The notes beneath the pieces were generated by a model. That model made no database searches. It saw only the letters and a program-made list of their open reading frames with translations, and was not told the DNA's origin. 64,000 bases of DNA, taken from NCBI GenBank assembly GCA_044440125.1, contig JBITAJ010000003.1, forward strand, positions 96,001 through 160,000, given 5' to 3'. The position numbers and the translations under genes were made by a program. Positions 1 through 64,000 of this stretch are shown here, piece after piece. The first letter of the stretch is position 1. The number at the start of each line of letters is the position of its first letter. The stretch is from Sedimentisphaeraceae bacterium JB056 (GTDB lineage: Bacteria > Planctomycetota > Phycisphaerae > Sedimentisphaerales > Sedimentisphaeraceae).

Positions 1-1298
1 AAACCAGTACCAATAGCAACATATCCTGAAGATACATAACCGGTGCTGCCGCTGCAAGAACCTTCAAGAACATAATCTACGTACAGTTTATAGTTCCCCG
101 AGTTATCAGATGTAACTGCAACATGATGCCACATATCATCATCCACTACAGTACTGCCGCTAATAACATTGCCTCCAATATTAAGAACTACTCCTCTCGT
201 ACTTTCATCCCAGCAGATTGAATAACCGTTGCTTGTTGTATAATCTTTGCAGATCATATAATTTGCAGTAGAAGAGTCGGCGCTTGCACCATCTACTTTC
301 ATGAAAAACTCTATGGTCTTGGTACAACCAAAGTTCCATATTGCAGAGTTTGCAACCTGTATTTCATCATTACCGGAACTAAATTCCATTGACAAAGAAG
401 AAAAATCTTTAGCTGTATAAGTAGTATAAGCTGGCCCACCAGCAGTACTTGTAGTAACAGTACCATCATAACTGCCTGATATATTATCAATATGATCACT
501 TGTAGTCGGAGCCAATCCGGTAGATCCACTGCCGTCTGAGCCTTTCTCGAAATTATAGCAAGCAACAGGCAAAACAGGTAAAGACTGAAAACTGCCACTA
601 CTCAATACCGTATCTGATATTTTAATATCATCAACAGAACCGTTCAATCCGCGAGCCTCCATCCATCCATAACCACTGCCAATCGTTACATATCCGCTTG
701 AGACATACCCCGTACTGCCGCTGCCTGAAACATCAAGATTATGATCAACATATAGATTATAAGAACCTTGATTATCCGACGTAACAGCAATATGATGCCA
801 TGCACCGTCCAAAAACCCAATATCACTGCTGCCTGAAAGTGTGAGACTACCTATAGTAAAATTAACACTGTCATCAGATTCATCCCAATAACAGATATAG
901 CCATTATTAACCGTATAATCTTTTGCAAAAATTATCTGCAAATCTGAAGGATCAAGCGTCTTACCATCAATTCTTACATACATTTCAATAGTTTTAGCAC
1001 TTCCAAAATTCCATACAGCATTATTAGCTATATAAAGACTCTCATCTTGAGGACCAAACTGCATGGAAAGAGAAGAACCGGAATTTGCATGGGCTGTAAT
1101 ATATTTTGGACCTACAGAAGTAGCAAGACCTACGGAAGCATCATTGCTTCCAACCGTATCATCTACTGTATGATTTAACCCGACAACATACGCACCGCCA
1201 CTACCATTAGAACCTTCTTCAAAATTATAGACAGCAACAGTAGAGCTCCAAACAACAGAACATAAAACAAACATAAAGAAAATGTAGACAGACTTCAT
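1..1298 (-). CDS. Secreted protein with at least 2 tandem LamG/ConA-like domains (module-1 subtype); 3' end runs off the window
   Basis: Not in the ORF track because it has no stop in the window. ATG at 1298 follows CAGGAGG. My translation: MKSVYIFFMFVLCSVVWSSTVAVYNFEEGSNG...WHHIAVTSD...IGSGYGWMEARGLNGSVDDIKISD, then a second copy CYNFEKGSDG...WHHVAVTSD. Confidence 0.88.
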   Translation of the reverse strand, partial: MKSVYIFFMFVLCSVVWSSTVAVYNFEEGSNGSGGAYVVGLNHTVDDTVGSNDASVGLATSVGPKYITAHANSGSSLSMQFGPQDESLYIANNAVWNFGSAKTIEMYVRIDGKTLDPSDLQIIFAKDYTVNNGYICYWDESDDSVNFTIGSLTLSGSSDIGFLDGAWHHIAVTSDNQGSYNLYVDHNLDVSGSGSTGYVSSGYVTIGSGYGWMEARGLNGSVDDIKISDTVLSSGSFQSLPVLPVACYNFEKGSDGSGSTGLAPTTSDHIDNISGSYDGTVTTSTAGGPAYTTYTAKDFSSLSMEFSSGNDEIQVANSAIWNFGCTKTIEFFMKVDGASADSSTANYMICKDYTTSNGYSICWDESTRGVVLNIGGNVISGSTVVDDDMWHHVAVTSDNSGNYKLYVDYVLEGSCSGSTGYVSSGYVAIGTG

Positions 1299-1359
1299 CT
1301 GTGCCTCCTGAAAAAAAATTAGAAAGTTAGAAAACAACCAAGCTTATTTTGAAATGGAC

Positions 1360-1397
1360 AAAAAAATATCGACAGCTTTTTTACAAGCTGCCGATAT
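1360..1397 (-). terminator. Rho-independent terminator or attenuator after the PEP-CTERM gene
   Basis: Minus strand ATATCGGCAGCT-TGTAAAAA-AGCTGTCGATAT followed by a T-run. Confidence 0.75.
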
Positions 1398-1403
1398 GAT
1401 ATT

Positions 1404-2195
1404 TTATTTTTTGCGTCTGCGAATCAGAATCCCACCCAAACCAAACAATGCTATTGTTGCAGGCTCAGGAATAAACTCATTAGTAGAAAGAACACTATCA
1501 GTTATACGGAATTCATCAATGGCTCCGCTAAAGACTCGCTGATCCTGCCAGCCGTAACCTTTTCCGACAGAGAATGCCGCACTTGTAACCGAACCGCTGC
1601 CGAAACCGTCAAGCGATCCTGCAAGTTCATAATCTACATAAAGATCATAATGAGCCGAATCAGCCGCATGAGTTACCGCAACATGATGCCACAGAGAGTC
1701 AGTGAATACCGAAGAACTTTCTATAGTTTCACCTTGTATTTGAAACCTTATGCTCCCCGCACTTCTGTTAAAAGTCATTTGCCATCCACCTGATGATGTA
1801 TAACCTTTACTCATTATAAACTCGGTAGTGCTTCCGTCGGGGCCGTTGCCGTCTCTGCGGACAAAGAATTCCACTGTTTTTGAGGCATTCTCCGACCACT
1901 GAAAATCAGCATCATTTCCGAAATCAACAGAATTCTGCTTCTGCCCGAATTCAAGAGCAAGATTTCCTGATGCCAGAGGTGAGACACTGTCTCCATATCT
2001 GGGATACCCGTTTACACTTGTTACAGTGCCGTTGCTCGAACCATAGCTATCTGTTACCCAACCCGAAGTTGTAGGAGCAGAACCAATGGCCCCATTGCCA
2101 TCGGAGCCTTCTTCGAAAGTATAGTAAGCGGCACCATTAACCAGGCTTACTGCTGCCAACAACAATACACAATTTCTATAAATAACATTCTTCAT
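1404..2195 (-). CDS. PEP-CTERM sorting-domain protein with a single LamG-like domain
   Basis: Signal peptide; YYTFEEG...WHHVAVTH...GKGYGWQDQRVFSGAIDEFRI; C-terminus IPEPATIALFGLGGILIRRRKK. Start moved to ATG 2195 (AGGAGG upstream). Confidence 0.92.
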   Translation of the reverse strand: MKNVIYRNCVLLLAAVSLVNGAAYYTFEEGSDGNGAIGSAPTTSGWVTDSYGSSNGTVTSVNGYPRYGDSVSPLASGNLALEFGQKQNSVDFGNDADFQWSENASKTVEFFVRRDGNGPDGSTTEFIMSKGYTSSGGWQMTFNRSAGSIRFQIQGETIESSSVFTDSLWHHVAVTHAADSAHYDLYVDYELAGSLDGFGSGSVTSAAFSVGKGYGWQDQRVFSGAIDEFRITDSVLSTNEFIPEPATIALFGLGGILIRRRKK

Positions 2196-2206
2196 AATTG
2201 CCTCCT

Positions 2207-3838
2207 TTATGGCCAAATATTATCCTGATTCCATTGAGATGCCATCAAAGCAAAGTCATCCAATGTAACCATATAGTCTCCTGTAAGATCACCTTCCTGC
2301 TCACCCATTGGGCGACGAACATAAACTCTGATATCATCAATATAAATTGTGCCTGTTCCAGCATTACCTGTTGCTATTAAAGAAATATTCTGAATATTGG
2401 TAAGATCAACACCATTATAAAGACTTAGATCAATATTCATTTCATTCCACAAACCATCAGTAATATCGGCAAAACCAGAGTAGGTTACTGCTGAAGAATT
2501 AGTTCCATCTGATAACTCTACTTCAACATCTACAGAATCATTACTTACAGGTGCAAGTACATATATTGACATAGACTTTATGCCGTTATCCTGCCAGTTA
2601 GTATAGGAAGGAACAAAAGAAGCAATAGATGTGTCAGATGCTGAAGCTAAATCATAGACCATCTTAAGCCCTCTTTCACCATCATTATAGACATCTTCAT
2701 CTATGGACGCCAAATCTGATGACTGAAGATTATTAGGATCATCCTGTGATATAGTCCAACTTGTTTCGAGAGCAGCTTCATCAGCATAAGATTCAAAATC
2801 CTCAAGCACTACATAATCAGATGTTGTAAAACTCCATACATCGCCTGTCCATGGGCTGTCTTGAGACGAAGAGTTTACAGCATCAATTCTCCAGTAATAT
2901 GTAGTGGCAGGTTTGAGTACTGGTGTAGTCCAGGACAATGAACTTGTCTCTGTCTGGTAAGCAAGTGAGTCAGCAGAAGTTCCAAAATATACAGAATGTG
3001 TAACCGCAGAACTACCCGCTATCCACTCAAGAGTAGGAGTAAGCCCTGAAACAACAGTCGTATTACCCGGCTTAGGGAAACTTGCTGTTTCGATCTCTAC
3101 CTTAAGGAATTCAAAAGTAGACAATGCTGTATCAGAAAATCTCACCTCATCAATATAACCATTGAATGAACGCAATGACTGCCATCCGTATCCACTACCG
3201 ATATATAGAGGACCTTCGCTTACCGAACCAGAGCCATATCCGCTCAGTTCAGCCTCTTTTCTATAGTCAACAAACAGCTCATATGTAGCAGAATTAGCAG
3301 CATGAGTAACAGCTACATGATGCCAGCCGCCATCAGTAAAATCAGTAACACTGCTGATTATATGATTTCTTATACGGAAATTCAGCAAACCTGTATTACG
3401 GTTAAAATACATATCCCAGCCATTTGTAGTCCCATAGTCCTTAGACATCACAAACTCTGTTGAACTTGGATCAAATCCATTACCAGATCTACAAACAAAG
3501 AATTCAACAGTCCTGGAAGTATTCTCAGAAAATTGGTAAATACTTGAGTTACCTACTAATACATAACCACCTTCAGTACTGAACCGCAACGATGTGCTTC
3601 CCGGAGCAGAGACAGAAGATTCCGTAGAATACTCGGGAGAGGATAAGCTCAAAACAACAGTCCCATTATTATCCGAGTTGATAGAATCCAAAACCCAATC
3701 ATCAGTTTCCGGTACCGTGCCAACAGCACCATTTCCATCAACGCCCTCTTCAAACATGTAATACGACAGCGTAGTTGCCGCAACAGGCATGCTTATTGAT
3801 ACCATAATAATACTTATTACTAATAGAAATCTATACAT
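2207..3838 (-). CDS. Secreted LamG + Fn3/Ig-like + CBM-like beta-sandwich protein with C-terminal dockerin-like tail
   Basis: LamG motifs; TTYYWRIDAVN...GDVWSFTT (Fn3-like); VLEDFESY...IYIDDIRV (CBM-like); tail GDLTGDYMVTLDDFALMASQW. Start likely ATG 3838 after GGAGA. Confidence 0.85.
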   Translation of the reverse strand: MYRFLLVISIIMVSISMPVAATTLSYYMFEEGVDGNGAVGTVPETDDWVLDSINSDNNGTVVLSLSSPEYSTESSVSAPGSTSLRFSTEGGYVLVGNSSIYQFSENTSRTVEFFVCRSGNGFDPSSTEFVMSKDYGTTNGWDMYFNRNTGLLNFRIRNHIISSVTDFTDGGWHHVAVTHAANSATYELFVDYRKEAELSGYGSGSVSEGPLYIGSGYGWQSLRSFNGYIDEVRFSDTALSTFEFLKVEIETASFPKPGNTTVVSGLTPTLEWIAGSSAVTHSVYFGTSADSLAYQTETSSLSWTTPVLKPATTYYWRIDAVNSSSQDSPWTGDVWSFTTSDYVVLEDFESYADEAALETSWTISQDDPNNLQSSDLASIDEDVYNDGERGLKMVYDLASASDTSIASFVPSYTNWQDNGIKSMSIYVLAPVSNDSVDVEVELSDGTNSSAVTYSGFADITDGLWNEMNIDLSLYNGVDLTNIQNISLIATGNAGTGTIYIDDIRVYVRRPMGEQEGDLTGDYMVTLDDFALMASQWNQDNIWP

Positions 3839-3900
3839 TTTTATCTCCATATTGTTTAGCTTAATTTTAGTTAAATTAAATAACAGTCAAACGTATACTC

Positions 3901-5541
3901 TTACGGCCACAATGTTGTATCAGCCCAATTGTCCACTATCACACTAAGATCAAGTATATCAACACGGCAGTCACCATTCATGTCAGCACTAAGAGCTTCT
4001 GTACAAATGCCCTGCAGTATATTAACATAATCAACATAGAGATACCCAGTACCGGTTGCATTAGTCAGAGAAATTGTAAGACCCTGTACATCTGTAAGAT
4101 CTAAGCCAACAAAATCATCAAGACTGACATATACAGCATGCCACTGGCCATCATTCAGAGAAGAAGAGTCTTCATATAAAACATCCACTGTCTGAGCAGA
4201 ATCGCTTATTGAAACGATAATATCAGCATCAACACTGCCAGCTTCGAACATAGCATAAAAGCTTAAAGCTCTTACATCGTCAACGGTCCAATCTGTAACA
4301 GCAGGAGAAAAAGAAGTAGATGAAACATCGCTTGTATCAGCAAGATCATAAGCTATCTGCATACCTTTATCGCCTGAATACAAGGTAGTAGCTCCAACAG
4401 CAGAATCAGATGACTGAAGATTGTTAGGATCAGCATCGCTGAAAGTCCAGGCAGCATCTATAGCACTCTCATCAGCATAAGACTCAAAATCATCAATAAC
4501 TATTAAACTTTGAACTGTAAAACTCCAAACCTCACTTGTCCATGGGCTTTCTGGATACGAATCGTTTATTTCGTCAACTCTCCAGTAGTAAGTTTGTCCA
4601 AGCTCAAGAGCAGGAGAATATTCATTTACAGAAACCTCTCCCATATATTCGTCTGAAACCTCTGTAGCATTCAATACCGCTTCATAATCAGTCCCAAGAT
4701 ATACCTTGTGAGTCAATGCAAAATCACCGGATGTCCAGCTCAATGTAACATTGTTAGCAATATTCTGTGAACCATCAGCCGGCTGTGGAGTATAAGCTGC
4801 AGTTACATTTCTGTAAACAAAATCGGCAGGAATCAATACTTCATCTGATATTCTGATATCATCCATAGCACCATTGAATACACGTTGATCCATCCAACCA
4901 TACCCTTTACCAACCAAGAGTGTTGGAGTTGTAACGGAACCGCTTGAAAAACCGGTTATTTCTGCTTCTTTCTCGTAATCAACGTATAATTCATATATTC
5001 CAGAGTTAGCCTCATGTGTAATGGCAACATGATGCCATACCATATCTTCAAATGAAGTAGTACTTTCCATTACAGCACTTTGAACCTGAAATCTTATGGT
5101 CTTAGCTGTGCGGTAGAAATATATTTGCCAACCGCCTGAAGAAGTATACCCCTTACTCATAATAAACTCAGTTGTACTTCCATCAGGGCCATTGCCATCG
5201 CGACGGATATAGAACTCAAGAGTTTTTGAGGCATTTTCCGACCATTGAACGGCTGCTGAATTAGGTATAGTAATACCGTTGTATTTAGCAGCAAACCTCA
5301 TACCCAAACTTCCCATAGAACGAAATGCAACAGTATCAATATAGGCAGGGTAACCACCACTTACTGCCGCTGTAGCATTATTACTGCCTGCAGAATCAAG
5401 GACCCAGCCAGATGTTGTCGGAGCTGTTCCAGTTGCACCAAGACCATTAAAACCTTCTTCAAAATCATAATATGCAACCGTCCCGGCAAAAAGCATAGTG
5501 CTTAGAACAGAAGATAACAAAATTGCTAACTTAAATTTCAT
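3901..5541 (-). CDS. Paralog of 2207..3838: LamG + Fn3-like + CBM-like + dockerin-like tail
   Basis: Same architecture and shared DPNNLQSSD motif; tail CTEALSADMNGDCRVDILDLSVIVDNW. Start likely ATG 5541 (MKFKLAILL) after GGAGA. Confidence 0.85.
   Translation of the reverse strand: MKFKLAILLSSVLSTMLFAGTVAYYDFEEGFNGLGATGTAPTTSGWVLDSAGSNNATAAVSGGYPAYIDTVAFRSMGSLGMRFAAKYNGITIPNSAAVQWSENASKTLEFYIRRDGNGPDGSTTEFIMSKGYTSSGGWQIYFYRTAKTIRFQVQSAVMESTTSFEDMVWHHVAITHEANSGIYELYVDYEKEAEITGFSSGSVTTPTLLVGKGYGWMDQRVFNGAMDDIRISDEVLIPADFVYRNVTAAYTPQPADGSQNIANNVTLSWTSGDFALTHKVYLGTDYEAVLNATEVSDEYMGEVSVNEYSPALELGQTYYWRVDEINDSYPESPWTSEVWSFTVQSLIVIDDFESYADESAIDAAWTFSDADPNNLQSSDSAVGATTLYSGDKGMQIAYDLADTSDVSSTSFSPAVTDWTVDDVRALSFYAMFEAGSVDADIIVSISDSAQTVDVLYEDSSSLNDGQWHAVYVSLDDFVGLDLTDVQGLTISLTNATGTGYLYVDYVNILQGICTEALSADMNGDCRVDILDLSVIVDNWADTTLWP
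4952..5160 (-). repeat. Copy A of a 209-bp inverted repeat inside a LamG coding region
   Basis: Reverse complement matches 7033..7241 with 12 mismatches by manual alignment. Confidence 0.9.
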
Positions 5542-5591
5542 ACTTGTCTCCATTAAAAAAATAACATTAAAAAGGCGCAAACTGCCTACCA

Positions 5592-6329
5592 CTATTGTCT
5601 ATCTTTTACATTTGACAAAAATCTGTCAAGACTGTAACCCACGACCGCCGGATCAACTTCAACTCCTTTAGATACAGAGCAATCAGAGAACGCAACATTC
5701 AAATCACCATTCATGGCATTATCACTATTTTCATTTGCTCCAGCGGCAACACTGGCAAAATGATTCCAATAGAAATTCATACCAGCTGTGTAGCCTTTTT
5801 CGTCAGAAATCAATGGCTTTGATGCATCAGAGAGCCTCAATGCTCGTTTCATAGGAGTTCTCGTTCCGTTATAGCAAGCAAGGAAATTATAGCCGATGCC
5901 TCTGCCCTGCCATCCCACTTTCTCTGGGGACCAGTCAGCTTTATTTTCTGCATCAAATTGCCTGTGCTTATCAAGCGGACAATAAAAAACAGTAGGATCC
6001 GACACATAACCTGGATATAACAAACTTAAATACAAATTAGGCCTGCAGAAGAAGCCTCCGAATTCACCCCAGTTCTCAGATGAAGATGTGCCTGTCCACC
6101 AATCTTTACCATCGGTCCTTCCAGTATAAATAAATTTACCATCGTAGTCTGCCGCGTATACAGCATTACCTAAAACAGATTGCCTTACATTATTGGCACA
6201 GATATTCAGCTTTGCAGATCGCCTGGCTTTTCTTAACGACGGCATCAGAACCGACATAAGCAAGGCAATTATCGATATGACCACAAGTAACTCAATTAGA
6301 GTAAAAGCTTTACGCCATTGTCTTTGCAT
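5592..6329 (-). CDS. Prepilin-type N-terminal cleavage/methylation protein (DUF1559-like), module 1
   Basis: KAFTLIELLVVISIIALLMSVLMPSL..AR; FYCP; degenerate C-terminal NH...LNVAFSDCSV. Confidence 0.9.
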   Translation of the reverse strand: MQRQWRKAFTLIELLVVISIIALLMSVLMPSLRKARRSAKLNICANNVRQSVLGNAVYAADYDGKFIYTGRTDGKDWWTGTSSSENWGEFGGFFCRPNLYLSLLYPGYVSDPTVFYCPLDKHRQFDAENKADWSPEKVGWQGRGIGYNFLACYNGTRTPMKRALRLSDASKPLISDEKGYTAGMNFYWNHFASVAAGANENSDNAMNGDLNVAFSDCSVSKGVEVDPAVVGYSLDRFLSNVKDRQ

Positions 6330-6375
6330 GACATAGTCTCCTTTGTCTATAGATTAATTCCAAAACGATAAATAG

Positions 6376-6404
6376 AGTGTAATAAATAAAAGACATATTG
6401 TCAA
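6376..6404 (-). promoter_or_regulatory. Sigma70-type promoter for the leftward pilin/LamG operon
   Basis: Minus strand TTGACA (6404-6399), 17 bp, TACACT (6381-6376). Confidence 0.6.
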
Positions 6405-6588
6405 CTTAAAAATACAACTTATCACCAAAAAAAGATATGATATTTGGGGACATCCTAAATGTTTTAAGAACAAATTAACCACATAAACGTATAAAAAACA
6501 AGGTTTTAACTTTAACAAATCTTATTAAAAACTATTTTTCTTAAATCTGACAAAAATAGACAAAGCAAAGATATCTTGTATTTTTTTG

Positions 6589-6634
6589 TTTACAAGTGAT
6601 AAAGAACATGATATCATCACATCTCAGATGTAAT
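6589..6634 (+). promoter_or_regulatory. Sigma70 promoter with extended -10 and an overlapping palindromic operator candidate
   Basis: TTTACA (6589-6594), 17 bp, TATCAT (6612-6617) preceded by TGn; palindromes ATGATATCAT (6608-6617) and ACATCT-C-AGATGT (6619-6631). Confidence 0.6.
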
Positions 6635-6660
6635 CACTTTTATTATTTAATGAGGTAAAA

Positions 6661-9600
6661 ATGAAGTTCTTCGGATGGCTTGTATTATTTCTCTTGTCCG
6701 TACATTCTGTTATTTTCGGCAACACGATAGCTTTCTACGACTTCGAAGAAGGCTCAGACGGCACTGGAGGCACGGGGACTGCACCGGCACAGACAGGATG
6801 GGTATCAGATTCAGCAGGAGACAATCATGGAACACCTTATATATATGGAGACAAACCATACTATATTAAAAGCCAGGAATCAAATTTAGCTCTTAGTTTT
6901 GGAGTTGCCAAAAACGCAATCCAATTCAACAACTCAAGCGTATTCCAATGGCCGGAAAACTCATCTCGAACTATTGAATTCTTTATCCGCCGTGATGGCA
7001 ATGGTTCTGACGGCAGCACGACGGAATTCATTATGAGCAAGGGATATGCTTCTTCAGGCGGTTGGCAAATATATTTTTACCGTACAGCTAAGACCATAAG
7101 ATTTCAGGCTCAAAGTGCTGTAATGGAAAGTACTACTTCATTTGAAGATACGGTATGGCATCATGTTGCAATTACACATGAGGCTAACTCTGAAACATAT
7201 GAATTATATGTTGATTACGAAAAAGAAGCAGAAATAACCGGATACAGCTCAGGCTCAGTTACAAGCGCCGCTTTTTTTGTTGGCAGAGGCTACGGATGGC
7301 AGGAACTCAGGGTATTCAACGGAGCAATAGACAATATCAGGATATCTGATCAAAACTTATCGCCAGAGCAATTCCAACAATTGAACACTGACCTTCTCCT
7401 ATCTTTCGAAGAAGGTACTGACGGCTCAGGTACACAAGGCCAAGCCCCTTCTGACGCAGGCTGGATTGTAAGCACATATAACCCTGCAATAGCCTCAGCA
7501 ACTGCCTCTCCTGGTGGAGAAGGACCTATTTACAGCCATTACAATGAAACCCAATTATGCATGGAATTCACCGGCAACACCGCTGATTACATAACAATAC
7601 CCGACTCTGATATAATAGATATTTCAGAAGAGGAAAACATCACTATTGAACTATACTTCAAAGTTCTGAACGAAAATTTTGTCTCAAGTCCTCTAAATTG
7701 GCTAATGTGCAAAGGCTTCACTGACAGTTCAAGTAATGGCTGGGGAATATACTGGAACGAATCTGATGACAAGATCACATTCAATATCTCAGGACAATCC
7801 GTCACTTCTCAAACAACAATAAATGATGGATACTGGTATCACTTTGCTATTACGCATGAGGCTTCAACCGGAATTTACAACCTTTATATAGACCATCAAT
7901 TTCAGGGCAGAATAGAATCCAGTTATTCGGGAAGCCTTAATTCCGAAGACCTGATAATAGGCCGCGGATGGGACTGGCAGTACAATAGAGACTTCATAGG
8001 CAGTATAGATGAATTCAAGATCAGCAGCGAAGTATATAACGAGCAGCAATTCATGCCGTTGCCTGTAAAACAAATAGATCTTACGACACGAGTCAGTAAT
8101 CTCAACAAACTGGCAGAAAAACTCGAAACTGCGGGACAGCTTGACTACTACGGAAATATGAGAAACAAGCTTGTTCAAAAATTCTTGCCTTATATTGAGA
8201 CTCTTAACCAAGACGGAAATACTGAACTGGCCGACTATGCCGAGGCGGATATCGAAAGAATAACAACGGAAGAAACAAGCCGACTCGGTGCTATACTAAA
8301 TGGAGAGCTGCCCCAGACTTATACTCCCAGAAGAGTTGCAGACCAAATGCCTGTTCATACTAATGGGCATCTCCAACAGCAAGTTCAATGGCCTGATAAT
8401 ACGACAGAAACAAGACCCGTATTCCTATACGGCTTCTGCGCTGAGCAACAAAACTTCCGTCCGGATGCCGAATTCATCGGCAACGACCTCGGCTGTAATT
8501 ATCTTCAGGTATTTACCGGACCAAGGTATGTCATGCCGGACGAATCAATGTGGGATACAGACAATCCATCACAAAGCACACTGGATGCCGGAGTTATTGG
8601 AAGCTACCAAAGCGCAATAGCAGATGCCTACAACAACGGTATAATAACTGACCTCAACATCTCGCCTCACTGGATACAAAATTGGTTCATAGACAATCAC
8701 CCAGAATACTACGCTGATCTCGGTGGATTTATGAAATACACGCTGAATCAAGCCGAAGTAAAAGAAATAATCGGCTGGTCAAGCAGGCTGCTCATCGAGG
8801 AGTTAAGTACCCAAACAGGTTTGTGGTCGTGCTGCATAATGAACGAACCATGTTATTTCCGATGGACAGACGACCCGGACACTTCAAGTTTATGGACAAA
8901 TTATCTACAGAACTTCTACAGTAATAATATCGCCACTGCAAACTCAAACTGGGGCAAATCGTATTCATCATGGACAAATATAACCCAATACCTTTATCCC
9001 CCGTCAACACCATATCCGGCATACCCGGAGCTATACGACTGGATGAAATTTAACGATACGCGAATAAGAGACTGGGCATTGTGGCTGCAGACTTACGTCA
9101 AAGCGGCAAACAGTTCACTTTATACTCACATAAAACAGAATAACAGGTTTTATACACAATTCAACGTTATGCAGGGCAGCGACATTGATCTTCTAAGCAA
9201 ATGTACAGATTTACCCGGCACAGACGTAGGACTTTACTCATGGAACCCGTCATCACCTTCAAATACTGAGCTTTACGGCGTATCATCAACGCTGCCAATG
9301 ACAACGCAGAGAACCGTAACGGGACGACCGATAATCAATTCAGAAAACCATATACTCAGAGACAACAACTCTGAACCAATAGAACAAGGCCATGTAAGGG
9401 CCAGTATGTGGCTTCAGGCACTATCAGGCATGGACGCTATGAGTGCATGGATTTGGGGATATGACCCTACAGATGAATTATCAACAGGACTCTGGAAAAA
9501 TCGTCCCGGGGCAACCGAAGAACTGGCACGAACAGGTATGGACCTAATGAGACTGATGCCGCAGATTGTCGAATTCAGAGAAAAGCCTGCAGAGGTTGCT

Positions 9601-10413
9601 TTGCTCTATTCAAAAACCTCTGCATTACGCAGTCCATCTTACGAGACTGCCATATCGAATACTTTTGACGTTTTGAAAGAAATGGGCTTGCAAACGGCAG
9701 TAATAACGGAACAAACCATCACCGAAGGCAGTGTGCTTTCAACAGTTCCATCAATAAAGGCTATAATATTGCCAGGTTGCGATTATCTTCCCGATAACGT
9801 ACACGACATAGCCGTAAGTCTTGCCCAGGCTAACAGTATAAGCCTGCTGGGAATCGGAAGTGATATCGCAAAATACAACGAATACTGCTTTTTACGATCA
9901 GAAATATTCCCATCAACGGATTATAACCAAATAACCGATAGCACGCTGAACTCGCTTCAGACATCACTGCCTCAACACTTGGAAAGCCTGGATATCTCAA
10001 CTGATATTACTCCGGAAACTATCAATGGGACAAGATCTTTCGGCTTATACTACAATACAGCAAAGATAGACGGCAAAGATTACATAACCGCTGTAAATAC
10101 GACTCCAAGCACAAAAGAGATTATCTGGAAAGATGCTGACGGTAATCCAGTGGCAATCATTGATGCGATCAATCTGGTTCCAGAGACGACATCTGCGATA
10201 AATGAATACGAGCCGCTTGAAGTTATTTACGGACAGATGGTAAAAGCCGGAGACTCCAACGGAGACACATTCGTTGACATGCAGGATTTTGCAATTATTG
10301 CTAAGAACTGGCACGCTGACGGTAAAAACTGGCAAACAGGTGACTACAGCGGTGACGGATATGTTGATTCAGAAGATTTAATATTGTTCGCAGCTAACTG
10401 GTACAGTGAATAA
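6661..10413 (+). CDS. Secreted 2xLamG + GH42-like (clan GH-A) glycoside hydrolase + double dockerin-like tail
   Basis: Two LamG domains; IMNEP (acid/base-like) and INSENH (nucleophile-like); N..WG..Y.SW GH42-like segment; AEVALLYS trimerisation-like region; tail GDSNGDTFVDMQDF...NW...GDYSGDGYVDSEDL...NW. Confidence 0.82.
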   Translation: MKFFGWLVLFLLSVHSVIFGNTIAFYDFEEGSDGTGGTGTAPAQTGWVSDSAGDNHGTPYIYGDKPYYIKSQESNLALSFGVAKNAIQFNNSSVFQWPENSSRTIEFFIRRDGNGSDGSTTEFIMSKGYASSGGWQIYFYRTAKTIRFQAQSAVMESTTSFEDTVWHHVAITHEANSETYELYVDYEKEAEITGYSSGSVTSAAFFVGRGYGWQELRVFNGAIDNIRISDQNLSPEQFQQLNTDLLLSFEEGTDGSGTQGQAPSDAGWIVSTYNPAIASATASPGGEGPIYSHYNETQLCMEFTGNTADYITIPDSDIIDISEEENITIELYFKVLNENFVSSPLNWLMCKGFTDSSSNGWGIYWNESDDKITFNISGQSVTSQTTINDGYWYHFAITHEASTGIYNLYIDHQFQGRIESSYSGSLNSEDLIIGRGWDWQYNRDFIGSIDEFKISSEVYNEQQFMPLPVKQIDLTTRVSNLNKLAEKLETAGQLDYYGNMRNKLVQKFLPYIETLNQDGNTELADYAEADIERITTEETSRLGAILNGELPQTYTPRRVADQMPVHTNGHLQQQVQWPDNTTETRPVFLYGFCAEQQNFRPDAEFIGNDLGCNYLQVFTGPRYVMPDESMWDTDNPSQSTLDAGVIGSYQSAIADAYNNGIITDLNISPHWIQNWFIDNHPEYYADLGGFMKYTLNQAEVKEIIGWSSRLLIEELSTQTGLWSCCIMNEPCYFRWTDDPDTSSLWTNYLQNFYSNNIATANSNWGKSYSSWTNITQYLYPPSTPYPAYPELYDWMKFNDTRIRDWALWLQTYVKAANSSLYTHIKQNNRFYTQFNVMQGSDIDLLSKCTDLPGTDVGLYSWNPSSPSNTELYGVSSTLPMTTQRTVTGRPIINSENHILRDNNSEPIEQGHVRASMWLQALSGMDAMSAWIWGYDPTDELSTGLWKNRPGATEELARTGMDLMRLMPQIVEFREKPAEVALLYSKTSALRSPSYETAISNTFDVLKEMGLQTAVITEQTITEGSVLSTVPSIKAIILPGCDYLPDNVHDIAVSLAQANSISLLGIGSDIAKYNEYCFLRSEIFPSTDYNQITDSTLNSLQTSLPQHLESLDISTDITPETINGTRSFGLYYNTAKIDGKDYITAVNTTPSTKEIIWKDADGNPVAIIDAINLVPETTSAINEYEPLEVIYGQMVKAGDSNGDTFVDMQDFAIIAKNWHADGKNWQTGDYSGDGYVDSEDLILFAANWYSE
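7033..7241 (+). repeat. Copy B of the 209-bp inverted repeat
   Basis: About 94% identical to the reverse complement of 4952..5160. Confidence 0.9.
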
Positions 10414-10538
10414 CTGAAACCACATTTCCCGATAAAACAGAAAGAAATAAGGCAAGGATGCAACCTGGCATTGCAGTAGCAGTGCTGACTCTTGCTATGT
10501 CAAAATATATGGAGAGTCGATATTTCAAAACAGATAAA

Positions 10539-10566
10539 TTGATCACTATGATCAGAATGTTATAAT
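10539..10566 (+). promoter_or_regulatory. Promoter for the 10600 gene, with a symmetric TGATCA-CTA-TGATCA box
   Basis: TTGATC (10539-10544), 16 bp, TATAAT (10561-10566) with TGn extension; box at 10540-10554. Confidence 0.55.
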
Positions 10567-10599
10567 TTAATTTACATTAAAGTTGTTAAGAGGTTAGAA

Positions 10600-13500
10600 A
10601 TGAAATTAATGTTGAAATTGTTATTGGTAACAATATGTTGTATTACTTTTGCGGATGCTCAGCAATATCCCAAGCCAGAGCAGCTCAAAAAAGAATACGA
10701 ATCACTTGCAGAACTCTCTGATCGCGCGGCATCACAAGGCAAACTCGATCAATACGGAGTGATGCGAAAGATGCTTCTGGAAAGATTTATTGAGTATCTT
10801 CCAAATGACATAGAACAATACCCTGAATTATCAAGTTATGCAGCAAGGGATATACAAAAAATAATAGAAGATGAGAATCAGAGACTAAGAGACATCCTGC
10901 TGGATAAATACGAACCAGTCAAAACAGTCAAAAGAATACCAACAGAAAAGCCTGAAATATCAGACGGTCATTTTGAACAGACTGTAGAGTGGAGTGATGG
11001 AACTATAGAAAAAGACCGCCCTGTTTACATGTTCGGATTCGGTCATTTCCATAACATGAGAAACGATATTGAATGGCTCGGCAAACTTGGAATCAACTAC
11101 TGCGAAACAGAAATTGGACCAAGAGAGTCGCTAAAAAGCGAAACTGAAGTAAACGAAGATATGATAAAATACTACAGAAGTTTTGTTAATAAAGCATACG
11201 ACTCCGGCGTATTGGTCGACCTGCTTCTTTCCCCACACTACACACCAGGATGGGCCAAAGAAAAATATCCTGAGCTTTACCCGCACCTCGGAGGATTCCT
11301 CAGAATAAACATGTACAACCCGATCGTCAACAAAATAGTTGATAGACATATAGACAAGACACTGGGCATAATAGGCAAAGAGCCGGGTCTATGGACTATA
11401 TGTGCTTCAAATGAGCCTGTCGCGTTCCTATGGAGTAACGTCCCTGAAATGAAAGGTATGTGGCTAAGATACCTGAAAGACCAATACGGCAGTCTTGATA
11501 ATATCAACAAAAAATGGCAGACAGAATACAAAACATGGCAAGAAATACCGGCATATCTCACTCCTCCTTCTCGACCGTTTCCAGAAGAACCTGCCCTGTT
11601 TGATTGGATGAGATTCAATGATTCCAGCTTCGCCGCATGGCACGGATCGCTCGAGGAAGAGATAGACAGCGTATTAGATAAAAACAACTATGAAAAACGT
11701 CCTGTTCAAATTAAAATGATAGAACGTTCTTTCAGACAATACGATCTCATGCAAGGCGGAGATCCATACGAATTCGGAAAGTACTTCGACCTCAACGGCA
11801 TGGATGGCGGCAGTTATCCTTTTAAGGTTGATTCAGATGAAAAGATGGCATTAGGTATCCGTGGTGCAACTCTCAAAAACATTCTCCTTAGAAGTATAAA
11901 CAAACTGCCTGTCGTTAATACAGAAAATCACCTGCTTCGTGACAGATACACCAATGACATTCTTCCCGGTCATATAAGGGCAAGTATGTGGCTCCAGCTT
12001 CTTACTGGGCAGCACGGTTCAGTTGCATGGGCATGGGAACGAAGAGACAAAGAGAAAAGCAATATATTTAAGGGACTCTTTCAATACAGACCTCTTCAGA
12101 CAGAAGAATATATGCGAACAGGATTTGATGCAATGCGTCTGATGCCTTACATAACGGCAATTGCAGACTCTGAGCCTCAAATAGGTATACTCTACTCAAG
12201 AGCTTCATTACTTCGAAATGTAGAGGCTAAAGACGAATTGATGAACTGTATAGACGCAGTATATGAACTTGGTATTCCATTCGCATTGATACCGGAACAG
12301 ATGTTCGAAAATAACGAAATAGAAGCAAAACTTCCTGAAGTTAAAACAGTAATACTCGCAGGAGCAACTCACATAACCGATAAAGCAATGACCGGACTTG
12401 ACTATTACCTTAAAATGGGATTCCATGCTAATGAAGCATCTGCAATTGTCATAGGTGATAATATTGCTAAATACAATGAATACTGTCAACAGCGAAGAAA
12501 TGACATATTCAATGACACTGCTGTAATATCTATGTTCATAGATGAAAAAGAAGCTCATGAGCTCAAAAACGACCTGCGTAAAACTCTAAGTTCGATCGAT
12601 ATCTACCCTGAATACCAACTGGTATATGCAGACACACAGGAACCTGTAGAAGGCATGTTCTGGAGAACAGCAAAACTCGACGGCAAGCTCGCTGCATCAG
12701 TTGTAAATGCTACAAGGGAAACAGTAAAATGTATGTGGATAGATGCTGAAGGAAATAAAATGAGCTTCAAAGACGAAAGCTCTCTATCCGGCGTCAAAAC
12801 TTCTACTGTCATTACAATTGAACCGCTTGGAATAAACTGCGGCACTATTTCTGAAGCAAAAGATACTAAAATTAATGCAAAGATAAATCAAGAACCAACG
12901 TTCATGAACAATGAATACCTTGATGCCATACCCGGCAAATACAACCCAGAACTCCATCTTGTAGGCCTCGAATGGCATGGCCCCGGCTACCACTCAATGG
13001 TTCCAAACGGAACATGGGTTCACCGAGCTATCACATCACTAAACTATGCTCTATACCTTTACAAGACAGATATACCTGGAAACATAGAAGAGGCAAATAA
13101 AATAGTAGCCAAAGTAATATCCCTTCAGGACACAGACCCTATGAACAAAACGTTCGGCATATGGTCATGGCTTTACGAAGAGCCTCTAAGTGAAATGAAC
13201 CCACCAGACTGGAACCTCGCTGACTTCTGCGGAAAATGTCTCTGTGAAATATATATTCTTCACAATGAATATCTCCCAGACGAACTTTCAAAAGAAATAA
13301 AGACATCTATCTATAATGCGGCAATGTCTATATTCCGTAGAAATGTCGGACCTGAGTATACCAACATAGCGATTCAGGGTTCAGGAGTTTGTATCTGCGC
13401 AAGCGAGATTCTCGGAAACGAGTTTTTCTACGATTACGGTTTAGAAAAGCTTACAGCAGTTTTCGAGCGAGCAAAAGGACTTGGCGCTTACGATGAATAT

Positions 13501-14580
13501 AACAGTCCTAATTACACCGCATTTGTCCTGACTCTGTGCGAAGATTATAAAAAATTATTCACCACCCCTGAGGCACTTGACGTACTTGAAAACCTGAGAG
13601 TTTTTACATGGCATGATATCGCAAGTCATTATCATCCAGGAACAAATCAATGGGCAGGTCCATTCGCAAGAACATATTCAGACCGAATGAATCCTTCAAA
13701 TGCAGCCTGGATTTCTAAGGTAACCGGATTAGATATTAGACCGCACTATTCATTTACACACACTAAAGTAGCTAAAGATGCAAAATCCAACCTGAAATGT
13801 CCGGAAGAACATAAATCACTTTTCAAAGAGCTCCCATCAGACGAAGTTCTTATAAAGGGACAAAGCAGACGTGCAAGAATTGATGGAATACCTGTATCAC
13901 TTACAACATGGATGGTTGAGGATCTTTGTTTCGGTACTTGTGAGCGTGATAATATGTGGACTCAGAGAAGACCATTCCTTGCATACTGGAAAAGCGATAT
14001 TGAGCCTGCAGTATATCTTAAGGCAAGATTCATGAAGAATGATTATGATTTTGCGTCAATGATTATACACAACGCTCAGGATAGAAATAAGGCATTGACT
14101 TGCTTCTCACCTGTAACAGACAGATCGGATAAGCACGACACTCTTTACAGACCAGAAGACGGCGTATTCAAAACCACAGATATGAGAGCAAGATTTGAGA
14201 TCAACGGCAGAGGCGTAAAAGCTGAGAAAATCAATAACTCTACCTTCCGTCTTTATGACGATGCTTATCAGGCTGTATTCCATGTCAGTGATTCTTATTT
14301 TGCTGGCAAGAAAGTAAAATGGGAAGTCGGCCACGATGAAAACAACACAGCATACCTTGATGCAGTTTGCTATGAAGGCAAAGAAACTGGATTTGATTTC
14401 GACAATCTCAAAGACACATACTTAGTATGTTCTGTTGAAATAATCAAGTCTGACGACAAGCCGGAAATTAAGAGCGGCCCTGTTGTTGAAAATAACAATG
14501 GAGAAATAACCGCTGAATGGCAGACAAAAGACCAGAATCTTAAAATCGAATTCCCAGGATACTGCGTAAAATATTATTGA
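10600..14580 (+). CDS. GH42-like glycoside hydrolase fused to a second, lyase-like (alpha/alpha toroid-type) domain
   Basis: Signal peptide; ASNEP and VNTENH motifs, colinear with the 6661 catalytic domain. From about 12904 an unrelated domain with YTNIA...EYNSPNY and HYHP..QWAGP. No dockerin tail. Confidence 0.75.
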   Translation: MKLMLKLLLVTICCITFADAQQYPKPEQLKKEYESLAELSDRAASQGKLDQYGVMRKMLLERFIEYLPNDIEQYPELSSYAARDIQKIIEDENQRLRDILLDKYEPVKTVKRIPTEKPEISDGHFEQTVEWSDGTIEKDRPVYMFGFGHFHNMRNDIEWLGKLGINYCETEIGPRESLKSETEVNEDMIKYYRSFVNKAYDSGVLVDLLLSPHYTPGWAKEKYPELYPHLGGFLRINMYNPIVNKIVDRHIDKTLGIIGKEPGLWTICASNEPVAFLWSNVPEMKGMWLRYLKDQYGSLDNINKKWQTEYKTWQEIPAYLTPPSRPFPEEPALFDWMRFNDSSFAAWHGSLEEEIDSVLDKNNYEKRPVQIKMIERSFRQYDLMQGGDPYEFGKYFDLNGMDGGSYPFKVDSDEKMALGIRGATLKNILLRSINKLPVVNTENHLLRDRYTNDILPGHIRASMWLQLLTGQHGSVAWAWERRDKEKSNIFKGLFQYRPLQTEEYMRTGFDAMRLMPYITAIADSEPQIGILYSRASLLRNVEAKDELMNCIDAVYELGIPFALIPEQMFENNEIEAKLPEVKTVILAGATHITDKAMTGLDYYLKMGFHANEASAIVIGDNIAKYNEYCQQRRNDIFNDTAVISMFIDEKEAHELKNDLRKTLSSIDIYPEYQLVYADTQEPVEGMFWRTAKLDGKLAASVVNATRETVKCMWIDAEGNKMSFKDESSLSGVKTSTVITIEPLGINCGTISEAKDTKINAKINQEPTFMNNEYLDAIPGKYNPELHLVGLEWHGPGYHSMVPNGTWVHRAITSLNYALYLYKTDIPGNIEEANKIVAKVISLQDTDPMNKTFGIWSWLYEEPLSEMNPPDWNLADFCGKCLCEIYILHNEYLPDELSKEIKTSIYNAAMSIFRRNVGPEYTNIAIQGSGVCICASEILGNEFFYDYGLEKLTAVFERAKGLGAYDEYNSPNYTAFVLTLCEDYKKLFTTPEALDVLENLRVFTWHDIASHYHPGTNQWAGPFARTYSDRMNPSNAAWISKVTGLDIRPHYSFTHTKVAKDAKSNLKCPEEHKSLFKELPSDEVLIKGQSRRARIDGIPVSLTTWMVEDLCFGTCERDNMWTQRRPFLAYWKSDIEPAVYLKARFMKNDYDFASMIIHNAQDRNKALTCFSPVTDRSDKHDTLYRPEDGVFKTTDMRARFEINGRGVKAEKINNSTFRLYDDAYQAVFHVSDSYFAGKKVKWEVGHDENNTAYLDAVCYEGKETGFDFDNLKDTYLVCSVEIIKSDDKPEIKSGPVVENNNGEITAEWQTKDQNLKIEFPGYCVKYY

Positions 14581-14631
14581 TTCTTATTAGTGCAGAAAAC
14601 ACTCAAGAATCAGATCGTAATAGCTTTTTGC

Positions 14632-14668
14632 TTTACTGCTGGCCCAAAATAAGCGGGCCAGCAGTAAA
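14632..14668. terminator. Bidirectional terminator between convergent modules 1 and 2
   Basis: Perfect 14-bp stem TTTACTGCTGGCCC / GGGCCAGCAGTAAA. Confidence 0.8.
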
Positions 14669-14725
14669 TATAAGAACGATATTCTCAAGTTTGCCCGCAA
14701 CAGTACCAAGATCAACTTAAGTGTT

Positions 14726-16468
14726 TCAAGGAGCAAACACTGCGATATTAAGCGATGCTGTATCGGAGCCACCATTACTGTCTGTAACCTGTACCTCAAA
14801 CGTATTCAGACCAACATCACTGGAAGAAGGCGTACCTGAAAGTCCGCCATTTGAAGCAACGCTAAGCCAGGCAGGACCTGATATCTTTGAAAAAGTCAGA
14901 GTATCGTCTTCATAATCTTCGGCATCATCTGCCAAAGTAGAACTGTACGCCTGACCATAAGTTGCGTCAGTCTCATTAATATAGCCTGTTGCTATCTCAT
15001 CAGCAGGCATATCCGCAGACGCCAAATCCCAAACCTCTTCAGGACTGATAACAGTATCAAAAACTGCAAAATCATCGACAACACCATCATAGTGATAAGT
15101 CCCCCCAGCCCTATTACATAATCCAAACCTGAAGCCTCCCTGCAGATACTGCATGCTGCTATCAGAATCAACCTCATAACCATTAATATAGAGCTTCCCT
15201 GTGCCGGTATAAGTACCCGTCCCTGATGTAACCTCGTAAGTATAGGCAATATGATTCCACTGATACTGAACAATAACTTCATCTGAAATAAGCGTCCCAC
15301 CAGTTCCGCCATAAGTGCTAACTCTCCAATTACTGCCGGATGTATACAGTGCATACCCCCCTGTCAGAGAAGCCGGCATCGATAAAGCCATAAATGAGCT
15401 CGGCGCATGAGATGATGCCCAGAAAACAACACTGTGAGATCCATCAGGGTATATCGCCGGAGAGGTATCAGAAAGCTTAATATCATAACCATTGGTCGGA
15501 TTAAAATTACCCGAACCACCCCATATTCCATTAGAATAATATGCTGGCGAAGTAGTGTAATTAGTCAATAAATCATTGCCGTTTCCTGAATCATCAGAGG
15601 CTAAGTCAGAAGAATCATCAAAACTATAATAAGCAGAAGGACTTAAAAAATCATTACTGATAAAATACGGCGAATAATTTTCACCATCTGCGGGGTCAAC
15701 ATCTGATAAACTTGTGCCATAGGCAACAGCATCATGGTAAACAATACGTTCATCAGAATCGGTGGCAGATGTATCCCATGTACTTTTATAAACACCCCAC
15801 TTAAAGTAGCCTTCATTCTGATTTATAAGATTCAGTCCAGAATAATTAACAACTTGAGTATAAGAAGGATTCTGTGCTTCCTTATACCATAATTGTGTAA
15901 TACCGGTATTACCAGATTCCCACTCAGGTACAACTCGCAAGACAAAATCATACCACTTACCTGTCTCATACGGACATAAATCAACAAAAACAGATTCATC
16001 AACTACGTTATCACCATTACCACTATCATCATATTGATAATGGGCAACAAGTTTACCCTCATCAGATAAAACAGAAAAGAAAGGACCTGCACTGAATTGT
16101 TTTATCTGAAACAAAACATCAGAATTGGTATCATACTGATAACCAGGTACAAGGAGCAGGGAAAAACCAAACCACCTCTCAACTCCCGGCACTATCGCAT
16201 TTGGAGTAAGAGACATAGCATCGCTTTCCGCCCTTGAGCCAAATGCTGTCTGATCGCCATAAACAAGCCTTGTCTTCAATGACCATGAACCTATTCTGGC
16301 ATAATCCTGACTCGCCTGTATTCTGTCGGAATAGGCTTCCACAACACCTATAAGTGAATTATTATCATCATCATAGCCAGTCTCATAACCTGCTTCAAGA
16401 AGTACAGATGCACTTGCGCAACTGTAAATGAACAAAAACACCAATAGACTTACACTTACTTTAACCAT
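14726..16468 (-). CDS. Secreted polysaccharide lyase-like protein (heparin lyase I/PF14099-like jelly roll) + LamG (module-2 subtype) + cadherin/He_PIG Ig domain
   Basis: RAE...ERWFGFS...LFQIK...GKWYDFV...GYFKWGVYK; AYYSFDD...IYPDGS...FRFGLCNRAGG; GPAWLSVASNGGLSGTP...FEVQVTD. Confidence 0.72.
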   Translation of the reverse strand: MVKVSVSLLVFLFIYSCASASVLLEAGYETGYDDDNNSLIGVVEAYSDRIQASQDYARIGSWSLKTRLVYGDQTAFGSRAESDAMSLTPNAIVPGVERWFGFSLLLVPGYQYDTNSDVLFQIKQFSAGPFFSVLSDEGKLVAHYQYDDSGNGDNVVDESVFVDLCPYETGKWYDFVLRVVPEWESGNTGITQLWYKEAQNPSYTQVVNYSGLNLINQNEGYFKWGVYKSTWDTSATDSDERIVYHDAVAYGTSLSDVDPADGENYSPYFISNDFLSPSAYYSFDDSSDLASDDSGNGNDLLTNYTTSPAYYSNGIWGGSGNFNPTNGYDIKLSDTSPAIYPDGSHSVVFWASSHAPSSFMALSMPASLTGGYALYTSGSNWRVSTYGGTGGTLISDEVIVQYQWNHIAYTYEVTSGTGTYTGTGKLYINGYEVDSDSSMQYLQGGFRFGLCNRAGGTYHYDGVVDDFAVFDTVISPEEVWDLASADMPADEIATGYINETDATYGQAYSSTLADDAEDYEDDTLTFSKISGPAWLSVASNGGLSGTPSSSDVGLNTFEVQVTDSNGGSDTASLNIAVFAP

Positions 16469-16572
16469 AACAAATCTCCTGTAAAAATATTAATAATAGG
16501 TAAATATTCAAAATTTCATCAAAAACACTATTGTTTTAGCAAAACTTCTCTACCTTCAAATAGTCATTTAAA

Positions 16573-17607
16573 TCAACAATCTCTGCACCCCTCAATGATC
16601 TCTATTAATCTTCTTGACTCTTCAATACCAACAAAAGGTTTCTGATTGCAGGCGAAATATTCGTAACATTTTTGATAATAATCAACAGGTTCAAAATCAG
16701 AGAGTCTGAATTCCTGAAGCCGCCACGGTATCTTTTCTCCATTAGTGTAACATCTGCCCTCTGCTGCAAGTTCTTTATTTATAGAAACGTTCTTTAGTTC
16801 TTCAGGCATAAAGTATTTAACTCGCCAAACATTTGAACTCTCATCAAGCACAGCACTGCCGCAACTTCCTAAAACCATCCACGGACGCATCTCAAAGGCT
16901 GCAGCCATATTTATATCGATATCAAGAATTATGCCGTCTGATGTTTCGAAAACAACCTTAACAACATCATCGGCATCTCCAAGACATGCTATGTTTTTAG
17001 TAATACATTGCGTTGAAACAATATTGCTTCCAGCAAGATAAAGTAGTTGATCTATGTAGTGTGCCCCATAATTATTCAGCATTCCGCCTCCATTAGACAA
17101 AAATGCCTGCCAATCATTACGTCGTCTGAATTCACTGCAGGCTCGCTTTATCATGTATATATCGCCAAGAACTCCTGATGATATTATATGCTGAAGCCCC
17201 ACCATATCACTGAAACCTCTATGAGGCTGATATGCCATAAATTTACGATTCAATCGTTTTTGAGCACCAATAATCTGATCTATCTCTTTTGTAGAAGGGG
17301 CTACAGGTTTTTCACAGAAAACATCACTGCCATGTTCAAATGCCTCGATGGCCTGTTTACAATGAAACTTTGTAGGAGAAGCAATAACAACCAAATCAGG
17401 CTTTTCAGTCCTAAGCATTTCGCTGTAATCAACATAGCCTTTGACAGTGAAAGTTTCCCGGGCTTCCAGAAGTCGTTCTTTCAAAGGATCAACAACAGCA
17501 ACAAGCTTGAAGCTGTTATTTGATATTATTTGCGGCAAATGATATTGCCATCCGATTCTGCCTAAACCAACCACTGCCGTCCTTAGCTGTCTATTATCAT
17601 GCTGCAT
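16573..17607 (-). CDS. Gfo/Idh/MocA family oxidoreductase
   Basis: VVGLGRIG Rossmann motif, VFCEKP, GGMLNNYGAHYIDQ. Confidence 0.93.
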   Translation of the reverse strand: MQHDNRQLRTAVVGLGRIGWQYHLPQIISNNSFKLVAVVDPLKERLLEARETFTVKGYVDYSEMLRTEKPDLVVIASPTKFHCKQAIEAFEHGSDVFCEKPVAPSTKEIDQIIGAQKRLNRKFMAYQPHRGFSDMVGLQHIISSGVLGDIYMIKRACSEFRRRNDWQAFLSNGGGMLNNYGAHYIDQLLYLAGSNIVSTQCITKNIACLGDADDVVKVVFETSDGIILDIDINMAAAFEMRPWMVLGSCGSAVLDESSNVWRVKYFMPEELKNVSINKELAAEGRCYTNGEKIPWRLQEFRLSDFEPVDYYQKCYEYFACNQKPFVGIEESRRLIEIIEGCRDC

Positions 17608-17659
17608 ATTTTTCTCTGATTCTCATAAAGTTATTTATCTGTAAAAATCAAGTTTTTAC

Positions 17660-20600
17660 TTATTTATCGGTATCAAGTATACTTTGAATAAAAGGTGCCA
17701 GCTTATCAGCTATCATGTAATAGCCTCTGTCGGTCAAATGAACACCATCAACACTCGGATGGTCTCCGCCGGCCTTGATAATATCTCCGGCATCAAATAT
17801 ATACACATTCTTATCACCTTCATCCTTCAAGTTCTTATATGTCTTATGGAGAGCATTATGCTGTCTCTTATAGAAATCAGCTGTCATCCAACTTCCATAA
17901 GGTTCAATTTCCCGTGCATAATGAGGCTTTGTCATAAGTATAATCGGTGTTTCTGGACGTTTATCTCTCACTATACTCACAAATTTTTCGTATCGGTTAT
18001 CCATAAGTTCAGGAGTCATGTTAGCTACCTGATCAAATATATAAACGGAAGCATCAATCTCCGCTATAAGTTTTGCAACTTCCGGCTCGCTGCATCCGCT
18101 TCCGGAAAAACCAAGATTAACAACATCAGCCCCAAGCCTACGGCCTATCTGCGCAACGTAGCCATTTGAGCCTCTGCTTGAGCAGCCGCTCTGCGTAATT
18201 GATGTGCCGTAAACGACTATAGGCTTTTCGATCAAATACTTGTCGGGTTTTAATACTTCACAATCAACATCTAAACCTATCTCAAGACTTTTAAGCGGAA
18301 TATAAGTTGGCAGATACAATGTATACTGCCTAATCTTTTTGGGTAAATTCTCAAAATATACATGCTCATATACCCCATTGGCTTTCTGAGGGCGGGTCAC
18401 CTTCCAGAAATCAGGATCTTTGACGCCGCCGATATACAAATCTATTCCACTGACACCAACAGAGCTCATATGATACATATCAAGGCTGTCAGGATTACTC
18501 TGTCCATGATTTATTTTAAGCCTCATAGAAGTTGAGTCTGTCTTAAAACGAACTCTTGCCGTACTGGGGCAAAGACTCTGTACCCAAGCTTTATGTGTTA
18601 TATTGGCTTCTTCATCAAGCGGAAGTCTCACAAAAGCACCATCATTATATTCAAACCATGCAAGGCCGTTTACTTCAACAGATTTATCTTTTGATACATC
18701 TATCCACTTCAAAGCAGATTTTTTATCAACATCAGCCTTTTGGTTTTCAAGGTCATACGTAAAGACATATTCTTCAGAATCAATTGCAATACTAACCTCT
18801 GCATGTTTACCCCCTGCTTCTGAGAGTGATTCTATACTAACCTGCGGTACTTCCAGCGTTTCATAGGGTAATACAACAGTTACGAATCTTACCGCATCTT
18901 GAGTTGACTTATGAATACTGTATGCAAATGCGGGTCTGGCAGTTTTCTTTCCGTACTCATAAGAAACCCAGCCGTCTTCCTGTTCAAGAGTCAAGCCTCC
19001 TTGCGGCAATCCCGCTACAAGCAAATTCGCTCCCTGCTCAAAATCTGTTCTTGCAGCTAAGTCCTCAAATACAGCCTTGCAGGGTTCAAAGGCATAATGC
19101 AAACGTAAGTCGCCCTCAGCCTTTCCGATAGCATCATCTACAATTACAAAGAAGTCTTTGTTAAAAAAAACGGCCCTGCGATGTTTCAAGTCTTTATAAC
19201 TCTGGTTTTCTATAACAAGAACATCAAGTTCATCACTTGTATTCCATAATAACAAATTTGGCTTGCATGCGATATTTTCGTTATTCAGTGTTAATGTCTG
19301 ATGTGATGCAGTGCGTCGAAACCAGTTTCTTTCTTTATCATTTCCACTGTAAATAAAACAGCCAGAATCCGGCATAAAATGTCTGCCTTTAGCGTAGAGT
19401 TCGAAAGAACCGTTGTCCGGCTGAGCATGAAAATAACCTTCCGGACCACACTTCAAAATCATAGCCGTCGCATTCTGCCCCCATCCATTTCGCATAGTGT
19501 AAAAACCGCCATTTTTGAGAGCGATAGAAGTTTGCTGCGGGGCTTTGCCTTCTGAGCCTTTTGTCGCAAAGTAGAGGAAATCATCTCTATCGTAAGCATC
19601 TGCCCATTTACGGAAATAATTACTGAGCTTATCCTGCCCGCCTTTCCACGCGTCACCAAACTGTGCAACGGTAAAGTCGGGCAGGGAAAATACATAGTTA
19701 GCAACGATCATCTTTTCTATAGTATCACTATAGCTTTCAGGAAATTCTCCCGTATAGCCGTTACTGCCTGCAATAGTAAATGCGTTGAGAAAAGTATTAA
19801 TCGCACCAGAATGATAGCTTGGCGAAAGTTCAAAGTGCATACCGTCATCAAATGCCTGCAGCTTTATCTCTTTATTAAACAGCCCTATTGCACTCTCACG
19901 CCACGAAGGTGCATCCTTGAACTCATAGAAGCAAACACCCGCATAGATAACCCCCTGAGCTTCAAACAAGGCATGATTACCAATAGCACTGTAATTTTTC
20001 GTCACATATTCAGCCTGCTCATGATAACTTTTAAGGAACTGCATGAGTACTTTGGGTGTAAATTCAGGAGAACTTACGAAATACTGGAATATATTGGCCC
20101 AACTGCGGAGCCTGCTGCCGACCTCAAGCGGTCTCCAGGCGATTTTTTCATCCTCAACACAAGGATTATCTTCTATCCAGTCGAGAAGCTGAAATACCCA
20201 TTCAGCCGCATATTTTTCATCGCCGCTGCTCCAGTAGGCTTTACCCATTGACGGCCACCAGTACATCCGATGCAATTGCCATATCCATTCTTTATCCGAA
20301 ACCGGATTTTTCAACCAATCGATATCTTTGCCAAGAAAGTATGCCGGATAAGACTTCTGGCCTACAAGTTTACGCTCTAATGCATTGCTTGCCCATTGTG
20401 TATCAGTCTCACCAAGCGGTTTACCCAAGGCTTGCTGTTTGTCAGATTTATCAACAATGCCTTTAACTGTACTTCTGCTTCTATAATATCTTAGCAACTC
20501 CTGAGCGGCAAGGTCATAGTCTTCTTTTTCGTAAGCCTGCTTAACTTCTTTTAATTCAGGTTGAGTTAAATCAAGCAGGTCAAAGACGATCTTATATTCA

Positions 20601-20698
20601 TTTTGGAAATTGGCTGATTTTGAGATATTTGCCTGTGCAGAAAATCCGAAGACTATAAGCAGCAACCAAATAGAAAATAACTGTATTCTATATTTCAT
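17660..20698 (-). CDS. Heparinase II/III (PL12-like) lyase fused to a GxDLY/SGNH esterase-like domain
   Basis: EWIWQLHR, WRPLEVG.R, GNHALFE, ELSPSYH, FHAQPDNG, MPDSG; C-terminal VRFKTDS..GIDLY, YGTSITQ, NLGFSG, DGVHL. Start ATG 20698 or TTG 20713. Confidence 0.88.
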   Translation of the reverse strand: MKYRIQLFSIWLLLIVFGFSAQANISKSANFQNEYKIVFDLLDLTQPELKEVKQAYEKEDYDLAAQELLRYYRSRSTVKGIVDKSDKQQALGKPLGETDTQWASNALERKLVGQKSYPAYFLGKDIDWLKNPVSDKEWIWQLHRMYWWPSMGKAYWSSGDEKYAAEWVFQLLDWIEDNPCVEDEKIAWRPLEVGSRLRSWANIFQYFVSSPEFTPKVLMQFLKSYHEQAEYVTKNYSAIGNHALFEAQGVIYAGVCFYEFKDAPSWRESAIGLFNKEIKLQAFDDGMHFELSPSYHSGAINTFLNAFTIAGSNGYTGEFPESYSDTIEKMIVANYVFSLPDFTVAQFGDAWKGGQDKLSNYFRKWADAYDRDDFLYFATKGSEGKAPQQTSIALKNGGFYTMRNGWGQNATAMILKCGPEGYFHAQPDNGSFELYAKGRHFMPDSGCFIYSGNDKERNWFRRTASHQTLTLNNENIACKPNLLLWNTSDELDVLVIENQSYKDLKHRRAVFFNKDFFVIVDDAIGKAEGDLRLHYAFEPCKAVFEDLAARTDFEQGANLLVAGLPQGGLTLEQEDGWVSYEYGKKTARPAFAYSIHKSTQDAVRFVTVVLPYETLEVPQVSIESLSEAGGKHAEVSIAIDSEEYVFTYDLENQKADVDKKSALKWIDVSKDKSVEVNGLAWFEYNDGAFVRLPLDEEANITHKAWVQSLCPSTARVRFKTDSTSMRLKINHGQSNPDSLDMYHMSSVGVSGIDLYIGGVKDPDFWKVTRPQKANGVYEHVYFENLPKKIRQYTLYLPTYIPLKSLEIGLDVDCEVLKPDKYLIEKPIVVYGTSITQSGCSSRGSNGYVAQIGRRLGADVVNLGFSGSGCSEPEVAKLIAEIDASVYIFDQVANMTPELMDNRYEKFVSIVRDKRPETPIILMTKPHYAREIEPYGSWMTADFYKRQHNALHKTYKNLKDEGDKNVYIFDAGDIIKAGGDHPSVDGVHLTDRGYYMIADKLAPFIQSILDTDK

Positions 20699-20799
20699 TA
20701 GATAACTTTTCAAAAAAACTTTTTTAGATTAAACCTTTTGGGCTTACAACATGTAATTCATCCAACTCCTGCAGACGACAATTAGCCCAATATTGTTGA

Positions 20800-22380
20800 T
20801 TAAATTAAATTTCCAAAAGGATGATCTCCCAATTTCATCAGTTTCTCTAACATTATTTTCTTCATCTGAGCCAAAACCTTTTCATATTGAGGGTCATTGG
20901 CCAAATTTGTTGTTTCATTTTTATCGTTTTCCATATCATACAGTTGATCTTCATCCCAAAAATCCGGATGTTTGAGTAACGAATTATGCTGATGAGGACG
21001 CATTTTTTCATAATGATACAGATGCTGGCTATTTTTTTTCTTGCCAATAGCATCCCTGCTATACCGCAGTGCTATGTATTTCCAGCGTTTTGTGCATACG
21101 GCACGAGTCCAGCCAATCTCAAAATATAGACTATTATGTATCGTCTCGTGCTTTCCAAGTAATAACGGCATCAGACTTTTCCCATCCAATCCCATCTCTT
21201 CCGGTTTTTTTATATTACAGGCATCCATGATTGTTGGCATAAAATCAATATTCTGCACAAGCTCATTGCTTACCTGATGCTGTTTAATCTTGTCTGGATA
21301 TGAAATTATCAGAGGAACGTTTATTCCACCCTCGTAAAGTGTCACTTTATCTAAAGTCTGATTATCACTGCTGAGAATAATCAGCGTATTCTTATCCAAT
21401 TCCAGCTCTTCAAGTTTATTTACAACTGCCCCAATTCCTTCATCCAACCATGTCAAGTATGCTGTCTCCACCGGATAGCCTTTCGATTTAACCTTCTCCA
21501 AGATTTCTTGACGCGAGGGCATTACATCAGGTTCCTTGTCAAGATATCCTGCAGACGTGATTTTGGGGTCTGCTTTCAATAATGATTGCTGAGGATGAGG
21601 GATATGATTCAAAGTTGGAGCCATATATAAGAAAAACGGCTCATTTTTGTTTTGCTCTATAAATTCTACAGCCCCCTCAACAATCCATTCGTGGTTGTGT
21701 ATGTTCATTGAATGCAGATTGAAACTCTCTGGATTTGTAGCGTAAATTCTATCGGCATAATCAAATCCAAATTTCTTTATTTCATCCTGCCAAAATTGAT
21801 GATTTTCTTTAAGAGCAGCAGAGAATTCTGGAGACTTAACGTCCGGTTGGTTATCAGATCCGCTCCACCCATCAAGCCAATCATCAGAACGAATAACGGG
21901 ACAGCCAGCCTTTTGACTTGCCGAAATATCACTCAAATGCCATTTCCCAACCATTCCAGTTGAATACCCGGCCTCTTTCATTACCGAGGCTAAATTATAA
22001 CGGTCGTATTCCAAAAGCGTATTAAATCCAACTTCTGTCTGGATACCCTTTGGAAACTGGTCTAAAAAAGTTGGATGACTACATCGACTTGGATATTTGC
22101 CGGTAAGACAGCTATAGCGGCTTGGAGTGCATATTGAAGTTGAAGCATATCCTCTCGTAAAGCGGATCCCCTGCTTTGCAAGCTTATCCTGATTCGGAGT
22201 GTAAGCCTTAGCACCATAACAAGCAATATCTTTAAAGTTTTGGTCATCATTATAGATTATAATGACGTTTGGCTTTCGCGCAGACTCATTAGATATTGTT
22301 GGTGTTATCGGCAAATTCTCAGCAAAGGCTAATCCTGTCGAAATACCAAAGCTTAATTTCAAAAAAAATCTTCTATCCAT
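20800..22380 (-). CDS. Formylglycine-dependent sulfatase (S1), Tat-exported
   Basis: MDRRFFLK twin-arginine leader; PNVIIIYNDD; CTPSR; GKWH; SDN. Confidence 0.95.
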   Translation of the reverse strand: MDRRFFLKLSFGISTGLAFAENLPITPTISNESARKPNVIIIYNDDQNFKDIACYGAKAYTPNQDKLAKQGIRFTRGYASTSICTPSRYSCLTGKYPSRCSHPTFLDQFPKGIQTEVGFNTLLEYDRYNLASVMKEAGYSTGMVGKWHLSDISASQKAGCPVIRSDDWLDGWSGSDNQPDVKSPEFSAALKENHQFWQDEIKKFGFDYADRIYATNPESFNLHSMNIHNHEWIVEGAVEFIEQNKNEPFFLYMAPTLNHIPHPQQSLLKADPKITSAGYLDKEPDVMPSRQEILEKVKSKGYPVETAYLTWLDEGIGAVVNKLEELELDKNTLIILSSDNQTLDKVTLYEGGINVPLIISYPDKIKQHQVSNELVQNIDFMPTIMDACNIKKPEEMGLDGKSLMPLLLGKHETIHNSLYFEIGWTRAVCTKRWKYIALRYSRDAIGKKKNSQHLYHYEKMRPHQHNSLLKHPDFWDEDQLYDMENDKNETTNLANDPQYEKVLAQMKKIMLEKLMKLGDHPFGNLI

Positions 22381-22457
22381 TTAGATTTCTCACGAATTGG
22401 GATTATACTTTACAAGCATAAATGATTATAATGCAGCTTCAGCGGAATATAGTTATT

Positions 22458-23918
22458 CTAATACTTTTTCGTAATTCCATCAACGAAATCCTGGGTAGTT
22501 GCCAGTTTCCATGTCCTTCCGTCTTCGCTCATAATAACCACAGGATCATGGGCATACAATTTTTTATCAGGATCTGGATTACCCGGCCATTTATCTTTAT
22601 ACTCCTGCTTTTCTTCATCGCTAAGCCATGCTGCATAGTAAAAATAAGACAGGAAAAGCCTTCCCTTTTTATCAACCGTTAAATTATGGTAATAAATATT
22701 GTAACCCAATCTGTCAGGCTCCATTATCCTGCCCATATCCTGCCAGTCTTTGCCTTTTTCCTTACGCAAATGATGAAGAGCATATTTAAGGGGTACTTGA
22801 CCTCCGTTGAGTCTTGACACAAGATGAATTGTATCATCCTTATCGGTTACAAGTGCCGGATATGTCCCACCATACATAGATTTTATATCTTCAGTTTTGG
22901 CCCAGGTTTTACCGTTATCAGTGGAATAGGTATATTTTAACGCTCTGCCGTGCGAACCAAGCACAACATGCAGAGTACCTTCACTGTCAACCGTTATAGC
23001 CGGTCCGTTATGTGAATCAGGTGTAAGATTAGGTGAGGTCGTAAAGCCAAGATATACCGGTTCTGAAAAGGTTCTGGTCTTATGATCGTAACAGGTATAG
23101 TTCTGTTTTGTACCAAATTCTCTTGGTGTAATTTCACTTAGGTCAATATACACTATATGTGTTTTATCGCCAATAGTAATAAATGCATTGCCCGCCCCTG
23201 AATGCTGAGGAACATACGTCGATTCTTTAACATTAACATCAATATCCAGAGACTTTGACACAGAAAGATTGCGTGAATGTTTATTTATAAACGCGATTTC
23301 TGCTCTTGGTGCGACGAATCCCATAACAGGAGTGGTTTCGATCGGATTGAAACTGTCATATTGCTCAAGAATAGCATTGTCTTTTATCTTACATATTGAA
23401 AATGTCTCAAGCTTATCCCCTGAATAGAAAAGGTAAGAAGAAGACGGGTTTTGTGATTTTGCAATAAAATACATTCCTCCTTCATCATCAAAACAGATCT
23501 TCTCACTCAGATGTGTTCCACTGTAGAATTGGGTTTTCTCAAGATCAGGAAATTTAGACTTAAGCAGATTATTCAAATCACACACAACCCATTTACCTTC
23601 ATCATTCAGCGTTTGTACATAAACATCCGCCCAATCATGCGTAGCATAATAGTCATCAAAAACGCCCGTTATCATATAAGGATGATTATCATTATCAAAG
23701 GTAACCGCAGCAGGGATATATCGTGGATTATATCCATACAATTCTCTCTCTCGTATTGTAATACCTTTATAATGGATCGGGGCTTTCCCCGGTACAATTG
23801 TTACTTCTTTTGATAATTCTTTTTGGCCATAGTCCCATTTTGATTGTTCAAAAAAGTCAGCCAAAGCAATCTGGAAAGTTAAAATCAAAGCGAGGGTCGT
23901 CAGCAACATTCTATTCAT
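22458..23918 (-). CDS. BNR_4-type beta-propeller enzyme, untethered twin
   Basis: DSHNGP..LHVVLGSHG; Asp boxes STDNGKTW and SEDGRTW; signal peptide; start ATG 23918 after GGAGA. Confidence 0.78.
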   Translation of the reverse strand: MNRMLLTTLALILTFQIALADFFEQSKWDYGQKELSKEVTIVPGKAPIHYKGITIRERELYGYNPRYIPAAVTFDNDNHPYMITGVFDDYYATHDWADVYVQTLNDEGKWVVCDLNNLLKSKFPDLEKTQFYSGTHLSEKICFDDEGGMYFIAKSQNPSSSYLFYSGDKLETFSICKIKDNAILEQYDSFNPIETTPVMGFVAPRAEIAFINKHSRNLSVSKSLDIDVNVKESTYVPQHSGAGNAFITIGDKTHIVYIDLSEITPREFGTKQNYTCYDHKTRTFSEPVYLGFTTSPNLTPDSHNGPAITVDSEGTLHVVLGSHGRALKYTYSTDNGKTWAKTEDIKSMYGGTYPALVTDKDDTIHLVSRLNGGQVPLKYALHHLRKEKGKDWQDMGRIMEPDRLGYNIYYHNLTVDKKGRLFLSYFYYAAWLSDEEKQEYKDKWPGNPDPDKKLYAHDPVVIMSEDGRTWKLATTQDFVDGITKKY

Positions 23919-23938
23919 CACTATCTCCAATTACCTAT

Positions 23939-23982
23939 AAAAAAAGACTCGGCTACAATACAATTATAGCCGGAGTCTTTTT
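23939..23982. terminator. Intra-operon hairpin or terminator after the last dockerin gene of module 2
   Basis: AAAAAGACTCGGCTA-caatacaatta-TAGCCGGAGTCTTTTT. Confidence 0.8.
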
Positions 23983-23997
23983 ATTAAATAAATCAAG

Positions 23998-26265
23998 TTA
24001 CTCAGTTACAAGCCAGTTCTGCAAAAAGTCAACAAGATCTGCAGAGTTTACAATACCGTTACTATCCATATCGCCACTAAGCGTTAATGGCAATAAAACT
24101 GTTGCTGGAGTCGCAGTCTTATTTGCAAGGCTTATTATCTTACTCTGGTCAAGAGCACCTTTGAAAACAGCTACCTCATCAAGTAAACCTGTGAAATGTT
24201 CTGTACCACCAGCTCTATTTGCGAGACCAAATCTAAATACCACAGGATTATAGTCCGCAGAAGCAGAACCTTTCAATTCTCCGTTTATATAGCAAGACAA
24301 TGTACCTGTGTATACGCCATTAACGGCATCGCCATCAGCCTGGAATACAAGAGATATATGAGCCCAGCTTCCTAATGCAGCAACACCTGTATTGAATCCG
24401 CCACCACTGCCGCCATATGTAGCGACACGATATGTGCCATTATCAATATAGATACAGAAACCGCCATCATTCGAAGAAGGTCTACTGACAGAAACAAAGG
24501 TGTCTGTCAGAGTAGGTTTTGCCCACATCGAAATTGTAAATGAGCCATCAGGATATATAGATGGATTTGAGTCAGATATTCTCAGATCGAAACCATCATC
24601 AATACCATTGAATACGGCAGCACCATCAACAGCACCATTGGCAGTATAATCCGGCAATTGTGCATAGTTATTCTGAAGATTATTACCATTTCCACTGTAA
24701 TCGGCAGCTAAAGCACTTGAATTGTCAAAACTGTAATAAGCTGTCAAAGAGGTGATATTATTTACGAAATCAGCAGTAGTAGCCAAATGCCAGCTCGCAC
24801 CGCCATCATTACTTGTCAGCAATGAACGGTCGTGGGAATATATCGCAGTTGCAGGGTCTTCCGCAGGCCATTTAGCTTCGTGTTCTGTTATTTCTTCAGA
24901 AGTAAAGTCCAGAATTAAATAGCTGTAGCTTAGATAAAGGTTGCCCAAGCGGTCAGTAGTCAGCTTATGATAATAAACACTGTAGCCAATCTTGTATGGC
25001 TCAACAAGACATCCAACATCTTCCCAAGGCTGTCCCAATTCCTTTTTAGCATACCACAAACGATACTTGTATTCATCGTTTATTGAAGAGTTCTTCCTGT
25101 AAACCATATGAATGGTATCATCAGGTGTAGTGCAGATGCTTGGATATGTCGCATCATTGAGTATGTCTGTAGCAGTTGACCACGAATCTCCGTTGTCAGT
25201 AGAATACACATATTTCATTGTTGTGCCGTGAGCACCTAAAACTACATGTAGAGTTCTGTCTTTACTCACTGTTATTACAGGACCATTATGAGTATCAGGT
25301 GAGCCTTCGTTGGGAAGTCCTACCGTTGAGCCTAAGAATACAGGTGTCGAAAATTCGTTTGTCAGCTTATTATAGCGAACATAATACTGGGCAGTCTCAT
25401 CTACTCCTATAAGATTATCGAGATCAAGATAAACAATATGAACATAGTTACCAAGTGTTACTGCAGCATTTACTGTTCCAGTCTGCATCGGAGCAGGTTG
25501 AATTCTGTCACCAATCAATATGCCAGCTGAATTTGCCGAAAGGCTTCCACCTGCATTTGTAACCGGATAGAGTTTCATTTGACTGCTGCTGTTGCCGATT
25601 AATGAAGGCACATCAAAGTCGCTCGTAAATGTATCTGGTACTTCAAAGAAATATGAGCCGTTGTAAAGCTGCGTATAACTCCAGTTTTCAAGATCATTGA
25701 CGCTTCCGCCCCAAACCCTTCTGATAAAAGAAGCAGCGGTTGTGTTAAGCATAGGCTGTTCTACTGCTGTAAAATAAATATAACCATTGCTGTCAAAAGC
25801 CACTCTGTTTACATTTGAAAAATCACCTGTATAAAAATTGAAGTCTGTATAAGCTTCATTTCCAGGTATAGCAGCCGATATTTCTTTAAAATCGATGACT
25901 ACCCATTGACCGTTATCATCAATTGTCTGGATATAACAATCATCAAAGAACTCATATTTAGGAATCCTGAAAGTATTATCAGCAGGAACTTCACCTGTTT
26001 CTTTACCAACATAGATATAGGGTCTGTTGTTGTAATCAAAAGTTACCATGTTAGGCTTATATCTTGGATAATAGCCATATAATTCTCTTTCGCGTGAAAA
26101 CGTGCTGCCAGAATAAATTAAAGGCGCACTGCCTGGGATTACAGTTGGAGCCGCCGTCCCAACTTCGTCTGAAGTATGCTCCCAAGGGGAGGTATTGACT
26201 ATAGCCGCATTTATTGTTTGTATGCAAACTAAAAATATAACTGCACTTATAATTCTGTTAAACAT
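23998..26265 (-). CDS. BNR_4-type beta-propeller + LamG (module-2 subtype) + dockerin-like tail
   Basis: Colinear with 22458 (RERELYGY.PRY, DTHNGP..LHVVLGAHG, STDNGDSW); LamG FRFGLANRAGG; tail GDMDSNGIVNSADLVDFLQNW. Start ATG 26265 after GGAGA. Confidence 0.82.
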   Translation of the reverse strand: MFNRIISAVIFLVCIQTINAAIVNTSPWEHTSDEVGTAAPTVIPGSAPLIYSGSTFSRERELYGYYPRYKPNMVTFDYNNRPYIYVGKETGEVPADNTFRIPKYEFFDDCYIQTIDDNGQWVVIDFKEISAAIPGNEAYTDFNFYTGDFSNVNRVAFDSNGYIYFTAVEQPMLNTTAASFIRRVWGGSVNDLENWSYTQLYNGSYFFEVPDTFTSDFDVPSLIGNSSSQMKLYPVTNAGGSLSANSAGILIGDRIQPAPMQTGTVNAAVTLGNYVHIVYLDLDNLIGVDETAQYYVRYNKLTNEFSTPVFLGSTVGLPNEGSPDTHNGPVITVSKDRTLHVVLGAHGTTMKYVYSTDNGDSWSTATDILNDATYPSICTTPDDTIHMVYRKNSSINDEYKYRLWYAKKELGQPWEDVGCLVEPYKIGYSVYYHKLTTDRLGNLYLSYSYLILDFTSEEITEHEAKWPAEDPATAIYSHDRSLLTSNDGGASWHLATTADFVNNITSLTAYYSFDNSSALAADYSGNGNNLQNNYAQLPDYTANGAVDGAAVFNGIDDGFDLRISDSNPSIYPDGSFTISMWAKPTLTDTFVSVSRPSSNDGGFCIYIDNGTYRVATYGGSGGGFNTGVAALGSWAHISLVFQADGDAVNGVYTGTLSCYINGELKGSASADYNPVVFRFGLANRAGGTEHFTGLLDEVAVFKGALDQSKIISLANKTATPATVLLPLTLSGDMDSNGIVNSADLVDFLQNWLVTE

Positions 26266-26300
26266 CAGTATTTCTCCGAATAAAATTTTATTTTGAATAA

Positions 26301-27068
26301 TCAACGAATAGACGGTTTGATTTCAGTTATAGAACCACCGGAAAGAAAATCTTCGACCAAAAAGTCGTATTCGGCAAATTCTAAATGTCCATCAGCGCAG
26401 AGATAATGACTGCCGCCCCGATGCCTGTCGCTATAATAATATTTTCCCGGCACGGTTGATAGACCACCCCATGCATATATATAGGGAACATCCCATCTGT
26501 TTTCGCCAAGAATTGCAGAAGTCGAAGCATTCTTGATCATTGAAGATCTTCTCGGCTTCCACCAGTTGCCTTGATAACTGCTGTCATACCTATAACCGGC
26601 ACTACGCCAATTCCAGCCAAAAGCCAGAGATTTCACTCCATTTGTATCTTTAGCACTAAGAGAAGGACAGCTTAATATTTTGGGAGCCTCATAACCTCTC
26701 TCACTTGCCTGTTTGGCATCACCGGCAACAGATCGATCCAGATAATCTGCATATGATGAATCATAATCAAGATATGAAGCAATATCTACATACCAATACC
26801 CTTTATGAGGATATTTCCCTTCATAAGAACTGCCGCTGAATCGCCCTCCATCATACATAGGCAACCAGTCATCATTATCTATCCCAAATTGGGCACAAGC
26901 CATTCCGATAGAACGGGAATTAGAACCGCACAACGTCTTCTTAGCCTGATCTCTGGCTACAGATAATGCCGGCATCATAATCGACATCAGTATTGCGATT
27001 ATAGAGATAACCACCAGGAGCTCTATCAAAGTAAAGGCGTTTCTTTTTTTGTTACTTTTCAAATCCAT
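26301..27068 (-). CDS. Prepilin-type/H-X9-DG protein (DUF1559-like), module 2
   Basis: NAFTLIELLVVISII; LSCPS; RHRGGSHYLCADGH. Confidence 0.93.
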   Translation of the reverse strand: MDLKSNKKRNAFTLIELLVVISIIAILMSIMMPALSVARDQAKKTLCGSNSRSIGMACAQFGIDNDDWLPMYDGGRFSGSSYEGKYPHKGYWYVDIASYLDYDSSYADYLDRSVAGDAKQASERGYEAPKILSCPSLSAKDTNGVKSLAFGWNWRSAGYRYDSSYQGNWWKPRRSSMIKNASTSAILGENRWDVPYIYAWGGLSTVPGKYYYSDRHRGGSHYLCADGHLEFAEYDFLVEDFLSGGSITEIKPSIR

Positions 27069-27096
27069 TTTAATTTATCCTGATAAATCAATCGTA

Positions 27097-28623
27097 TTAT
27101 TTATTGCTTAATAACCAATTAGCGGCTATCTCAACAAAATCTACAAGATCAACAATACCATCATCATTAAAATCGCCCGGAATCGTACTGATAGAAGGTA
27201 TACTCATAGAATCATATTCTTTACTTGCTAATCCGGCGATCTGGTCTGCATTGAGTACTGTTTGCCAGATAGTGAATTCATCAATCATTCCATTGAAGTG
27301 GTTCGATCCACCTGCCCTGTTTGCCAAACCAAACCTAAATACATAAGGTGCGTAATTAGCGGCAACAGAATTGATAAATACACCATCAACATAGCCAGAT
27401 AGGGTACCTGTATAATTACCATCAACGGCATCACCATCAGCTTCAAAAACCAAAACCACATGTGCCCACTGCCCAACGGTAGCGGTTACTCCAGTATTCA
27501 AACTTGCATTTGAACTTCCATAGGTACCCATACGATATGTACCGCCATCAACATAAATAACAAATCCACCTGTAATGCCTGAAGGCATTGTTATTACTGA
27601 GAAGCCATCAACAACAGACGGGTTAACCCATGCAGCAGCGGTAAATGAACCATCAGGATATATAGGTGGATTTGAATCTGAATACTTAAGATCAAATCCC
27701 TGATCGACACCGTTAAATACAGCCGCTCCACCAACAGCACCATTATCTGTATGAGAAGGCAAGCTGGCGTAATTATTCTGAAGATTGTTTTCATTGCCCG
27801 AACTGTCTAACTGCAGACCGTAAGTCGGCTCATTAGGATCGTCAAAGCTGTAGTAAGCTACCGGTACAAGGCTTGGATCAGGAGCAGTGTAACCTAATAC
27901 ATCAAGAATTGTTGTGCTTAGAGTTGCCAATCCCGTAATTTGCTCTGTTGTGAGGTTGCCGCCAAAAATAGCGACTTCATCCAATGTACCTGCAAAATGA
28001 CTTAATCCGCCGGCTCTATTTCCAAGACCAAATCTAAATATGTCAGGTTTGTAATTAGCTGCAGCGGAATTTGCATATACTCCATTAATGTAGCAAGTCA
28101 AGGTTCCTGTGTATTCACCCGCTACCGCATCACCATCGGCCTCAAACTGCATAACTAAATGAGCCCACTGACCAACTGTCGCAGTTACGCCTGTATTAAA
28201 ACTTGTAATAGAACTGCCATAAGAAGCTACTCTATAGGTACCGGCATCAATATAGACACAAAAACCACCTGCTGTTGAGGAAGGCATAGATATTGCAGAA
28301 AAACCATCTGCATTAGAAGGCTTTATCCACATAGATACTGCGTATGAACCATCAGGATAGATCAAAGGATTTGAATCTGAAGTCTTTAGATCAAAACCAT
28401 CATCAACACCATTAAAAACAGCTGCACCACCAGCCATACCCGAAGCAGTGTAGTCAGGCAACTCAGCATACCCGTTCTGCAAATCATTACCATTTCCAGA
28501 GTCATCCGCATTCAATAGTGTAGAACTGTCAAAACTGTAGTACGCCACAAGTTCAGTTGCTGAAACTTGTGAAATAAATGCTGCAATGACTAAAGTAACT
28601 AATAAAACTTTAATCGCTCTCAT
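27097..28623 (-). CDS. Non-catalytic secreted 2xLamG protein with dockerin-like tail
   Basis: Two internal repeats AYYSFD...IYPDGS...FRFGL.NRAGG..HF; tail GDFNDDGIVDLVDFVEIAANW. Confidence 0.86.
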   Translation of the reverse strand: MRAIKVLLVTLVIAAFISQVSATELVAYYSFDSSTLLNADDSGNGNDLQNGYAELPDYTASGMAGGAAVFNGVDDGFDLKTSDSNPLIYPDGSYAVSMWIKPSNADGFSAISMPSSTAGGFCVYIDAGTYRVASYGSSITSFNTGVTATVGQWAHLVMQFEADGDAVAGEYTGTLTCYINGVYANSAAANYKPDIFRFGLGNRAGGLSHFAGTLDEVAIFGGNLTTEQITGLATLSTTILDVLGYTAPDPSLVPVAYYSFDDPNEPTYGLQLDSSGNENNLQNNYASLPSHTDNGAVGGAAVFNGVDQGFDLKYSDSNPPIYPDGSFTAAAWVNPSVVDGFSVITMPSGITGGFVIYVDGGTYRMGTYGSSNASLNTGVTATVGQWAHVVLVFEADGDAVDGNYTGTLSGYVDGVFINSVAANYAPYVFRFGLANRAGGSNHFNGMIDEFTIWQTVLNADQIAGLASKEYDSMSIPSISTIPGDFNDDGIVDLVDFVEIAANWLLSNK

Positions 28624-28684
28624 TTGCTTTCCTTCCAATACATAAAACCAATAATAAAAACAGTAAATTAATACAATTATCCGA

Positions 28685-29767
28685 TTACATACTTCTTATA
28701 ATTTCAGGTTCAAGTTTAAGAACCACTCTTCTTGCGTTAGGATTATCAATCCTCCACATTAAATGCCTAATTGCTAAACGTCCGATTTCCTCGGTACACA
28801 AATCTATTTCGACCGGCCTTGGACTGATACCTGCGGCAATCTCGGTTTCACTGCAGGTTATAATCTGAACATCCTTACCGATATCTAAACCTTTAGCTGC
28901 TAAGAAATTATGCACAACGCTCGTCAACATTTCCGAGGCAAGGAAAATAATCAAAGGCAACTGTGAATTATCAACAATATCATCGACCCATCTCTTGACA
29001 AGATCATAATCAAGATGCTGTTCAAACTCTCCCAATATCAAAGCATCATAGCCTTCAATACTCGTTGCGGTATATCCATTCGATTTAATATATCCATTAA
29101 AGACATTATACCTCTCTGATCCTACAATTGGATCAACATTTATATTTGCGTAACTATTGAATCCAGCTTCAATCGCATATTTTGCGGCTATAGTACCGAT
29201 AGAAATATTATTGTAAGTGAAATGATCTCCCCATCTTTTATCCGGCCCCATAACCCATACTGCAGGTTTGCGACCGACGAATTGCTTCAAATTAGGAGTT
29301 CTGTCGTCACCAAGCATCAGAAAACCATCGGAATTGCTGCATATATCATTTTCCTCTATCTCTGCCGAATCCCGTAAAAATGACATAAAAAAGTTGCATC
29401 CTGCAATGTCAGCCTCTTTTTCCATGCCATATATTAAACGGCTGTAAGCTGAAGAAGACGCAATATGACGCTTAATACCGCAAAACAATAGAGAAAGAGT
29501 CAAGCCCTCTTTAGTTATCTCATCAGAATAATCAAATGAACTGTTTACATACACACCAGCTCCACGTCGACTATATAATAAGCCCTGCTTGCAAAGTATG
29601 TCAATTGCCTTACGAATAGTGATATATGAAGTGTCATATTTAACTGCAAGCTCACGTAATGGCTGCAAACGAGCTCCTTTTTCAAGCTTAAGCTCTTTAA
29701 TATCTAATTCAATCTTTTTTGCTACCGCCTCTATAGATAAGCCTTTATTTTCAGCAACTATCGCCAT
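28685..29767 (-). CDS. GntR wHTH + LacI-type sugar-binding regulator (module 2)
   Basis: LQPLRELA..YDTSYITIRKAI..L...GLL.SRRGAGVYV; periplasmic-binding-like C-terminal domain. Confidence 0.9.
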   Translation of the reverse strand: MAIVAENKGLSIEAVAKKIELDIKELKLEKGARLQPLRELAVKYDTSYITIRKAIDILCKQGLLYSRRGAGVYVNSSFDYSDEITKEGLTLSLLFCGIKRHIASSSAYSRLIYGMEKEADIAGCNFFMSFLRDSAEIEENDICSNSDGFLMLGDDRTPNLKQFVGRKPAVWVMGPDKRWGDHFTYNNISIGTIAAKYAIEAGFNSYANINVDPIVGSERYNVFNGYIKSNGYTATSIEGYDALILGEFEQHLDYDLVKRWVDDIVDNSQLPLIIFLASEMLTSVVHNFLAAKGLDIGKDVQIITCSETEIAAGISPRPVEIDLCTEEIGRLAIRHLMWRIDNPNARRVVLKLEPEIIRSM

Positions 29768-29961
29768 TTAAGCACTCTCAATTCTATTTACTTATTACTA
29801 ATAAGATTCAATCCGAACTAATCACCAACTAATTTAACTTAATACACAAAACTCCGCAACTTTTTTATATCTTTTTAATATTAGACTGGCGCACTTAACT
29901 TTCATGCTTAAAAACCACTTAATTAAGTATTCGTACTAAACAGGTAGCTGCAAAACATAAC

Positions 29962-30000
29962 AAAAGAGCCTTATAAGCGATTAGCTTACAAGGCTCTAAA
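29962..30000 (-). terminator. Terminator ending the module 3 operon
   Basis: Minus strand AGAGCCTTGTAAGC-TAATC-GCTTATAAGGCTCT then TTT. Confidence 0.7.
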
Positions 30001-30154
30001 AAAGCAAAACCAAAGAACTATAGTAAATATACTAAGATTAAAAACTTAGATTAATATCTTTCTATCTCATTAAACCCAAGTAGAAGGATAAAAACATACA
30101 AATTCACCAATATCCCTATTCTGACAATGCCAGTTAGATACATTTTATAAAAAT

Positions 30155-30445
30155 CTACAGAGGGTCTTGCCCTGACAAACAAGTCTCAACTGCCTGCCGT
30201 TCGGTGTCATTTAAAGCCCTGTTGTATATAATAACCCTTGCGATTTTGCCATCAAACCCACTGCTTCCGGTGACAAGTGCTCCGATAGCCGTCTTTTGAT
30301 GATAAAATGGCTGCGAAGTAACACCATTAACGCTGTTAATCAAAGAACTATCAATATATTCTTTAATATTCTCACCACTGCGAACCGCTGAAAGCAAAAC
30401 CCAATCAGTACTCACCGTTCCACCTGAAGCACTGCGGATAATGCT
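30155..30445 (-). pseudogene. 5'-truncated remnant of a LamG domain
   Basis: Aligns to the last LamG of 38192 (W.LLS.V...QPF..QK..IG...GFDG...R.I.YN.AL...R..VE); no signal peptide or N-terminal half. Confidence 0.7.
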
Positions 30446-30459
30446 CGTTAAAAAGCAAT

Positions 30460-31386
30460 TCAGCTGAAAAACTCAGGTATTTTGTTTATTGCTGAAACTC
30501 TCAGCTCCTCTATGCAATCTTCCTTTATACCTTTATAGGGCCAGCGAAGCCTTGGGGTAATCCTGCACCAGCCGCCAACAGATGCCAGCAGCTTATCAAC
30601 GGCCATATTTGAATATCCCTGTTTCAGGAACGGAACTATATTTTCATCCATAAACTCACAGATTCTTCCCTGAAGCTCAATCGCCGAATCAATGTCAGTT
30701 TTCATCTGCTGATACCATTTCTGCGCTACGCCGGGATGAATACAGGCGACATTAGAATAAGCCCCGTGTGAACCACTCTGAATACCTGTGGCCAAATGAT
30801 GGCCAGGGACAAAAACAGACAAACCTGCTGCAAATTCTCTCATCTGCCTATACCAATTCTCATCACCATCACAAACCTTTACGCCAACAAGCGAAGGAAC
30901 TGTATCCTTGAGAATTCCTATCTGTTGAGGTGTAAGCACTCTCTTAGCATGAGGCGGATTATACAAAACAATCCCAACAGGTGCGATTGCATCTGCAATT
31001 CGCGACAGAAATTCTACGTCCTCCTCAATAGTCGGAACAAACCAATCCGGCAAAATTACCTGTATCGCACTTGGCCGCAACTTGGAGGCTCTTTTTGCAC
31101 GTTCCAAAGAGATAGCCGGACTCATCTGACTTGCCCCCAATTGATACGGCATAGAGGCTTTTTCACAACGCTGGGCGAGAATTACGCTTACTTTATCAAA
31201 CTCTTCTTCCGTCTGGTTATAAAACTCACCTGCACTGCCATTGGAATAGATGCCGTCAACACCACAGGCAATGATTTGGTCTATTTCCTCGGTTAAGAGT
31301 ACGTAATCAATACTGTCATCAGAATTAAGCGGTAAAAGGAGCGTTGCCCAATTGCCAAATATCTCACTGCTATTTAACGGATTCAA
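30460..31386 (-). CDS. DapA/NanA-family class I aldolase (ulosonate/keto-deoxy acid lyase-like)
   Basis: GIYSNGSAGEF, LYNPP, GVKVCD (Schiff-base Lys); TTG start after AGGAGA. Confidence 0.88.
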   Translation of the reverse strand: MNPLNSSEIFGNWATLLLPLNSDDSIDYVLLTEEIDQIIACGVDGIYSNGSAGEFYNQTEEEFDKVSVILAQRCEKASMPYQLGASQMSPAISLERAKRASKLRPSAIQVILPDWFVPTIEEDVEFLSRIADAIAPVGIVLYNPPHAKRVLTPQQIGILKDTVPSLVGVKVCDGDENWYRQMREFAAGLSVFVPGHHLATGIQSGSHGAYSNVACIHPGVAQKWYQQMKTDIDSAIELQGRICEFMDENIVPFLKQGYSNMAVDKLLASVGGWCRITPRLRWPYKGIKEDCIEELRVSAINKIPEFFS

Positions 31387-33835
31387 CTTTATCTCCTAAA
31401 TTTACAGAAAAAGATGGAAGAAAACTTGCAATATATCCTACAGTAACACATGACAATATACCAACAGGAGCATACAGCATGAAAGATATGCCGGTTTGAT
31501 TTTTAACGTATAACAACGCCAAGACACCAGCCAAAGCACCAACAACAGCCGATGCACCATTTACCCGCTTTGTAAACATTCCTAACAAAAACAATCCGCA
31601 CATCGGGCTGCCGAAAAGCCCTATTATAGCAATAAAAGACTCCCACAACGATTTGATATCGGCTTCAACAAAAGCTAAAGCAAGCAATGTACCTATAAGG
31701 CCGAAGACAAAGGTTAGAAATTTAGCAACGACAAGCTGCATATTTTGCGTTTTGGTGATATTAAACCGCTTGAGCATATCAGTGACCAAGACAGTTGAAA
31801 TACTGTTCATACTGGTTGAAACAGTTGACTGGGCCGCTGCAAAAACACCGGCAACTACAAGGCCCGCAATACCAAAGGGTAATTTTTGTGATATGAACAT
31901 AGGAAAGATTGCGTCCGTTTGATACTGAGGGTTCAGATCAGCAGGAGCAGATTTGTAATATACGTATAAAGCAGTACCTAAAGAGAAGAACAGGAACGTT
32001 GAGAAAACTCCGGCTATCATACCCACAACTAAACTTTTACGCGCCTGTTTGATATCAGAAACCGACATATACCTTTGAACGATAGCTTGATCGGAAACAT
32101 AGGGGACAAGATTCTGACCTATCGAACCAATTGCTATAACCCAAAACGAAAGTGTACACAGACTCGTCTTAGACCAATCCCAATTGATCATATGCAATTT
32201 ACTGTCAGAAAGAGCAACTGTCATTAACTGACCGCTTCCACCAACTTTCATCAGAATAATTACAAAACTTATCAACGCACCACTCAAAAGAATGATACTC
32301 TGTATAGCATCTGTCCACACAACAGCTTCAAGCCCGCCCATTGTACAGTATATAACACTGATAATACCAATTATAAGAACACATTGCGATATAGAGAAAG
32401 GTGTTATAGTTGCAAGTGCAATAGCAGGCAGATACATAACAACAGCCATCCTGCCTATCTGGTAGATTACAAAAGAAAGAGCAACAAATATTCTTATAAA
32501 CACATTGAATCGCCTTTCAAGATATTCATAAGCACTTGCCGCATTTATACGACAGAAATAAGGCAATACACAATACATAACAAACGGTATTACTGCCATT
32601 CCAATCACTGCTCCTGGGAAAAAGACCCAATCTGTAGCGTATATCTTAGCAGGAATTGCCAGAAAGGTTATAGAACTCAGCATAGTAGCGAAAATACTCA
32701 ACCCTGCTACCCATGCAGGAATTCTCTGACCGCCGCGGAAATAGTCATCTGTATTTTTAGTTCTACGAGCAAAAAATACCCCTACAAGAACCATCGCCAC
32801 CATATATACGCAAAGAGTAATAATATTAACCACACCAAAAGTTTTCTTATCGGATGTCAATTGTCCCTCAAATATCGACTCCGAACTTAAAACCAGAAAA
32901 TCATCATTTTTTTTAAGTACAAGCTCATTTTCTACCGCCGGATATCTACCGAAATTCGTCCAGGTATCTGTTATGGTATGATAAGCATAAATAGAAGCAC
33001 GATTGCCAGAAAACTCTTTTTTATCAAAGATCAAGATATGGCTTTGACCTGAAGGTAAAGCGGCTTTTGTATTAGCCAATATCGCCTCACCTGTTCTTTG
33101 ACGCCAAAATTCCTGAGTCTGATATTTACTTGCTTCATAATTAAACGGAGAAAATTCAAGTACATCATTAACAGTAATTATTTCGCCTGTTTCTTCATTA
33201 AGAGTCTTACCGCCTATAATATAAAGTACTGTTTCAAAACCGTTAAATTGAGAAACTACGAATGAATCATATCGTGGCTGCCCATCCCATGCGGGAAGCT
33301 CCTGCCAAAGAAAGTTGCCCGAACCTTCTCTGGACATATCAAGCACCCACAAGTTACGCATTAAAGAATCTTGTAAGCTATCAGATTTTCCACCGGCTAA
33401 ATAAATTTTATTATCAACAATATCTGCATCAGTGAAAGCGCATGTTGACGGTAAAGAAGGTAAACTTGCAAGAGAAATCTCTTTTTCTTCTTCATCCCAT
33501 AAGATATTTATGACATCTGAAAGATAAGTCCCCTGTGATACGCCACCAATACAGATCAATGAATCACCAACCGCTACGGATGCTCCAAAAGCTCTCGGTT
33601 TATCAAAAACCGAAAAAGCGAGTTTCTCTCCAGTATTAATATCATAGACATTAATATCGGCAGTTTCACCACCGGCAATAATTATAACGTCATCACAAAC
33701 ACCGGCAAATGCTCCTTCTGAAACATTAAAAGAAAGGTCTTCGTCTAACTGATTCCAGTTTAACGAGACAGCATAGGATGCATTTGAAAGTATTAACGGC
33801 AATAAAAATATTAAATTCAAAAAAAATCTTGTCAT
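31370..33835 (-). CDS. Kelch/NanM-like beta-propeller fused to a sodium:solute symporter (SiaT-like)
   Basis: Signal peptide; GG kelch repeats (IIIAGG, ICIGG, IYLAGG, YIIGG, YHTITDTW); then DDYFRGG, SAYEYLERRF, GGLEAVVWTD, DQAIVQRY. Confidence 0.9.
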   Translation of the reverse strand: MTRFFLNLIFLLPLILSNASYAVSLNWNQLDEDLSFNVSEGAFAGVCDDVIIIAGGETADINVYDINTGEKLAFSVFDKPRAFGASVAVGDSLICIGGVSQGTYLSDVINILWDEEEKEISLASLPSLPSTCAFTDADIVDNKIYLAGGKSDSLQDSLMRNLWVLDMSREGSGNFLWQELPAWDGQPRYDSFVVSQFNGFETVLYIIGGKTLNEETGEIITVNDVLEFSPFNYEASKYQTQEFWRQRTGEAILANTKAALPSGQSHILIFDKKEFSGNRASIYAYHTITDTWTNFGRYPAVENELVLKKNDDFLVLSSESIFEGQLTSDKKTFGVVNIITLCVYMVAMVLVGVFFARRTKNTDDYFRGGQRIPAWVAGLSIFATMLSSITFLAIPAKIYATDWVFFPGAVIGMAVIPFVMYCVLPYFCRINAASAYEYLERRFNVFIRIFVALSFVIYQIGRMAVVMYLPAIALATITPFSISQCVLIIGIISVIYCTMGGLEAVVWTDAIQSIILLSGALISFVIILMKVGGSGQLMTVALSDSKLHMINWDWSKTSLCTLSFWVIAIGSIGQNLVPYVSDQAIVQRYMSVSDIKQARKSLVVGMIAGVFSTFLFFSLGTALYVYYKSAPADLNPQYQTDAIFPMFISQKLPFGIAGLVVAGVFAAAQSTVSTSMNSISTVLVTDMLKRFNITKTQNMQLVVAKFLTFVFGLIGTLLALAFVEADIKSLWESFIAIIGLFGSPMCGLFLLGMFTKRVNGASAVVGALAGVLALLYVKNQTGISFMLYAPVGILSCVTVGYIASFLPSFSVNLGDKVESVK

Positions 33836-33861
33836 GTTTTATCCGGACGCTCTTATCAATA

Positions 33862-35823
33862 TTACTTTTTCAAAAACTCACTTACCTTAGGCGTATCCAG
33901 AGAGAAGGATATCCGGAAAACTCCGGCAGGCCCATCGTAATAGCCCATATACACAAAGATATGGTGCATATTTCTTTCCAGATCAATGACACCTGCTGCC
34001 GGATGCATACCGTCATGGAATTTGGGAGTATCGATGATCTGCCTTTCCAGAAGCGTTCCTTCAAATCTCCAGTCGCTCTTACCTGCAAGCAATTCTTCAG
34101 GATCAATACTCCAAAGATTAAGAGTGCAAATGGTTCTATCCTGTTCGTTTCCAAGTCCGCCGCCGCAGCGATTAGTAACTACCGCCTCGATTCGTTCACT
34201 GACCGGATTGTAAATAAGATCGGGCGTGTCCTGACTCCAAGGACCAAATCCAGCGGATTTTAAGAGTCCGGCAACTGGAGCCATTTGGAAAACAGCGCCG
34301 GTAGCCTTTATATTGGTTAATGATGATTTAACGGGCAGACGCCCATTATTACTCCAGAACTGTCCATACCTGTACGTGCCGGCCTTTTCATCATAAGCAG
34401 CATCGCTCCATATTCTTGCAAGTATTATCAAGCTGCCTTCATACATAACAGCGGCAGGCTCACCATGAATCGAGGTCTCTACCGGCAAAACCTGATGAGT
34501 CTGCTGCCAAGTAACACCATCATCCTGCGAATATCTCAGCCACAACTGCCCCGGTTTCGAGCAGTCACGTCTTGTAATTCCCTGAAAGCCAGTAAAGCCG
34601 TAAGGTGTCTCAATAAGCTTAGGCCCCATTGTGCAACTGGGACCTGGGGCAACCTGCTCGTCAGTAAAAGCACCAGAGAGGTATTTCCATGTTTTGCCCT
34701 TGTCATCACTCCTGTAGCATCCAAGTTTGCTAACTTGTACAACACTGCCCTGTGAAGTCGTTCCAATAGCACACATAGATCCCATAGTCTGTTTGTCATC
34801 AGCCTTATACTGCACGAGACGATCAGGTAGAGTCCATGTTTTGCCGCCATCACCTGAGGTTGAAACGAGATCATAGTTAGCTTCCAATCCATCACGTATT
34901 CTGCCGCTCTTACCCCAATCATGGCAAGGACCGCTATTGTTACAAAGAACGATAGTATCGTCCACCATAGTGCTGACAGGATGCCCGATATGCCAGTTGC
35001 GACCTACAAGTTTATCGCCTACAGGGATATGCACCGGCTCAATTTCGAACAGTTTTTCACTGAAACCTTCTTTGATCTTTGCACGCTGCTTATCCGAGAT
35101 ATTAAGAAGGTAATCCTCCATATCTAAAAGCTTTCCCTCGATACGGAAATCATACAATCGTATATTGCTTCCCAAGGAACGAAAACCAACTTCACCAAAT
35201 CTGCTTATCGGACAATTAGCTTTTGCAACAACCTTGGAGTCAATAAGCATTGTCAGCCTTTTACCCTCTCTTTTAAGTTCAAAAAGAAACGGTTTGCCTT
35301 CCTTTACGTAATGTTCACGTTTGGCTACCGCCTTTTGTGAAAGCGACCTATCCTTCAGTATTGAAGCTCTTATATCCTTGATAAGCTTATCAAACTCAGA
35401 AGGCTTGTAGCTGAGCCTATCATATTCCAAAGGCAACCCGAAAAGCCTGCCTTCCAGCACCATATTATCATTATAATTGAAAAAAAACGCATCAACAGTT
35501 CTTGCAAGGCAGTACGAATTACAAGCAAATGCGGGTGTATTATTTTCGAGATTAAACACGGCAAGTCTTGCCGTAATATGGAAATCACCTTCACCAATAG
35601 GTTTGGCGGCAAATAGATAATTATCCGTGCCGGATATCTCTACGAAATTACGCTCTGCAAGTTCCATGCCCGGCTTATGATAATATTTTTCAACCCACCA
35701 ACCGTCTTCCCGAGCATTGATTATTTTCCCAGATTCCACAACAATATATTCTTCAGAGGCAATCAGAGAAGTCGCGAACATTGAAAAAAGAATACCTAAG
35801 ACAAACACCACACATCTATTCAT
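33862..35823 (-). CDS. Asp-box (BNR) sialidase-like propeller protein with N-terminal beta-sandwich, untethered twin
   Basis: SGDGGKTW, SDDKGKTW, SQDDGVTW; LNLWSIDP..WRFEGTLL..DGMHP shared with 38192. Confidence 0.72.
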   Translation of the reverse strand: MNRCVVFVLGILFSMFATSLIASEEYIVVESGKIINAREDGWWVEKYYHKPGMELAERNFVEISGTDNYLFAAKPIGEGDFHITARLAVFNLENNTPAFACNSYCLARTVDAFFFNYNDNMVLEGRLFGLPLEYDRLSYKPSEFDKLIKDIRASILKDRSLSQKAVAKREHYVKEGKPFLFELKREGKRLTMLIDSKVVAKANCPISRFGEVGFRSLGSNIRLYDFRIEGKLLDMEDYLLNISDKQRAKIKEGFSEKLFEIEPVHIPVGDKLVGRNWHIGHPVSTMVDDTIVLCNNSGPCHDWGKSGRIRDGLEANYDLVSTSGDGGKTWTLPDRLVQYKADDKQTMGSMCAIGTTSQGSVVQVSKLGCYRSDDKGKTWKYLSGAFTDEQVAPGPSCTMGPKLIETPYGFTGFQGITRRDCSKPGQLWLRYSQDDGVTWQQTHQVLPVETSIHGEPAAVMYEGSLIILARIWSDAAYDEKAGTYRYGQFWSNNGRLPVKSSLTNIKATGAVFQMAPVAGLLKSAGFGPWSQDTPDLIYNPVSERIEAVVTNRCGGGLGNEQDRTICTLNLWSIDPEELLAGKSDWRFEGTLLERQIIDTPKFHDGMHPAAGVIDLERNMHHIFVYMGYYDGPAGVFRISFSLDTPKVSEFLKK

Positions 35824-35860
35824 ATTTTAAATCCTTCTGATTGGTTAAACTCAATAAAAA

Positions 35861-38155
35861 TCATCGTCTTTTAAGCCAATAAACACCTGCCGAAAAAGAT
35901 TCACTTAATTGTATTTCTGCACAATTCTTGTCCAAATTGCATTTCATAGACTCATCACAAATCTGATTTTCAATACTCCAGCAACCTTCGACCGGCATTT
36001 TAACATTGAGCGTCTGCGGCTTATCAATTCCAAAGCAGTGAATAACCATCAAGGCTTCATCCCTGTTTGTACTTAGCCGCGTAACTGCCTGCCAACCTTT
36101 AAGATCACGATAATTATTAATCTCCGACCCTTCGATGTATGTTTTGCCGTTTTTAATTATATGCGCAACTTTGCCATACAATTCCATAGCCTCTAATGTT
36201 CTACTCCAATTCTCCTCGCTTACGTCACAAATATCACCTGATAGATAAAACCTTCCCAGAAAACCGCTACAAAGTATATAGAGAAGCTGACGTAATGAAT
36301 CTTCTTTCCTTATTATAACCCACACACCATTCTGGCGAGGCAATATAAGGCGATGCAGTGAAGCGGCAATAACAGGAATCTCACGGCATTCATGAGCATC
36401 TGTAAAGGATGCTACATCGGATACAGCCATCATGGAAGGCTCAAGTCTCATGCCTCCTGAAGCACAATTTTCTATTACAAGCTCAGGTATTTCATTTCTC
36501 ATATGTTCAAAGAAATCACGTGATCTGACAGTCTGCTGGCGAAGTGCTTCACCATAAGACTCTGCCCCATCACATCCAATTCCTATTGAAGAATTATAAT
36601 CAACCTTGATATAACCCATACCCGTGTCTTTTAGCAGTTTTATTACCTTTTCACAGAGATAATCCCAGCCCTTACTCTTACACAAATCGATAAAACGTCT
36701 GGGACCGACAGTCAGAGGCCTTCCATCTTTATGAATCAGGAATTCTTCTTTTTTGAAAATTTCAGAGTTCCTAGCACACGTCTCCATTTCAAACCACAAA
36801 CCAGGTATTATACCTGCATCGCGAATTTTATCGGCAACAACCTTAAGCCCCTCAGGAAACATGTTCTTTGAAGGATTCCAGTCGCCATGTGAAGTATTCC
36901 ATGACACTTCTTCATTTCTATACCATCCGGCATCAATCACCAGATATTTAACAGGGGTATCTTTAAGCTTTTCAAGGTATTTAAGCAAATTATCCTGCGC
37001 AGGCTCACCCCAGCTTGTAGCCCATTCATTATACATAATAGCCATATCATCATCATAATTGTATGGTTTGCTGTCGTAAGAATCCTGCTGTGCCTCAAGG
37101 AGGTTATCACAACTCTCCGACATATCACCTGATGATACTGTTAAAGTAGCGACAGGCGTACTGAATATATCGCATGGCTTGAGTTTTTTACTCCAGTGAC
37201 CGAATTCCTGATCTGCCAAACCGCCGACAATGTTTATGGCATTATCATAACGAACAACAGCCATCTGCCATGATCCCGGATGCCATAACTGAGCCGCCCA
37301 TGTAACATTCTCTTTGCTGTCCTCAATACCTATAAATGGAAAGAAATCACATGTAGGCCAGCTTCCAACCTGCCCAAACCTGCGTCCACGCGAGCAAGCG
37401 GTTGTCCAGACATTACTTATGTGCATTTGATCAAGCGATTCTCTGTAGTGCCTTGCCTCTCCACTCCAATTACTCCTGTATCGGTGAAGAGAAAGCTGCG
37501 CGGCCGGATCAGATTCACAAAACGGACTGAGATCGGTTAATGTAAAGCTTGAAAGATTTTCCAAAACTATATCAGTATCTGAAATATTCTCAACTTCAGT
37601 ACGTAAAATAAGATAGCTGTTACCTTCTGTCCAGCTCAGATAATGACGACACAACATAGGCGTCTTTGTGTTTTTAAATTCAGTTACAACTGTTATCTCA
37701 AGACCATTTCTAAAGACTTCCTGATTAGAAAATTTGAGATTGAGCGTAGTTTCACTATTTCCCACACTTCGTACTTGACCACCGCCCTGAAAAGAAGAAT
37801 CACATTGAAGTTTAAGCTGTATGAGATTGAATATTTTCCACGCCGGTCTATCCGCCATATGATCAGGCAATCCGTCTGTCTCTCTGTTACCACGCAAAGA
37901 CATACTTCGGCTGACTGTCGCATCAAGTTTAGAGATAGGGACCAATGAAAGCCCAACCTGCCTTGTTACCGGATCGAGAAGATACCGAACAACCATTTTG
38001 CCAAAAATGAATTCAGAAAGGACCTCATAAGTCAAGGTTTCACCCGAAACAGTAATTAAAGTATCTGCTTTCCATTTCGGAATATCTGTTGTTTCCTTAC
38101 AAGAAGCAGTTGTTTTTGTTTTTTGTTTTTTAATATCTAAAGTTGCTTGAGTCAT
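35861..38155 (-). CDS. GH36-like alpha-galactosidase
   Basis: YNEW, VIDAGW, GLWFE.E, YIKVDYN, IENCASGG.R, FTDAHE; no signal peptide. Confidence 0.9.
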   Translation of the reverse strand: MTQATLDIKKQKTKTTASCKETTDIPKWKADTLITVSGETLTYEVLSEFIFGKMVVRYLLDPVTRQVGLSLVPISKLDATVSRSMSLRGNRETDGLPDHMADRPAWKIFNLIQLKLQCDSSFQGGGQVRSVGNSETTLNLKFSNQEVFRNGLEITVVTEFKNTKTPMLCRHYLSWTEGNSYLILRTEVENISDTDIVLENLSSFTLTDLSPFCESDPAAQLSLHRYRSNWSGEARHYRESLDQMHISNVWTTACSRGRRFGQVGSWPTCDFFPFIGIEDSKENVTWAAQLWHPGSWQMAVVRYDNAINIVGGLADQEFGHWSKKLKPCDIFSTPVATLTVSSGDMSESCDNLLEAQQDSYDSKPYNYDDDMAIMYNEWATSWGEPAQDNLLKYLEKLKDTPVKYLVIDAGWYRNEEVSWNTSHGDWNPSKNMFPEGLKVVADKIRDAGIIPGLWFEMETCARNSEIFKKEEFLIHKDGRPLTVGPRRFIDLCKSKGWDYLCEKVIKLLKDTGMGYIKVDYNSSIGIGCDGAESYGEALRQQTVRSRDFFEHMRNEIPELVIENCASGGMRLEPSMMAVSDVASFTDAHECREIPVIAASLHRLILPRQNGVWVIIRKEDSLRQLLYILCSGFLGRFYLSGDICDVSEENWSRTLEAMELYGKVAHIIKNGKTYIEGSEINNYRDLKGWQAVTRLSTNRDEALMVIHCFGIDKPQTLNVKMPVEGCWSIENQICDESMKCNLDKNCAEIQLSESFSAGVYWLKRR

Positions 38156-38191
38156 AATTTTAACGCGCCTTTTATTGCGTAGAGCATATTC

Positions 38192-41100
38192 TTATTGAAT
38201 TAACCATTCACTGATTAACTTTTCCAATTCTATTTGACTAACATTACCATCATAGTTTGTATCCATACCTGCGCACCAATGAGGCGGCAAACAATTACCA
38301 TCCAACCAGTTTTCAGCCATAACTTTGAAGTCAAGATAATCTGCCTGCATGTCCTTATTAATATCGGTTCTTGCATAAGGCATCATCTGTGAATCACATA
38401 TTTGATTCTCCACTATTACACGCTGCTGCTGATCTAATGCCTGATTATAGGCAATAATTCGCAACATTCGTCCATCAAAACCATCCAAGAGATCTCCTGA
38501 CATTCCTATTGTAAGCTTTTGATTAAAGAAAGGCTCACAATCAATAGAGTCAACAGTACCGACAAGCCGACCATTAACATACTGGCTTAAAACATCTCCA
38601 TCCCAAACGACACTAAGTAAAGTCCATTGATCAGTAATCGGACAACCGGTATTCCTCAATATCCCATTTTTAGTAAGAGACTGTGAATAAAGATAACCCT
38701 CTTCAATAAAGCTGCCCCACAGCACAGGACTGCTCAATCCATCACCTCTGTCATCATAATTTGCAGATAAAAGCCATTGCTTCGTAACAGTCTCATTAGC
38801 TTTGAAATATATAAACCAACTCATTTCTCGACTATCAAATATTTCATTACCATTGACAGTCATATAACTGTTTCCGTCAAAAACAATAGTATTAAGATTA
38901 ATATTGTTTTCAAAAACTGTACTTTCTGCATCCGGTAAGAAGCCTGCTGTTGCGTAAGAATTATTTGCATTTCCTTTTGCAGAGCTATCAAGCCAACAGC
39001 TCACCTTTGCGTTCTGCTGCGCATTATAACTGCCATCAAAAGCAAAAACCGGTTGAAGAATCGATTCTTCAATAGAATAGTCGGCAGGCATCCTGAACTG
39101 AGAACTTGTCAAAGAAACTCGTGACATTTTCAACCAATCAATAGCCCCAACAAATTTAGCACGGCTAACATTTGAGGCCCCTACAAGCAAATCTTCATCA
39201 TTATCCAGCAAATTGGTCATATCTTCGCCAAAAGCTTGAACAATATAATCGACATAAATCAACAAATGGCCTTTATCACGAACGGCAGCAATATGATGCC
39301 ATGTATTATCACTCACGTTTATACCTGAAGCTACAGAGCTTTGATGTGTACCATCTGATAATACAAAAGATACTTTGCCATTTTCTATTGCCAACTGCCA
39401 GCCATTACCGGCGGCACTGTCTTTACTTATTATCGGGCCATCATTTGAGGTTTTACATATAACTTCAAGTGTAAAGGAATCATTAGCCTCAAAATCAAAA
39501 AAGTCATTATCGGCACCTGTGAAGCTGCCGCAATTATCCGTACTGTCAAAAATAACCGCAGTTGAAGCCCCATATGTATCTGAACCCTTTGTATAGCTTA
39601 CATCACCTTCTATTTGTAAATTAAGCTCATAACCGCTATCATCATCAACAATCGTAGAATCATCAAAATTCCATTCAGTTGAATATGTGCCAAGCAGCCA
39701 CCTGCGTAATCGTTCTGTATCCAAACTACGGCTAAGCTTATATATCGCCGCCCTTCTGTCACTGAAACCGGCATACAGGAAAATATGCTGCATATTATTA
39801 ATCTCATCAATCACCGCTCCGCCGGGATGTAAACCATCAGCAAAACCAAGCCCATGATGAGAGCTTCTGTCTCTATTAAGCAATGTGCCGTCAAAACGCC
39901 ATTTGGAATCGCCTTCAAGCAAAGATACAGGATCAATACTCCATAGATTCAAACTGCTCTTATCTGTATCAAGAGCATCTCCTGTCTCACCAAGGCCGCC
40001 TCCCCAACGATGGCTGTCAAGCATTTCGATACGAGAATTGTCCGGATTCATAGCAACATCAGCAGTATCATGCGCCCATACCTGCCTGCCTGAAATAGGC
40101 GATATGTTGCCCCGAATGTTCGTTCTCTTAGTCACAAAATCAATATCATCAAAGGTATCATTATCGCTGTATTGATAAAGATGCTGACTCATCATCTGAA
40201 ACCGACCATCTTCACTGCACATATCCGAAAATTCTCTTGATATCAACAGAATATTATTATCCCAGACCATACCGCAAGGCTCTTTGGGTGAAGTAGCCAC
40301 ATCTATCCAATAACGGTCAGTCCAACTTTGTCCATGATCTATTGAATGTATTAAGGGCGAACCATATTCAGGTCCATCCAACTCGTTAGCAGCAAACATC
40401 AACAAACCGAAAATAGGATGAGAAACAATGCGTGGACCAACATTACTCCTGTCAGTAGTCAGAGAAGAAAACGCATTATTGTAATGCTCCCAACTGGCTC
40501 CACCATCGCTGCTCACAAGAGTTCCACCATAGGGATAATATGAATGCTTCAGTATGATATTACCCTGTGAATCACTGCCAATACTTATCATTCCACCAGC
40601 ATTAGGCCCCTGACTATACGAAACAATATCACGTACATAAACAGGCTGCTGCCATGTTTGCCCTCTATCTGTCGACCGCATAATAATACCAATGCTTTGA
40701 TTATTACTGGTCGCATTCCAAGGATACTCAGGTGTATAATGACTGAGATTCTGCTGGCAATGCACTACGATATTATCACCACTCATTGCCGCAACCGGCC
40801 AGCCGAAATGATCATTGTCTGCAACAACATTCGATGAATTCGGCTCCAGAACCTCATCAAGTTCAATCAAAGAAGCTTTTCTCGACTGCTCAAGCCAGTT
40901 CTTCTCTTTGGCTGTAAGCACGAGAAACTCTTCCTCGTAATCTGTACTCAAAGCATATTTGGTCTGTAGATAATATGACACCTGCTGGAATTCATAATCC
41001 TTCAAAGGCCTGTTGTAGACAATTATTTCTGCAACTTCACCTTTATACGTACTGCTGTTAAGCACATTCTTACCTATTGAATCATTTCCATCCTGTGGCA

Positions 41101-41758
41101 GCTGTTCAAAAGAATCACTGTAAAGAAGTTCTCCATTGAGATAGGCTTCAACATCGGATTCTCCTCTGCATATAGATACCATACCAAATCCGGTAAATGC
41201 TGGGAAATTGTACGAATGATGAACACCATCAGCGTCATTATAAGACAAGCCAAGACAATTATTGTCCCTTAGAAAAATTGCAGGCTGCCGTTTATTCGGG
41301 TTCGAAAGGCCAACACCGCCATCATTAAAAGCAAGAAGAGTACCAAAATTATTTGCCATAGGCAAAGGTCCGGTTTGCGTAACTATGAATATCGTATGTT
41401 TATTATAATCATCACTTTCCAGATCTATATCTAAAAATTGCCCCTCATTGTCAAAAGTTACCGCAGAATGAGAATTTATCAGCCCCGTTGAATACCCCGG
41501 CATTGCTGATACAATAGACTGTCCTGCATCGTTACCATTACCAGATTTATCAATCCAAGCAGAAACTCCACCATCCTGCAAAGTTGCTTCACCAGCCCCT
41601 GAAGCAACACCATCACCATCTAAATCGTCAGCATCAAGCCAGAGAACGACACCCTCTATCTCCGTAGGCTGAGTTACAAGCAGATATTGAGCAAGCGGCA
41701 AGGCCTGCGAAGCAAATAATAGAATCGCAGCAAATAAGATATAGCGGTTAAAAATCAT
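38192..41758 (-). CDS. Secreted LamG + Asp-box sialidase-like propeller + 2 LamG + double dockerin-like tail
   Basis: LWLDADD LamG; Asp boxes STDRGQTW, SSDGGASW, SIDHGQSW; tail DINKDMQADYLDF...NW...DTNYDGNV. Confidence 0.82.
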   Translation of the reverse strand: MIFNRYILFAAILLFASQALPLAQYLLVTQPTEIEGVVLWLDADDLDGDGVASGAGEATLQDGGVSAWIDKSGNGNDAGQSIVSAMPGYSTGLINSHSAVTFDNEGQFLDIDLESDDYNKHTIFIVTQTGPLPMANNFGTLLAFNDGGVGLSNPNKRQPAIFLRDNNCLGLSYNDADGVHHSYNFPAFTGFGMVSICRGESDVEAYLNGELLYSDSFEQLPQDGNDSIGKNVLNSSTYKGEVAEIIVYNRPLKDYEFQQVSYYLQTKYALSTDYEEEFLVLTAKEKNWLEQSRKASLIELDEVLEPNSSNVVADNDHFGWPVAAMSGDNIVVHCQQNLSHYTPEYPWNATSNNQSIGIIMRSTDRGQTWQQPVYVRDIVSYSQGPNAGGMISIGSDSQGNIILKHSYYPYGGTLVSSDGGASWEHYNNAFSSLTTDRSNVGPRIVSHPIFGLLMFAANELDGPEYGSPLIHSIDHGQSWTDRYWIDVATSPKEPCGMVWDNNILLISREFSDMCSEDGRFQMMSQHLYQYSDNDTFDDIDFVTKRTNIRGNISPISGRQVWAHDTADVAMNPDNSRIEMLDSHRWGGGLGETGDALDTDKSSLNLWSIDPVSLLEGDSKWRFDGTLLNRDRSSHHGLGFADGLHPGGAVIDEINNMQHIFLYAGFSDRRAAIYKLSRSLDTERLRRWLLGTYSTEWNFDDSTIVDDDSGYELNLQIEGDVSYTKGSDTYGASTAVIFDSTDNCGSFTGADNDFFDFEANDSFTLEVICKTSNDGPIISKDSAAGNGWQLAIENGKVSFVLSDGTHQSSVASGINVSDNTWHHIAAVRDKGHLLIYVDYIVQAFGEDMTNLLDNDEDLLVGASNVSRAKFVGAIDWLKMSRVSLTSSQFRMPADYSIEESILQPVFAFDGSYNAQQNAKVSCWLDSSAKGNANNSYATAGFLPDAESTVFENNINLNTIVFDGNSYMTVNGNEIFDSREMSWFIYFKANETVTKQWLLSANYDDRGDGLSSPVLWGSFIEEGYLYSQSLTKNGILRNTGCPITDQWTLLSVVWDGDVLSQYVNGRLVGTVDSIDCEPFFNQKLTIGMSGDLLDGFDGRMLRIIAYNQALDQQQRVIVENQICDSQMMPYARTDINKDMQADYLDFKVMAENWLDGNCLPPHWCAGMDTNYDGNVSQIELEKLISEWLIQ

Positions 41759-41788
41759 AAAAATCTATATTTGAATTGTAGATCAGAA

Positions 41789-42658
41789 TTAATTTCCGAC
41801 AGGAAAATAGACAGCTGAATTCCATCCTGAAAGCGTAGCCTTAACCATTGACTGTTCATCATACCGTAAAACACTTCCATCCTCGTAACCAGCATTCATT
41901 GTCTTAACTCTCGGTATTGATGCGCCATTATCAGAGGGGGTCATTTTCCAGAAATAACCTGATGCATGATCACCTTCAAGCGATGAACCCTGCATACGAT
42001 GTGAACAGCCCCATTTATTTCCAAGCCATACACCGTTATTCCACATCATAAAATCAGCGATCATTATTTTTTCAACTTTGCTCTTTGAAACGGAATCACC
42101 TGTAGTTGGGTCATTGTAGTCAAAACGTTCGTATCCCTTGTAATTCCACAATAGAAAATAGGAACTGTTCAGATACGGCCACGCATTTTCACCAATACCC
42201 TGACTGCGAAGATCAACAGCAAACCCATTAAGGTATTCTTCCTGATAGTACTCAAGATACGGCTTTTCAGCAAACTTACACTGCCATACAGTTGGATCGG
42301 ATAAATAAGCTCCCATCTGCCTTCCAACAGATCCACCGTTAATACCGTTAGCCCCCAAATATTCACCATTACGTCCAGGAGCTTTAACCTCATAATTCAG
42401 GCGGATCGGCGGGTTATTCCAAATAAAATTATCAGGGTACGTACCAACCCCCTGAACAGAAGGCGGCATTTTATTACTGTTATCAGCAGTATAAGTCGAT
42501 AAAGCGACAAGAATCTGATGCTGATTGCTCCCGCAAAGAACAACCTTAGCCTGATCTTTTGCTTTGCCTAATGCAGGCATCATTATAGCCATCAGTAAAG
42601 CTATTATAGATATAACGACCAGCAGTTCAATTAGTGTAAAACCTTTTCGCTTCAACAT
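41789..42658 (-). CDS. Prepilin-type protein (DUF1559-like), module 3
   Basis: MLKRKGFTLIELLVVISII; C-terminal SH...MNAGYEDGSV. Start ATG 42658 preferred over 42730. Confidence 0.9.
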   Translation of the reverse strand: MLKRKGFTLIELLVVISIIALLMAIMMPALGKAKDQAKVVLCGSNQHQILVALSTYTADNSNKMPPSVQGVGTYPDNFIWNNPPIRLNYEVKAPGRNGEYLGANGINGGSVGRQMGAYLSDPTVWQCKFAEKPYLEYYQEEYLNGFAVDLRSQGIGENAWPYLNSSYFLLWNYKGYERFDYNDPTTGDSVSKSKVEKIMIADFMMWNNGVWLGNKWGCSHRMQGSSLEGDHASGYFWKMTPSDNGASIPRVKTMNAGYEDGSVLRYDEQSMVKATLSGWNSAVYFPVGN

Positions 42659-42740
42659 TTTAAACCTTTTGTAATTTTGATTCCTACATAACATTATGGT
42701 CGGGGCAGAAATACCCCGACCGATTGACACAAATTAGTTA

Positions 42741-45542
42741 CTATCTTGGTGTGTCACCACTAAGATTTATGCATCCTGCAACTTCTGGAGTTGAACACTT
42801 TGCCCAATCCAGAGCAAGCATTGCAATATCTGCAATATCAACATTACAGTCCTCGTTTACATCACCGTCAAGGAATGGTCCCATGCCGCAATCATTTTCG
42901 AGAATTGACACCTGCAGATCATCAATAACATAACTGTCATAATCCGTATCGGCACTTGTCGTTGAGAACACAACATATCCTGAGTGTGGATTTGCTTCCG
43001 CATCCTCATCATCTATCGCAGCTACAGTAACTACCTGCGGGATGTTAAAATCTGAAGCAGTGAAGGTAAGCATGGAGGTTGACAAAGATATCTCGCCCGG
43101 ATCACCAAGATCATCACGTGTAGTCATTGATATATATACATCCTGCGCAGGAGGACTCAACAACCTGACACTAAACTGATCATTACCGACATTGTCACCA
43201 TTCTCACTTACAACAACACCATTATTCTGATCAACTGAAATCTCAGGAGTATCATTATCTTCGACAGTTACAAACAACGGTACCATCTGGCCTTCAGAAG
43301 AGGTAAAAGCAGGGTCGCTACTGGTCAAAGTGAAAGATATCTTAACATCTTCATAACCTTCCTCCAGAGCATCATCAATAGCTGTTACAGTAACTTGCTG
43401 AGGCTGATCCCAGTTCGCAGAAGTGAAAGTCAGCTGGGAAAGCGACAATGTCGCATCAGCGGCATCATCTATCGCCAGATCAACAGTGACATCCGAAACA
43501 GGCTGCCTTGTCAATACAACTTCAAATGTATCAGAAGTAGCACCTTGTTCATAGATAACAGAATCACCATCAGATTCATTAACAACACCTACAACATACG
43601 CCGGCCTGTCATTATAAAGTGTATTAAGGCCATATTTACGTGTAAGATAGTAACCTACAATCTGACGTTCTGAAGCTTCCAGTGCCCTGTCAAAAACTAT
43701 TATCTCTGCTATTTTACCTGTCAAAGAAAGGTCTGTTCTTTCCAAAGTAGAACCGATATAACCAATATCCTTAAAAATAGCTTCCTGAGTAAATGCACTT
43801 GACGGAGTTAGTGTTCTGTCATCAAATATGCCATTTGCCGCTTCGCCATTTTCGTGATAAATACATGAGAATCTCAAGCTGCCTGCGCAACCGCCGCCAA
43901 AATCAAGCGGATAATGATCACCGGTATTCGAAACATAATCAACATCCACATCGCCATTACTTCTGACGAAGAAATGTGGAGTTCTGCTGTTGGCACTTGA
44001 ACCGTTGTTGAGGGATATTATCGCACCCCAATCATTAACAGGAGATGCTGTTGTTTCAAATATAGCAAAAATCGTATGATCAGGCATAGGATCCCAATCC
44101 ATCTTCAAATATTGAGTACCCTGAAAATCAAGATACTCAAGAGCTGAATCTGTAGCATAAACAGGCCTTATAGCAGACTGATCCTGATATGCATCTGAAA
44201 TTGCATCTATTGAAGTAACCTTATTCTTCCAGGTTTCAACTGCACCATCTACCAAACCGTCCTCAGAAAGACCTTCCTCATTTCCATCACCATCAATATC
44301 AGAAGCGTCAAACCATGCCACCATATCATTGATTGCAGGCATTTCCCAGTCTTCGTTGTCAATAACAGTAACGGTCACTTTTTGTACAGTTCCCTGCGGG
44401 TCACTGAAATTCTGATCATTGCTGCTTAAAGTAAACGATACCTCTATATCCTCAAAACCATCTTCAATATCGCTATCATCAATCGCTGAGACAGTAATCT
44501 GTTGAGGTTGATCCCACAGCGAAGAAGTAAATGTAAGGCTTGCAGGCGTAAGCTGTATTTGCCCAGAAATATCGGTACTAAGGGTAACAGTAACCGAATC
44601 TGTAGGCTGAGAATCAAGAACAACACTGAATGTATCAGCTATTCCGCCTTCTTCTACAATAGTATCACCATCAGTCTCAATGACACTTCCAACTTTTAGA
44701 GGTGCATCAACATATGTCGAATCCACCAGACCATATTTATCCTGTAGATAATAACCCACAAGATTTTCTTCTTCTTCACTCAAAGCCCTGTCATACATTA
44801 TGATCTCAGCAATCTGTCCCTGAAATCCTCTATCTGAATTGTCTGCACCGATACGGTCCACACCTAAATCTACGGAATCCTGTGAAAACGGATTAACTGT
44901 TTGACTGAACCAGTTATTCTGGCCGTCAACATAGCAAAGAGCATTATCACCGTTATTATGCGTAAGACTTATTATAGACCAATCACCTTTAATATCAGTA
45001 GGAAGATTTATACCTTCATTTGAACCAGTATTAGAATAATATCCAACACCTATCTGCCCAGTACTGCGAACAAATATATGCGGCATTCTACTGTTAGCCG
45101 TACTTGCCGCATTAATAGACAGAATAGCACTCCAACTGTTTGCCTGCGCACCGCCGTCTATAACCGCTGCAACTATAAAAACAGTGTGATTGGGACTCGA
45201 TGGATAATCAAGCACGAAATGCTCATTATTCAAAGGATAATTGTAGTTATTAAAGTCAAATGACGATGTCTGGTTAAAACTGTCATACAGAGAATAAGGA
45301 CGCTGCAATGCAACACTCTGAGTAGCATTGTAATCACTTCCGGTAGGAGCTTTATTAACCCATGTTTCTACCTGTGTATTATTATAAACCCCACCGTCAT
45401 CTACGCTGTCGCCATTAACATCAGAACCGTCAAACCATAAAGACAACCCATCAATATCATCAGGACTGATAACAACCGCTGATACCGGCAAAACATAAAA
45501 GATTACCATTAAGATAAGTGTAATTTTTTTCTTTAAATCCAT
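42741..45542 (-). CDS. Non-catalytic adhesin: 2x(LamG + Calx-beta-like) + Calx-beta-like + Cys-type dockerin-like tail
   Basis: LWFDGSD and AWFDASD LamGs with NSR.PH.FVR; SLTFT.S.W..PQ.VTV.AIDD repeats; CGMGPFLDGDVNEDCNVDIADIAMLALDWAKC. Confidence 0.82.
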   Translation of the reverse strand: MDLKKKITLILMVIFYVLPVSAVVISPDDIDGLSLWFDGSDVNGDSVDDGGVYNNTQVETWVNKAPTGSDYNATQSVALQRPYSLYDSFNQTSSFDFNNYNYPLNNEHFVLDYPSSPNHTVFIVAAVIDGGAQANSWSAILSINAASTANSRMPHIFVRSTGQIGVGYYSNTGSNEGINLPTDIKGDWSIISLTHNNGDNALCYVDGQNNWFSQTVNPFSQDSVDLGVDRIGADNSDRGFQGQIAEIIMYDRALSEEEENLVGYYLQDKYGLVDSTYVDAPLKVGSVIETDGDTIVEEGGIADTFSVVLDSQPTDSVTVTLSTDISGQIQLTPASLTFTSSLWDQPQQITVSAIDDSDIEDGFEDIEVSFTLSSNDQNFSDPQGTVQKVTVTVIDNEDWEMPAINDMVAWFDASDIDGDGNEEGLSEDGLVDGAVETWKNKVTSIDAISDAYQDQSAIRPVYATDSALEYLDFQGTQYLKMDWDPMPDHTIFAIFETTASPVNDWGAIISLNNGSSANSRTPHFFVRSNGDVDVDYVSNTGDHYPLDFGGGCAGSLRFSCIYHENGEAANGIFDDRTLTPSSAFTQEAIFKDIGYIGSTLERTDLSLTGKIAEIIVFDRALEASERQIVGYYLTRKYGLNTLYNDRPAYVVGVVNESDGDSVIYEQGATSDTFEVVLTRQPVSDVTVDLAIDDAADATLSLSQLTFTSANWDQPQQVTVTAIDDALEEGYEDVKISFTLTSSDPAFTSSEGQMVPLFVTVEDNDTPEISVDQNNGVVVSENGDNVGNDQFSVRLLSPPAQDVYISMTTRDDLGDPGEISLSTSMLTFTASDFNIPQVVTVAAIDDEDAEANPHSGYVVFSTTSADTDYDSYVIDDLQVSILENDCGMGPFLDGDVNEDCNVDIADIAMLALDWAKCSTPEVAGCINLSGDTPR

Positions 45543-45598
45543 ATCTAACCTCTCTTATTAAGAAGATTGATTATATTTATTTTCAACAACAAGAACCT

Positions 45599-47254
45599 CT
45601 ACTCAAGTTCTATACAACCTGCCTCATTAGGCGTAGTGCAATCCTGCCAGGTTTCTGCAATAATTTTGAAGTCAGTCATATTAACTTCACAATCTTCGTT
45701 TACATCACCACTAAAGAAATCACCTCTGCCGCAATCATTATCGTAAATAATACCGGCAAGACTGCTCTTTGATGTGACATCAGCATAAATTGGATCAGCA
45801 CTGGCACTCATTGCAGTGATATAGAATTCTTCTGAATTATGATTCCAGTCTTCTCCATCAATGGCTGCAACAGTTACTACTTGTGGAGCGTTATAATCAG
45901 TGCTGTCAAATATAAGACTGGAAGGACTGAGAGTAACTCTTGACTGCTCACTTGTCTCCATTGTTATATTTAATGTCACAGCGACTTGATCAGAAGGGAC
46001 ATTACTCAATACAACCTCAAATTTATTTGATTCATCTAAAACAACTTCTTCACTCACAACAAGCTCACTTCCTACAAGAGAAAGGAATATATCAGCATCA
46101 TCGTTATCTTCAATGCTTACCTCTACAGTATCACAGTAAGCGTTAGCCGAAGTAAAGTTAGGATCCGAACTTGAAAGATCAAAACTTAAAGTAACGGTCT
46201 CCTGTCCTTCATAAATAGAATCATCAACCGCTGAAACAGTAAAAGTCTGAGCAGTATCCCAGTCAGAAGTCGTAAATATCATAGAAGAAGGTGAAACCTC
46301 TATATCGCTTCCAGTAAAACTTGGCGTTATCGTAACGTCAGCCAAAGGTGCTTTTACAAGACTTATATTCAGGCTGTCAGTTGTACCTTCTTCTGTTACA
46401 ACGGTAGAGCCATCAGTTTCAGTGATATCTGCCACAGGAACCGGGGCTTCAGTATAATCAGTAGCTAAACCATATTTAGTTTCTAAATAATAACCTACGA
46501 TATTTCGTTCCTCATCGCTCAAACCTCTTTCATAAACAAGAACCTCAGCAATACTGCCATTCCAGCATCCTGGACCTTTACCTATATAACATGGAGTCGA
46601 AGGAGGATTAATCTGCTCGAAAGCATTTGGTGTTTCACCTAAGAAAGAACCGTTGCGATAAGCAATAGACTTTGCAAGACCTTCAGCTTTGGAAAGAGTA
46701 AACAAATGCCATGATTGCGTAAGTCCCGGACTTAAATTTGTCGTCTGATTTGTGCCGTTAACATCATAATAAGAGACACAGAGTCTCGTATCAGTTGTTG
46801 AACGATATGCCATAAATGGTGCTCTTGTATTGGCTCCACTGCCGCTGTAAGCCATATTAAACTTACCTCGCCATGTTCCAGCCTGAATACCATCAATGCT
46901 TACAATAAATACAGTATGGGAAGCACTTGACATTGAAAAATTCAATACATCGTCAGAGCCATCAAACGATAGGTAAACACCTCCAACCTCAGCGCCATCT
47001 GTAATATATGCAGGGCGTGCTGAAGTAGATGCCTGTGTTGCATCACGACCATTACCTGACTTATCAACCCATACAGAAACAGTATTATTTACAAGTCCGT
47101 CTTCTCCTGCCCCTTCTATAATACCGTCTCCATCCAGATCATCGGCACTATACCATAAACCAAGGCCCTGAACATCGGGAGGACTTACCACAGCCGCATT
47201 CAAAGCAGTTACACAAAGAACAAAAGCCAACACAATAGATTTGACAATTTTCAT
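45599..47254 (-). CDS. Non-catalytic adhesin: LamG + 2 Calx-beta-like + Cys-type dockerin-like tail
   Basis: LWYSADD..WVDKSGNG; NTRAPFMAYR; tail CGRGDFFSGDVNEDCEVNMTDF...W.DC..P...GC. Confidence 0.82.
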   Translation of the reverse strand: MKIVKSIVLAFVLCVTALNAAVVSPPDVQGLGLWYSADDLDGDGIIEGAGEDGLVNNTVSVWVDKSGNGRDATQASTSARPAYITDGAEVGGVYLSFDGSDDVLNFSMSSASHTVFIVSIDGIQAGTWRGKFNMAYSGSGANTRAPFMAYRSTTDTRLCVSYYDVNGTNQTTNLSPGLTQSWHLFTLSKAEGLAKSIAYRNGSFLGETPNAFEQINPPSTPCYIGKGPGCWNGSIAEVLVYERGLSDEERNIVGYYLETKYGLATDYTEAPVPVADITETDGSTVVTEEGTTDSLNISLVKAPLADVTITPSFTGSDIEVSPSSMIFTTSDWDTAQTFTVSAVDDSIYEGQETVTLSFDLSSSDPNFTSANAYCDTVEVSIEDNDDADIFLSLVGSELVVSEEVVLDESNKFEVVLSNVPSDQVAVTLNITMETSEQSRVTLSPSSLIFDSTDYNAPQVVTVAAIDGEDWNHNSEEFYITAMSASADPIYADVTSKSSLAGIIYDNDCGRGDFFSGDVNEDCEVNMTDFKIIAETWQDCTTPNEAGCIELE

Positions 47255-47320
47255 AACATAACCTCACTAATTATACTATTAATACTTAAAACCAACGATT
47301 GCTGTTGATTATGACAATTC

Positions 47321-48490
47321 TTAATTTGGAGATGTGATAGTTTCGCCACTGTCAAAAACGAGATCTATCATAACCCTTTCAGAATCAGTTATATTTCGTT
47401 TGCCTGAAAGAATTTCACCGAGTATTTCAACTGTTTTTGCGCCAAGATCACTCAAATCACAACCAATACTTGAAATACGCCTTAGCATCATGCAATCAGG
47501 ATGTTTGAATCCATATTGTATCAAGGAAAGATCTTCCGGTATTCTCAGCCCCATTTTTTGAGCCGAAAGCAGCAATATAGTCTCAAGCCTGGTATCCTGC
47601 GAAAAGATAACAGTAGGCCTGTCTTTTCTGCTAAGCAATTCATCAATCTGAGACATCATCTCCTGACCTTGTGCCACTGGATTATGAATATCGGTTTGAT
47701 TATATATTATATTACGTTCATCAAGCTCCATACCCTCTTTGGCCAATTCATCCTGGATACCTTTTTGGATTCCAAGCGACACACTATATTTCATCGAAGC
47801 GATATAACCAATACGTTTGTGACCGGCATTAAGCATTTCCTTTGCGGCAAGCCTTCCTACCTTTTCCCAATCTAATGTCACTACCGGAGCCTGAACACCT
47901 TCAACACCTCTATAGCAGAAAACTACCGGTATACCGGCATCCTGAAGAACCTGATAGTGAAAAGCAGGTGCAGTATCATCAAGTGGCGGCGTAACAACAA
48001 CACCGGAAAACTTTTTATGCAGTACATTAAGAAAAGCACTTGCCTGCTTATCACTGTTTTCAAAAGTATTCATGACTTCAAGAGATAAAGAAGGTATGCT
48101 TTTTGAAGCGTACTGACAGGCGCCCTCAAAAAGAGCACTATACTGATAAAGACTTGAATTTGAGTATATAAACGCAAAGGTCTTAGTTGAAGAAGCTGTA
48201 ATACCGTCAGATATAAGGGTAGCACCATTTCCTAAATGCTCAAGCTTCGGATTAACAAACGTCCCTCTCTTGGTAACTTCTATCAAACCTTCGGACTTCA
48301 AAGAACAAAAAGCCTCAGAAACAGTCTGTGCTCCAACACCAATTTGCGAGGCTATATGCCGTGTAGGCGGCAATTTTTCTCCAGGCTTGAATCTGCCTGA
48401 CAAAACGCCCTGCTTCAAATACTTACCTAACTGACTGCTTACTGCAGAATAAGATTCTTTGTCTACAACAAAATCTGACAAATTGACCAT
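47321..48490 (-). CDS. GntR wHTH + LacI-type sugar-binding regulator (module 3)
   Basis: FKPGEKLPPTR..A..IGV...TV..A...L..EGLI..RGTFV; GHKRIGYI, IPEDLSLI. Confidence 0.92.
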   Translation of the reverse strand: MVNLSDFVVDKESYSAVSSQLGKYLKQGVLSGRFKPGEKLPPTRHIASQIGVGAQTVSEAFCSLKSEGLIEVTKRGTFVNPKLEHLGNGATLISDGITASSTKTFAFIYSNSSLYQYSALFEGACQYASKSIPSLSLEVMNTFENSDKQASAFLNVLHKKFSGVVVTPPLDDTAPAFHYQVLQDAGIPVVFCYRGVEGVQAPVVTLDWEKVGRLAAKEMLNAGHKRIGYIASMKYSVSLGIQKGIQDELAKEGMELDERNIIYNQTDIHNPVAQGQEMMSQIDELLSRKDRPTVIFSQDTRLETILLLSAQKMGLRIPEDLSLIQYGFKHPDCMMLRRISSIGCDLSDLGAKTVEILGEILSGKRNITDSERVMIDLVFDSGETITSPN

Positions 48491-48533
48491 CTGATATCTC
48501 CTTGATATTCTTTCGTATCACAACAATAACATT

Positions 48534-48621
48534 ATGATAACATAAAAAAGGCAGCAATCAAGAAAATAAGCCAAAAACACAAAGAAAGCCACACAAAACC
48601 ACAATATCACTACAATATCAC
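48534..48621 (-). promoter_or_regulatory. Promoter candidate for module 3 plus an upstream tandem direct repeat
   Basis: Minus strand TTGATT (48561-48556), 16 bp, TATCAT with TGn; ACAATATCAC twice at 48601-48610 and 48612-48621. Confidence 0.45.
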
Positions 48622-48757
48622 CACACAAACAACTACAAATTCAAAAGATACAAACATTGTAGCAAAAGAAAAAAATCACATATTTATAATTTTAAGACCA
48701 TAACAAACAACCATTAACAAACTTTTTGGGGATTAATGCCATTTTGAGTTTTAAAAC

Positions 48758-48791
48758 AAAAAAGGCTTTTAAGCATAAAAACTTAAAAGCC
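48758..48791 (-). terminator. Terminator after 48901
   Basis: GGCTTTTAAG/CTTAAAAGCC 10-bp stem followed by a T-run on the minus strand. Confidence 0.72.
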
Positions 48792-48900
48792 AATAAGTTA
48801 AACGAATAAAGGCAACAGAATTACTCATGACATGGGGCTTGAGAGTCAATAGCCCAACCCAAGAATAATTAGCAGAATAATGGTTTACGAAAAACAAATA

Positions 48901-51129
48901 TTAATCGTAATTACCGTACCACATGGCGATATCATCAAGCCACACATTGCTATTTGATGCATAGTTTATGAAACCAACGGTTGTAAACGCATCACTTTCC
49001 ATCTGCGGGGTAGTATATTTTGAGAATGAGGAATTGTACTTCTCTACTCCGTTAAGTTTAATCTGCAAATTATCACTGTTAGTATCAATTTTCACAGACA
49101 CCTTATTCCAATCATCAACATTAAAATCGCTCCAGTTAGCAACATAGCTACTTCCTGAGGCATCGGCAAAACCAAGCCCTGAACCTGTTATAAAGAACTT
49201 GCACGGCTCATACCAATTACGGTAAGGTCTTACATAAAGCGATATCGGAGACTGAACATAAACCATAAACTCTATATTCTGCATCGTGTCATTAGTCCAA
49301 TCCCATATTCTGCCGTCAACGTTACGATCATTGGTTCCCCAGCAATAACGGAATGCCGCATTCTGTGTCTTCATCTTTATTGAGGTGGTTCCTGAATAAC
49401 TTTTATCTGTAGAAAAACTCACATTATTTACAGATGGTGCAGAAGGAGTTTGTAAACTGCTCCACGGATCCCAGGCATAGGTAGAAGGAAGAGATTCATT
49501 GTTCGAAAAACTGTCAAATTCCTGAACAGGCTTTATCCAGCTTTGGGGGCTCCATGTAAAACCGTCATTTATCTCTGAAGCAATGCTCTCCCATTCAGTC
49601 TTAAGCTGCGACATCCCTACTATACCGATCTCTTCATACGCACCGGAGAAGGGCCTGTTGCCGTAATGCCACGGAAACATCCCCGCTATTCTTCCATTGG
49701 CAGTCGCCCATCCATAGAAGTCATTAGCCATACTAATCATAGCAGTTTGATATTGGGCGAGTGTTTTATTAGGATTATTATTTGAACCAAACGCATCAGG
49801 CACCAATATCGCCAACTGATCATCATACATAGCAGGGAATATGTATTTGTTGTACATATATCTTACCTTATCCAGATTGTTATACCAATCGGCAGAGATA
49901 TAATCCACAGAATCAGAAAACTGGGTATAGGTTATTGAAGAACCGAGCAAATCTGTACCATATTCCCAAACAGCAAGTGCCTCGTTATAATACACCTTAG
50001 AATCTGCGAAATCAGCTTTAACAGCATCAGCCATAACATCAACTTCAGAAACGCTTAAGCCATTCCAAACAGCTTCATCAGGCAACTGGAAACCATATAT
50101 ACGCCCCTGCTGATAAATCGAAGATACCAAATCCTTAAAAGTCTTCCAGCACTGCTGATAGTCACTTCTCATATCATAACCACACCATTGATTACTCGCA
50201 TCCCAGGTTTCAACAGCAAACACATTTTTAATATTAATATATGAATTCATGCCACGATTAGCCGCATCCATCGCCAAACATAAATTGTGTGTAAAATGAT
50301 CCGTAGCTACATTGGCAACATTGACAGGCCATACAGTTTCCCAGAAACCTATTTTATTCAAATTATTAGGATAATAGTCACTGCCCGCCTGCACACCGAC
50401 TCTAAAATTATCTATATAATATGATGTGCCGGCAGCGGCATTAGCATTCAACTGAATAGCATCGATATAACCGTTCCATGTAGGCCATTGCGTGTAATAA
50501 ACATACCCGGATGTAATTTCTGTATCATCAAGCCATATTTTAACCTGTCCATAATCTTCCGCTATCGGAGAAGTCTGCTCTATCCTTACCGAATGCCAAC
50601 TCTGTCCAGAATAACTTGCAAGATCATATGTCGTAATAGCAGATGTCTTGGAATCTCTCCTGAGTCTTACTTTGAAATGACCGTTCTCTGGATATATCTG
50701 AGTCAATACAACCTGCTGCGAATTACGGAGAGTTTCAAGATAATTCCATAAATTACCAGCAGAAAAATCCTGATAAAATTCATATTCTATGACAACAGTC
50801 TGTATCTGTCCTGGATAAGAATAATTCCCAAGCCATCCAAGCTGCAAATTCGTATAAGTGGACTGACCGCTAAGCGACAACGAATAGTCATAATCACCTC
50901 CAAGATCAACAATCTGGGAATTGGAATTACTGCCGCTAACTACTCTCCATGAGCCGTAATACGGAGAACTGGAAGATACTGGAACTGATGAATTCCAAAA
51001 ACCTCCAGACTGGGCATTAACAGTACCGGCCTGATAGCCCTCAAAAGATTCCGAGCAATATATCCACTGAAACGAACCATAGGAAATAGAAACTGCAACA
51101 ACAACCAAAAAGACAATTACCTTAGACAT
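48901..51129 (-). CDS. Secreted beta-sandwich + putative TIM-barrel glycosidase + beta-sandwich (no dockerin tail)
   Basis: GFQLPDEAVWNG, DYISADWY, LVPDAFG, MFPWHY; homologous in parts to 54649 and 57142. Start ATG 51129 after GGAGG. Confidence 0.65.
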   Translation of the reverse strand: MSKVIVFLVVVAVSISYGSFQWIYCSESFEGYQAGTVNAQSGGFWNSSVPVSSSSPYYGSWRVVSGSNSNSQIVDLGGDYDYSLSLSGQSTYTNLQLGWLGNYSYPGQIQTVVIEYEFYQDFSAGNLWNYLETLRNSQQVVLTQIYPENGHFKVRLRRDSKTSAITTYDLASYSGQSWHSVRIEQTSPIAEDYGQVKIWLDDTEITSGYVYYTQWPTWNGYIDAIQLNANAAAGTSYYIDNFRVGVQAGSDYYPNNLNKIGFWETVWPVNVANVATDHFTHNLCLAMDAANRGMNSYINIKNVFAVETWDASNQWCGYDMRSDYQQCWKTFKDLVSSIYQQGRIYGFQLPDEAVWNGLSVSEVDVMADAVKADFADSKVYYNEALAVWEYGTDLLGSSITYTQFSDSVDYISADWYNNLDKVRYMYNKYIFPAMYDDQLAILVPDAFGSNNNPNKTLAQYQTAMISMANDFYGWATANGRIAGMFPWHYGNRPFSGAYEEIGIVGMSQLKTEWESIASEINDGFTWSPQSWIKPVQEFDSFSNNESLPSTYAWDPWSSLQTPSAPSVNNVSFSTDKSYSGTTSIKMKTQNAAFRYCWGTNDRNVDGRIWDWTNDTMQNIEFMVYVQSPISLYVRPYRNWYEPCKFFITGSGLGFADASGSSYVANWSDFNVDDWNKVSVKIDTNSDNLQIKLNGVEKYNSSFSKYTTPQMESDAFTTVGFINYASNSNVWLDDIAMWYGNYD

Positions 51130-51186
51130 AAAAGCCTCCATAAAAATGAAAATTATATAAAATTTAGTTGAGCGGTTGCAAGTCTC

Positions 51187-53028
51187 TTATAGATTACAAA
51201 CGCTCAACCGACAAACTTTTGCTAATGAAAATTCACCTGCCTGATCAATAACCAGACGTATTTTTTTTGCCTTTATGCAATCAAATGCATGTGTATTCAA
51301 TCTTTGATAGTTGTCCTTAACTGAAAGTATTTCTTTCCAGCCTTCAGGACTCTCATAAAATAAGCTGTAATTCCGAACTGTTTCCGGTTGAACCTGCCAA
51401 TACATTTTTTCATCCATACCGGAAAGTTTATCTTTTGTAAGAGTAAGGGGACGATGCAAACCTGTATCAAAAACTATTCTGATACAATTAAACTTCACCT
51501 CATGCTCCCAACTCATCATCAACCATTGCGGCATATCACAATCAGCGTCACTACACCAGCGATAATTACTACTATTATAATCAGGAAGCAAACCATCAAG
51601 AGATCTTGTCAAAGCACTCTTAACATTATCAGGTTCACAACCTTCAAGATAAGAAGATGCTTCAACAATTGCCGTATCAGAAATTTCATCTTCTGTTGAA
51701 TCCACATAAGGCAGGAAACAATCATCATTTAATAGATTATTCTGAACTTCCCTGATGTTTTCGCCCTGAAGCAATTCTATTAACGAAATATCATTTTTAA
51801 CAGCCAATGCCGCTGCCGCACCAACACCCTGCCCTACAACGCCACATGTAGCCATAACACGAGCTGAAGTGAAAGCAATATAAGAGGCACTTATATTTCT
51901 GCCGGCAAACATCAAATTATTTATTTCAGAGCTTATACAACTTCGCAGAGGTATAGGATAGATAAAAGAAGCACCTTCCTGCTCCGAAGGTTCTTGATTA
52001 TCAGAATCTATCCCACCTGCCGGATGAGAGTCAAACGGCCAGCCGCCATAGGCAATAGTATCATAAAAAGGCGAAGGCTTCTTAACATCATTTTCTGTAA
52101 GCGTATATAGACCTTTGAATCGTCGCGACTGCCTTTTACCCGGCAAAAACCCGAACCACTTCAATGCATAGTTTTCAGAATCATACTTACCGCTGTTCTT
52201 TATATAGTCCCATACGCCCAGAAGTATGCCCAGAAGCTTTTCACGAACAACAGGCAAATCTTTCACGGTATCTTTATAACCGCCCCATTCTATCCACCAG
52301 TAACCATAGTTGAATTTACTGCAATCTCTGAGAGCCAATTCCTCATCTTTGAACTTCCTCGCCCATTTAGGTAATTCGTAAGGTATCGGTTTGCCCATAT
52401 CTTCTGCTTCAAACAGCAGAGACATCCCCATCTCTCCATCTTCGTGCTTTGGGGGTGCACCCACCTCATTGAAAACCGATTTGCTTTCTCTGCCTCGAAA
52501 GAAACTCGCTCCAGCCTCTGCCGCCATTCTGCCATCGCCGGTGCAATCGATAAAGACCTTAGCATCAATTGTGAAACAATCTTCAGTACAACTTCGCATC
52601 GCATAAGCTTTTTCTATACTGCCGTTGGCAACCTTGACTCCAACTACCGGAGTATCAAGCAGTAATGTAAGTTTAGGCTCTACCATACACTTTTCATAAA
52701 GTATAAGGTCGTGCATAGACCAGCTTCTCTGAGGGTTCCTGACTGCATTTTCCAGTCTTATCTCCTCAATTATACCTGTTTCACGTGCCGCAACTGCTCT
52801 TTCAGCAGAACGATTGCCAAGAAAGTCCGCTCCGCATATATGCATCCTTACCTCAGAAGACGCATTACCACCTAAAACGCTGCGATCATGACAAAGAACC
52901 ACTCTTGCACCATTACGTGCGGCAGATATAGCTGCACACACACCAGCTATTCCGCCCCCGGCAACAAAAACATCGCATTCAAGTTGTTTTTCTGTAGAAA
53001 TCCCAGTAACCCAATCCATACAAATCAT
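51187..53028 (-). CDS. FAD-dependent oxidoreductase (PF12831-like) with C-terminal beta-sandwich
   Basis: DVFVAGGGIAG..AAI.AAR.G, LGGNASSE, IDCTGDG, AGRNIS..RVMATC. Confidence 0.9.
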   Translation of the reverse strand: MICMDWVTGISTEKQLECDVFVAGGGIAGVCAAISAARNGARVVLCHDRSVLGGNASSEVRMHICGADFLGNRSAERAVAARETGIIEEIRLENAVRNPQRSWSMHDLILYEKCMVEPKLTLLLDTPVVGVKVANGSIEKAYAMRSCTEDCFTIDAKVFIDCTGDGRMAAEAGASFFRGRESKSVFNEVGAPPKHEDGEMGMSLLFEAEDMGKPIPYELPKWARKFKDEELALRDCSKFNYGYWWIEWGGYKDTVKDLPVVREKLLGILLGVWDYIKNSGKYDSENYALKWFGFLPGKRQSRRFKGLYTLTENDVKKPSPFYDTIAYGGWPFDSHPAGGIDSDNQEPSEQEGASFIYPIPLRSCISSEINNLMFAGRNISASYIAFTSARVMATCGVVGQGVGAAAALAVKNDISLIELLQGENIREVQNNLLNDDCFLPYVDSTEDEISDTAIVEASSYLEGCEPDNVKSALTRSLDGLLPDYNSSNYRWCSDADCDMPQWLMMSWEHEVKFNCIRIVFDTGLHRPLTLTKDKLSGMDEKMYWQVQPETVRNYSLFYESPEGWKEILSVKDNYQRLNTHAFDCIKAKKIRLVIDQAGEFSLAKVCRLSVCNL

Positions 53029-54557
53029 TTCTGTAGCAATTGATAAATTTCTGTTTTAAACTTTTCAACCTGCGTAAAATCGGCAGTATAATCAACAGGA
53101 CCTTTATATATTTGTTCTAATACCTTTTCGGCGGCATCTCTGCCTTTGAATATTTCCAGAGCCCTGAGATATTCGTAATCTTCCACGCCGTCAAGCCAGC
53201 GTTCAAGCCTCACTGATGCAAGCGGTCCCTTCGTTCCGTAAAACTCTCCCGGATAAACTAACAAACCGTCACCATCAGGTAACCCCTTACGAAAAGCCAT
53301 TTTATCAGGCTGATTCGCATCAACAACAAAGCTATTTACTGCCCAGTAAAGGAAGCCTGTGCCGCCATCTTTCCACACCCGCCATAAAACCGCGCGGTTG
53401 TTGTACGGCGACTGCTCAAGAAGGTAGTTGGGTTGTTTCTCGCCCGGTCCGCAACAGACATAAGTCCACCACTCTTGATCGTTTTCGAGAAGCTCTTTAG
53501 ATTTAACAACATTCTCCTCTTTTATTTTCAAAGCCCATGAGCTCATGCAGAATATCTTCGTATGCTGATCCCATAAATCATAGACAGCAAATAAATCATC
53601 CTTACGCTCTCCTTCTTTAGGGCCACAATAGAAGGTCGTTATAATATTTGCATCTGAATCAAACTTGTGCAGCCTTGCCGCGTTTTTATCAAGGTCATCA
53701 TAATCCTTCAGATTGGAAGGTTCATCAGATATATAGAAATATCCCTTATCGTAATACCCCTGATACTTAGCAGTCTTTATCATCTCATCAAGCTTCCGGT
53801 CGTCAAGGGTATAAAAAGGCAATGCAATATCAGTAAAACGCGGATCAGAGAACAACTCTACAGTTCTTGGATCATCCATCGGCCATGGAGAAGAATACGC
53901 TTCATGCTCCTGCCTTGTAAGCCAATCACAAAGATACGGCGATATGCGATAATCAAGCAGAAACTTTATCCAGCCTTCCATCGCCTCCCTTTTCTTGTCC
54001 TGATCATCAATTTTGAGTATCTTAGTAAACATGTCTGCCCTGATACCGAAAACAGCGGGCAAAGAAGGTTTCAGCGGCAGCACAAGCTCATTTACATTGA
54101 CAGCAACCGGAATAACTTTCTTTTCATCTCCGCAAAATACAGAGATTTTATCATCATAATTGCCCGGTTTGGCAGTTAATGAAGCATGATACGTAAACCA
54201 AAGCTTTATTACACCCGACTCACTTGAAATTCTGCTTCCTGCAGGTACAAGAACATCGTCATAATCACCGACTTTTTCAATTTTACGGCATTTAAATTCC
54301 AGCTCCTTACCGGCTCGCTTTACCACGATATCCTTTTTGCCTTCAGGAAGAGTCACCACCATCTGAAAATGTTCATACTCACCGCGTGCGAGATTCAATT
54401 TAATATCAGATATTCCTGAAAGCTCTTTATAATCAAAAACATTCGACAAACTATGCAAAACCTTACACTGCAAAGCTGTCTGCTGTGCAATACAAAATCC
54501 AACACAACACAAAACACAAAAGACAATAGTCAAAAATCTTTTCATCGTAAAACCCAT
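53025..54557 (-). CDS. DUF4091/GH123-like glycoside hydrolase (putative N-acetylhexosaminidase)
   Basis: ARGEYEHFQ, YISDEP, WTYVCC.P, GFLYW, GDGLLVYPG, SVRLE...DGVEDYEYL. Start 54557 or 54545. Confidence 0.82.
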   Translation of the reverse strand: MGFTMKRFLTIVFCVLCCVGFCIAQQTALQCKVLHSLSNVFDYKELSGISDIKLNLARGEYEHFQMVVTLPEGKKDIVVKRAGKELEFKCRKIEKVGDYDDVLVPAGSRISSESGVIKLWFTYHASLTAKPGNYDDKISVFCGDEKKVIPVAVNVNELVLPLKPSLPAVFGIRADMFTKILKIDDQDKKREAMEGWIKFLLDYRISPYLCDWLTRQEHEAYSSPWPMDDPRTVELFSDPRFTDIALPFYTLDDRKLDEMIKTAKYQGYYDKGYFYISDEPSNLKDYDDLDKNAARLHKFDSDANIITTFYCGPKEGERKDDLFAVYDLWDQHTKIFCMSSWALKIKEENVVKSKELLENDQEWWTYVCCGPGEKQPNYLLEQSPYNNRAVLWRVWKDGGTGFLYWAVNSFVVDANQPDKMAFRKGLPDGDGLLVYPGEFYGTKGPLASVRLERWLDGVEDYEYLRALEIFKGRDAAEKVLEQIYKGPVDYTADFTQVEKFKTEIYQLLQK

Positions 54558-54581
54558 TCTAAATCATTTAGCCTTTCTTAA

Positions 54582-54620
54582 TAAAGGGCTTACACCAATA
54601 CAATCAGAGTAAGCCCTTTA
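54582..54620. terminator. Intra-operon hairpin after the last dockerin gene of module 4
   Basis: 12-bp stem TAAAGGGCTTAC / GTAAGCCCTTTA; loop accaatacaatcaga. Confidence 0.7.
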
Positions 54621-54648
54621 ATAAATTCTCTACCTGTATCTATCTGTC

Positions 54649-56340
54649 TTATTTCAAATCATCACAGTAAGGATCATCAGGATCTGTACAATTGCCCCAT
54701 GAGCTTGCCATCGCAGCAAAATCATAAAGATCAACATCACAATCATTGTCAACATCCATAACAGATGTTCCCCAATCGCCGCAGCCAACTTCACCCCACA
54801 TAGAAATATCATCAATATAGGTATTGGTAGCAGCCCACTGTATAAAGCCGACAGAATTGAATGTCACTTCACTTGCCGCGGCAAAAGGCTGAGCGTATAT
54901 CTCAACATCATTGAGCCATACTGTTATCATATCATCACTGTTGTCTGACTGATCGTTAATATCTATCTTTACCTTTATCTTGTTCCAGTCGTTATCGATA
55001 AAATCAGTCATATTTGCAAGTCTTACATAACTTCCGCCGCCGTCAACCATTTCAAATCCCCATGTAGCAATCCTGAAAGTACATGGCGCTCCCCATATTC
55101 TGTAAGGATAAAAATAGAGGTTTGTACTTGCTTCATCAAGCTTCACCTTGAACTCAAAATACTGCACGCTTTGACCTGCCCATTGCCTTGATACTGCAGA
55201 ATTTTTATCATTTGTTCCCCAGCAATATCTCATCTTTGCACCATTACTCTTAAGATTCAATGATGTAGTACCACTGTAGCTTTCTGCAGTTGAAAAACTT
55301 ACCGCAGAAGTAGGCAAGCCGGTCGGCCAGTATGGATCATACTCATAAGTAGAAGGCAGTTGATCACCATCAGAGAAGCTGTCCCAACCCTGCATAAAAC
55401 TAGTATCAGCTAAAACAGCAGGCTGATTATTTACTGCTATTTCAGAACCTATTTGCTGCCATTTAGCGTTTGTTAAAGGCATATCACGTGCACCGATTTC
55501 CCAATACATACCAAGAGACCAGAAACGATCAAGATCAGAACCAAGCTCAAGCGAGAGCCAATGCCATGGTACAAAACCAATAACATTGCTGTCTGTCTTG
55601 GCCCACTGATAATAAGCTTCAGCATCAATAACATTCTGCTGATCGTAATCATCAAGCGTTGCACCAGGATTACCCTCAGAACCGAAAGCCTGCGGAACTA
55701 TGACAGCCTTCTGCCCCGCCGACATCTTTGGATAAAGATAAGTCTGATAATCACTCTGGACTGTAGCTATGGTTTCACTGTAACAATCAAAACCAATCCA
55801 GTCAACATCTGCAGGTATCGGATCATAGTCGACAGGTTCATCAAAAGAATTAACCCCATCAACAAATACCGGCCTTGCTTCAACAACCAAAACCTTCGTT
55901 GTTGGAAAATCAGCTTTTATTGCAGTGGCTATCGTTGCAATCTCAGAAACTTCAACACCATTCCAGACTGGCTCATCAAGTATGATGAAGCCCTCTATGT
56001 GTCCTGATGCTACCAAAGGAGCTGCCAGATCAGCAAATGCATCCCAGCATCTCTGCCAATCACTGCGAAGTGTCCAGCCATCCCAAACATCGCCAGCCCA
56101 TACTTCTTCACAAAATACCTTGCCAACTTCAACAATGCCGGCCTTGCCTCTGCTCGCAGTTTCGTTGAGCAAACTCAAATCACTAACCATACTGAAATTG
56201 GATGCATCACCTTCCGACCAAGGCTCAGAGTTGAAAAAACCAACCCATTGCAGATTTGAAGTTGCAGCTGCCTGTAAATCCATAGAAAAAGCAGCAATTA
56301 GAATAGATAAAAACAAAGTGTATCTTAATGTTGTTCTCAT
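54649..56340 (-). CDS. Secreted putative TIM-barrel glycosidase + beta-sandwich + Cys-type dockerin-like tail
   Basis: GFIILDEPVWNG, DWIGFDCY, IVPQAFG, GFVPWHW; RYCWGTND; tail CGDWG...DVDNDCDVDLYDF...WGNC. Start ATG 56340 after AGAGGA. Confidence 0.7.
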   Translation of the reverse strand: MRTTLRYTLFLSILIAAFSMDLQAAATSNLQWVGFFNSEPWSEGDASNFSMVSDLSLLNETASRGKAGIVEVGKVFCEEVWAGDVWDGWTLRSDWQRCWDAFADLAAPLVASGHIEGFIILDEPVWNGVEVSEIATIATAIKADFPTTKVLVVEARPVFVDGVNSFDEPVDYDPIPADVDWIGFDCYSETIATVQSDYQTYLYPKMSAGQKAVIVPQAFGSEGNPGATLDDYDQQNVIDAEAYYQWAKTDSNVIGFVPWHWLSLELGSDLDRFWSLGMYWEIGARDMPLTNAKWQQIGSEIAVNNQPAVLADTSFMQGWDSFSDGDQLPSTYEYDPYWPTGLPTSAVSFSTAESYSGTTSLNLKSNGAKMRYCWGTNDKNSAVSRQWAGQSVQYFEFKVKLDEASTNLYFYPYRIWGAPCTFRIATWGFEMVDGGGSYVRLANMTDFIDNDWNKIKVKIDINDQSDNSDDMITVWLNDVEIYAQPFAAASEVTFNSVGFIQWAATNTYIDDISMWGEVGCGDWGTSVMDVDNDCDVDLYDFAAMASSWGNCTDPDDPYCDDLK

Positions 56341-56367
56341 AACCAATCCTCTTAAAAACTCAATTTA

Positions 56368-57117
56368 TTAATAATTGTAAAAATGATATTTAAATCTTGC
56401 CGGTCTGCATATACCATACTCAATCTGCTCTTCTTCAGGTTCGGCAAATTCTATATGTCCATCAACAAAAGAGAAATTGCTTCCACCGGAGTGCCTTAAT
56501 GTATAGCAGTTGTTGTCATTAGGAACAGGCATATTATTGGCCCATCGCCATGTATAAATAGACCATGTTGACTGAATATCAGCCATTATTACCGTATTAC
56601 CGGGATTTTCGATCTTAGCTATCTTAATCGGCTTTGAGTAAAAAGATGAAGCAGGCCAGCGAACCATAGGCATATCAGGCTCATCAATATTTGATGTGCC
56701 ATCATTCATGCCTATAGCTATGCCATGCCCCGGCTTAATTGCATCAGCGTTACTGATCTCAGCTCTCTCGCTTGATGGGCAAGACCATATTCCCTTGCTG
56801 TATCTCAGATTGTCTATTTCGCCTCCAAGATAGCCATTATCTTCAAGGGTGTAAACCCAGTCATCGCCTGCTTCCCAAGCATTGCCATCCTCATCAATAT
56901 CTTCATGCGGCACTGGATATACTCCATTGCTGGCATCAGCGTATGCATTTAATGCTAAAGACATGCTTCGCTGATTACTGCTGCAAAGCGTCTTCTTCGC
57001 CTGCTCTCTAACCTTTGTCAGTGCCGGCATCAGTATTGACATCAGGACTGCAATAATAGATATTACAACAAGCAACTCTATAAGCGTAAAGCCTTTGGTC
57101 TTTTTAAAATTCTTCAT
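56368..57117 (-). CDS. Prepilin-type/H-X9-DG protein (DUF1559-like), module 4
   Basis: KGFTLIELLVVISII; WSCPS; RHSGGSNFSFVDGH. Confidence 0.93.
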   Translation of the reverse strand: MKNFKKTKGFTLIELLVVISIIAVLMSILMPALTKVREQAKKTLCSSNQRSMSLALNAYADASNGVYPVPHEDIDEDGNAWEAGDDWVYTLEDNGYLGGEIDNLRYSKGIWSCPSSERAEISNADAIKPGHGIAIGMNDGTSNIDEPDMPMVRWPASSFYSKPIKIAKIENPGNTVIMADIQSTWSIYTWRWANNMPVPNDNNCYTLRHSGGSNFSFVDGHIEFAEPEEEQIEYGICRPARFKYHFYNY

Positions 57118-57141
57118 CTTATCAACTCATCAACTAAATTA

Positions 57142-58053
57142 TCAGCGTATATCCAGACAGTTTTCTCCACCAGGCTGCGTACATAGGAGCCAGTTTGTTA
57201 CAAAAAGCTGGAGATCCTGCAAATTCACATAACAATCTTTATTAAAATCACCGGCATAATATCCATTCTCGCCACATTCAGCCATAGGCAACGCGGCATC
57301 CTGATACACCTTGAGATTATCTATATAGTATTCACCGTCTGTCGGAACATTAACAGCATAGAAATCTATATTGCCTATATAACCCTGCCAGTAATCCCAT
57401 GTACCGTACCAGTAATCATCACCGGTAATCTCTTCATCATCAATATAGATCCGAAGACGTGGTTTGCTCGGTCCTGTTCCATATTCAGGCTGGAGCATAT
57501 ATATCTTAACATTGTACCACGGTGCAGTAGATGTTTTATCGTACTGCCCAAGATTAGCCCACGCATTGGCCGCCTCAGGACTTCCCTTTCTTGCTGTAAG
57601 TCCCCAGTTACCAACCTGCGGCATCAATGTAAGCTGAACAACACTGTCAATTGCGCGATTAACCCTCATGCCGCCATAAACATTGCCCTGCTGATACATA
57701 TCGAATTCAAGAAGTACATTAACATCACGTGGAACCGGTACTTTTGAAAAATCACCGGTAAAACCAAGATTAAGTTTTAACTGAGAAGTTCCACCGTCTG
57801 TTCTCGGAATAAACGATAAGACATTACCGCGACCATCATGAACCCCGCCAACGCTGCTGAGATCAACAACTGCCCCGGCTTCGTAAGGCTGTCCATAAGG
57901 CTTAACCCACAGATTCTGACCGTTGATATCACCGGTTGTAAACGACTCGAATCCCTGTGAATCGTAAACCATAACCGTATCGGCCGTATTGGGATCAAAA
58001 CAATACCCCAAACCATAACACAAAAACAAAATTGCCAAAACTGTTTTATACAT
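57142..58053 (-). CDS. Secreted beta-sandwich (lectin-like) protein with Cys-type dockerin-like tail
   Basis: GFESF..G.INGQ..W...YYIDNLKV; tail CGENGYYAGDFNKDCYVNLQDL...NWLLC. Confidence 0.78.
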   Translation of the reverse strand: MYKTVLAILFLCYGLGYCFDPNTADTVMVYDSQGFESFTTGDINGQNLWVKPYGQPYEAGAVVDLSSVGGVHDGRGNVLSFIPRTDGGTSQLKLNLGFTGDFSKVPVPRDVNVLLEFDMYQQGNVYGGMRVNRAIDSVVQLTLMPQVGNWGLTARKGSPEAANAWANLGQYDKTSTAPWYNVKIYMLQPEYGTGPSKPRLRIYIDDEEITGDDYWYGTWDYWQGYIGNIDFYAVNVPTDGEYYIDNLKVYQDAALPMAECGENGYYAGDFNKDCYVNLQDLQLFVTNWLLCTQPGGENCLDIR

Positions 58054-58094
58054 AAAAAGTCTCCATAAATTAGTATATTAAAACTTTACTTACA

Positions 58095-59105
58095 TTACAG
58101 TTTACCGGTTGATTCACGAACAACCAGTTCACCTTCAAATAACGTATTTTGCGATTCTACAGACTCACTGGATATCCTGTTTATAAGCAATTCAGCAAGC
58201 TTCTGCCCTATTTGTTCAGTAGGCAGCCTGTATGTTGTCAGAGGAACTTTAAGCTTACTCGAATACCAGCCGTCATTTACACCTGTAACAGAAACATCTC
58301 CCGGCACATCATATCCGGCATTCATTAAATCCATCACTAATTCCGATGCCAGATCATCATTGTAAGCACATATCGCCGTGGGTCTTTGCTTGAACGACAT
58401 CGCTTCTTTTCTAAGCTGAGTAATATCCTGCCTGATATAATCAAGCTCGAAAACAAGCAGAGGCTCATATTTAACATCAAACTCAGCAAGCGCCTTACGA
58501 TAACCTTCAAGCCTGAGCTGTTGTCTTTCATCCGCAAGACTCATCAATGTAAAAGCAATCCTGCGATGCCCAAGTTCAAGTAAGTGCTTGGTTGTCTCAT
58601 AACCGCAAGGAAGAAAATATTGATCTACAGTATCAATACCTTTTATATCACGGCAGTGCCCAAGCATTCCGACATATCCGCCACTATCTACGTATTTCTG
58701 TATTCTCTCAACAACCTCCGTTGAAGACGGCACATAATCAATGATCAAGCCGTCTGCTCCACGACCGATAATATCGTTAATTGCGGATAATTCGACTTCC
58801 TTGTTTCCGTGAGTTACTACAAGCAGAGGTGTATATCCCTGATCCTGCATCCATCTCTCCTGTGCTCCCATGCAATCAATAACAAACGAATCGCGGAGCT
58901 TAGGCACTAATACGCCTATAGTCTTAGTGCTTGCGCCTGCAAGCCCCCTTGCCATCAAATTTGGAACATAATTGAGAGACTCGGCAATTTGCTTGATGCT
59001 GTCTCTTGTCTGGGCGGAAATCTTAGGGTTGCCGCGAAGAGCAAGAGATACTGTCGAGGTATGAACACCTGCTTTTTCTGCTATTTCTTTTAAACTTGCT
59101 GCCAT
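58095..59105 (-). CDS. LacI-family transcriptional regulator (module 4)
   Basis: SLKEIAEKAGVHTSTVSLAL..YVPN..ARGL; GHRRIAF; VPGDVSVTG. Confidence 0.96.
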   Translation of the reverse strand: MAASLKEIAEKAGVHTSTVSLALRGNPKISAQTRDSIKQIAESLNYVPNLMARGLAGASTKTIGVLVPKLRDSFVIDCMGAQERWMQDQGYTPLLVVTHGNKEVELSAINDIIGRGADGLIIDYVPSSTEVVERIQKYVDSGGYVGMLGHCRDIKGIDTVDQYFLPCGYETTKHLLELGHRRIAFTLMSLADERQQLRLEGYRKALAEFDVKYEPLLVFELDYIRQDITQLRKEAMSFKQRPTAICAYNDDLASELVMDLMNAGYDVPGDVSVTGVNDGWYSSKLKVPLTTYRLPTEQIGQKLAELLINRISSESVESQNTLFEGELVVRESTGKL

Positions 59106-59137
59106 TTAATCAAAACCTTTCGTATGTCTATGGTGCC

Positions 59138-59174
59138 ATATTAACAAACTTCAAAAAATAAGTCAAGCGCTTTA
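59138..59174 (-). promoter_or_regulatory. Promoter of the LacI operon with an operator over the -35
   Basis: Minus strand TTGACT (59166-59161), 17 bp, TAATAT with TGn; operator TCAAGCGCTTTA at 59163-59174. Confidence 0.65.
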
Positions 59175-59312
59175 AATATTTTTTATCTCTATTTTTTTTA
59201 CCTTATTTACAAAATCAAGTCACTAATAAACCTGAAACTAAACACAAAACATAAACAACTATAAAAAAAAGACTTACAAACAAAAGCCGACAAAACAATA
59301 CCATCTAAGCAA

Positions 59313-59361
59313 AAAAACGCTTGCAATAACAGCCGTAGAAAACTATAATTCAAACGCTTGC
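59313..59361 (+). promoter_or_regulatory. Promoter of the rightward GH36/SSS operon, flanked by two LacI-type operators
   Basis: TTGCAA (59321-59326), 17 bp, TATAAT (59344-59349); AAAAACGCTTGC (59313-59324) and TCAAACGCTTGC (59350-59361). Confidence 0.75.
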
Positions 59362-59447
59362 CCAAAAAGATTTAAGTCAAATTTAAGAATATAGATTTGG
59401 GCTTCATTACTGATTAATTTCAAACGGTTTAATTAAAGGAACTCTAA

Positions 59448-61310
59448 ATGATTAAAGCAATATCAATATCTTTTGAAGCAGATAAAAAAGAGATAAATTT
59501 CCCTGAAATCCCACTCAAGAATGGACTGTACAGTTGCGATCAATACTGCCTTGAAGTAACAAAAGGCGATCACACCGGTATTAAGCTATACAAAACAAAT
59601 CGAGACAAATTTGAACTCACAAATATTTCATATACATTTGGGTTTCCTTTACATAATCCGGCCAAAATAATAGTACCCGACACCGGCAGGCACTTCATGG
59701 ACACACTTTACCCCCGTCAGGTTATGGCAAAAGCAAGATTTTTATCGAGTGCGGCTAAAATGGCAACACCGTTTATGGCATTTCTCGACAGTACGGAGAA
59801 AGTAAAACTGGCATTCGGGCTTACAGGAAAGATGGCAGATACCGAATTCCTGCTTGAATCACCCGGCGCAAACGCAAAATACTCACTTATCGTCAAATCA
59901 GACCAGTGGCAATGGAAAGTAAACAGACCCTTTGACAAGAAACTGTCTTTAGGAAAGTTAAGTTCATACGAAGACGGTTTTTACATCTCAACCGATGATA
60001 AATCATGGTTCCATTCCCTGAAAAAATACAGTGAAATATATCGTAGAGAAAACAAGATTGAACTTAAATCCAACAAGAATACTTATGATACCGAATTCTG
60101 TACATGGCGGGTAATTAATTCAGACAATTTCACGCATGACTGGACTGTAGAGACAGCAAAAGAATGCAAAAAACTCGGGATTGATGCCATGATCCTTGAT
60201 GATGGCTGGTTTGGAGTTGGGCTTGACAGCGACATAATGGAGAGTTCCCTGGGTAATTGGCCAAAGAAGGTAGATGGCAAATATAATGATATCACAGAAA
60301 CGATTAAAGCCATAAAGGAAGCCGGAGTCAAACCGCTGCTATGGTTCTGTCCGTTAGGTCTTGGCCCTCAATCTCAGAATTATGACAAACTTCAAAAATA
60401 CTGCGTTGAGGTTGAAGGTGAGCCTTATGTAACTCCGGGACTTTTCAGGACACTCTGTCCAAGAAACCCTGAAGCCCGAACAATAATGGTGCAGATGCTG
60501 AGAAAACTTCTCAGCTACAATCCTGATGGATTCAAACCCGACCTCTTCAACTACCAACCGATAAAAGCGTGTACCGCAGATCACGAGCATGACATACCTA
60601 ATACCCTTGAAGCACTAAAAGAATGCATGCGATTAATGTATGAAGAAGCCGTTAATCATGATCCTGAGATGATATTCATGCTCAAGAACGATGAGGCCAA
60701 CGTTGAATTCAGCCAGTATGCTCCTGCCGTAAGGAGCGGCGACTCTCCATATGACCCCAACATCATGTTCCTACGCTGCGCATATGCAAACGCTATTGCT
60801 CCTGCCGTAATCAACGATTATCTCATGACAGGAAAAGAAGAAAATCTCACTGATTTAGCCTACAGTCTGATTAAACAGATAACAATGGGAGTACCAGCTA
60901 TATCAATTGATGTACTCAACGCCACTTACGAACAAAAGGCCCTGCTGAAGAAATGGCTTACTTTCTACAACGAAACAGCCAAATCTATACACATGAACTC
61001 TTCACCAGAGCCACAGGATTCCGCTCTATTGTGCTGGGAAAGCATTGATAAAACAAACAACAAGATAATGCTCTCGCTGATTCATCCAGCAAATGTCATA
61101 GAGGAAATTAACGATGCAGATGAAATCTATATACTTAACGCAACAGATAATAAAAAAATATTCATAAACAACAATAATCTTTCAACTCAAATGAGTTTGA
61201 CATCATTTGACTACATGCATAAAGAAGTTGAAAAGAGAAAAATAACACCTCAAGACAACTCTGTGAATATTCCACCGGCAGGATTTGCAGTTCTTAACAA
61301 AATAAAATAA
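59448..61310 (+). CDS. GH36/clan GH-D-like glycosidase
   Basis: FCTW, ILDDGWF, LLWFCP, GFKPDLF, VRSGD; no signal peptide. Confidence 0.82.
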   Translation: MIKAISISFEADKKEINFPEIPLKNGLYSCDQYCLEVTKGDHTGIKLYKTNRDKFELTNISYTFGFPLHNPAKIIVPDTGRHFMDTLYPRQVMAKARFLSSAAKMATPFMAFLDSTEKVKLAFGLTGKMADTEFLLESPGANAKYSLIVKSDQWQWKVNRPFDKKLSLGKLSSYEDGFYISTDDKSWFHSLKKYSEIYRRENKIELKSNKNTYDTEFCTWRVINSDNFTHDWTVETAKECKKLGIDAMILDDGWFGVGLDSDIMESSLGNWPKKVDGKYNDITETIKAIKEAGVKPLLWFCPLGLGPQSQNYDKLQKYCVEVEGEPYVTPGLFRTLCPRNPEARTIMVQMLRKLLSYNPDGFKPDLFNYQPIKACTADHEHDIPNTLEALKECMRLMYEEAVNHDPEMIFMLKNDEANVEFSQYAPAVRSGDSPYDPNIMFLRCAYANAIAPAVINDYLMTGKEENLTDLAYSLIKQITMGVPAISIDVLNATYEQKALLKKWLTFYNETAKSIHMNSSPEPQDSALLCWESIDKTNNKIMLSLIHPANVIEEINDADEIYILNATDNKKIFINNNNLSTQMSLTSFDYMHKEVEKRKITPQDNSVNIPPAGFAVLNKIK

Positions 61311-63268
61311 TGGCTCAAGTTGACAAGATGAATAATATTAATATTAAAACAGACACAACAGAAAATTGCTGGGAAATAGAATCAGCAATTTTCTGTTTAA
61401 GAAATTTAAGCAGTGGGTTAATAGTAAAAGGACAAACAGAAAAGCTTAATTTAATACAATCAGAACATAACAATAATGCATATATTTTAAAATTCGAAAA
61501 TGATAATGCGGTTCTGAAATTAATGGTTTTAACACAAGAAGACAAGCTTATACTTGAAAGTGAGCTTCAGGCTAAGAAAGATATTTATATAGACTCTGTT
61601 GCTTTAGCTCAGATAGATAAAGAAATTACAAACCAGGATATAGAACTCGGCGACAAACTGGAGAATTACAGAATACTCATTAACTCAGATAATTCATGGG
61701 GGAAAACGGGCAACTGCCCTTTACTGCCCTCGCAAAGAAAAAAATCAAAGGGCGACATAAGAAGCGTAAAAGGCGGCATGGTAACCGCTATATGGTCTAC
61801 GATAAATTCTCGAGCATTACTTATAGGAACTGCCGAAGAAAGCAATTATCCATTAACCTATCTCTGGACAAAACCCCAAAACCATTCTCAGGCAGGGTTT
61901 TCTCTTTACAAGAGTATTGGAACAAACCTTAAACAAGATAAAGTATACCAACTTGGCAAAGTTGTTTTTTCCGGCACTAAAGATATCACATCTGAACTTG
62001 AAGCCTATGCTGAAAACTATTTCAATTTTGATTCAAAAACTGACAAAAAAATAATTGGCTGGAGCAGCTGGGACTACTATCTTGCCAACCCCAAAATGAT
62101 TGACATACAAGAAAACATAAATTCAATCAAAAACAACAGCTATCTTAAAGGTAAAATTAATCTTATAAGTATTGATTTGGGATGGTCAAAAATTGAAGGA
62201 GACTGGCGAAGCAATATTGATTTTCCAAAACATAGGGAAAATATTGCAGATTATATTCACTCAGAAGGCTTCAAAGCCGGAATATGGACAATGCCGTTAG
62301 TTGTTTCACCATTCTCAGACATTGCATGCAGAAAACCAAAATGGCTTATAAAAGATTCTGATGGATTCCCTGTAAATGTAAACAAAGGACAATATGATGA
62401 TGCCAAGTTTTCTCTTGACCCTACAATACCACAGGTAAGCAGTTACATTTTCGATCTTTACAGAACATTAAAAGATGAAGGATTTGAGTACTTCAAGCTT
62501 GATTTCCTCCGTCAATCATGCCGTTTCCCTGAGTATTCACTTTTTGACAAACAAATAACGAGAACAGAGATGCTCAGAAAAATGATAAAAACGATAAGAA
62601 AAGCTGTTGGCAAAGATTCTGTTATCTGCGCTTGCGGAGCACCTTTCGAAGCAGTTCAAGGTCTCGTAGACTATATCAGGGTATGCGATGATGTAAAAAA
62701 TCACTGGAGCAATATACAAAGATCTGCAAGATCAATAATACACAGATTCTGGTCTCATAAGAGGCTGTGGAATATTGACAGTGATTTTCTTATAGTAAGA
62801 GGAAGTGAAACCGCTGATATCAGCGAAGACCGCTTTATAACTTACCACAACATCACTCACGAACCATTTCACTGGCTCTCAGGCAAAACTTTGTCTGAAA
62901 ATGAGGCTAAAGTATGGGCAAGCATCTGCGTTATGACAGGTTCATGTCTTATTCTCGGGGACAGAGTAGAAAAACTTAATCCCCGCGGTCTCGAGGTCAT
63001 TAAACAAGCAATAGAAAACCAGAAAGAAAGCTTTTTCAGACCACTTGATCTTGAAGTTTCATCAATGCCATCCATTTGGCATCGATTCGACAATAACGGC
63101 AACGAAATGTACGCATTTTTCAATTTCACTGAAAAATCAAAAGAAATAGATCTTAATAAATACAATATTGCAGGCGATTTTGAAAGTATCTGGGAGTCAA
63201 ATTCAATAACCACCCCAACTACTTTGATAATTCCCTCGCGAAATGTAGTATTGCTGAAAAAAATATAA
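61310..63268 (+). CDS. GH36/clan GH-D-like glycosidase
   Basis: GWSSWDYY, IDLGW..GDW, AGIWTMP, LDPT.P, YFKLDFL, IRVCDD; TAATG coupling with the upstream gene. Confidence 0.85.
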   Translation: MAQVDKMNNINIKTDTTENCWEIESAIFCLRNLSSGLIVKGQTEKLNLIQSEHNNNAYILKFENDNAVLKLMVLTQEDKLILESELQAKKDIYIDSVALAQIDKEITNQDIELGDKLENYRILINSDNSWGKTGNCPLLPSQRKKSKGDIRSVKGGMVTAIWSTINSRALLIGTAEESNYPLTYLWTKPQNHSQAGFSLYKSIGTNLKQDKVYQLGKVVFSGTKDITSELEAYAENYFNFDSKTDKKIIGWSSWDYYLANPKMIDIQENINSIKNNSYLKGKINLISIDLGWSKIEGDWRSNIDFPKHRENIADYIHSEGFKAGIWTMPLVVSPFSDIACRKPKWLIKDSDGFPVNVNKGQYDDAKFSLDPTIPQVSSYIFDLYRTLKDEGFEYFKLDFLRQSCRFPEYSLFDKQITRTEMLRKMIKTIRKAVGKDSVICACGAPFEAVQGLVDYIRVCDDVKNHWSNIQRSARSIIHRFWSHKRLWNIDSDFLIVRGSETADISEDRFITYHNITHEPFHWLSGKTLSENEAKVWASICVMTGSCLILGDRVEKLNPRGLEVIKQAIENQKESFFRPLDLEVSSMPSIWHRFDNNGNEMYAFFNFTEKSKEIDLNKYNIAGDFESIWESNSITTPTTLIIPSRNVVLLKKI

Positions 63269-63282
63269 ATAGGAGCTTTAAT

Positions 63283-64000
63283 ATGTCATTAAGTATTCTG
63301 GACTGGACTGTCCTTCTAACACTATTTGTCCTGCTGAATTTATCAGGCTATTTGTGCCGTAAATATATCAAAAACGTAAGTGATTTTCTTGTCGCCGGAC
63401 GACATGTCGGCAGATATTTAGGCTTGGGGTCAGATTCAATGGCGGGCTTGGGGGCTGTTACAATGCTTGCCTTCTGGCAGATGATATACAAATCAGGCTT
63501 CAGCGGCCTATGGTGGTATATACTCTCACCAGTAGCAGGTATTGCCGTTGCTCTGACAGGCTGGGGAGTTTGCCGGTTTCGTCAAACTCGGGCAATGACT
63601 CTGGGACAGTTTATAGAAATGAAATACGGCCGTAAAACAAGGATACTTTTCGGCTCACTTGCCTATGCCGCCGGCGTACTCAACATGGGTATATTCCCGA
63701 TAGTGGGAGCCGGTTTCTTCGTATATTATCTTGGATTCCCTGCTGAACTTCATTTGGCTGGATTCACAATACCTACCACCCTGCCCATTATGCTCGTTTT
63801 AGTAGGCTCGGCTGTTGCCATATGCTTCCACGGCGGACAGGTGACACTCATAATAACAGATTTTCTCCAGAGCGTGTTCGTAAATGTAATGCTTGTTGTA
63901 ATCGTCGTATTCGTTTACAAAATGTTCTCATGGCAGCAGATTAGTGAAACATTCACAAGTGTCGAAAACTCAAAGGCCCTTATTAATCCCTACGCTAAGG
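63283..64000 (+). CDS. Sodium:solute symporter, 3' truncated by the window edge
   Basis: Not in the ORF track. ATG 63283 after AGGAG; MSLSILDWTVLL...VSDFLVAGRHVGRYL...RFRQTRAMTLGQFIEMKYG...GGQVTLIITDFLQ. Confidence 0.9.
   Translation, partial: MSLSILDWTVLLTLFVLLNLSGYLCRKYIKNVSDFLVAGRHVGRYLGLGSDSMAGLGAVTMLAFWQMIYKSGFSGLWWYILSPVAGIAVALTGWGVCRFRQTRAMTLGQFIEMKYGRKTRILFGSLAYAAGVLNMGIFPIVGAGFFVYYLGFPAELHLAGFTIPTTLPIMLVLVGSAVAICFHGGQVTLIITDFLQSVFVNVMLVVIVVFVYKMFSWQQISETFTSVENSKALINPYAK

Follow-up and report, generated by a model that had tools for sequence, protein, structure and literature searches.

The genome of Sedimentisphaeraceae bacterium JB056 contained dozens of nutrient-regulated gene clusters, each with its own pilin-like gene and matching predicted surface binding proteins, which points to a pilus-type catching of nutrients instead of outer-membrane transporters. 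The window, the whole stretch of DNA that was analysed, comprised 64,000 nt (GCA_044440125.1, contig JBITAJ010000003.1, positions 96,001-160,000 of the forward strand) and held four such modules (Table 1). A role of some kind in nutrient capture is highly probable for the cassette. That the pilin fills the slot of SusC or BtuB, being a subunit that is specific for one substrate and that would be processed, assembled into a common retractile type IV filament, bind its ligand, and drive import, has about an even chance of being correct.

As the preliminary description had proposed, each of the four modules had one prepilin with a co-oriented tail-bearing gene directly 3' of it (3901, 23998, 38192, and 54649; genes are named by their first coordinate), and the order regulator, tail-bearing lectin(s), pilin, tail-bearing enzyme, and untethered enzymes was confirmed for modules 2-4. 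Module 1 differed, with the pilin as the first gene of an operon that included a LamG and PEP-CTERM gene (1404-2216) absent from that description. Ten genes in the window bore tails, and the genes flanking the closest paralog of prepilin 26301 matched 27097 and 23998. No TonB receptor, SusD, or ABC family match was found among the 33 window ORFs scanned, and the transporters were of the SSS type, as stated before: one whole Kelch-SSS fusion (31370-33835) and one SSS-like ORF from 63283, assigned by eye and truncated at the window end.

Table 1. Features of the four modules in the window.
Feature	Position	Strand	Remarks
5' part of 1657-aa gene, module 1	1-1337	-	cut by window start; 4 LamG + region like 6661-10413; tail absent
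LamG domain + PEP-CTERM sorting signal, module 1	1404-2216	-	LamG 48-57% identical to those of 2207, 3901, 6661
LamG protein with single dockerin-like tail, module 1	2207-3850	-	
LamG protein with single tail, module 1	3901-5592	-	directly after pilin
Prepilin, module 1	5592-6329	-	A at -1, F+1, E+5; heads operon
Inverted repeat pair, divergent promoter region	6398-6595	.	26 nt, 81%; may be operators (putative)
Tethered enzyme, module 1	6661-10413	+	2 LamG + GH167-like region + double tail (Dockerin_1)
Untethered twin of 6661	10600-14580	+	GH42-like; 33% over 748 aa
Polysaccharide lyase (PF14099) + module LamG + Ig domain, module 2	14726-16468	-	without tail
Untethered enzymes, module 2	16573-22380	-	GFO oxidoreductase, heparinase II/III-like + SGNH esterase, sulfatase
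BNR_4 enzyme, untethered twin of 23998, module 2	22458-23930	-	37% over 517 aa
Tethered enzyme, module 2	23998-26304	-	BNR_4 + module LamG + tail
Prepilin (DUF1559), module 2	26301-27068	-	closest paralog C18_38
Double LamG + tail, module 2	27097-28638	-	58-63% identical to LamG of 23998
GntR/periplasmic-fold regulator, module 2	28685-29767	-	
Remnant of module-3-type LamG domain	30155-30472	-	partial, signal peptide absent
Untethered genes, module 3	30460-38155	-	DHDPS/NanA-like aldolase, Kelch (NanM-like)-SSS symporter, BNR enzyme (twin of 38192), melibiase-like GH
Tethered enzyme, module 3	38192-41758	-	LamG + BNR (sialidase-like) + LamG + double tail
Prepilin, module 3	41789-42730	-	start likely at MLKRKG
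Two LamG proteins, module 3	42741-45542 and 45599-47254	-	cysteine-braced single tails
GntR/periplasmic-fold regulator, module 3	47321-48490	-	
Untethered genes, module 4	48901-54557	-	twin of 54649 (36% over 518 aa), FAD oxidoreductase, GH123
Tethered protein, module 4	54649-56346	-	GH clan A-like TIM barrel (predicted) + second domain common to 48901 + tail
Prepilin (DUF1559, H-X9-DG), module 4	56368-57117	-	type IV pilin fold (predicted)
Small CBM-like protein with tail, module 4	57142-58053	-	structural look-alikes include clusters with T9SS tails
LacI regulator, module 4	58095-59105	-	

Profile searches showed that all four window prepilins matched N_methyl/TIGR02532, but their earlier assignment as "DUF1559-type" was borne out for only two of them (26301 and 56368, PF07596); the other two had only a degenerate C-terminal motif, and the H-X9-DG model TIGR04294 matched 56368 alone. 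The class III signal (basic leader, G/A at -1, F at +1, E at +5, and hydrophobic helix) was present in all four. Genome-wide, G/A at -1, F/Y at +1, and E at +5 were kept in 79/79 orphan pilins, a count that is partly circular because the HMM was seeded on the motif. The protein 56368 was modelled (pLDDT 78.8, helix 12-62) as a long α1 helix with a β-sheet head, the predicted “lollipop” fold of a type IV pilin. The best match of this model among known structures was PilA4 with a middling score (Z 5.7, below 6; rmsd 3.6, 123 aligned), the best 19 matches were all pilins or pseudopilins, no binding-protein fold was found among the best 50 matches listed, and Foldseek gave no match at E<=0.001. 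A structure of ComP (5HZ7), which in Neisseria is a DNA-binding minor pilin, was also among the matches. The helix profile of the orphan pilins scored 50-53 bits on three pilins of the C15 locus, against 35.8 for the C27 pilin and 11.7 for GspG, suggesting that the orphan helix is closer to the T4P pilins at PilT loci than to GspG. The pilin heads were highly diverse.

The coupling of pilins and tails was both genome-wide and lineage-wide. An adjacent tail gene on the same strand was found for 50 of the 79 orphan pilins, compared with 6.4% of other genes, and this was above chance in 5000 local shuffles (mean 26.1, maximum 39). The tail gene was downstream of the pilin in 29/79 and upstream in 31/79; the pilin lying directly upstream of the tail gene was a feature of the window and not a genome-wide rule. 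No tail or PEP-CTERM gene adjoined 26 of the 79 orphan pilins, and 14 had none within two genes. LacI/GntR regulators lay within 8 genes of a pilin in 43 of 49 cases (background 32%), although adjacency alone did not single out the pilin, because regulators adjoined tail genes nearly as often (20/49). Outside the order Sedimentisphaerales, pilins adjoining such tails were rare (3/89).

The tails had the Ca-loop consensus D-x-N-x-D-x-x-V-x-x-x-D, and Dockerin_1 (PF00404) matched 6661. Among the 205 tails of the genome, 147 had one repeat match, 57 had two, and one had three, and 8 of the 10 tails in the window were single by eye; as a class, they did not show the two repeats per domain of cellulosomal dockerins. 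A cysteine was found in the loop of 85 of the 133 regular tail cores. The cohesin profile PF00963, which a divergent cohesin could escape, had no match in this genome (G000, 99.8% complete) and matched in only 1 of 31 genomes, so that the 205 tails were without a known receptor. The GC-type dockerin anchor model NF041540 matched none of the ten tail proteins of the window (E 0.1) and matched the B12 partner protein in G063. The tails were weakly locus-specific (7.6/104 best matches local), in contrast to the strong locus specificity of the domains preceding them (83/160), and the same LamG domain occurred with PEP-CTERM in 1404 and with a tail in 3901 (56% identity). These results, together with the rarity of tail neighbours outside the order, did not support the tail as the specific partner of the pilin. 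Instead, the tail looks like a generic anchor, interchangeable with PEP-CTERM, that would hold its protein at the surface.

The pilin heads tracked the non-tail part of the neighbouring anchored proteins (rho 0.51, versus 0.12 for untethered neighbours); where the partners of two loci were similar, so were the pilins in 28 of the 31 pairs. Specificity would sit in the LamG/jelly-roll domain private to each module, which diverges together with the pilin head, and not in the tail, although such co-divergence is also expected if the cassettes are inherited and duplicated as units. The private domains also offer glycan-binding modules yet to be characterised, with likely targets suggested by the enzymes encoded nearby.

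The scope of the cassette extends beyond glycans to B12. Both cobalamin riboswitches of this genome headed operons of a tail protein and a pilin, with or without a PEP-CTERM gene, as did 31 of 40 in 30 relatives (background 74/964 operon starts in this genome), and a tail protein was present in 30 of these 31 operons. Across the phylum, only 8/40 headed a pilin, and in G007 B12 riboswitches were followed by a pilin operon as well as by a TBDT. The tail protein of the C16 B12 operon, located outside the window, was similar to BtuH 7BIZ (Z 12.7, rmsd 3.5, 175 aligned; next unrelated match 9.4) and, in Foldseek, to part of BtuG1 (8BLW_B, E 5.4e-6), and is a putative B12 binder with a BtuH-like fold. 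DUF4465, reported as a B12 binder (PMC13398666), was found in 9/31 B12 pilin operons. BtuF lay 3' of the pilin in G014, G007, and G087 and at a separate locus in this genome, which had no CbiC match; neither of its two TPP riboswitch matches headed a pilin. Metals are probably served by the cassette as well.

The search for machinery in this genome revealed a single prepilin peptidase, an exosortase, a complete T2SS, six secretins, and two PilT-bearing T4P-like loci, of which the C15 machine consisted of PilB-PilT-PilB-PilC with no secretin among the genes scanned there. SusC/SusD is the PUL system of Bacteroidota. Its tandem TonB receptor and SusD were absent here, while the regulator, glycan enzymes, and predicted surface binding proteins of a PUL were co-located. 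The genome had one TonB receptor and no SusD match; TonB receptors were found in 21 of the 31 lineage genomes, at most 7 in each. The idea of a SusCD replacement was supported by the missing SusD and by the position of the cassette in the usual btuB place behind B12 riboswitches, but its restriction to glycans was too narrow.

In the proposed mechanism, a local repressor, or a riboswitch for B12, would control one orphan pilin and several exported proteins, each joining a module-private binding domain to a generic surface anchor (a cohesin-less dockerin-like tail or PEP-CTERM). On the cell surface, the glycan may be bound and trimmed by the tethered lectins and enzymes. After cleavage by the single prepilin peptidase, the pilin would enter a shared retractile type IV filament as a minor subunit, most likely through the PilB-PilT-PilB-PilC machine on C15, and its variable head may recognise either the substrate itself or a binding domain that has taken up its ligand. 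With retraction, the substrate would be drawn through a secretin to the periplasm. There, the twin enzymes without tethers and the SSS (or BtuFCD) transporters would complete processing and uptake, the pilin taking the place of a TonB-dependent transporter (SusC/BtuB). In other planctomycetes, pili-like fibres are reported to bind dextran-gold, and dextran to reach the periplasm (PMC5394234). A tentative extension of this reading is a general TonB-independent import across the outer membrane in Planctomycetes and other PVC bacteria: a single retractile filament machine would take in dozens of exchangeable pilins, one per nutrient regulon (glycans, B12, metals), and each pilin would receive its ligand from cognate anchored binders and pull it through a secretin.

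The pilin might instead be an adaptor for cargo-specific export, pseudopilin-like, that reads the private domain as an address and pushes the cognate proteins out via a secretin, while sugars enter by porins and SSS transporters. Three tethered enzymes carried the private domain and their untethered twins did not (6661/10600, 23998/22458, and 38192/33862), and both the co-divergence of heads with this domain and the complete T2SS agree with export. We consider it unlikely, since the orphan helix appeared nearer to the T4P pilins than to GspG, the B12 partner domain has a predicted ligand-binding fold, 56 of the 205 tail genes were more than 5 genes away from any pilin, and in three genomes of the phylum the B12 pilin was followed only by a gene of 120-139 aa (in G087, BtuF comes next).

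Two further readings are improbable. In the version of the preliminary description, the pilin head would substitute for cohesin and bind the dockerin-like tail, displaying lectins and enzymes on the filament. The homology of the receptor-less tails to true dockerins (E 4.9e-10 to 2Y3N; fold Z 6.7-7.0), the near-constant tail protein of the B12 operons, and the head-tail correlation (Mantel rho 0.38) argue for it; against it, the head-domain correlation was higher (0.63), the tails were only weakly tied to their locus, the heads were highly diverse, the same domains were also found with PEP-CTERM, most pilins outside the order had no tail neighbours, and none of 94 longer pilin relatives carried a tail. 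Just as doubtful is a pilin outside any filament, an inner-membrane-anchored periplasmic solute-binding or sensing protein that passes ligand to SSS/ABC transporters and is merely co-regulated with the surface proteins. DUF1559 has been termed a solute-binding family in reported annotations (PMC2754498, PMC4807772), BtuF followed the pilin in some operons, and 9 of the 94 longer relatives were LacI/GntR-type-plus-pilin frames, although these fusions may be read-through artefacts. The predicted fold matched pilins, with no periplasmic binding protein among the best 50 matches listed, the signal residues were kept throughout the orphans (with the circularity noted above), and the passage of B12 across the outer membrane would be unexplained in the 10/31 genomes without a TonB receptor match.

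The cassette ties the SusCD-free passage of polysaccharides through the planctomycete outer membrane, an uptake system termed uncharacterised (PMC5394234), to DUF1559, the largest paralog group of Planctopirus (68 paralogs) with no known function (PMC10632474). A literature search found no published report linking such pilins to nutrient-capture cassettes. If true, filament import independent of TonB would explain what the DUF1559/H-X9-DG family does and identify the genes that underlie the uptake of macromolecules associated with fibres in planctomycetes. The B12 version, with a riboswitch, a binding protein, and a pilin, offers a minimal setting for a test, with growth as an easy measure of the outcome.

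The cassettes resemble the SusC/SusD PULs and BtuB-BtuG/H/J loci of Bacteroidota, described as regulator- or riboswitch-controlled loci with surface binders and enzymes, and the B12 partners share DUF4465 and the BtuH-like fold with the latter (PMC13398666, PMC8941943); here, a prepilin stands instead of SusD/TonB receptor, and the anchors are dockerin-like tails or PEP-CTERM, not lipoprotein signals. The tails are dockerin homologs with the Ca-loop consensus, as in cellulosomal cohesin-dockerin pairs and the proposed “planctosome” (reported in PMC6461901), but most are single, many have loop cysteines, and the genome has no cohesin match. The Sulfolobus bindosome (Bas system), as reported, also combines class III signal proteins, a type IV pilin-like machine, and sugar uptake, but it is archaeal, without an outer membrane, and has ABC binding-protein folds and few members (PMC3047682), whereas here a diderm has about 79 paralogs of pilin fold, whose anchored partners are separate proteins. 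In Akkermansia, a PVC bacterium, the reported MUL2 type IV-like pilus is tied to glycan attachment and uptake through one conserved four-gene locus (PMC13174399), whereas here dozens of orphan pilins, each in its own regulon, would divide the specificity among them. The glycan-binding PilA-PilB-PilC tip of Streptococcus sanguinis is reported to give a shared filament its ligand specificity through minor pilins (PMC9934059). That tip and Neisseria ComP, as described, serve adhesion or DNA uptake with few subunits and a lectin fused into the pilin, whereas the lectins here are separate genes with their own anchors.

The window, C3:96001-160000 of the source genome, was scanned with Pfam on 33 ORFs and NCBIfam on 18, and the scan bore out that each of its four prepilin genes, all on the minus strand, lay directly upstream of a gene with a dockerin-like tail, ten such tail genes being present in total. 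All four products were prepilins by their class III signal, but the label "DUF1559-type" given to them in the preliminary description was backed by a DUF1559 match in two only, and one matched the H-X9-DG model. The order of regulator, tail lectin(s), pilin, tail enzyme and untethered enzymes claimed for modules 2-4 was found in all three, whereas in module 1, whose enzymes were GH42/GH167-like, the pilin came first and a gene with LamG and PEP-CTERM (an alternative sorting signal) was among the members. Judging from the enzyme families, the likely targets were a sulfated uronic polysaccharide for module 2, sialic-acid-like sugars for module 3 and GalNAc glycans for module 4. The pilin of module 4 had named homologues in Sedimentisphaerales and other planctomycetes. 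Intergenic repeats in the window were tentative operators only, and a promoter and terminator scan of 44000-60000 showed no excess over shuffles.

Coordinates of the window prepilins and of individual features in the window and at other loci of the source genome
Position	Strand	Feature
5592		Prepilin, module 1
26301		Prepilin, module 2
41789		Prepilin, module 3
56368		Prepilin, module 4
17660-20713	-	GxDLY/SGNH esterase fused to heparinase II/III-like lyase
30155-30472	-	Stranded C-terminal fragment of module-3-type LamG (PF13385, 37% to 38192) between modules 2 and 3; apparent sign of domain shuffling or decay
31370-33835	-	Kelch (NanM-like) domain with signal-like N-terminus, fused to SSS symporter; adjoins DHDPS/NanA-like aldolase
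~59164, ~59315, ~59352		Putative CG-centred LacI-like sites (by eye) by the fifth sugar locus
59448-64000	+	Fifth sugar locus with a pair of melibiase-like genes and an SSS-like gene truncated at the window end; runs divergently to module 4
L156:9156-11564 (C1)		Tail-pilin-tail trio directly after B12 operon; His-containing N-termini in both partners, which had no Pfam/NCBIfam match; possibly metal capture
L165:8135-18894 (C22)		Pilin cassette, tail-bearing multiheme cytochrome, subtilase, multicopper oxidase domains, cytochrome c maturation genes; pilin close to those at C3_54 and C29_258
L166:4054-11769 (C29)		One run of feoB, DUF2023, PEP-CTERM protein, 483-aa secreted protein, pilin, ChaN-like haem-uptake protein and CbiX-like gene; likely iron/haem version of the cassette
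L167:7168-8142 (C11_39)		Lone 324-aa prepilin, tail and PEP-CTERM genes absent within five genes; candidate shared or major subunit

The pilin-tail cassette was a real pattern beyond the window. The source genome (4.54 Mb, 99.8% complete) gave 3338 genes with a simple ORF caller, in which our own HMMs, with 0 matches on reversed proteins, found 205 tail genes and 89 pilins, and a motif found 26 PEP-CTERM genes. The tail HMM was built on a 28-residue core with 0 decoy matches and replaced a first iterated version that had drifted into LamG domains. Removal of 8 pilins in core T2SS/T4P loci and 2 that were not N-terminal prepilins (C9_9 and C17_68) left 79 orphan pilins. A same-strand tail gene was adjacent to 50 of these 79, against an average of 26.1 and never more than 39 in 5000 local shuffles, so that the enrichment by which the preliminary description proposed to check itself was above chance genome-wide; among the remaining genes the share was 6.4%, and among 727 signal-peptide-like genes 12.0%. 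The adjacent gene was downstream of the pilin in 29 and upstream in 31 of the 79, without side preference. Tail genes also adjoined 20/49 regulators and 10/71 sulfatases, and 43 of the 49 regulators were within 8 genes of a pilin. Counted in regions around the top-listed pilin matches of a non-random sample, adjacency was 7/10 in the relative G001, 4/11 in G003 and 10/25 in other families. The figure for 76 loci of other PVC genomes was at least 3/89, a lower bound since the GC-type dockerin of G063 escaped the HMM and gene calling was noisy in high-GC loci. Among 94 longer pilin relatives there were one pilin-LamG, one LamG/PEP-pilin and one CBM96-pilin frame and no pilin-tail fusion, which is weak evidence because the pilin motif was internal in 67 of the 94, possibly by read-through. 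Nine database proteins (P0124, P0126, P0130, P0133, P0136, P0138, P0149, P0160 and P0182) carried a LacI/GntR-type repressor in frame with the following prepilin; these are artefacts of read-through or else polyproteins that prepilin peptidase cleaves.

When the tails were masked, every window module had its own LamG/jelly-roll domain, common to its members and nearly missing from other modules, with identities of 42-64% in module 1 (PEP-CTERM protein included), 58-63% in module 2 (27097 vs 23998), ~30-35% in module 3 and 26-36% in module 4. In the whole genome, the best match was at most 10 genes away for 83 of 160 anchored proteins, which carry a tail or PEP-CTERM (1.9 expected). Three tethered enzymes had an untethered twin lacking this private domain, and the domain occurred without a tail in 14726, in 48901 and in the gene truncated at the start of the window. 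The pilin head, the variable part behind the N-terminal helix, diverged with the anchored neighbours (rho 0.51 for 70 pilins, permutation maximum 0.11) but hardly with the untethered ones (0.12). Of 31 locus pairs whose partners were alike, 28 also had similar pilins, and the flanking enzymes differed around a kept cassette (C15_50 vs C15_222 and C22_61). Nothing informative came from PDB sequence searches with 23998 and 38192. Among the structural look-alikes of the 57142 domain were clusters with T9SS tails, which, as far as predicted structures go, fits a binding domain on a swappable anchor; a homologue search with 57142 gave 2 relatives besides itself, and the alignments were thus too shallow to test any window pair for a complex. 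As read from the sequences, the specificity of the cassette resides in the private domain, not in the tail.

The similar pilins C16_49 and C1_18 led to DUF4465, given as a B12-binding family in the available text of PMC13398666. Both cobalamin riboswitches of the source genome headed operons of tail protein(s) and a pilin, and neither headed the sole TonB receptor. In 30 relatives, a pilin was among the first five co-oriented genes for 31 of 40 riboswitches (28 genomes), compared with 74 of 964 operon starts in the source genome; contigs were cut in the two relatives without such an operon. The remaining riboswitches headed nrdD/metE, lone DUF4465 or PEP-CTERM genes, or, in G007, cob genes and a TonB receptor. 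Of the 31 pilin operons, 30 had a called tail protein, 22 a PEP-CTERM gene and 9 DUF4465. A phylum sample covered 40 of 74 listed riboswitch matches, for the most part the top one in each genome; of these, 8 headed a pilin, 7 a TonB receptor and none both among the scanned genes; in three operons a 120-139 aa gene followed the pilin, with BtuF next in G087. By gene order, the B12 cassette appears to occupy the place of the transporter behind the riboswitch. The predicted fold of its tail partner resembled BtuH and part of BtuG1. For 29 B12 pairs, the trees of pilin head and partner domain had a common 13-row clade cutting across families, and Mantel correlations were 0.63 for head-domain, 0.38 for head-tail and 0.11 for head-family; four pilins and three partners that had been in the initial alignments were omitted as unpaired or non-homologous, and the partner tree was built without a mixture model and carried a long-branch warning. 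A ComF-like gene (double zinc ribbon and PRTase) was directly 3' of the B12 pilin in six scanned relatives (L177, L181, L186, L189, L201 and L204), and at L192 and L201 a strongly divergent B12 pilin accompanied a partner of another sequence type (by eye, alignments A2 and A3). Two TPP riboswitch matches headed ThiG-like and ThiC-like genes (by eye) and no pilins, and in the window and at four loci Rfam returned the known B12 switch only. Other cassettes of the source genome adjoined feoB with ChaN- and CbiX-like genes, or cytochromes and multicopper oxidases.

The tail was homologous to cellulosomal dockerins, kept the Ca-loop residues, was a single match in 147 of 205 tail genes and had a cysteine in the loop in 85 of 133 regular cores. 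To this extent the dockerin-like tail of the preliminary description was real. In a coarse test with 21-residue cores, just 7.6 of 104 had their best match in their own locus (1.5 expected), and from its sequence the tail would be a generic anchor. Cohesins, for which a search had been proposed, had no match in the source genome and matches in one of 31 genomes (G001, L248/L249, two domains in one 2069-aa frame). The complex prediction for B12 pilin head and tail partner (score 0.01, mark 0.32) carried no weight either way, and the matching clades of head and partner domain point to joint inheritance, not contact. We consider docking of the pilin on the tail improbable.

We give an even chance to the reading that the pilins would be substrate-specific minor subunits of one shared retractile filament, importing what the anchored binding proteins and enzymes caught; we infer processing, assembly, binding and import alike. 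The machinery proposed for a search was present apart from cohesins, and the genome had one prepilin peptidase match, one exosortase, six secretins, a T2SS on contig C16, on C27 a T4P locus with PilT and a PilQ-like secretin, and on C15 a PilB-PilT-PilB-PilC locus that included four pilins. Three C15 pilins scored 50-53 bits with the orphan-helix HMM, compared with 35.8 for the C27 pilin and 11.7 for GspG, and the model of 56368 had a pilin fold with middling scores. Against import by the filament, TonB receptors persisted in 21 of 31 genomes and 14 of the 79 orphan pilins had no anchored neighbour within two genes. A cargo-specific export adaptor would also be a partner of the anchored proteins, and we regard it as unlikely; a membrane-bound periplasmic binder, for which the pilin-like protein itself would be the binding component, is less probable still. 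Nutrient capture, implied by all readings except pure display, is a quite probable role of the cassette.

In the available texts, precedents were the archaeal bindosome (PMC3047682), Akkermansia MUL2 (PMC13174399), lectin minor pilins (PMC9934059) and planctomycete dextran-binding fibres (PMC5394234). In the passages searched, DUF1559 was called solute-binding, without test, in PMC2754498 and PMC4807772, left unexplained in PMC10632474 and merely mentioned in PMC5352709. The "planctosome" (PMC6461901) differs in needing cohesins, and its searched text contained no pilin; the searched main text of PMC11685898 mentioned neither pilin, DUF1559 nor dockerin. Supplements aside, the literature search returned no connection of such pilins with PULs, with dockerin tails or with B12 riboswitches, and an earlier description is possible in work on planctomycete paralog and envelope evolution or on Akkermansia MUL genetics. 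This comparison suggests that the cassette is a variant form of substrate capture by type IV filaments, in which the link to the pilin is apparently new in the literature searched.

Follow-up and report, generated by a model that had tools for sequence, protein, structure and literature searches.

Paired tailed and untailed enzymes in pilin-led glycan loci of a Sedimentisphaeraceae bacterium: a possible division of labour between cell surface and periplasm

Why should a glycan locus contain two enzymes of one family, of which a single one bears a dockerin-like tail? The question is raised by a 64,000-nt stretch of DNA from Sedimentisphaeraceae bacterium JB056 (the window, taken at its full length), for which it had been predicted that every module carries such twins, one tethered at the surface and one periplasmic or free. 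All eight open reading frames named in the original prediction lie in the window at the coordinates predicted for them. The features are listed here, and proteins are referred to below by the first coordinate of their genes.

3 to 1337, minus strand: N-terminal portion of an untailed, lysine-poor mosaic of 1657 aa (LamG, GH167-like, LamG)
1404 to 2216, minus strand: PEP-CTERM-tailed LamG protein of module 1; Pfam and TIGR02595 PEP-CTERM matches above cut-off
2207 to 5592, minus strand: two tailed LamG proteins (2207-3850, 3901-5592), neither with a recognisable catalytic domain
5592 to 6329, minus strand: module 1 prepilin-type (N-methyl) gene; PF07963, TIGR02532
6661 to 10413, plus strand: tailed copy of pair 1; two LamG domains, GH167/GH42-like TIM barrel, double dockerin-like tail (nt 10246-10410)
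10600 to 14580, plus strand: lysine-rich untailed copy of pair 1; GH167/GH42-like enzyme (aa 12-765) fused to a 566-aa region
22458 to 23930, minus strand: lysine-rich untailed copy of pair 2; BNR_4 beta-propeller (PF15892), predicted lyase-like (DSHNGP, GSHG)
23998 to 26304, minus strand: tailed copy of pair 2; BNR_4 propeller (DTHNGP, GAHG), LamG, single dockerin-like repeat (nt 24001-24078)
26301 to 28638, minus strand: module 2 prepilin/DUF1559 gene (26301-27068) and tailed double-LamG protein (27097-28638)
33862 to 35823, minus strand: lysine-rich untailed copy of pair 3; sialidase-like Asp-box propeller, BNR_2
38192 to 41758, minus strand: tailed copy of pair 3; LamG-like domain, Asp-box propeller, LamG domains, dockerin-like tail
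41789 to 47254, minus strand: module 3 prepilin gene (41789-42730) and two tailed LamG proteins (42741-45542, 45599-47254)
48901 to 51141, minus strand: untailed lysine-poor mosaic of pair 4; 57142-like N-terminal domain, 54649-like TIM barrel, C-terminal domain
54649 to 56346, minus strand: tailed copy of pair 4; glycosidase-like TIM barrel (DEPVWNG) and tail (nt 54685-54762)
56368 to 58053, minus strand: module 4 prepilin/DUF1559/H-X9-DG gene (56368-57117) and tailed 303-aa protein (57142-58053)

The four colinear paralog pairs are real; BLASTP aligned the twins at 29-37% identity across 444-776 aa (6661/10600, 32% over 776 aa; 23998/22458, 37% over 517 aa; 38192/33862, 29% over 444 aa; 54649/48901, 36% over 520 aa), and each motif quoted for a pair was found in both of its members. 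In all four pairs the dockerin-like tail is confined to one partner, as predicted: a tail profile built from the genome matched the four tailed copies and none of their four partners. Among these, 6661 matched with two repeats and 23998 weakly (11.5 bits), the other two being 38192 and 54649; a single repeat was scored in 23998 and in 54649, and in 38192 the first repeat (nt 38294-38371) was scored while the second was recognised by eye. Pfam Dockerin_1 (PF00404) matched 6661 only, at 22.6 bits against a cut-off of 22.9. The LamG domains expected on the tailed twins of modules 1 to 3 are also present and are module-specific, those of 6661 resembling the LamG of 1404 and 3901 at 56-64%, that of 1404 resembling those of 3901 and 6661 at 54-56%, and that of 23998 resembling 27097 at 54-62%. 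A TafC match on 6661 and 1404, far below cut-off, was discarded as a reflection of the common LamG fold. Among the 35 window proteins there was no Pfam match to SusC or SusD, an Rfam search returned no match, and no canonical lipobox was seen by eye in the N-termini of the four tailed twins.

The pairs had been thought to represent four unrelated folds. There are in fact two, pair 1 and, by its structure neighbours, pair 4 being TIM barrels and pairs 2 and 3 Asp-box beta-propellers. In pair 1, 10600 matches PF02449 and its best solved structure is 6ptm (BovGH167), a distant relative (E 5e-15) in which both catalytic glutamates are aligned; the NEP and NTE motifs of 10600 line up with their counterparts in 6ptm, which by our count correspond to BovGH167 E295 and E472. 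Fold and catalytic residues agree with GH167/GH42. The putative catalytic residues of 6661 are E729 (NEP) and E895 (NSENH). The 566-aa second region of 10600 gave no significant match. A third module 1 copy, the mosaic at window 3-1337, runs past the left edge (full gene G000:C3:92364-97337) and is 48% identical to 6661 across 1190 aa; both glutamates are retained in all three copies.

In pair 3, three Asp boxes are present in each twin and the Atlas neighbours of 33862 are sialidase-family clusters (TM 0.66-0.77). The fold is thus like that of GH33-like Asp-box propellers, but in 11/11 family members the first 120 aa of the core lack the F/Y-RIP motif, a feature of GH33 sialidases; 38192 retains the family-invariant Arg/Asp/Glu/His/Tyr set. 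The model of 22458 from pair 2 (pLDDT 88) has propellers as its structure matches; Foldseek ranked propeller lectins at the top, with PL25 in 22nd and BT3686 in 38th place (TM by query 0.33-0.40). The pair 2 histidines align with BT3686 H90/H110, equivalents of FoRham1 H85/H105 (PMC8377490), and both putative catalytic histidines are invariant in 35/35 members; the propeller fold and the catalytic residues agree with the PL42/GH145/PL24/PL25 BNR_4 propellers, a very distant match (E 0.002). Pair 4 is without a named enzyme family: 54649 gave no Pfam or NCBIfam match and its single-sequence model is poor (pLDDT 42). Its Atlas structure neighbours include GH2, GH5 and GH42 clusters (TM 0.66-0.80), and in its family the DE after strand 4 is invariant (7/7), with Q, D or G at the expected second catalytic position.

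The original prediction spoke of a duplication pattern. As sister copies, however, the twins were rejected for pairs 1-3 by AU tests on quick trees (pair 1, p 7e-49, 14/23 rows kept; pair 2, p 4e-5, 16/46 rows; pair 3, p 7e-55, 11 rows), and a simple local duplication therefore does not account for them. In the pair 2 family nine untailed proteins (K 6-9%) stand apart from a mostly tailed clade (K 3-4%), and one relative, P0029, has a PEP-CTERM end; one single untailed clade was rejected (p 5e-5), as was one single tailed clade in family 3 (p 0.043). Since the untailed, K-richer P0013 and P0014 nest inside the tailed clade of family 2, and G286 has a family 3 pair whose tailed copy falls with the untailed clade, the tailed and untailed states arose more than once.

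Composition also separates the twins of pairs 1-3. Lysine in the aligned region is 3.0% in the tailed and 7.2% in the untailed copy of pair 1, 2.9% and 7.8% in pair 2, and 2.2% and 5.3% in pair 3. The predicted contrast between D/S/T/N-rich tailed and K/E-rich untailed copies holds for a loss of lysine (mean shift -3.75 points) and a gain of Ser/Thr; Asp hardly changes. The lysine-poor composition is common to all tailed proteins, not just the twins: median K is 2.4% in 207 tailed and 2.9% in 24 PEP-CTERM proteins, against 6.9% for Tat proteins (n = 32) and 6.8% for both lipoprotein-like (n = 45) and signal-less proteins (n = 1068). By this measure the tailed copies group with PEP-CTERM proteins, whereas the lysine-rich copies resemble Tat and cytoplasmic proteins, a contrast partly built in because the lysine-rich class was defined by composition; in an unselected check, 67 local untailed homologs comprised 42 lysine-rich and 25 lysine-poor proteins. 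Composition of extracellular proteins is described as varying with location in the available text of PMC2932507.

Pair 4 departs from this split. Its untailed member, 48901, has a pI of 4.40 and 3.2% K, lysine-poor like the tailed proteins, and 97% of it is covered by 57142 (28%) and 54649 (36%). A lysine-rich twin is absent from module 4 and from the 6 homologs found, P0048 is an untailed 739-aa relative of 48901 elsewhere, and no pair 4 homolog was found in 339 other genomes of the order. Similarly, 98% of the mosaic at window 3-1337 is covered by three local tailed or PEP-CTERM proteins, and the tree places it as sister to 6661 with support of 98. Judged by its sequence, pair 4 is a different kind of pair, whose untailed copy belongs to a third, tail-less mosaic class; module 1 contains all three classes.

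How general is the pairing? All four modules of the window are paired, as predicted for every module, making it richer than the genome, where a tailed protein with any untailed twin occurs in only 37/79 pilin loci and a tailed plus lysine-rich pair in 26/79. About 200 tailed proteins are encoded in the genome, and 125/168 of those in loci lack a local untailed homolog at the thresholds used. Nevertheless, of the 35 tailed proteins for which the genome encodes any lysine-rich homolog, 27 have such a homolog no more than 20 kb away, against a mean of 7.1 and a maximum of 11 in 1000 runs of shuffled co-location. These 27 pairs span 21 families. In five relatives, which are non-independent samples, a pair was present in 12/120 sampled windows and a homolog was local for 13/15 tailed proteins against a baseline of 63/182; sampled windows with a pair numbered 0/28 in G317 and 0/12 in G025. 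A design rule for all loci therefore does not hold, pairs being present in a third to half of loci here and in 10-13% of 20-kb windows in relatives. The pairing does recur in other families of the order: G317, from another family, keeps pair 1 adjacent (tailed 46%, untailed 56% identity), and the pair 1 family was matched in just 1/339 other genomes. G001 has a tailed BNR_4 and lacks an untailed one at the orthologous locus, and has an untailed family 3 enzyme with no tailed counterpart within 35 kb. Scans of public contigs for co-occurring pair 2 found no relative; the same listed sources suggest that P0003 and P0022 may share one contig. Pairing is a recurrent option that has been assembled repeatedly; it is not obligatory for a locus.

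The reading that we consider probable is that, within a pilin-led glycan locus, the tailed lysine-poor copy works outside the outer membrane and the untailed lysine-rich copy of the same family in the periplasm. The predicted two compartments are supported indirectly, by composition, by the catalytic residues kept in pairs 1 and 2 and by co-location; pair 4 does not fit as an outside/inside pair. Both copies would leave the cytoplasm on Sec-type signal peptides. The tailed copy would cross the outer membrane, probably via one of the secretin systems (the genome has six secretins), and would be retained close to the cell surface, its LamG modules sitting on the polymer, so as to open or trim the glycan there. 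Fragments would then reach the periplasm by a SusC/D-independent route, and the lysine-rich copy could finish the same linkage, or one related to it, alongside the locus's sulfatases, lyases and transporter; at 29-37% identity the specificities of the twins may differ. The third version (48901; window 3-1337), apparently put together from binding and catalytic modules of its own locus, may act outside the cell in a released or loosely attached form.

A bolder extension, put forward tentatively, is a three-tier strategy for each Sedimentisphaerales-type pilin locus, in which a released tail-less mosaic, an enzyme docked at the surface by its tail and a finishing enzyme in the periplasm all belong to one family and the tail is a cohesin-independent address for a pilin-associated capture device. 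If true, the triads would be matched sets for seeking the docking partner and the SusC/D-independent uptake route.

Alternatively, the tail could be an export tag or calcium-binding stabiliser and the tailed copies released, so that the division would be between free-outside and periplasm; we regard this as unlikely. It would agree with the frequent single repeat under the Pfam dockerin cut-off (23998, 54649) and with the search for cohesin (PF00963), which found none in this genome (G000, 99.8% complete) or in four of five relatives; tethering of the tailed twins thus stays putative, although such searches would miss a divergent partner. The fifth relative does encode a real two-cohesin protein, which speaks against a mere tag; part of it as a tblastn query gave only two short matches near its C-terminal tail. 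Furthermore, 50 tail-less lysine-poor proteins lie near pilin genes, and the tail therefore seems unnecessary for an outside composition. On the same type of LamG the tail is also replaced by a PEP-CTERM anchor (5/24 PEP-CTERM proteins have a local tailed homolog).

It is quite unlikely, too, that the twins reflect ordinary family clustering, in which members serve different linkages of one complex glycan and the tail has no relation to pairing. The non-sister twins, just 25-47% identical, would be expected from it, as would the clustering of lysine-rich paralogs (62/124 have a local homolog) and the loci with 4-6 members of a single family. Co-location of tailed with lysine-rich proteins is nonetheless above this baseline: the best homolog is local for 22/35 tailed proteins against 40/124 in the secreted lysine-rich-to-lysine-rich comparison (p 0.0015), and for 12/15 against 43/182 in the relatives, and for many pairs the whole genome contains only two or three proteins of the family.

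Much less probable is a tailed copy with little catalytic role, serving mainly as the binding or sensing component of a capture device of pilus type, the untailed copy being the sole working enzyme. In G001, 58/68 long tailed proteins scanned show LamG only or no Pfam domain, and in family 4 the second catalytic position expected for clan GH-A is not occupied by Glu; against this, tailed copies retain the Glu pair in family 1, the His pair in family 2 and the invariant set in family 3. Chance or recent tandem duplication without design, which the excess of the window over the genome might suggest, is scarcely credible given that no shuffle reached the observed count, that sisterhood was rejected for pairs 1-3 and that pair 1 is conserved across families.

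An outside/periplasmic division would have a precedent. In the accessible text of PMC4978465, the GH76 endo-alpha-1,6-mannanases of the B. thetaiotaomicron mannan loci are at the surface (BT2623, BT3792) or periplasmic (BT2631, BT3782), the former yielding large fragments and the latter small ones. By our reading of neighbouring locus tags each GH76 pair lies in one locus, so two same-family enzymes share a glycan locus there as here. SusG and SusA (GH13) are a second surface/periplasmic case within one family. Enzyme doubling of this kind is thus already known in Bacteroides, and is likely here without SusC/D. The Bacteroides GH76 locations were measured, whereas those of the twins are deduced. 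Unlike the Bacteroides loci, those studied here have no SusC/D (the genome has one TonB receptor, on another contig, with none in the window), are marked by a prepilin-type gene, and distinguish the outside copy by a C-terminal dockerin-like tail; the pattern covers 21 families in one genome, plus a tail-less mosaic class.

The tail itself resembles that of cellulosomal dockerin enzymes (PF00404), which likewise have free counterparts, in being a C-terminal Asp-rich dockerin-type repeat on catalytic and binding modules, but differs in that no cohesin or scaffoldin was found here, the repeat is often single and below the Pfam cut-off, and the cell is diderm. For Limihaloglobus sulfuriphilus, with one two-cohesin protein and 13 dockerin fusions, the available part of PMC11557425 judges a conventional cellulosome unlikely. 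PEP-CTERM/exosortase sorting (TIGR02595) is similar in that its proteins lie in the same loci, carry the LamG domains of the tailed proteins and are likewise poor in lysine; unlike the PEP-CTERM, the twins' tail is soluble and acidic, without a transmembrane helix or basic cluster. The literature searched, in which subscription papers figured little, held no description of the twin pattern in this group.

Polysaccharide uptake without SusC/D is treated as an open question for planctomycetes in the accessible sections of PMC12078418 and bioRxiv 2024.01.10.575047, and the latter describes planctomycete CAZyme clusters as without functional characterisation. Signal peptides alone cannot separate periplasmic from extracellular enzymes; tail and lysine loss together are a sequence rule that likely does so. 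The 27 matched pairs, many of unnamed families, offer a test set of the same fold with different predicted addresses, and the twins argue for glycan cutting outside plus inside the cell envelope, not only for import of the whole polymer.

The genome of Sedimentisphaeraceae bacterium JB056 (G000; 4.54 Mb, 99.8% complete) contains 79 prepilin-type (N-methyl/DUF1559-like) genes and, by our own ORF calls and tail profile, about 207 proteins that end in a dockerin-like tail. Four pilin-led modules lie in the window, all of which encode glycan enzymes alongside tailed LamG-type proteins, and the stretches between them carry GntR/LacI-type regulator genes. The original prediction was that these modules carry colinear paralog pairs (numbered as the modules; ORF starts in window coordinates), listed here with the families and identities from the analysis:

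Pair 1: 6661 (tailed) and 10600 (untailed), GH167/GH42-like, 32% identity over 776 aligned residues
Pair 2: 23998 (tailed) and 22458 (untailed), BNR_4 propeller, 37% over 517
Pair 3: 38192 (tailed) and 33862 (untailed), Asp-box propeller, sialidase-like, 29% over 444
Pair 4: 54649 (tailed) and 48901 (untailed), predicted TIM barrel of no named family, 36% over 520

Pairwise alignment bears out all four pairs; the quoted motifs are all found at the positions named, the tail profile matches a single member of every pair, and in modules 1-3 the tailed copy carries the module's own LamG. The best solved match of pair 1 is 6ptm (PMC6923384, available text), and a RIP motif is absent from pair 3. 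The claim of four unrelated folds does not stand, as pairs 1 and 4 are TIM barrels (pair 4 by its structural neighbours) and pairs 2 and 3 propellers. The proposed difference in composition holds for the aligned cores of pairs 1-3 (lysine 2.2-3.0% in tailed vs 5.3-7.8% in untailed copies) and fails for pair 4 (3.2 vs 4.0%).

Several other features of these modules were seen. The 10600 protein has an additional C-terminal region of 566 aa (12880-14580), for which the PDB, this genome and three sampled relatives gave no significant match, and its ortholog in the relative G317 (756 aa) lacks it. An inverted repeat of 296 nt, 89% complementary (4952-5247 vs 6946-7241), lies in the LamG domains of 6661 and of 3901, a tailed LamG protein of module 1, flanking a pilin gene, which is consistent with local homogenisation of LamG modules. 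A 55-nt repeat, 71% identical, joins the gene start of 2207, another such protein (3811-3865), to a site immediately upstream of the GntR gene in module 2 (29789-29843) and is possibly a common regulatory element. Module 2 (14726-22380) also encodes an untailed lysine-poor protein with lyase, LamG and Ig parts, a heparinase II/III-SGNH esterase fusion and a Tat-type sulfatase, so that its target is likely a sulfated uronic-acid glycan. Near pair 3, a DHDPS/NanA-like lyase and an adjoining Kelch (NanM-like) domain fused to a sodium:solute symporter (30460-33835) point to a keto-acid sugar, nonulosonic or otherwise, as the target of module 3. In the next module past the window (contig 3, 166122-172267), a tailed and an untailed paralog again lie side by side, with 42% identity across 998 aa.

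The untailed copies of tailed proteins fall into two classes, giving three classes in all and not two. Lysine content is bimodal in untailed local homologs of tailed proteins (n=67; 25 below 4.5%, 42 above), and median identity to the tailed copy is 44% for lysine-poor vs 34% for lysine-rich proteins. Across pairs, tailed copies differ from their untailed partners, in points, by Lys -3.75, Ser +1.9, Thr +1.6, Glu -1.2 and Asp +0.5. Among 50 lysine-poor untailed proteins near pilin genes, 32 have domains that also occur in a tailed or PEP-CTERM protein nearby, and mosaics built from at least two such proteins number 13. The untailed 48901 is a mosaic, 97% covered by a 54649-like body and a domain like that of 57142, a tailed 303-aa protein of module 4. 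A second mosaic is encoded by the ORF at 1337 that runs out of the window; it is sister of 6661 in the tree and has no counterpart in 40 kb around the orthologous G317 locus. With these two mosaics placed, modules 1-3 have tailed and lysine-rich copies, module 4 tailed and lysine-poor, and module 1 all three.

Pairs were then counted genome-wide (within 20 kb, 300 aligned residues, 100 bits). Tailed/lysine-rich pairs occur at 26 of 79 loci, tailed/lysine-poor pairs at 22, both at 11 and either at 37; stricter gene assignment gives 24, 19 and 9 for the first three. A local untailed homolog is present for 43 of the 168 tailed proteins in loci. Of the tailed proteins, 35 have a lysine-rich homolog somewhere in the genome, and for 27 of these it is local, compared with 7.1 expected and a maximum of 11 in 1000 when lysine-rich genes are shuffled among their places; these 27 pairs represent 21 families. 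The best homolog is local for 22/35 tailed vs 40/124 secreted lysine-rich proteins (p 0.0015). Pairing is real, recurrent and above chance; the claim that every module has it is overstated, as 37 of the 79 loci genome-wide hold a pair of either kind.

Five relatives were sampled by 20-kb windows around pilin genes, leaving out loci found through enzyme queries, with classes set by K+R and proteins cut at window ends set aside. Tailed/lysine-rich pairs were found in 12 of 120 windows: 7 of 40 in G001 (58 pilin matches), 0 of 28 in G317 (51), 2 of 20 in G003 (35), 0 of 12 in G025 (25) and 3 of 20 in G286 (44). Pairs of either kind were in 16 of 120, and the same window size applied to JB056 gave 13/64. 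The homolog is local in 13 of 15 testable cases vs 63/182, where p values are too strong because of the K+R classes, the window-end exclusions and the non-independence of related genomes. The counts in both surveys place the window above average in richness.

The pattern had been described as one of duplication, which is also overstated; tree tests on pairs 1-3 reject the twins as sister copies. Most members of family 1 are plain enzymes of ~740 aa that lack the tail, with tailed forms nested among them, and pair 1 stands side by side also in G317, which belongs to another taxonomic family. Family 2 divides into a clade of 9 untailed lysine-rich proteins and one of 16, mostly tailed, among whose tailed members two untailed lysine-richer proteins are nested. 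For family 3, a separate tailed/untailed pair is present in G286, and its tailed member groups with the untailed clade (p 0.043 against a single tailed clade, for a grouping chosen after the tree was seen). The clade patterns of families 2 and 3 indicate that tail and composition have shifted together more than once. Loci with one copy only exist in G001. A G001 locus orthologous to module 2 (L021+L022, G001:C1:1849391-1866586) lacks the untailed BNR_4 and has another tailed/untailed pair, whose members (1475 and 1036 aa) are 32% identical over 836 residues.

By eye, all eight pair proteins have a signal-peptide-like N-terminus. PEP-CTERM is a surface-sorting signal, and near-identical LamG domains carry it where others carry the dockerin-like tail. 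Tailed proteins have a median lysine content of 2.4% and PEP-CTERM proteins one of 2.9%, vs 6.8-6.9% in Tat, lipoprotein-like and signal-less proteins; a link between composition and location is established in bacteria, and is cast as synthesis cost in the available part of PMC2932507. In both copies, family 1 retains the two catalytic Glu, family 2 two His (assigned to lyase catalysis in the text available of PMC8377490) and family 3 an invariant polar residue set. Six secretins and a single TonB receptor are encoded in the genome. We infer that the tailed copy would open the glycan outside the cell and the lysine-rich copy would finish it in the periplasm, the tail-less mosaic being a likely released copy. 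Between the pair 4 genes lies a GH123-like lysine-rich enzyme (53025-54557; K 9.2%, DEP motif). It could be the periplasmic enzyme of module 4, but it is not among the best 23 matches of the family 4 profile. No cohesin was found in JB056, and the only one among six genomes searched is the L128/L129 protein of one of the five relatives (G001:C1:1001995-1006197), whose frame of 2069 aa combines two cohesin domains with a dockerin-like tail at its C-terminus.

The twin loci are neither SusC/D loci nor cellulosomes. With locations deduced from sequence, the twins would work in the manner of the GH76 mannanases that B. thetaiotaomicron has at its surface and in its periplasm, as these appear in the accessible text of PMC4978465. 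Reviews of the group, as far as their text was available, treat CAZyme clusters, signal peptides and pilus-based uptake (PMC11266412; bioRxiv 2024.01.10.575047; PMC12078418), dockerin fusions are noted in one member (PMC11557425, in part), and no description of the twin pattern was found in the portions of this literature covered or by literature searches for it. The principle is already known; what is new is the tags, the breadth and the third class.
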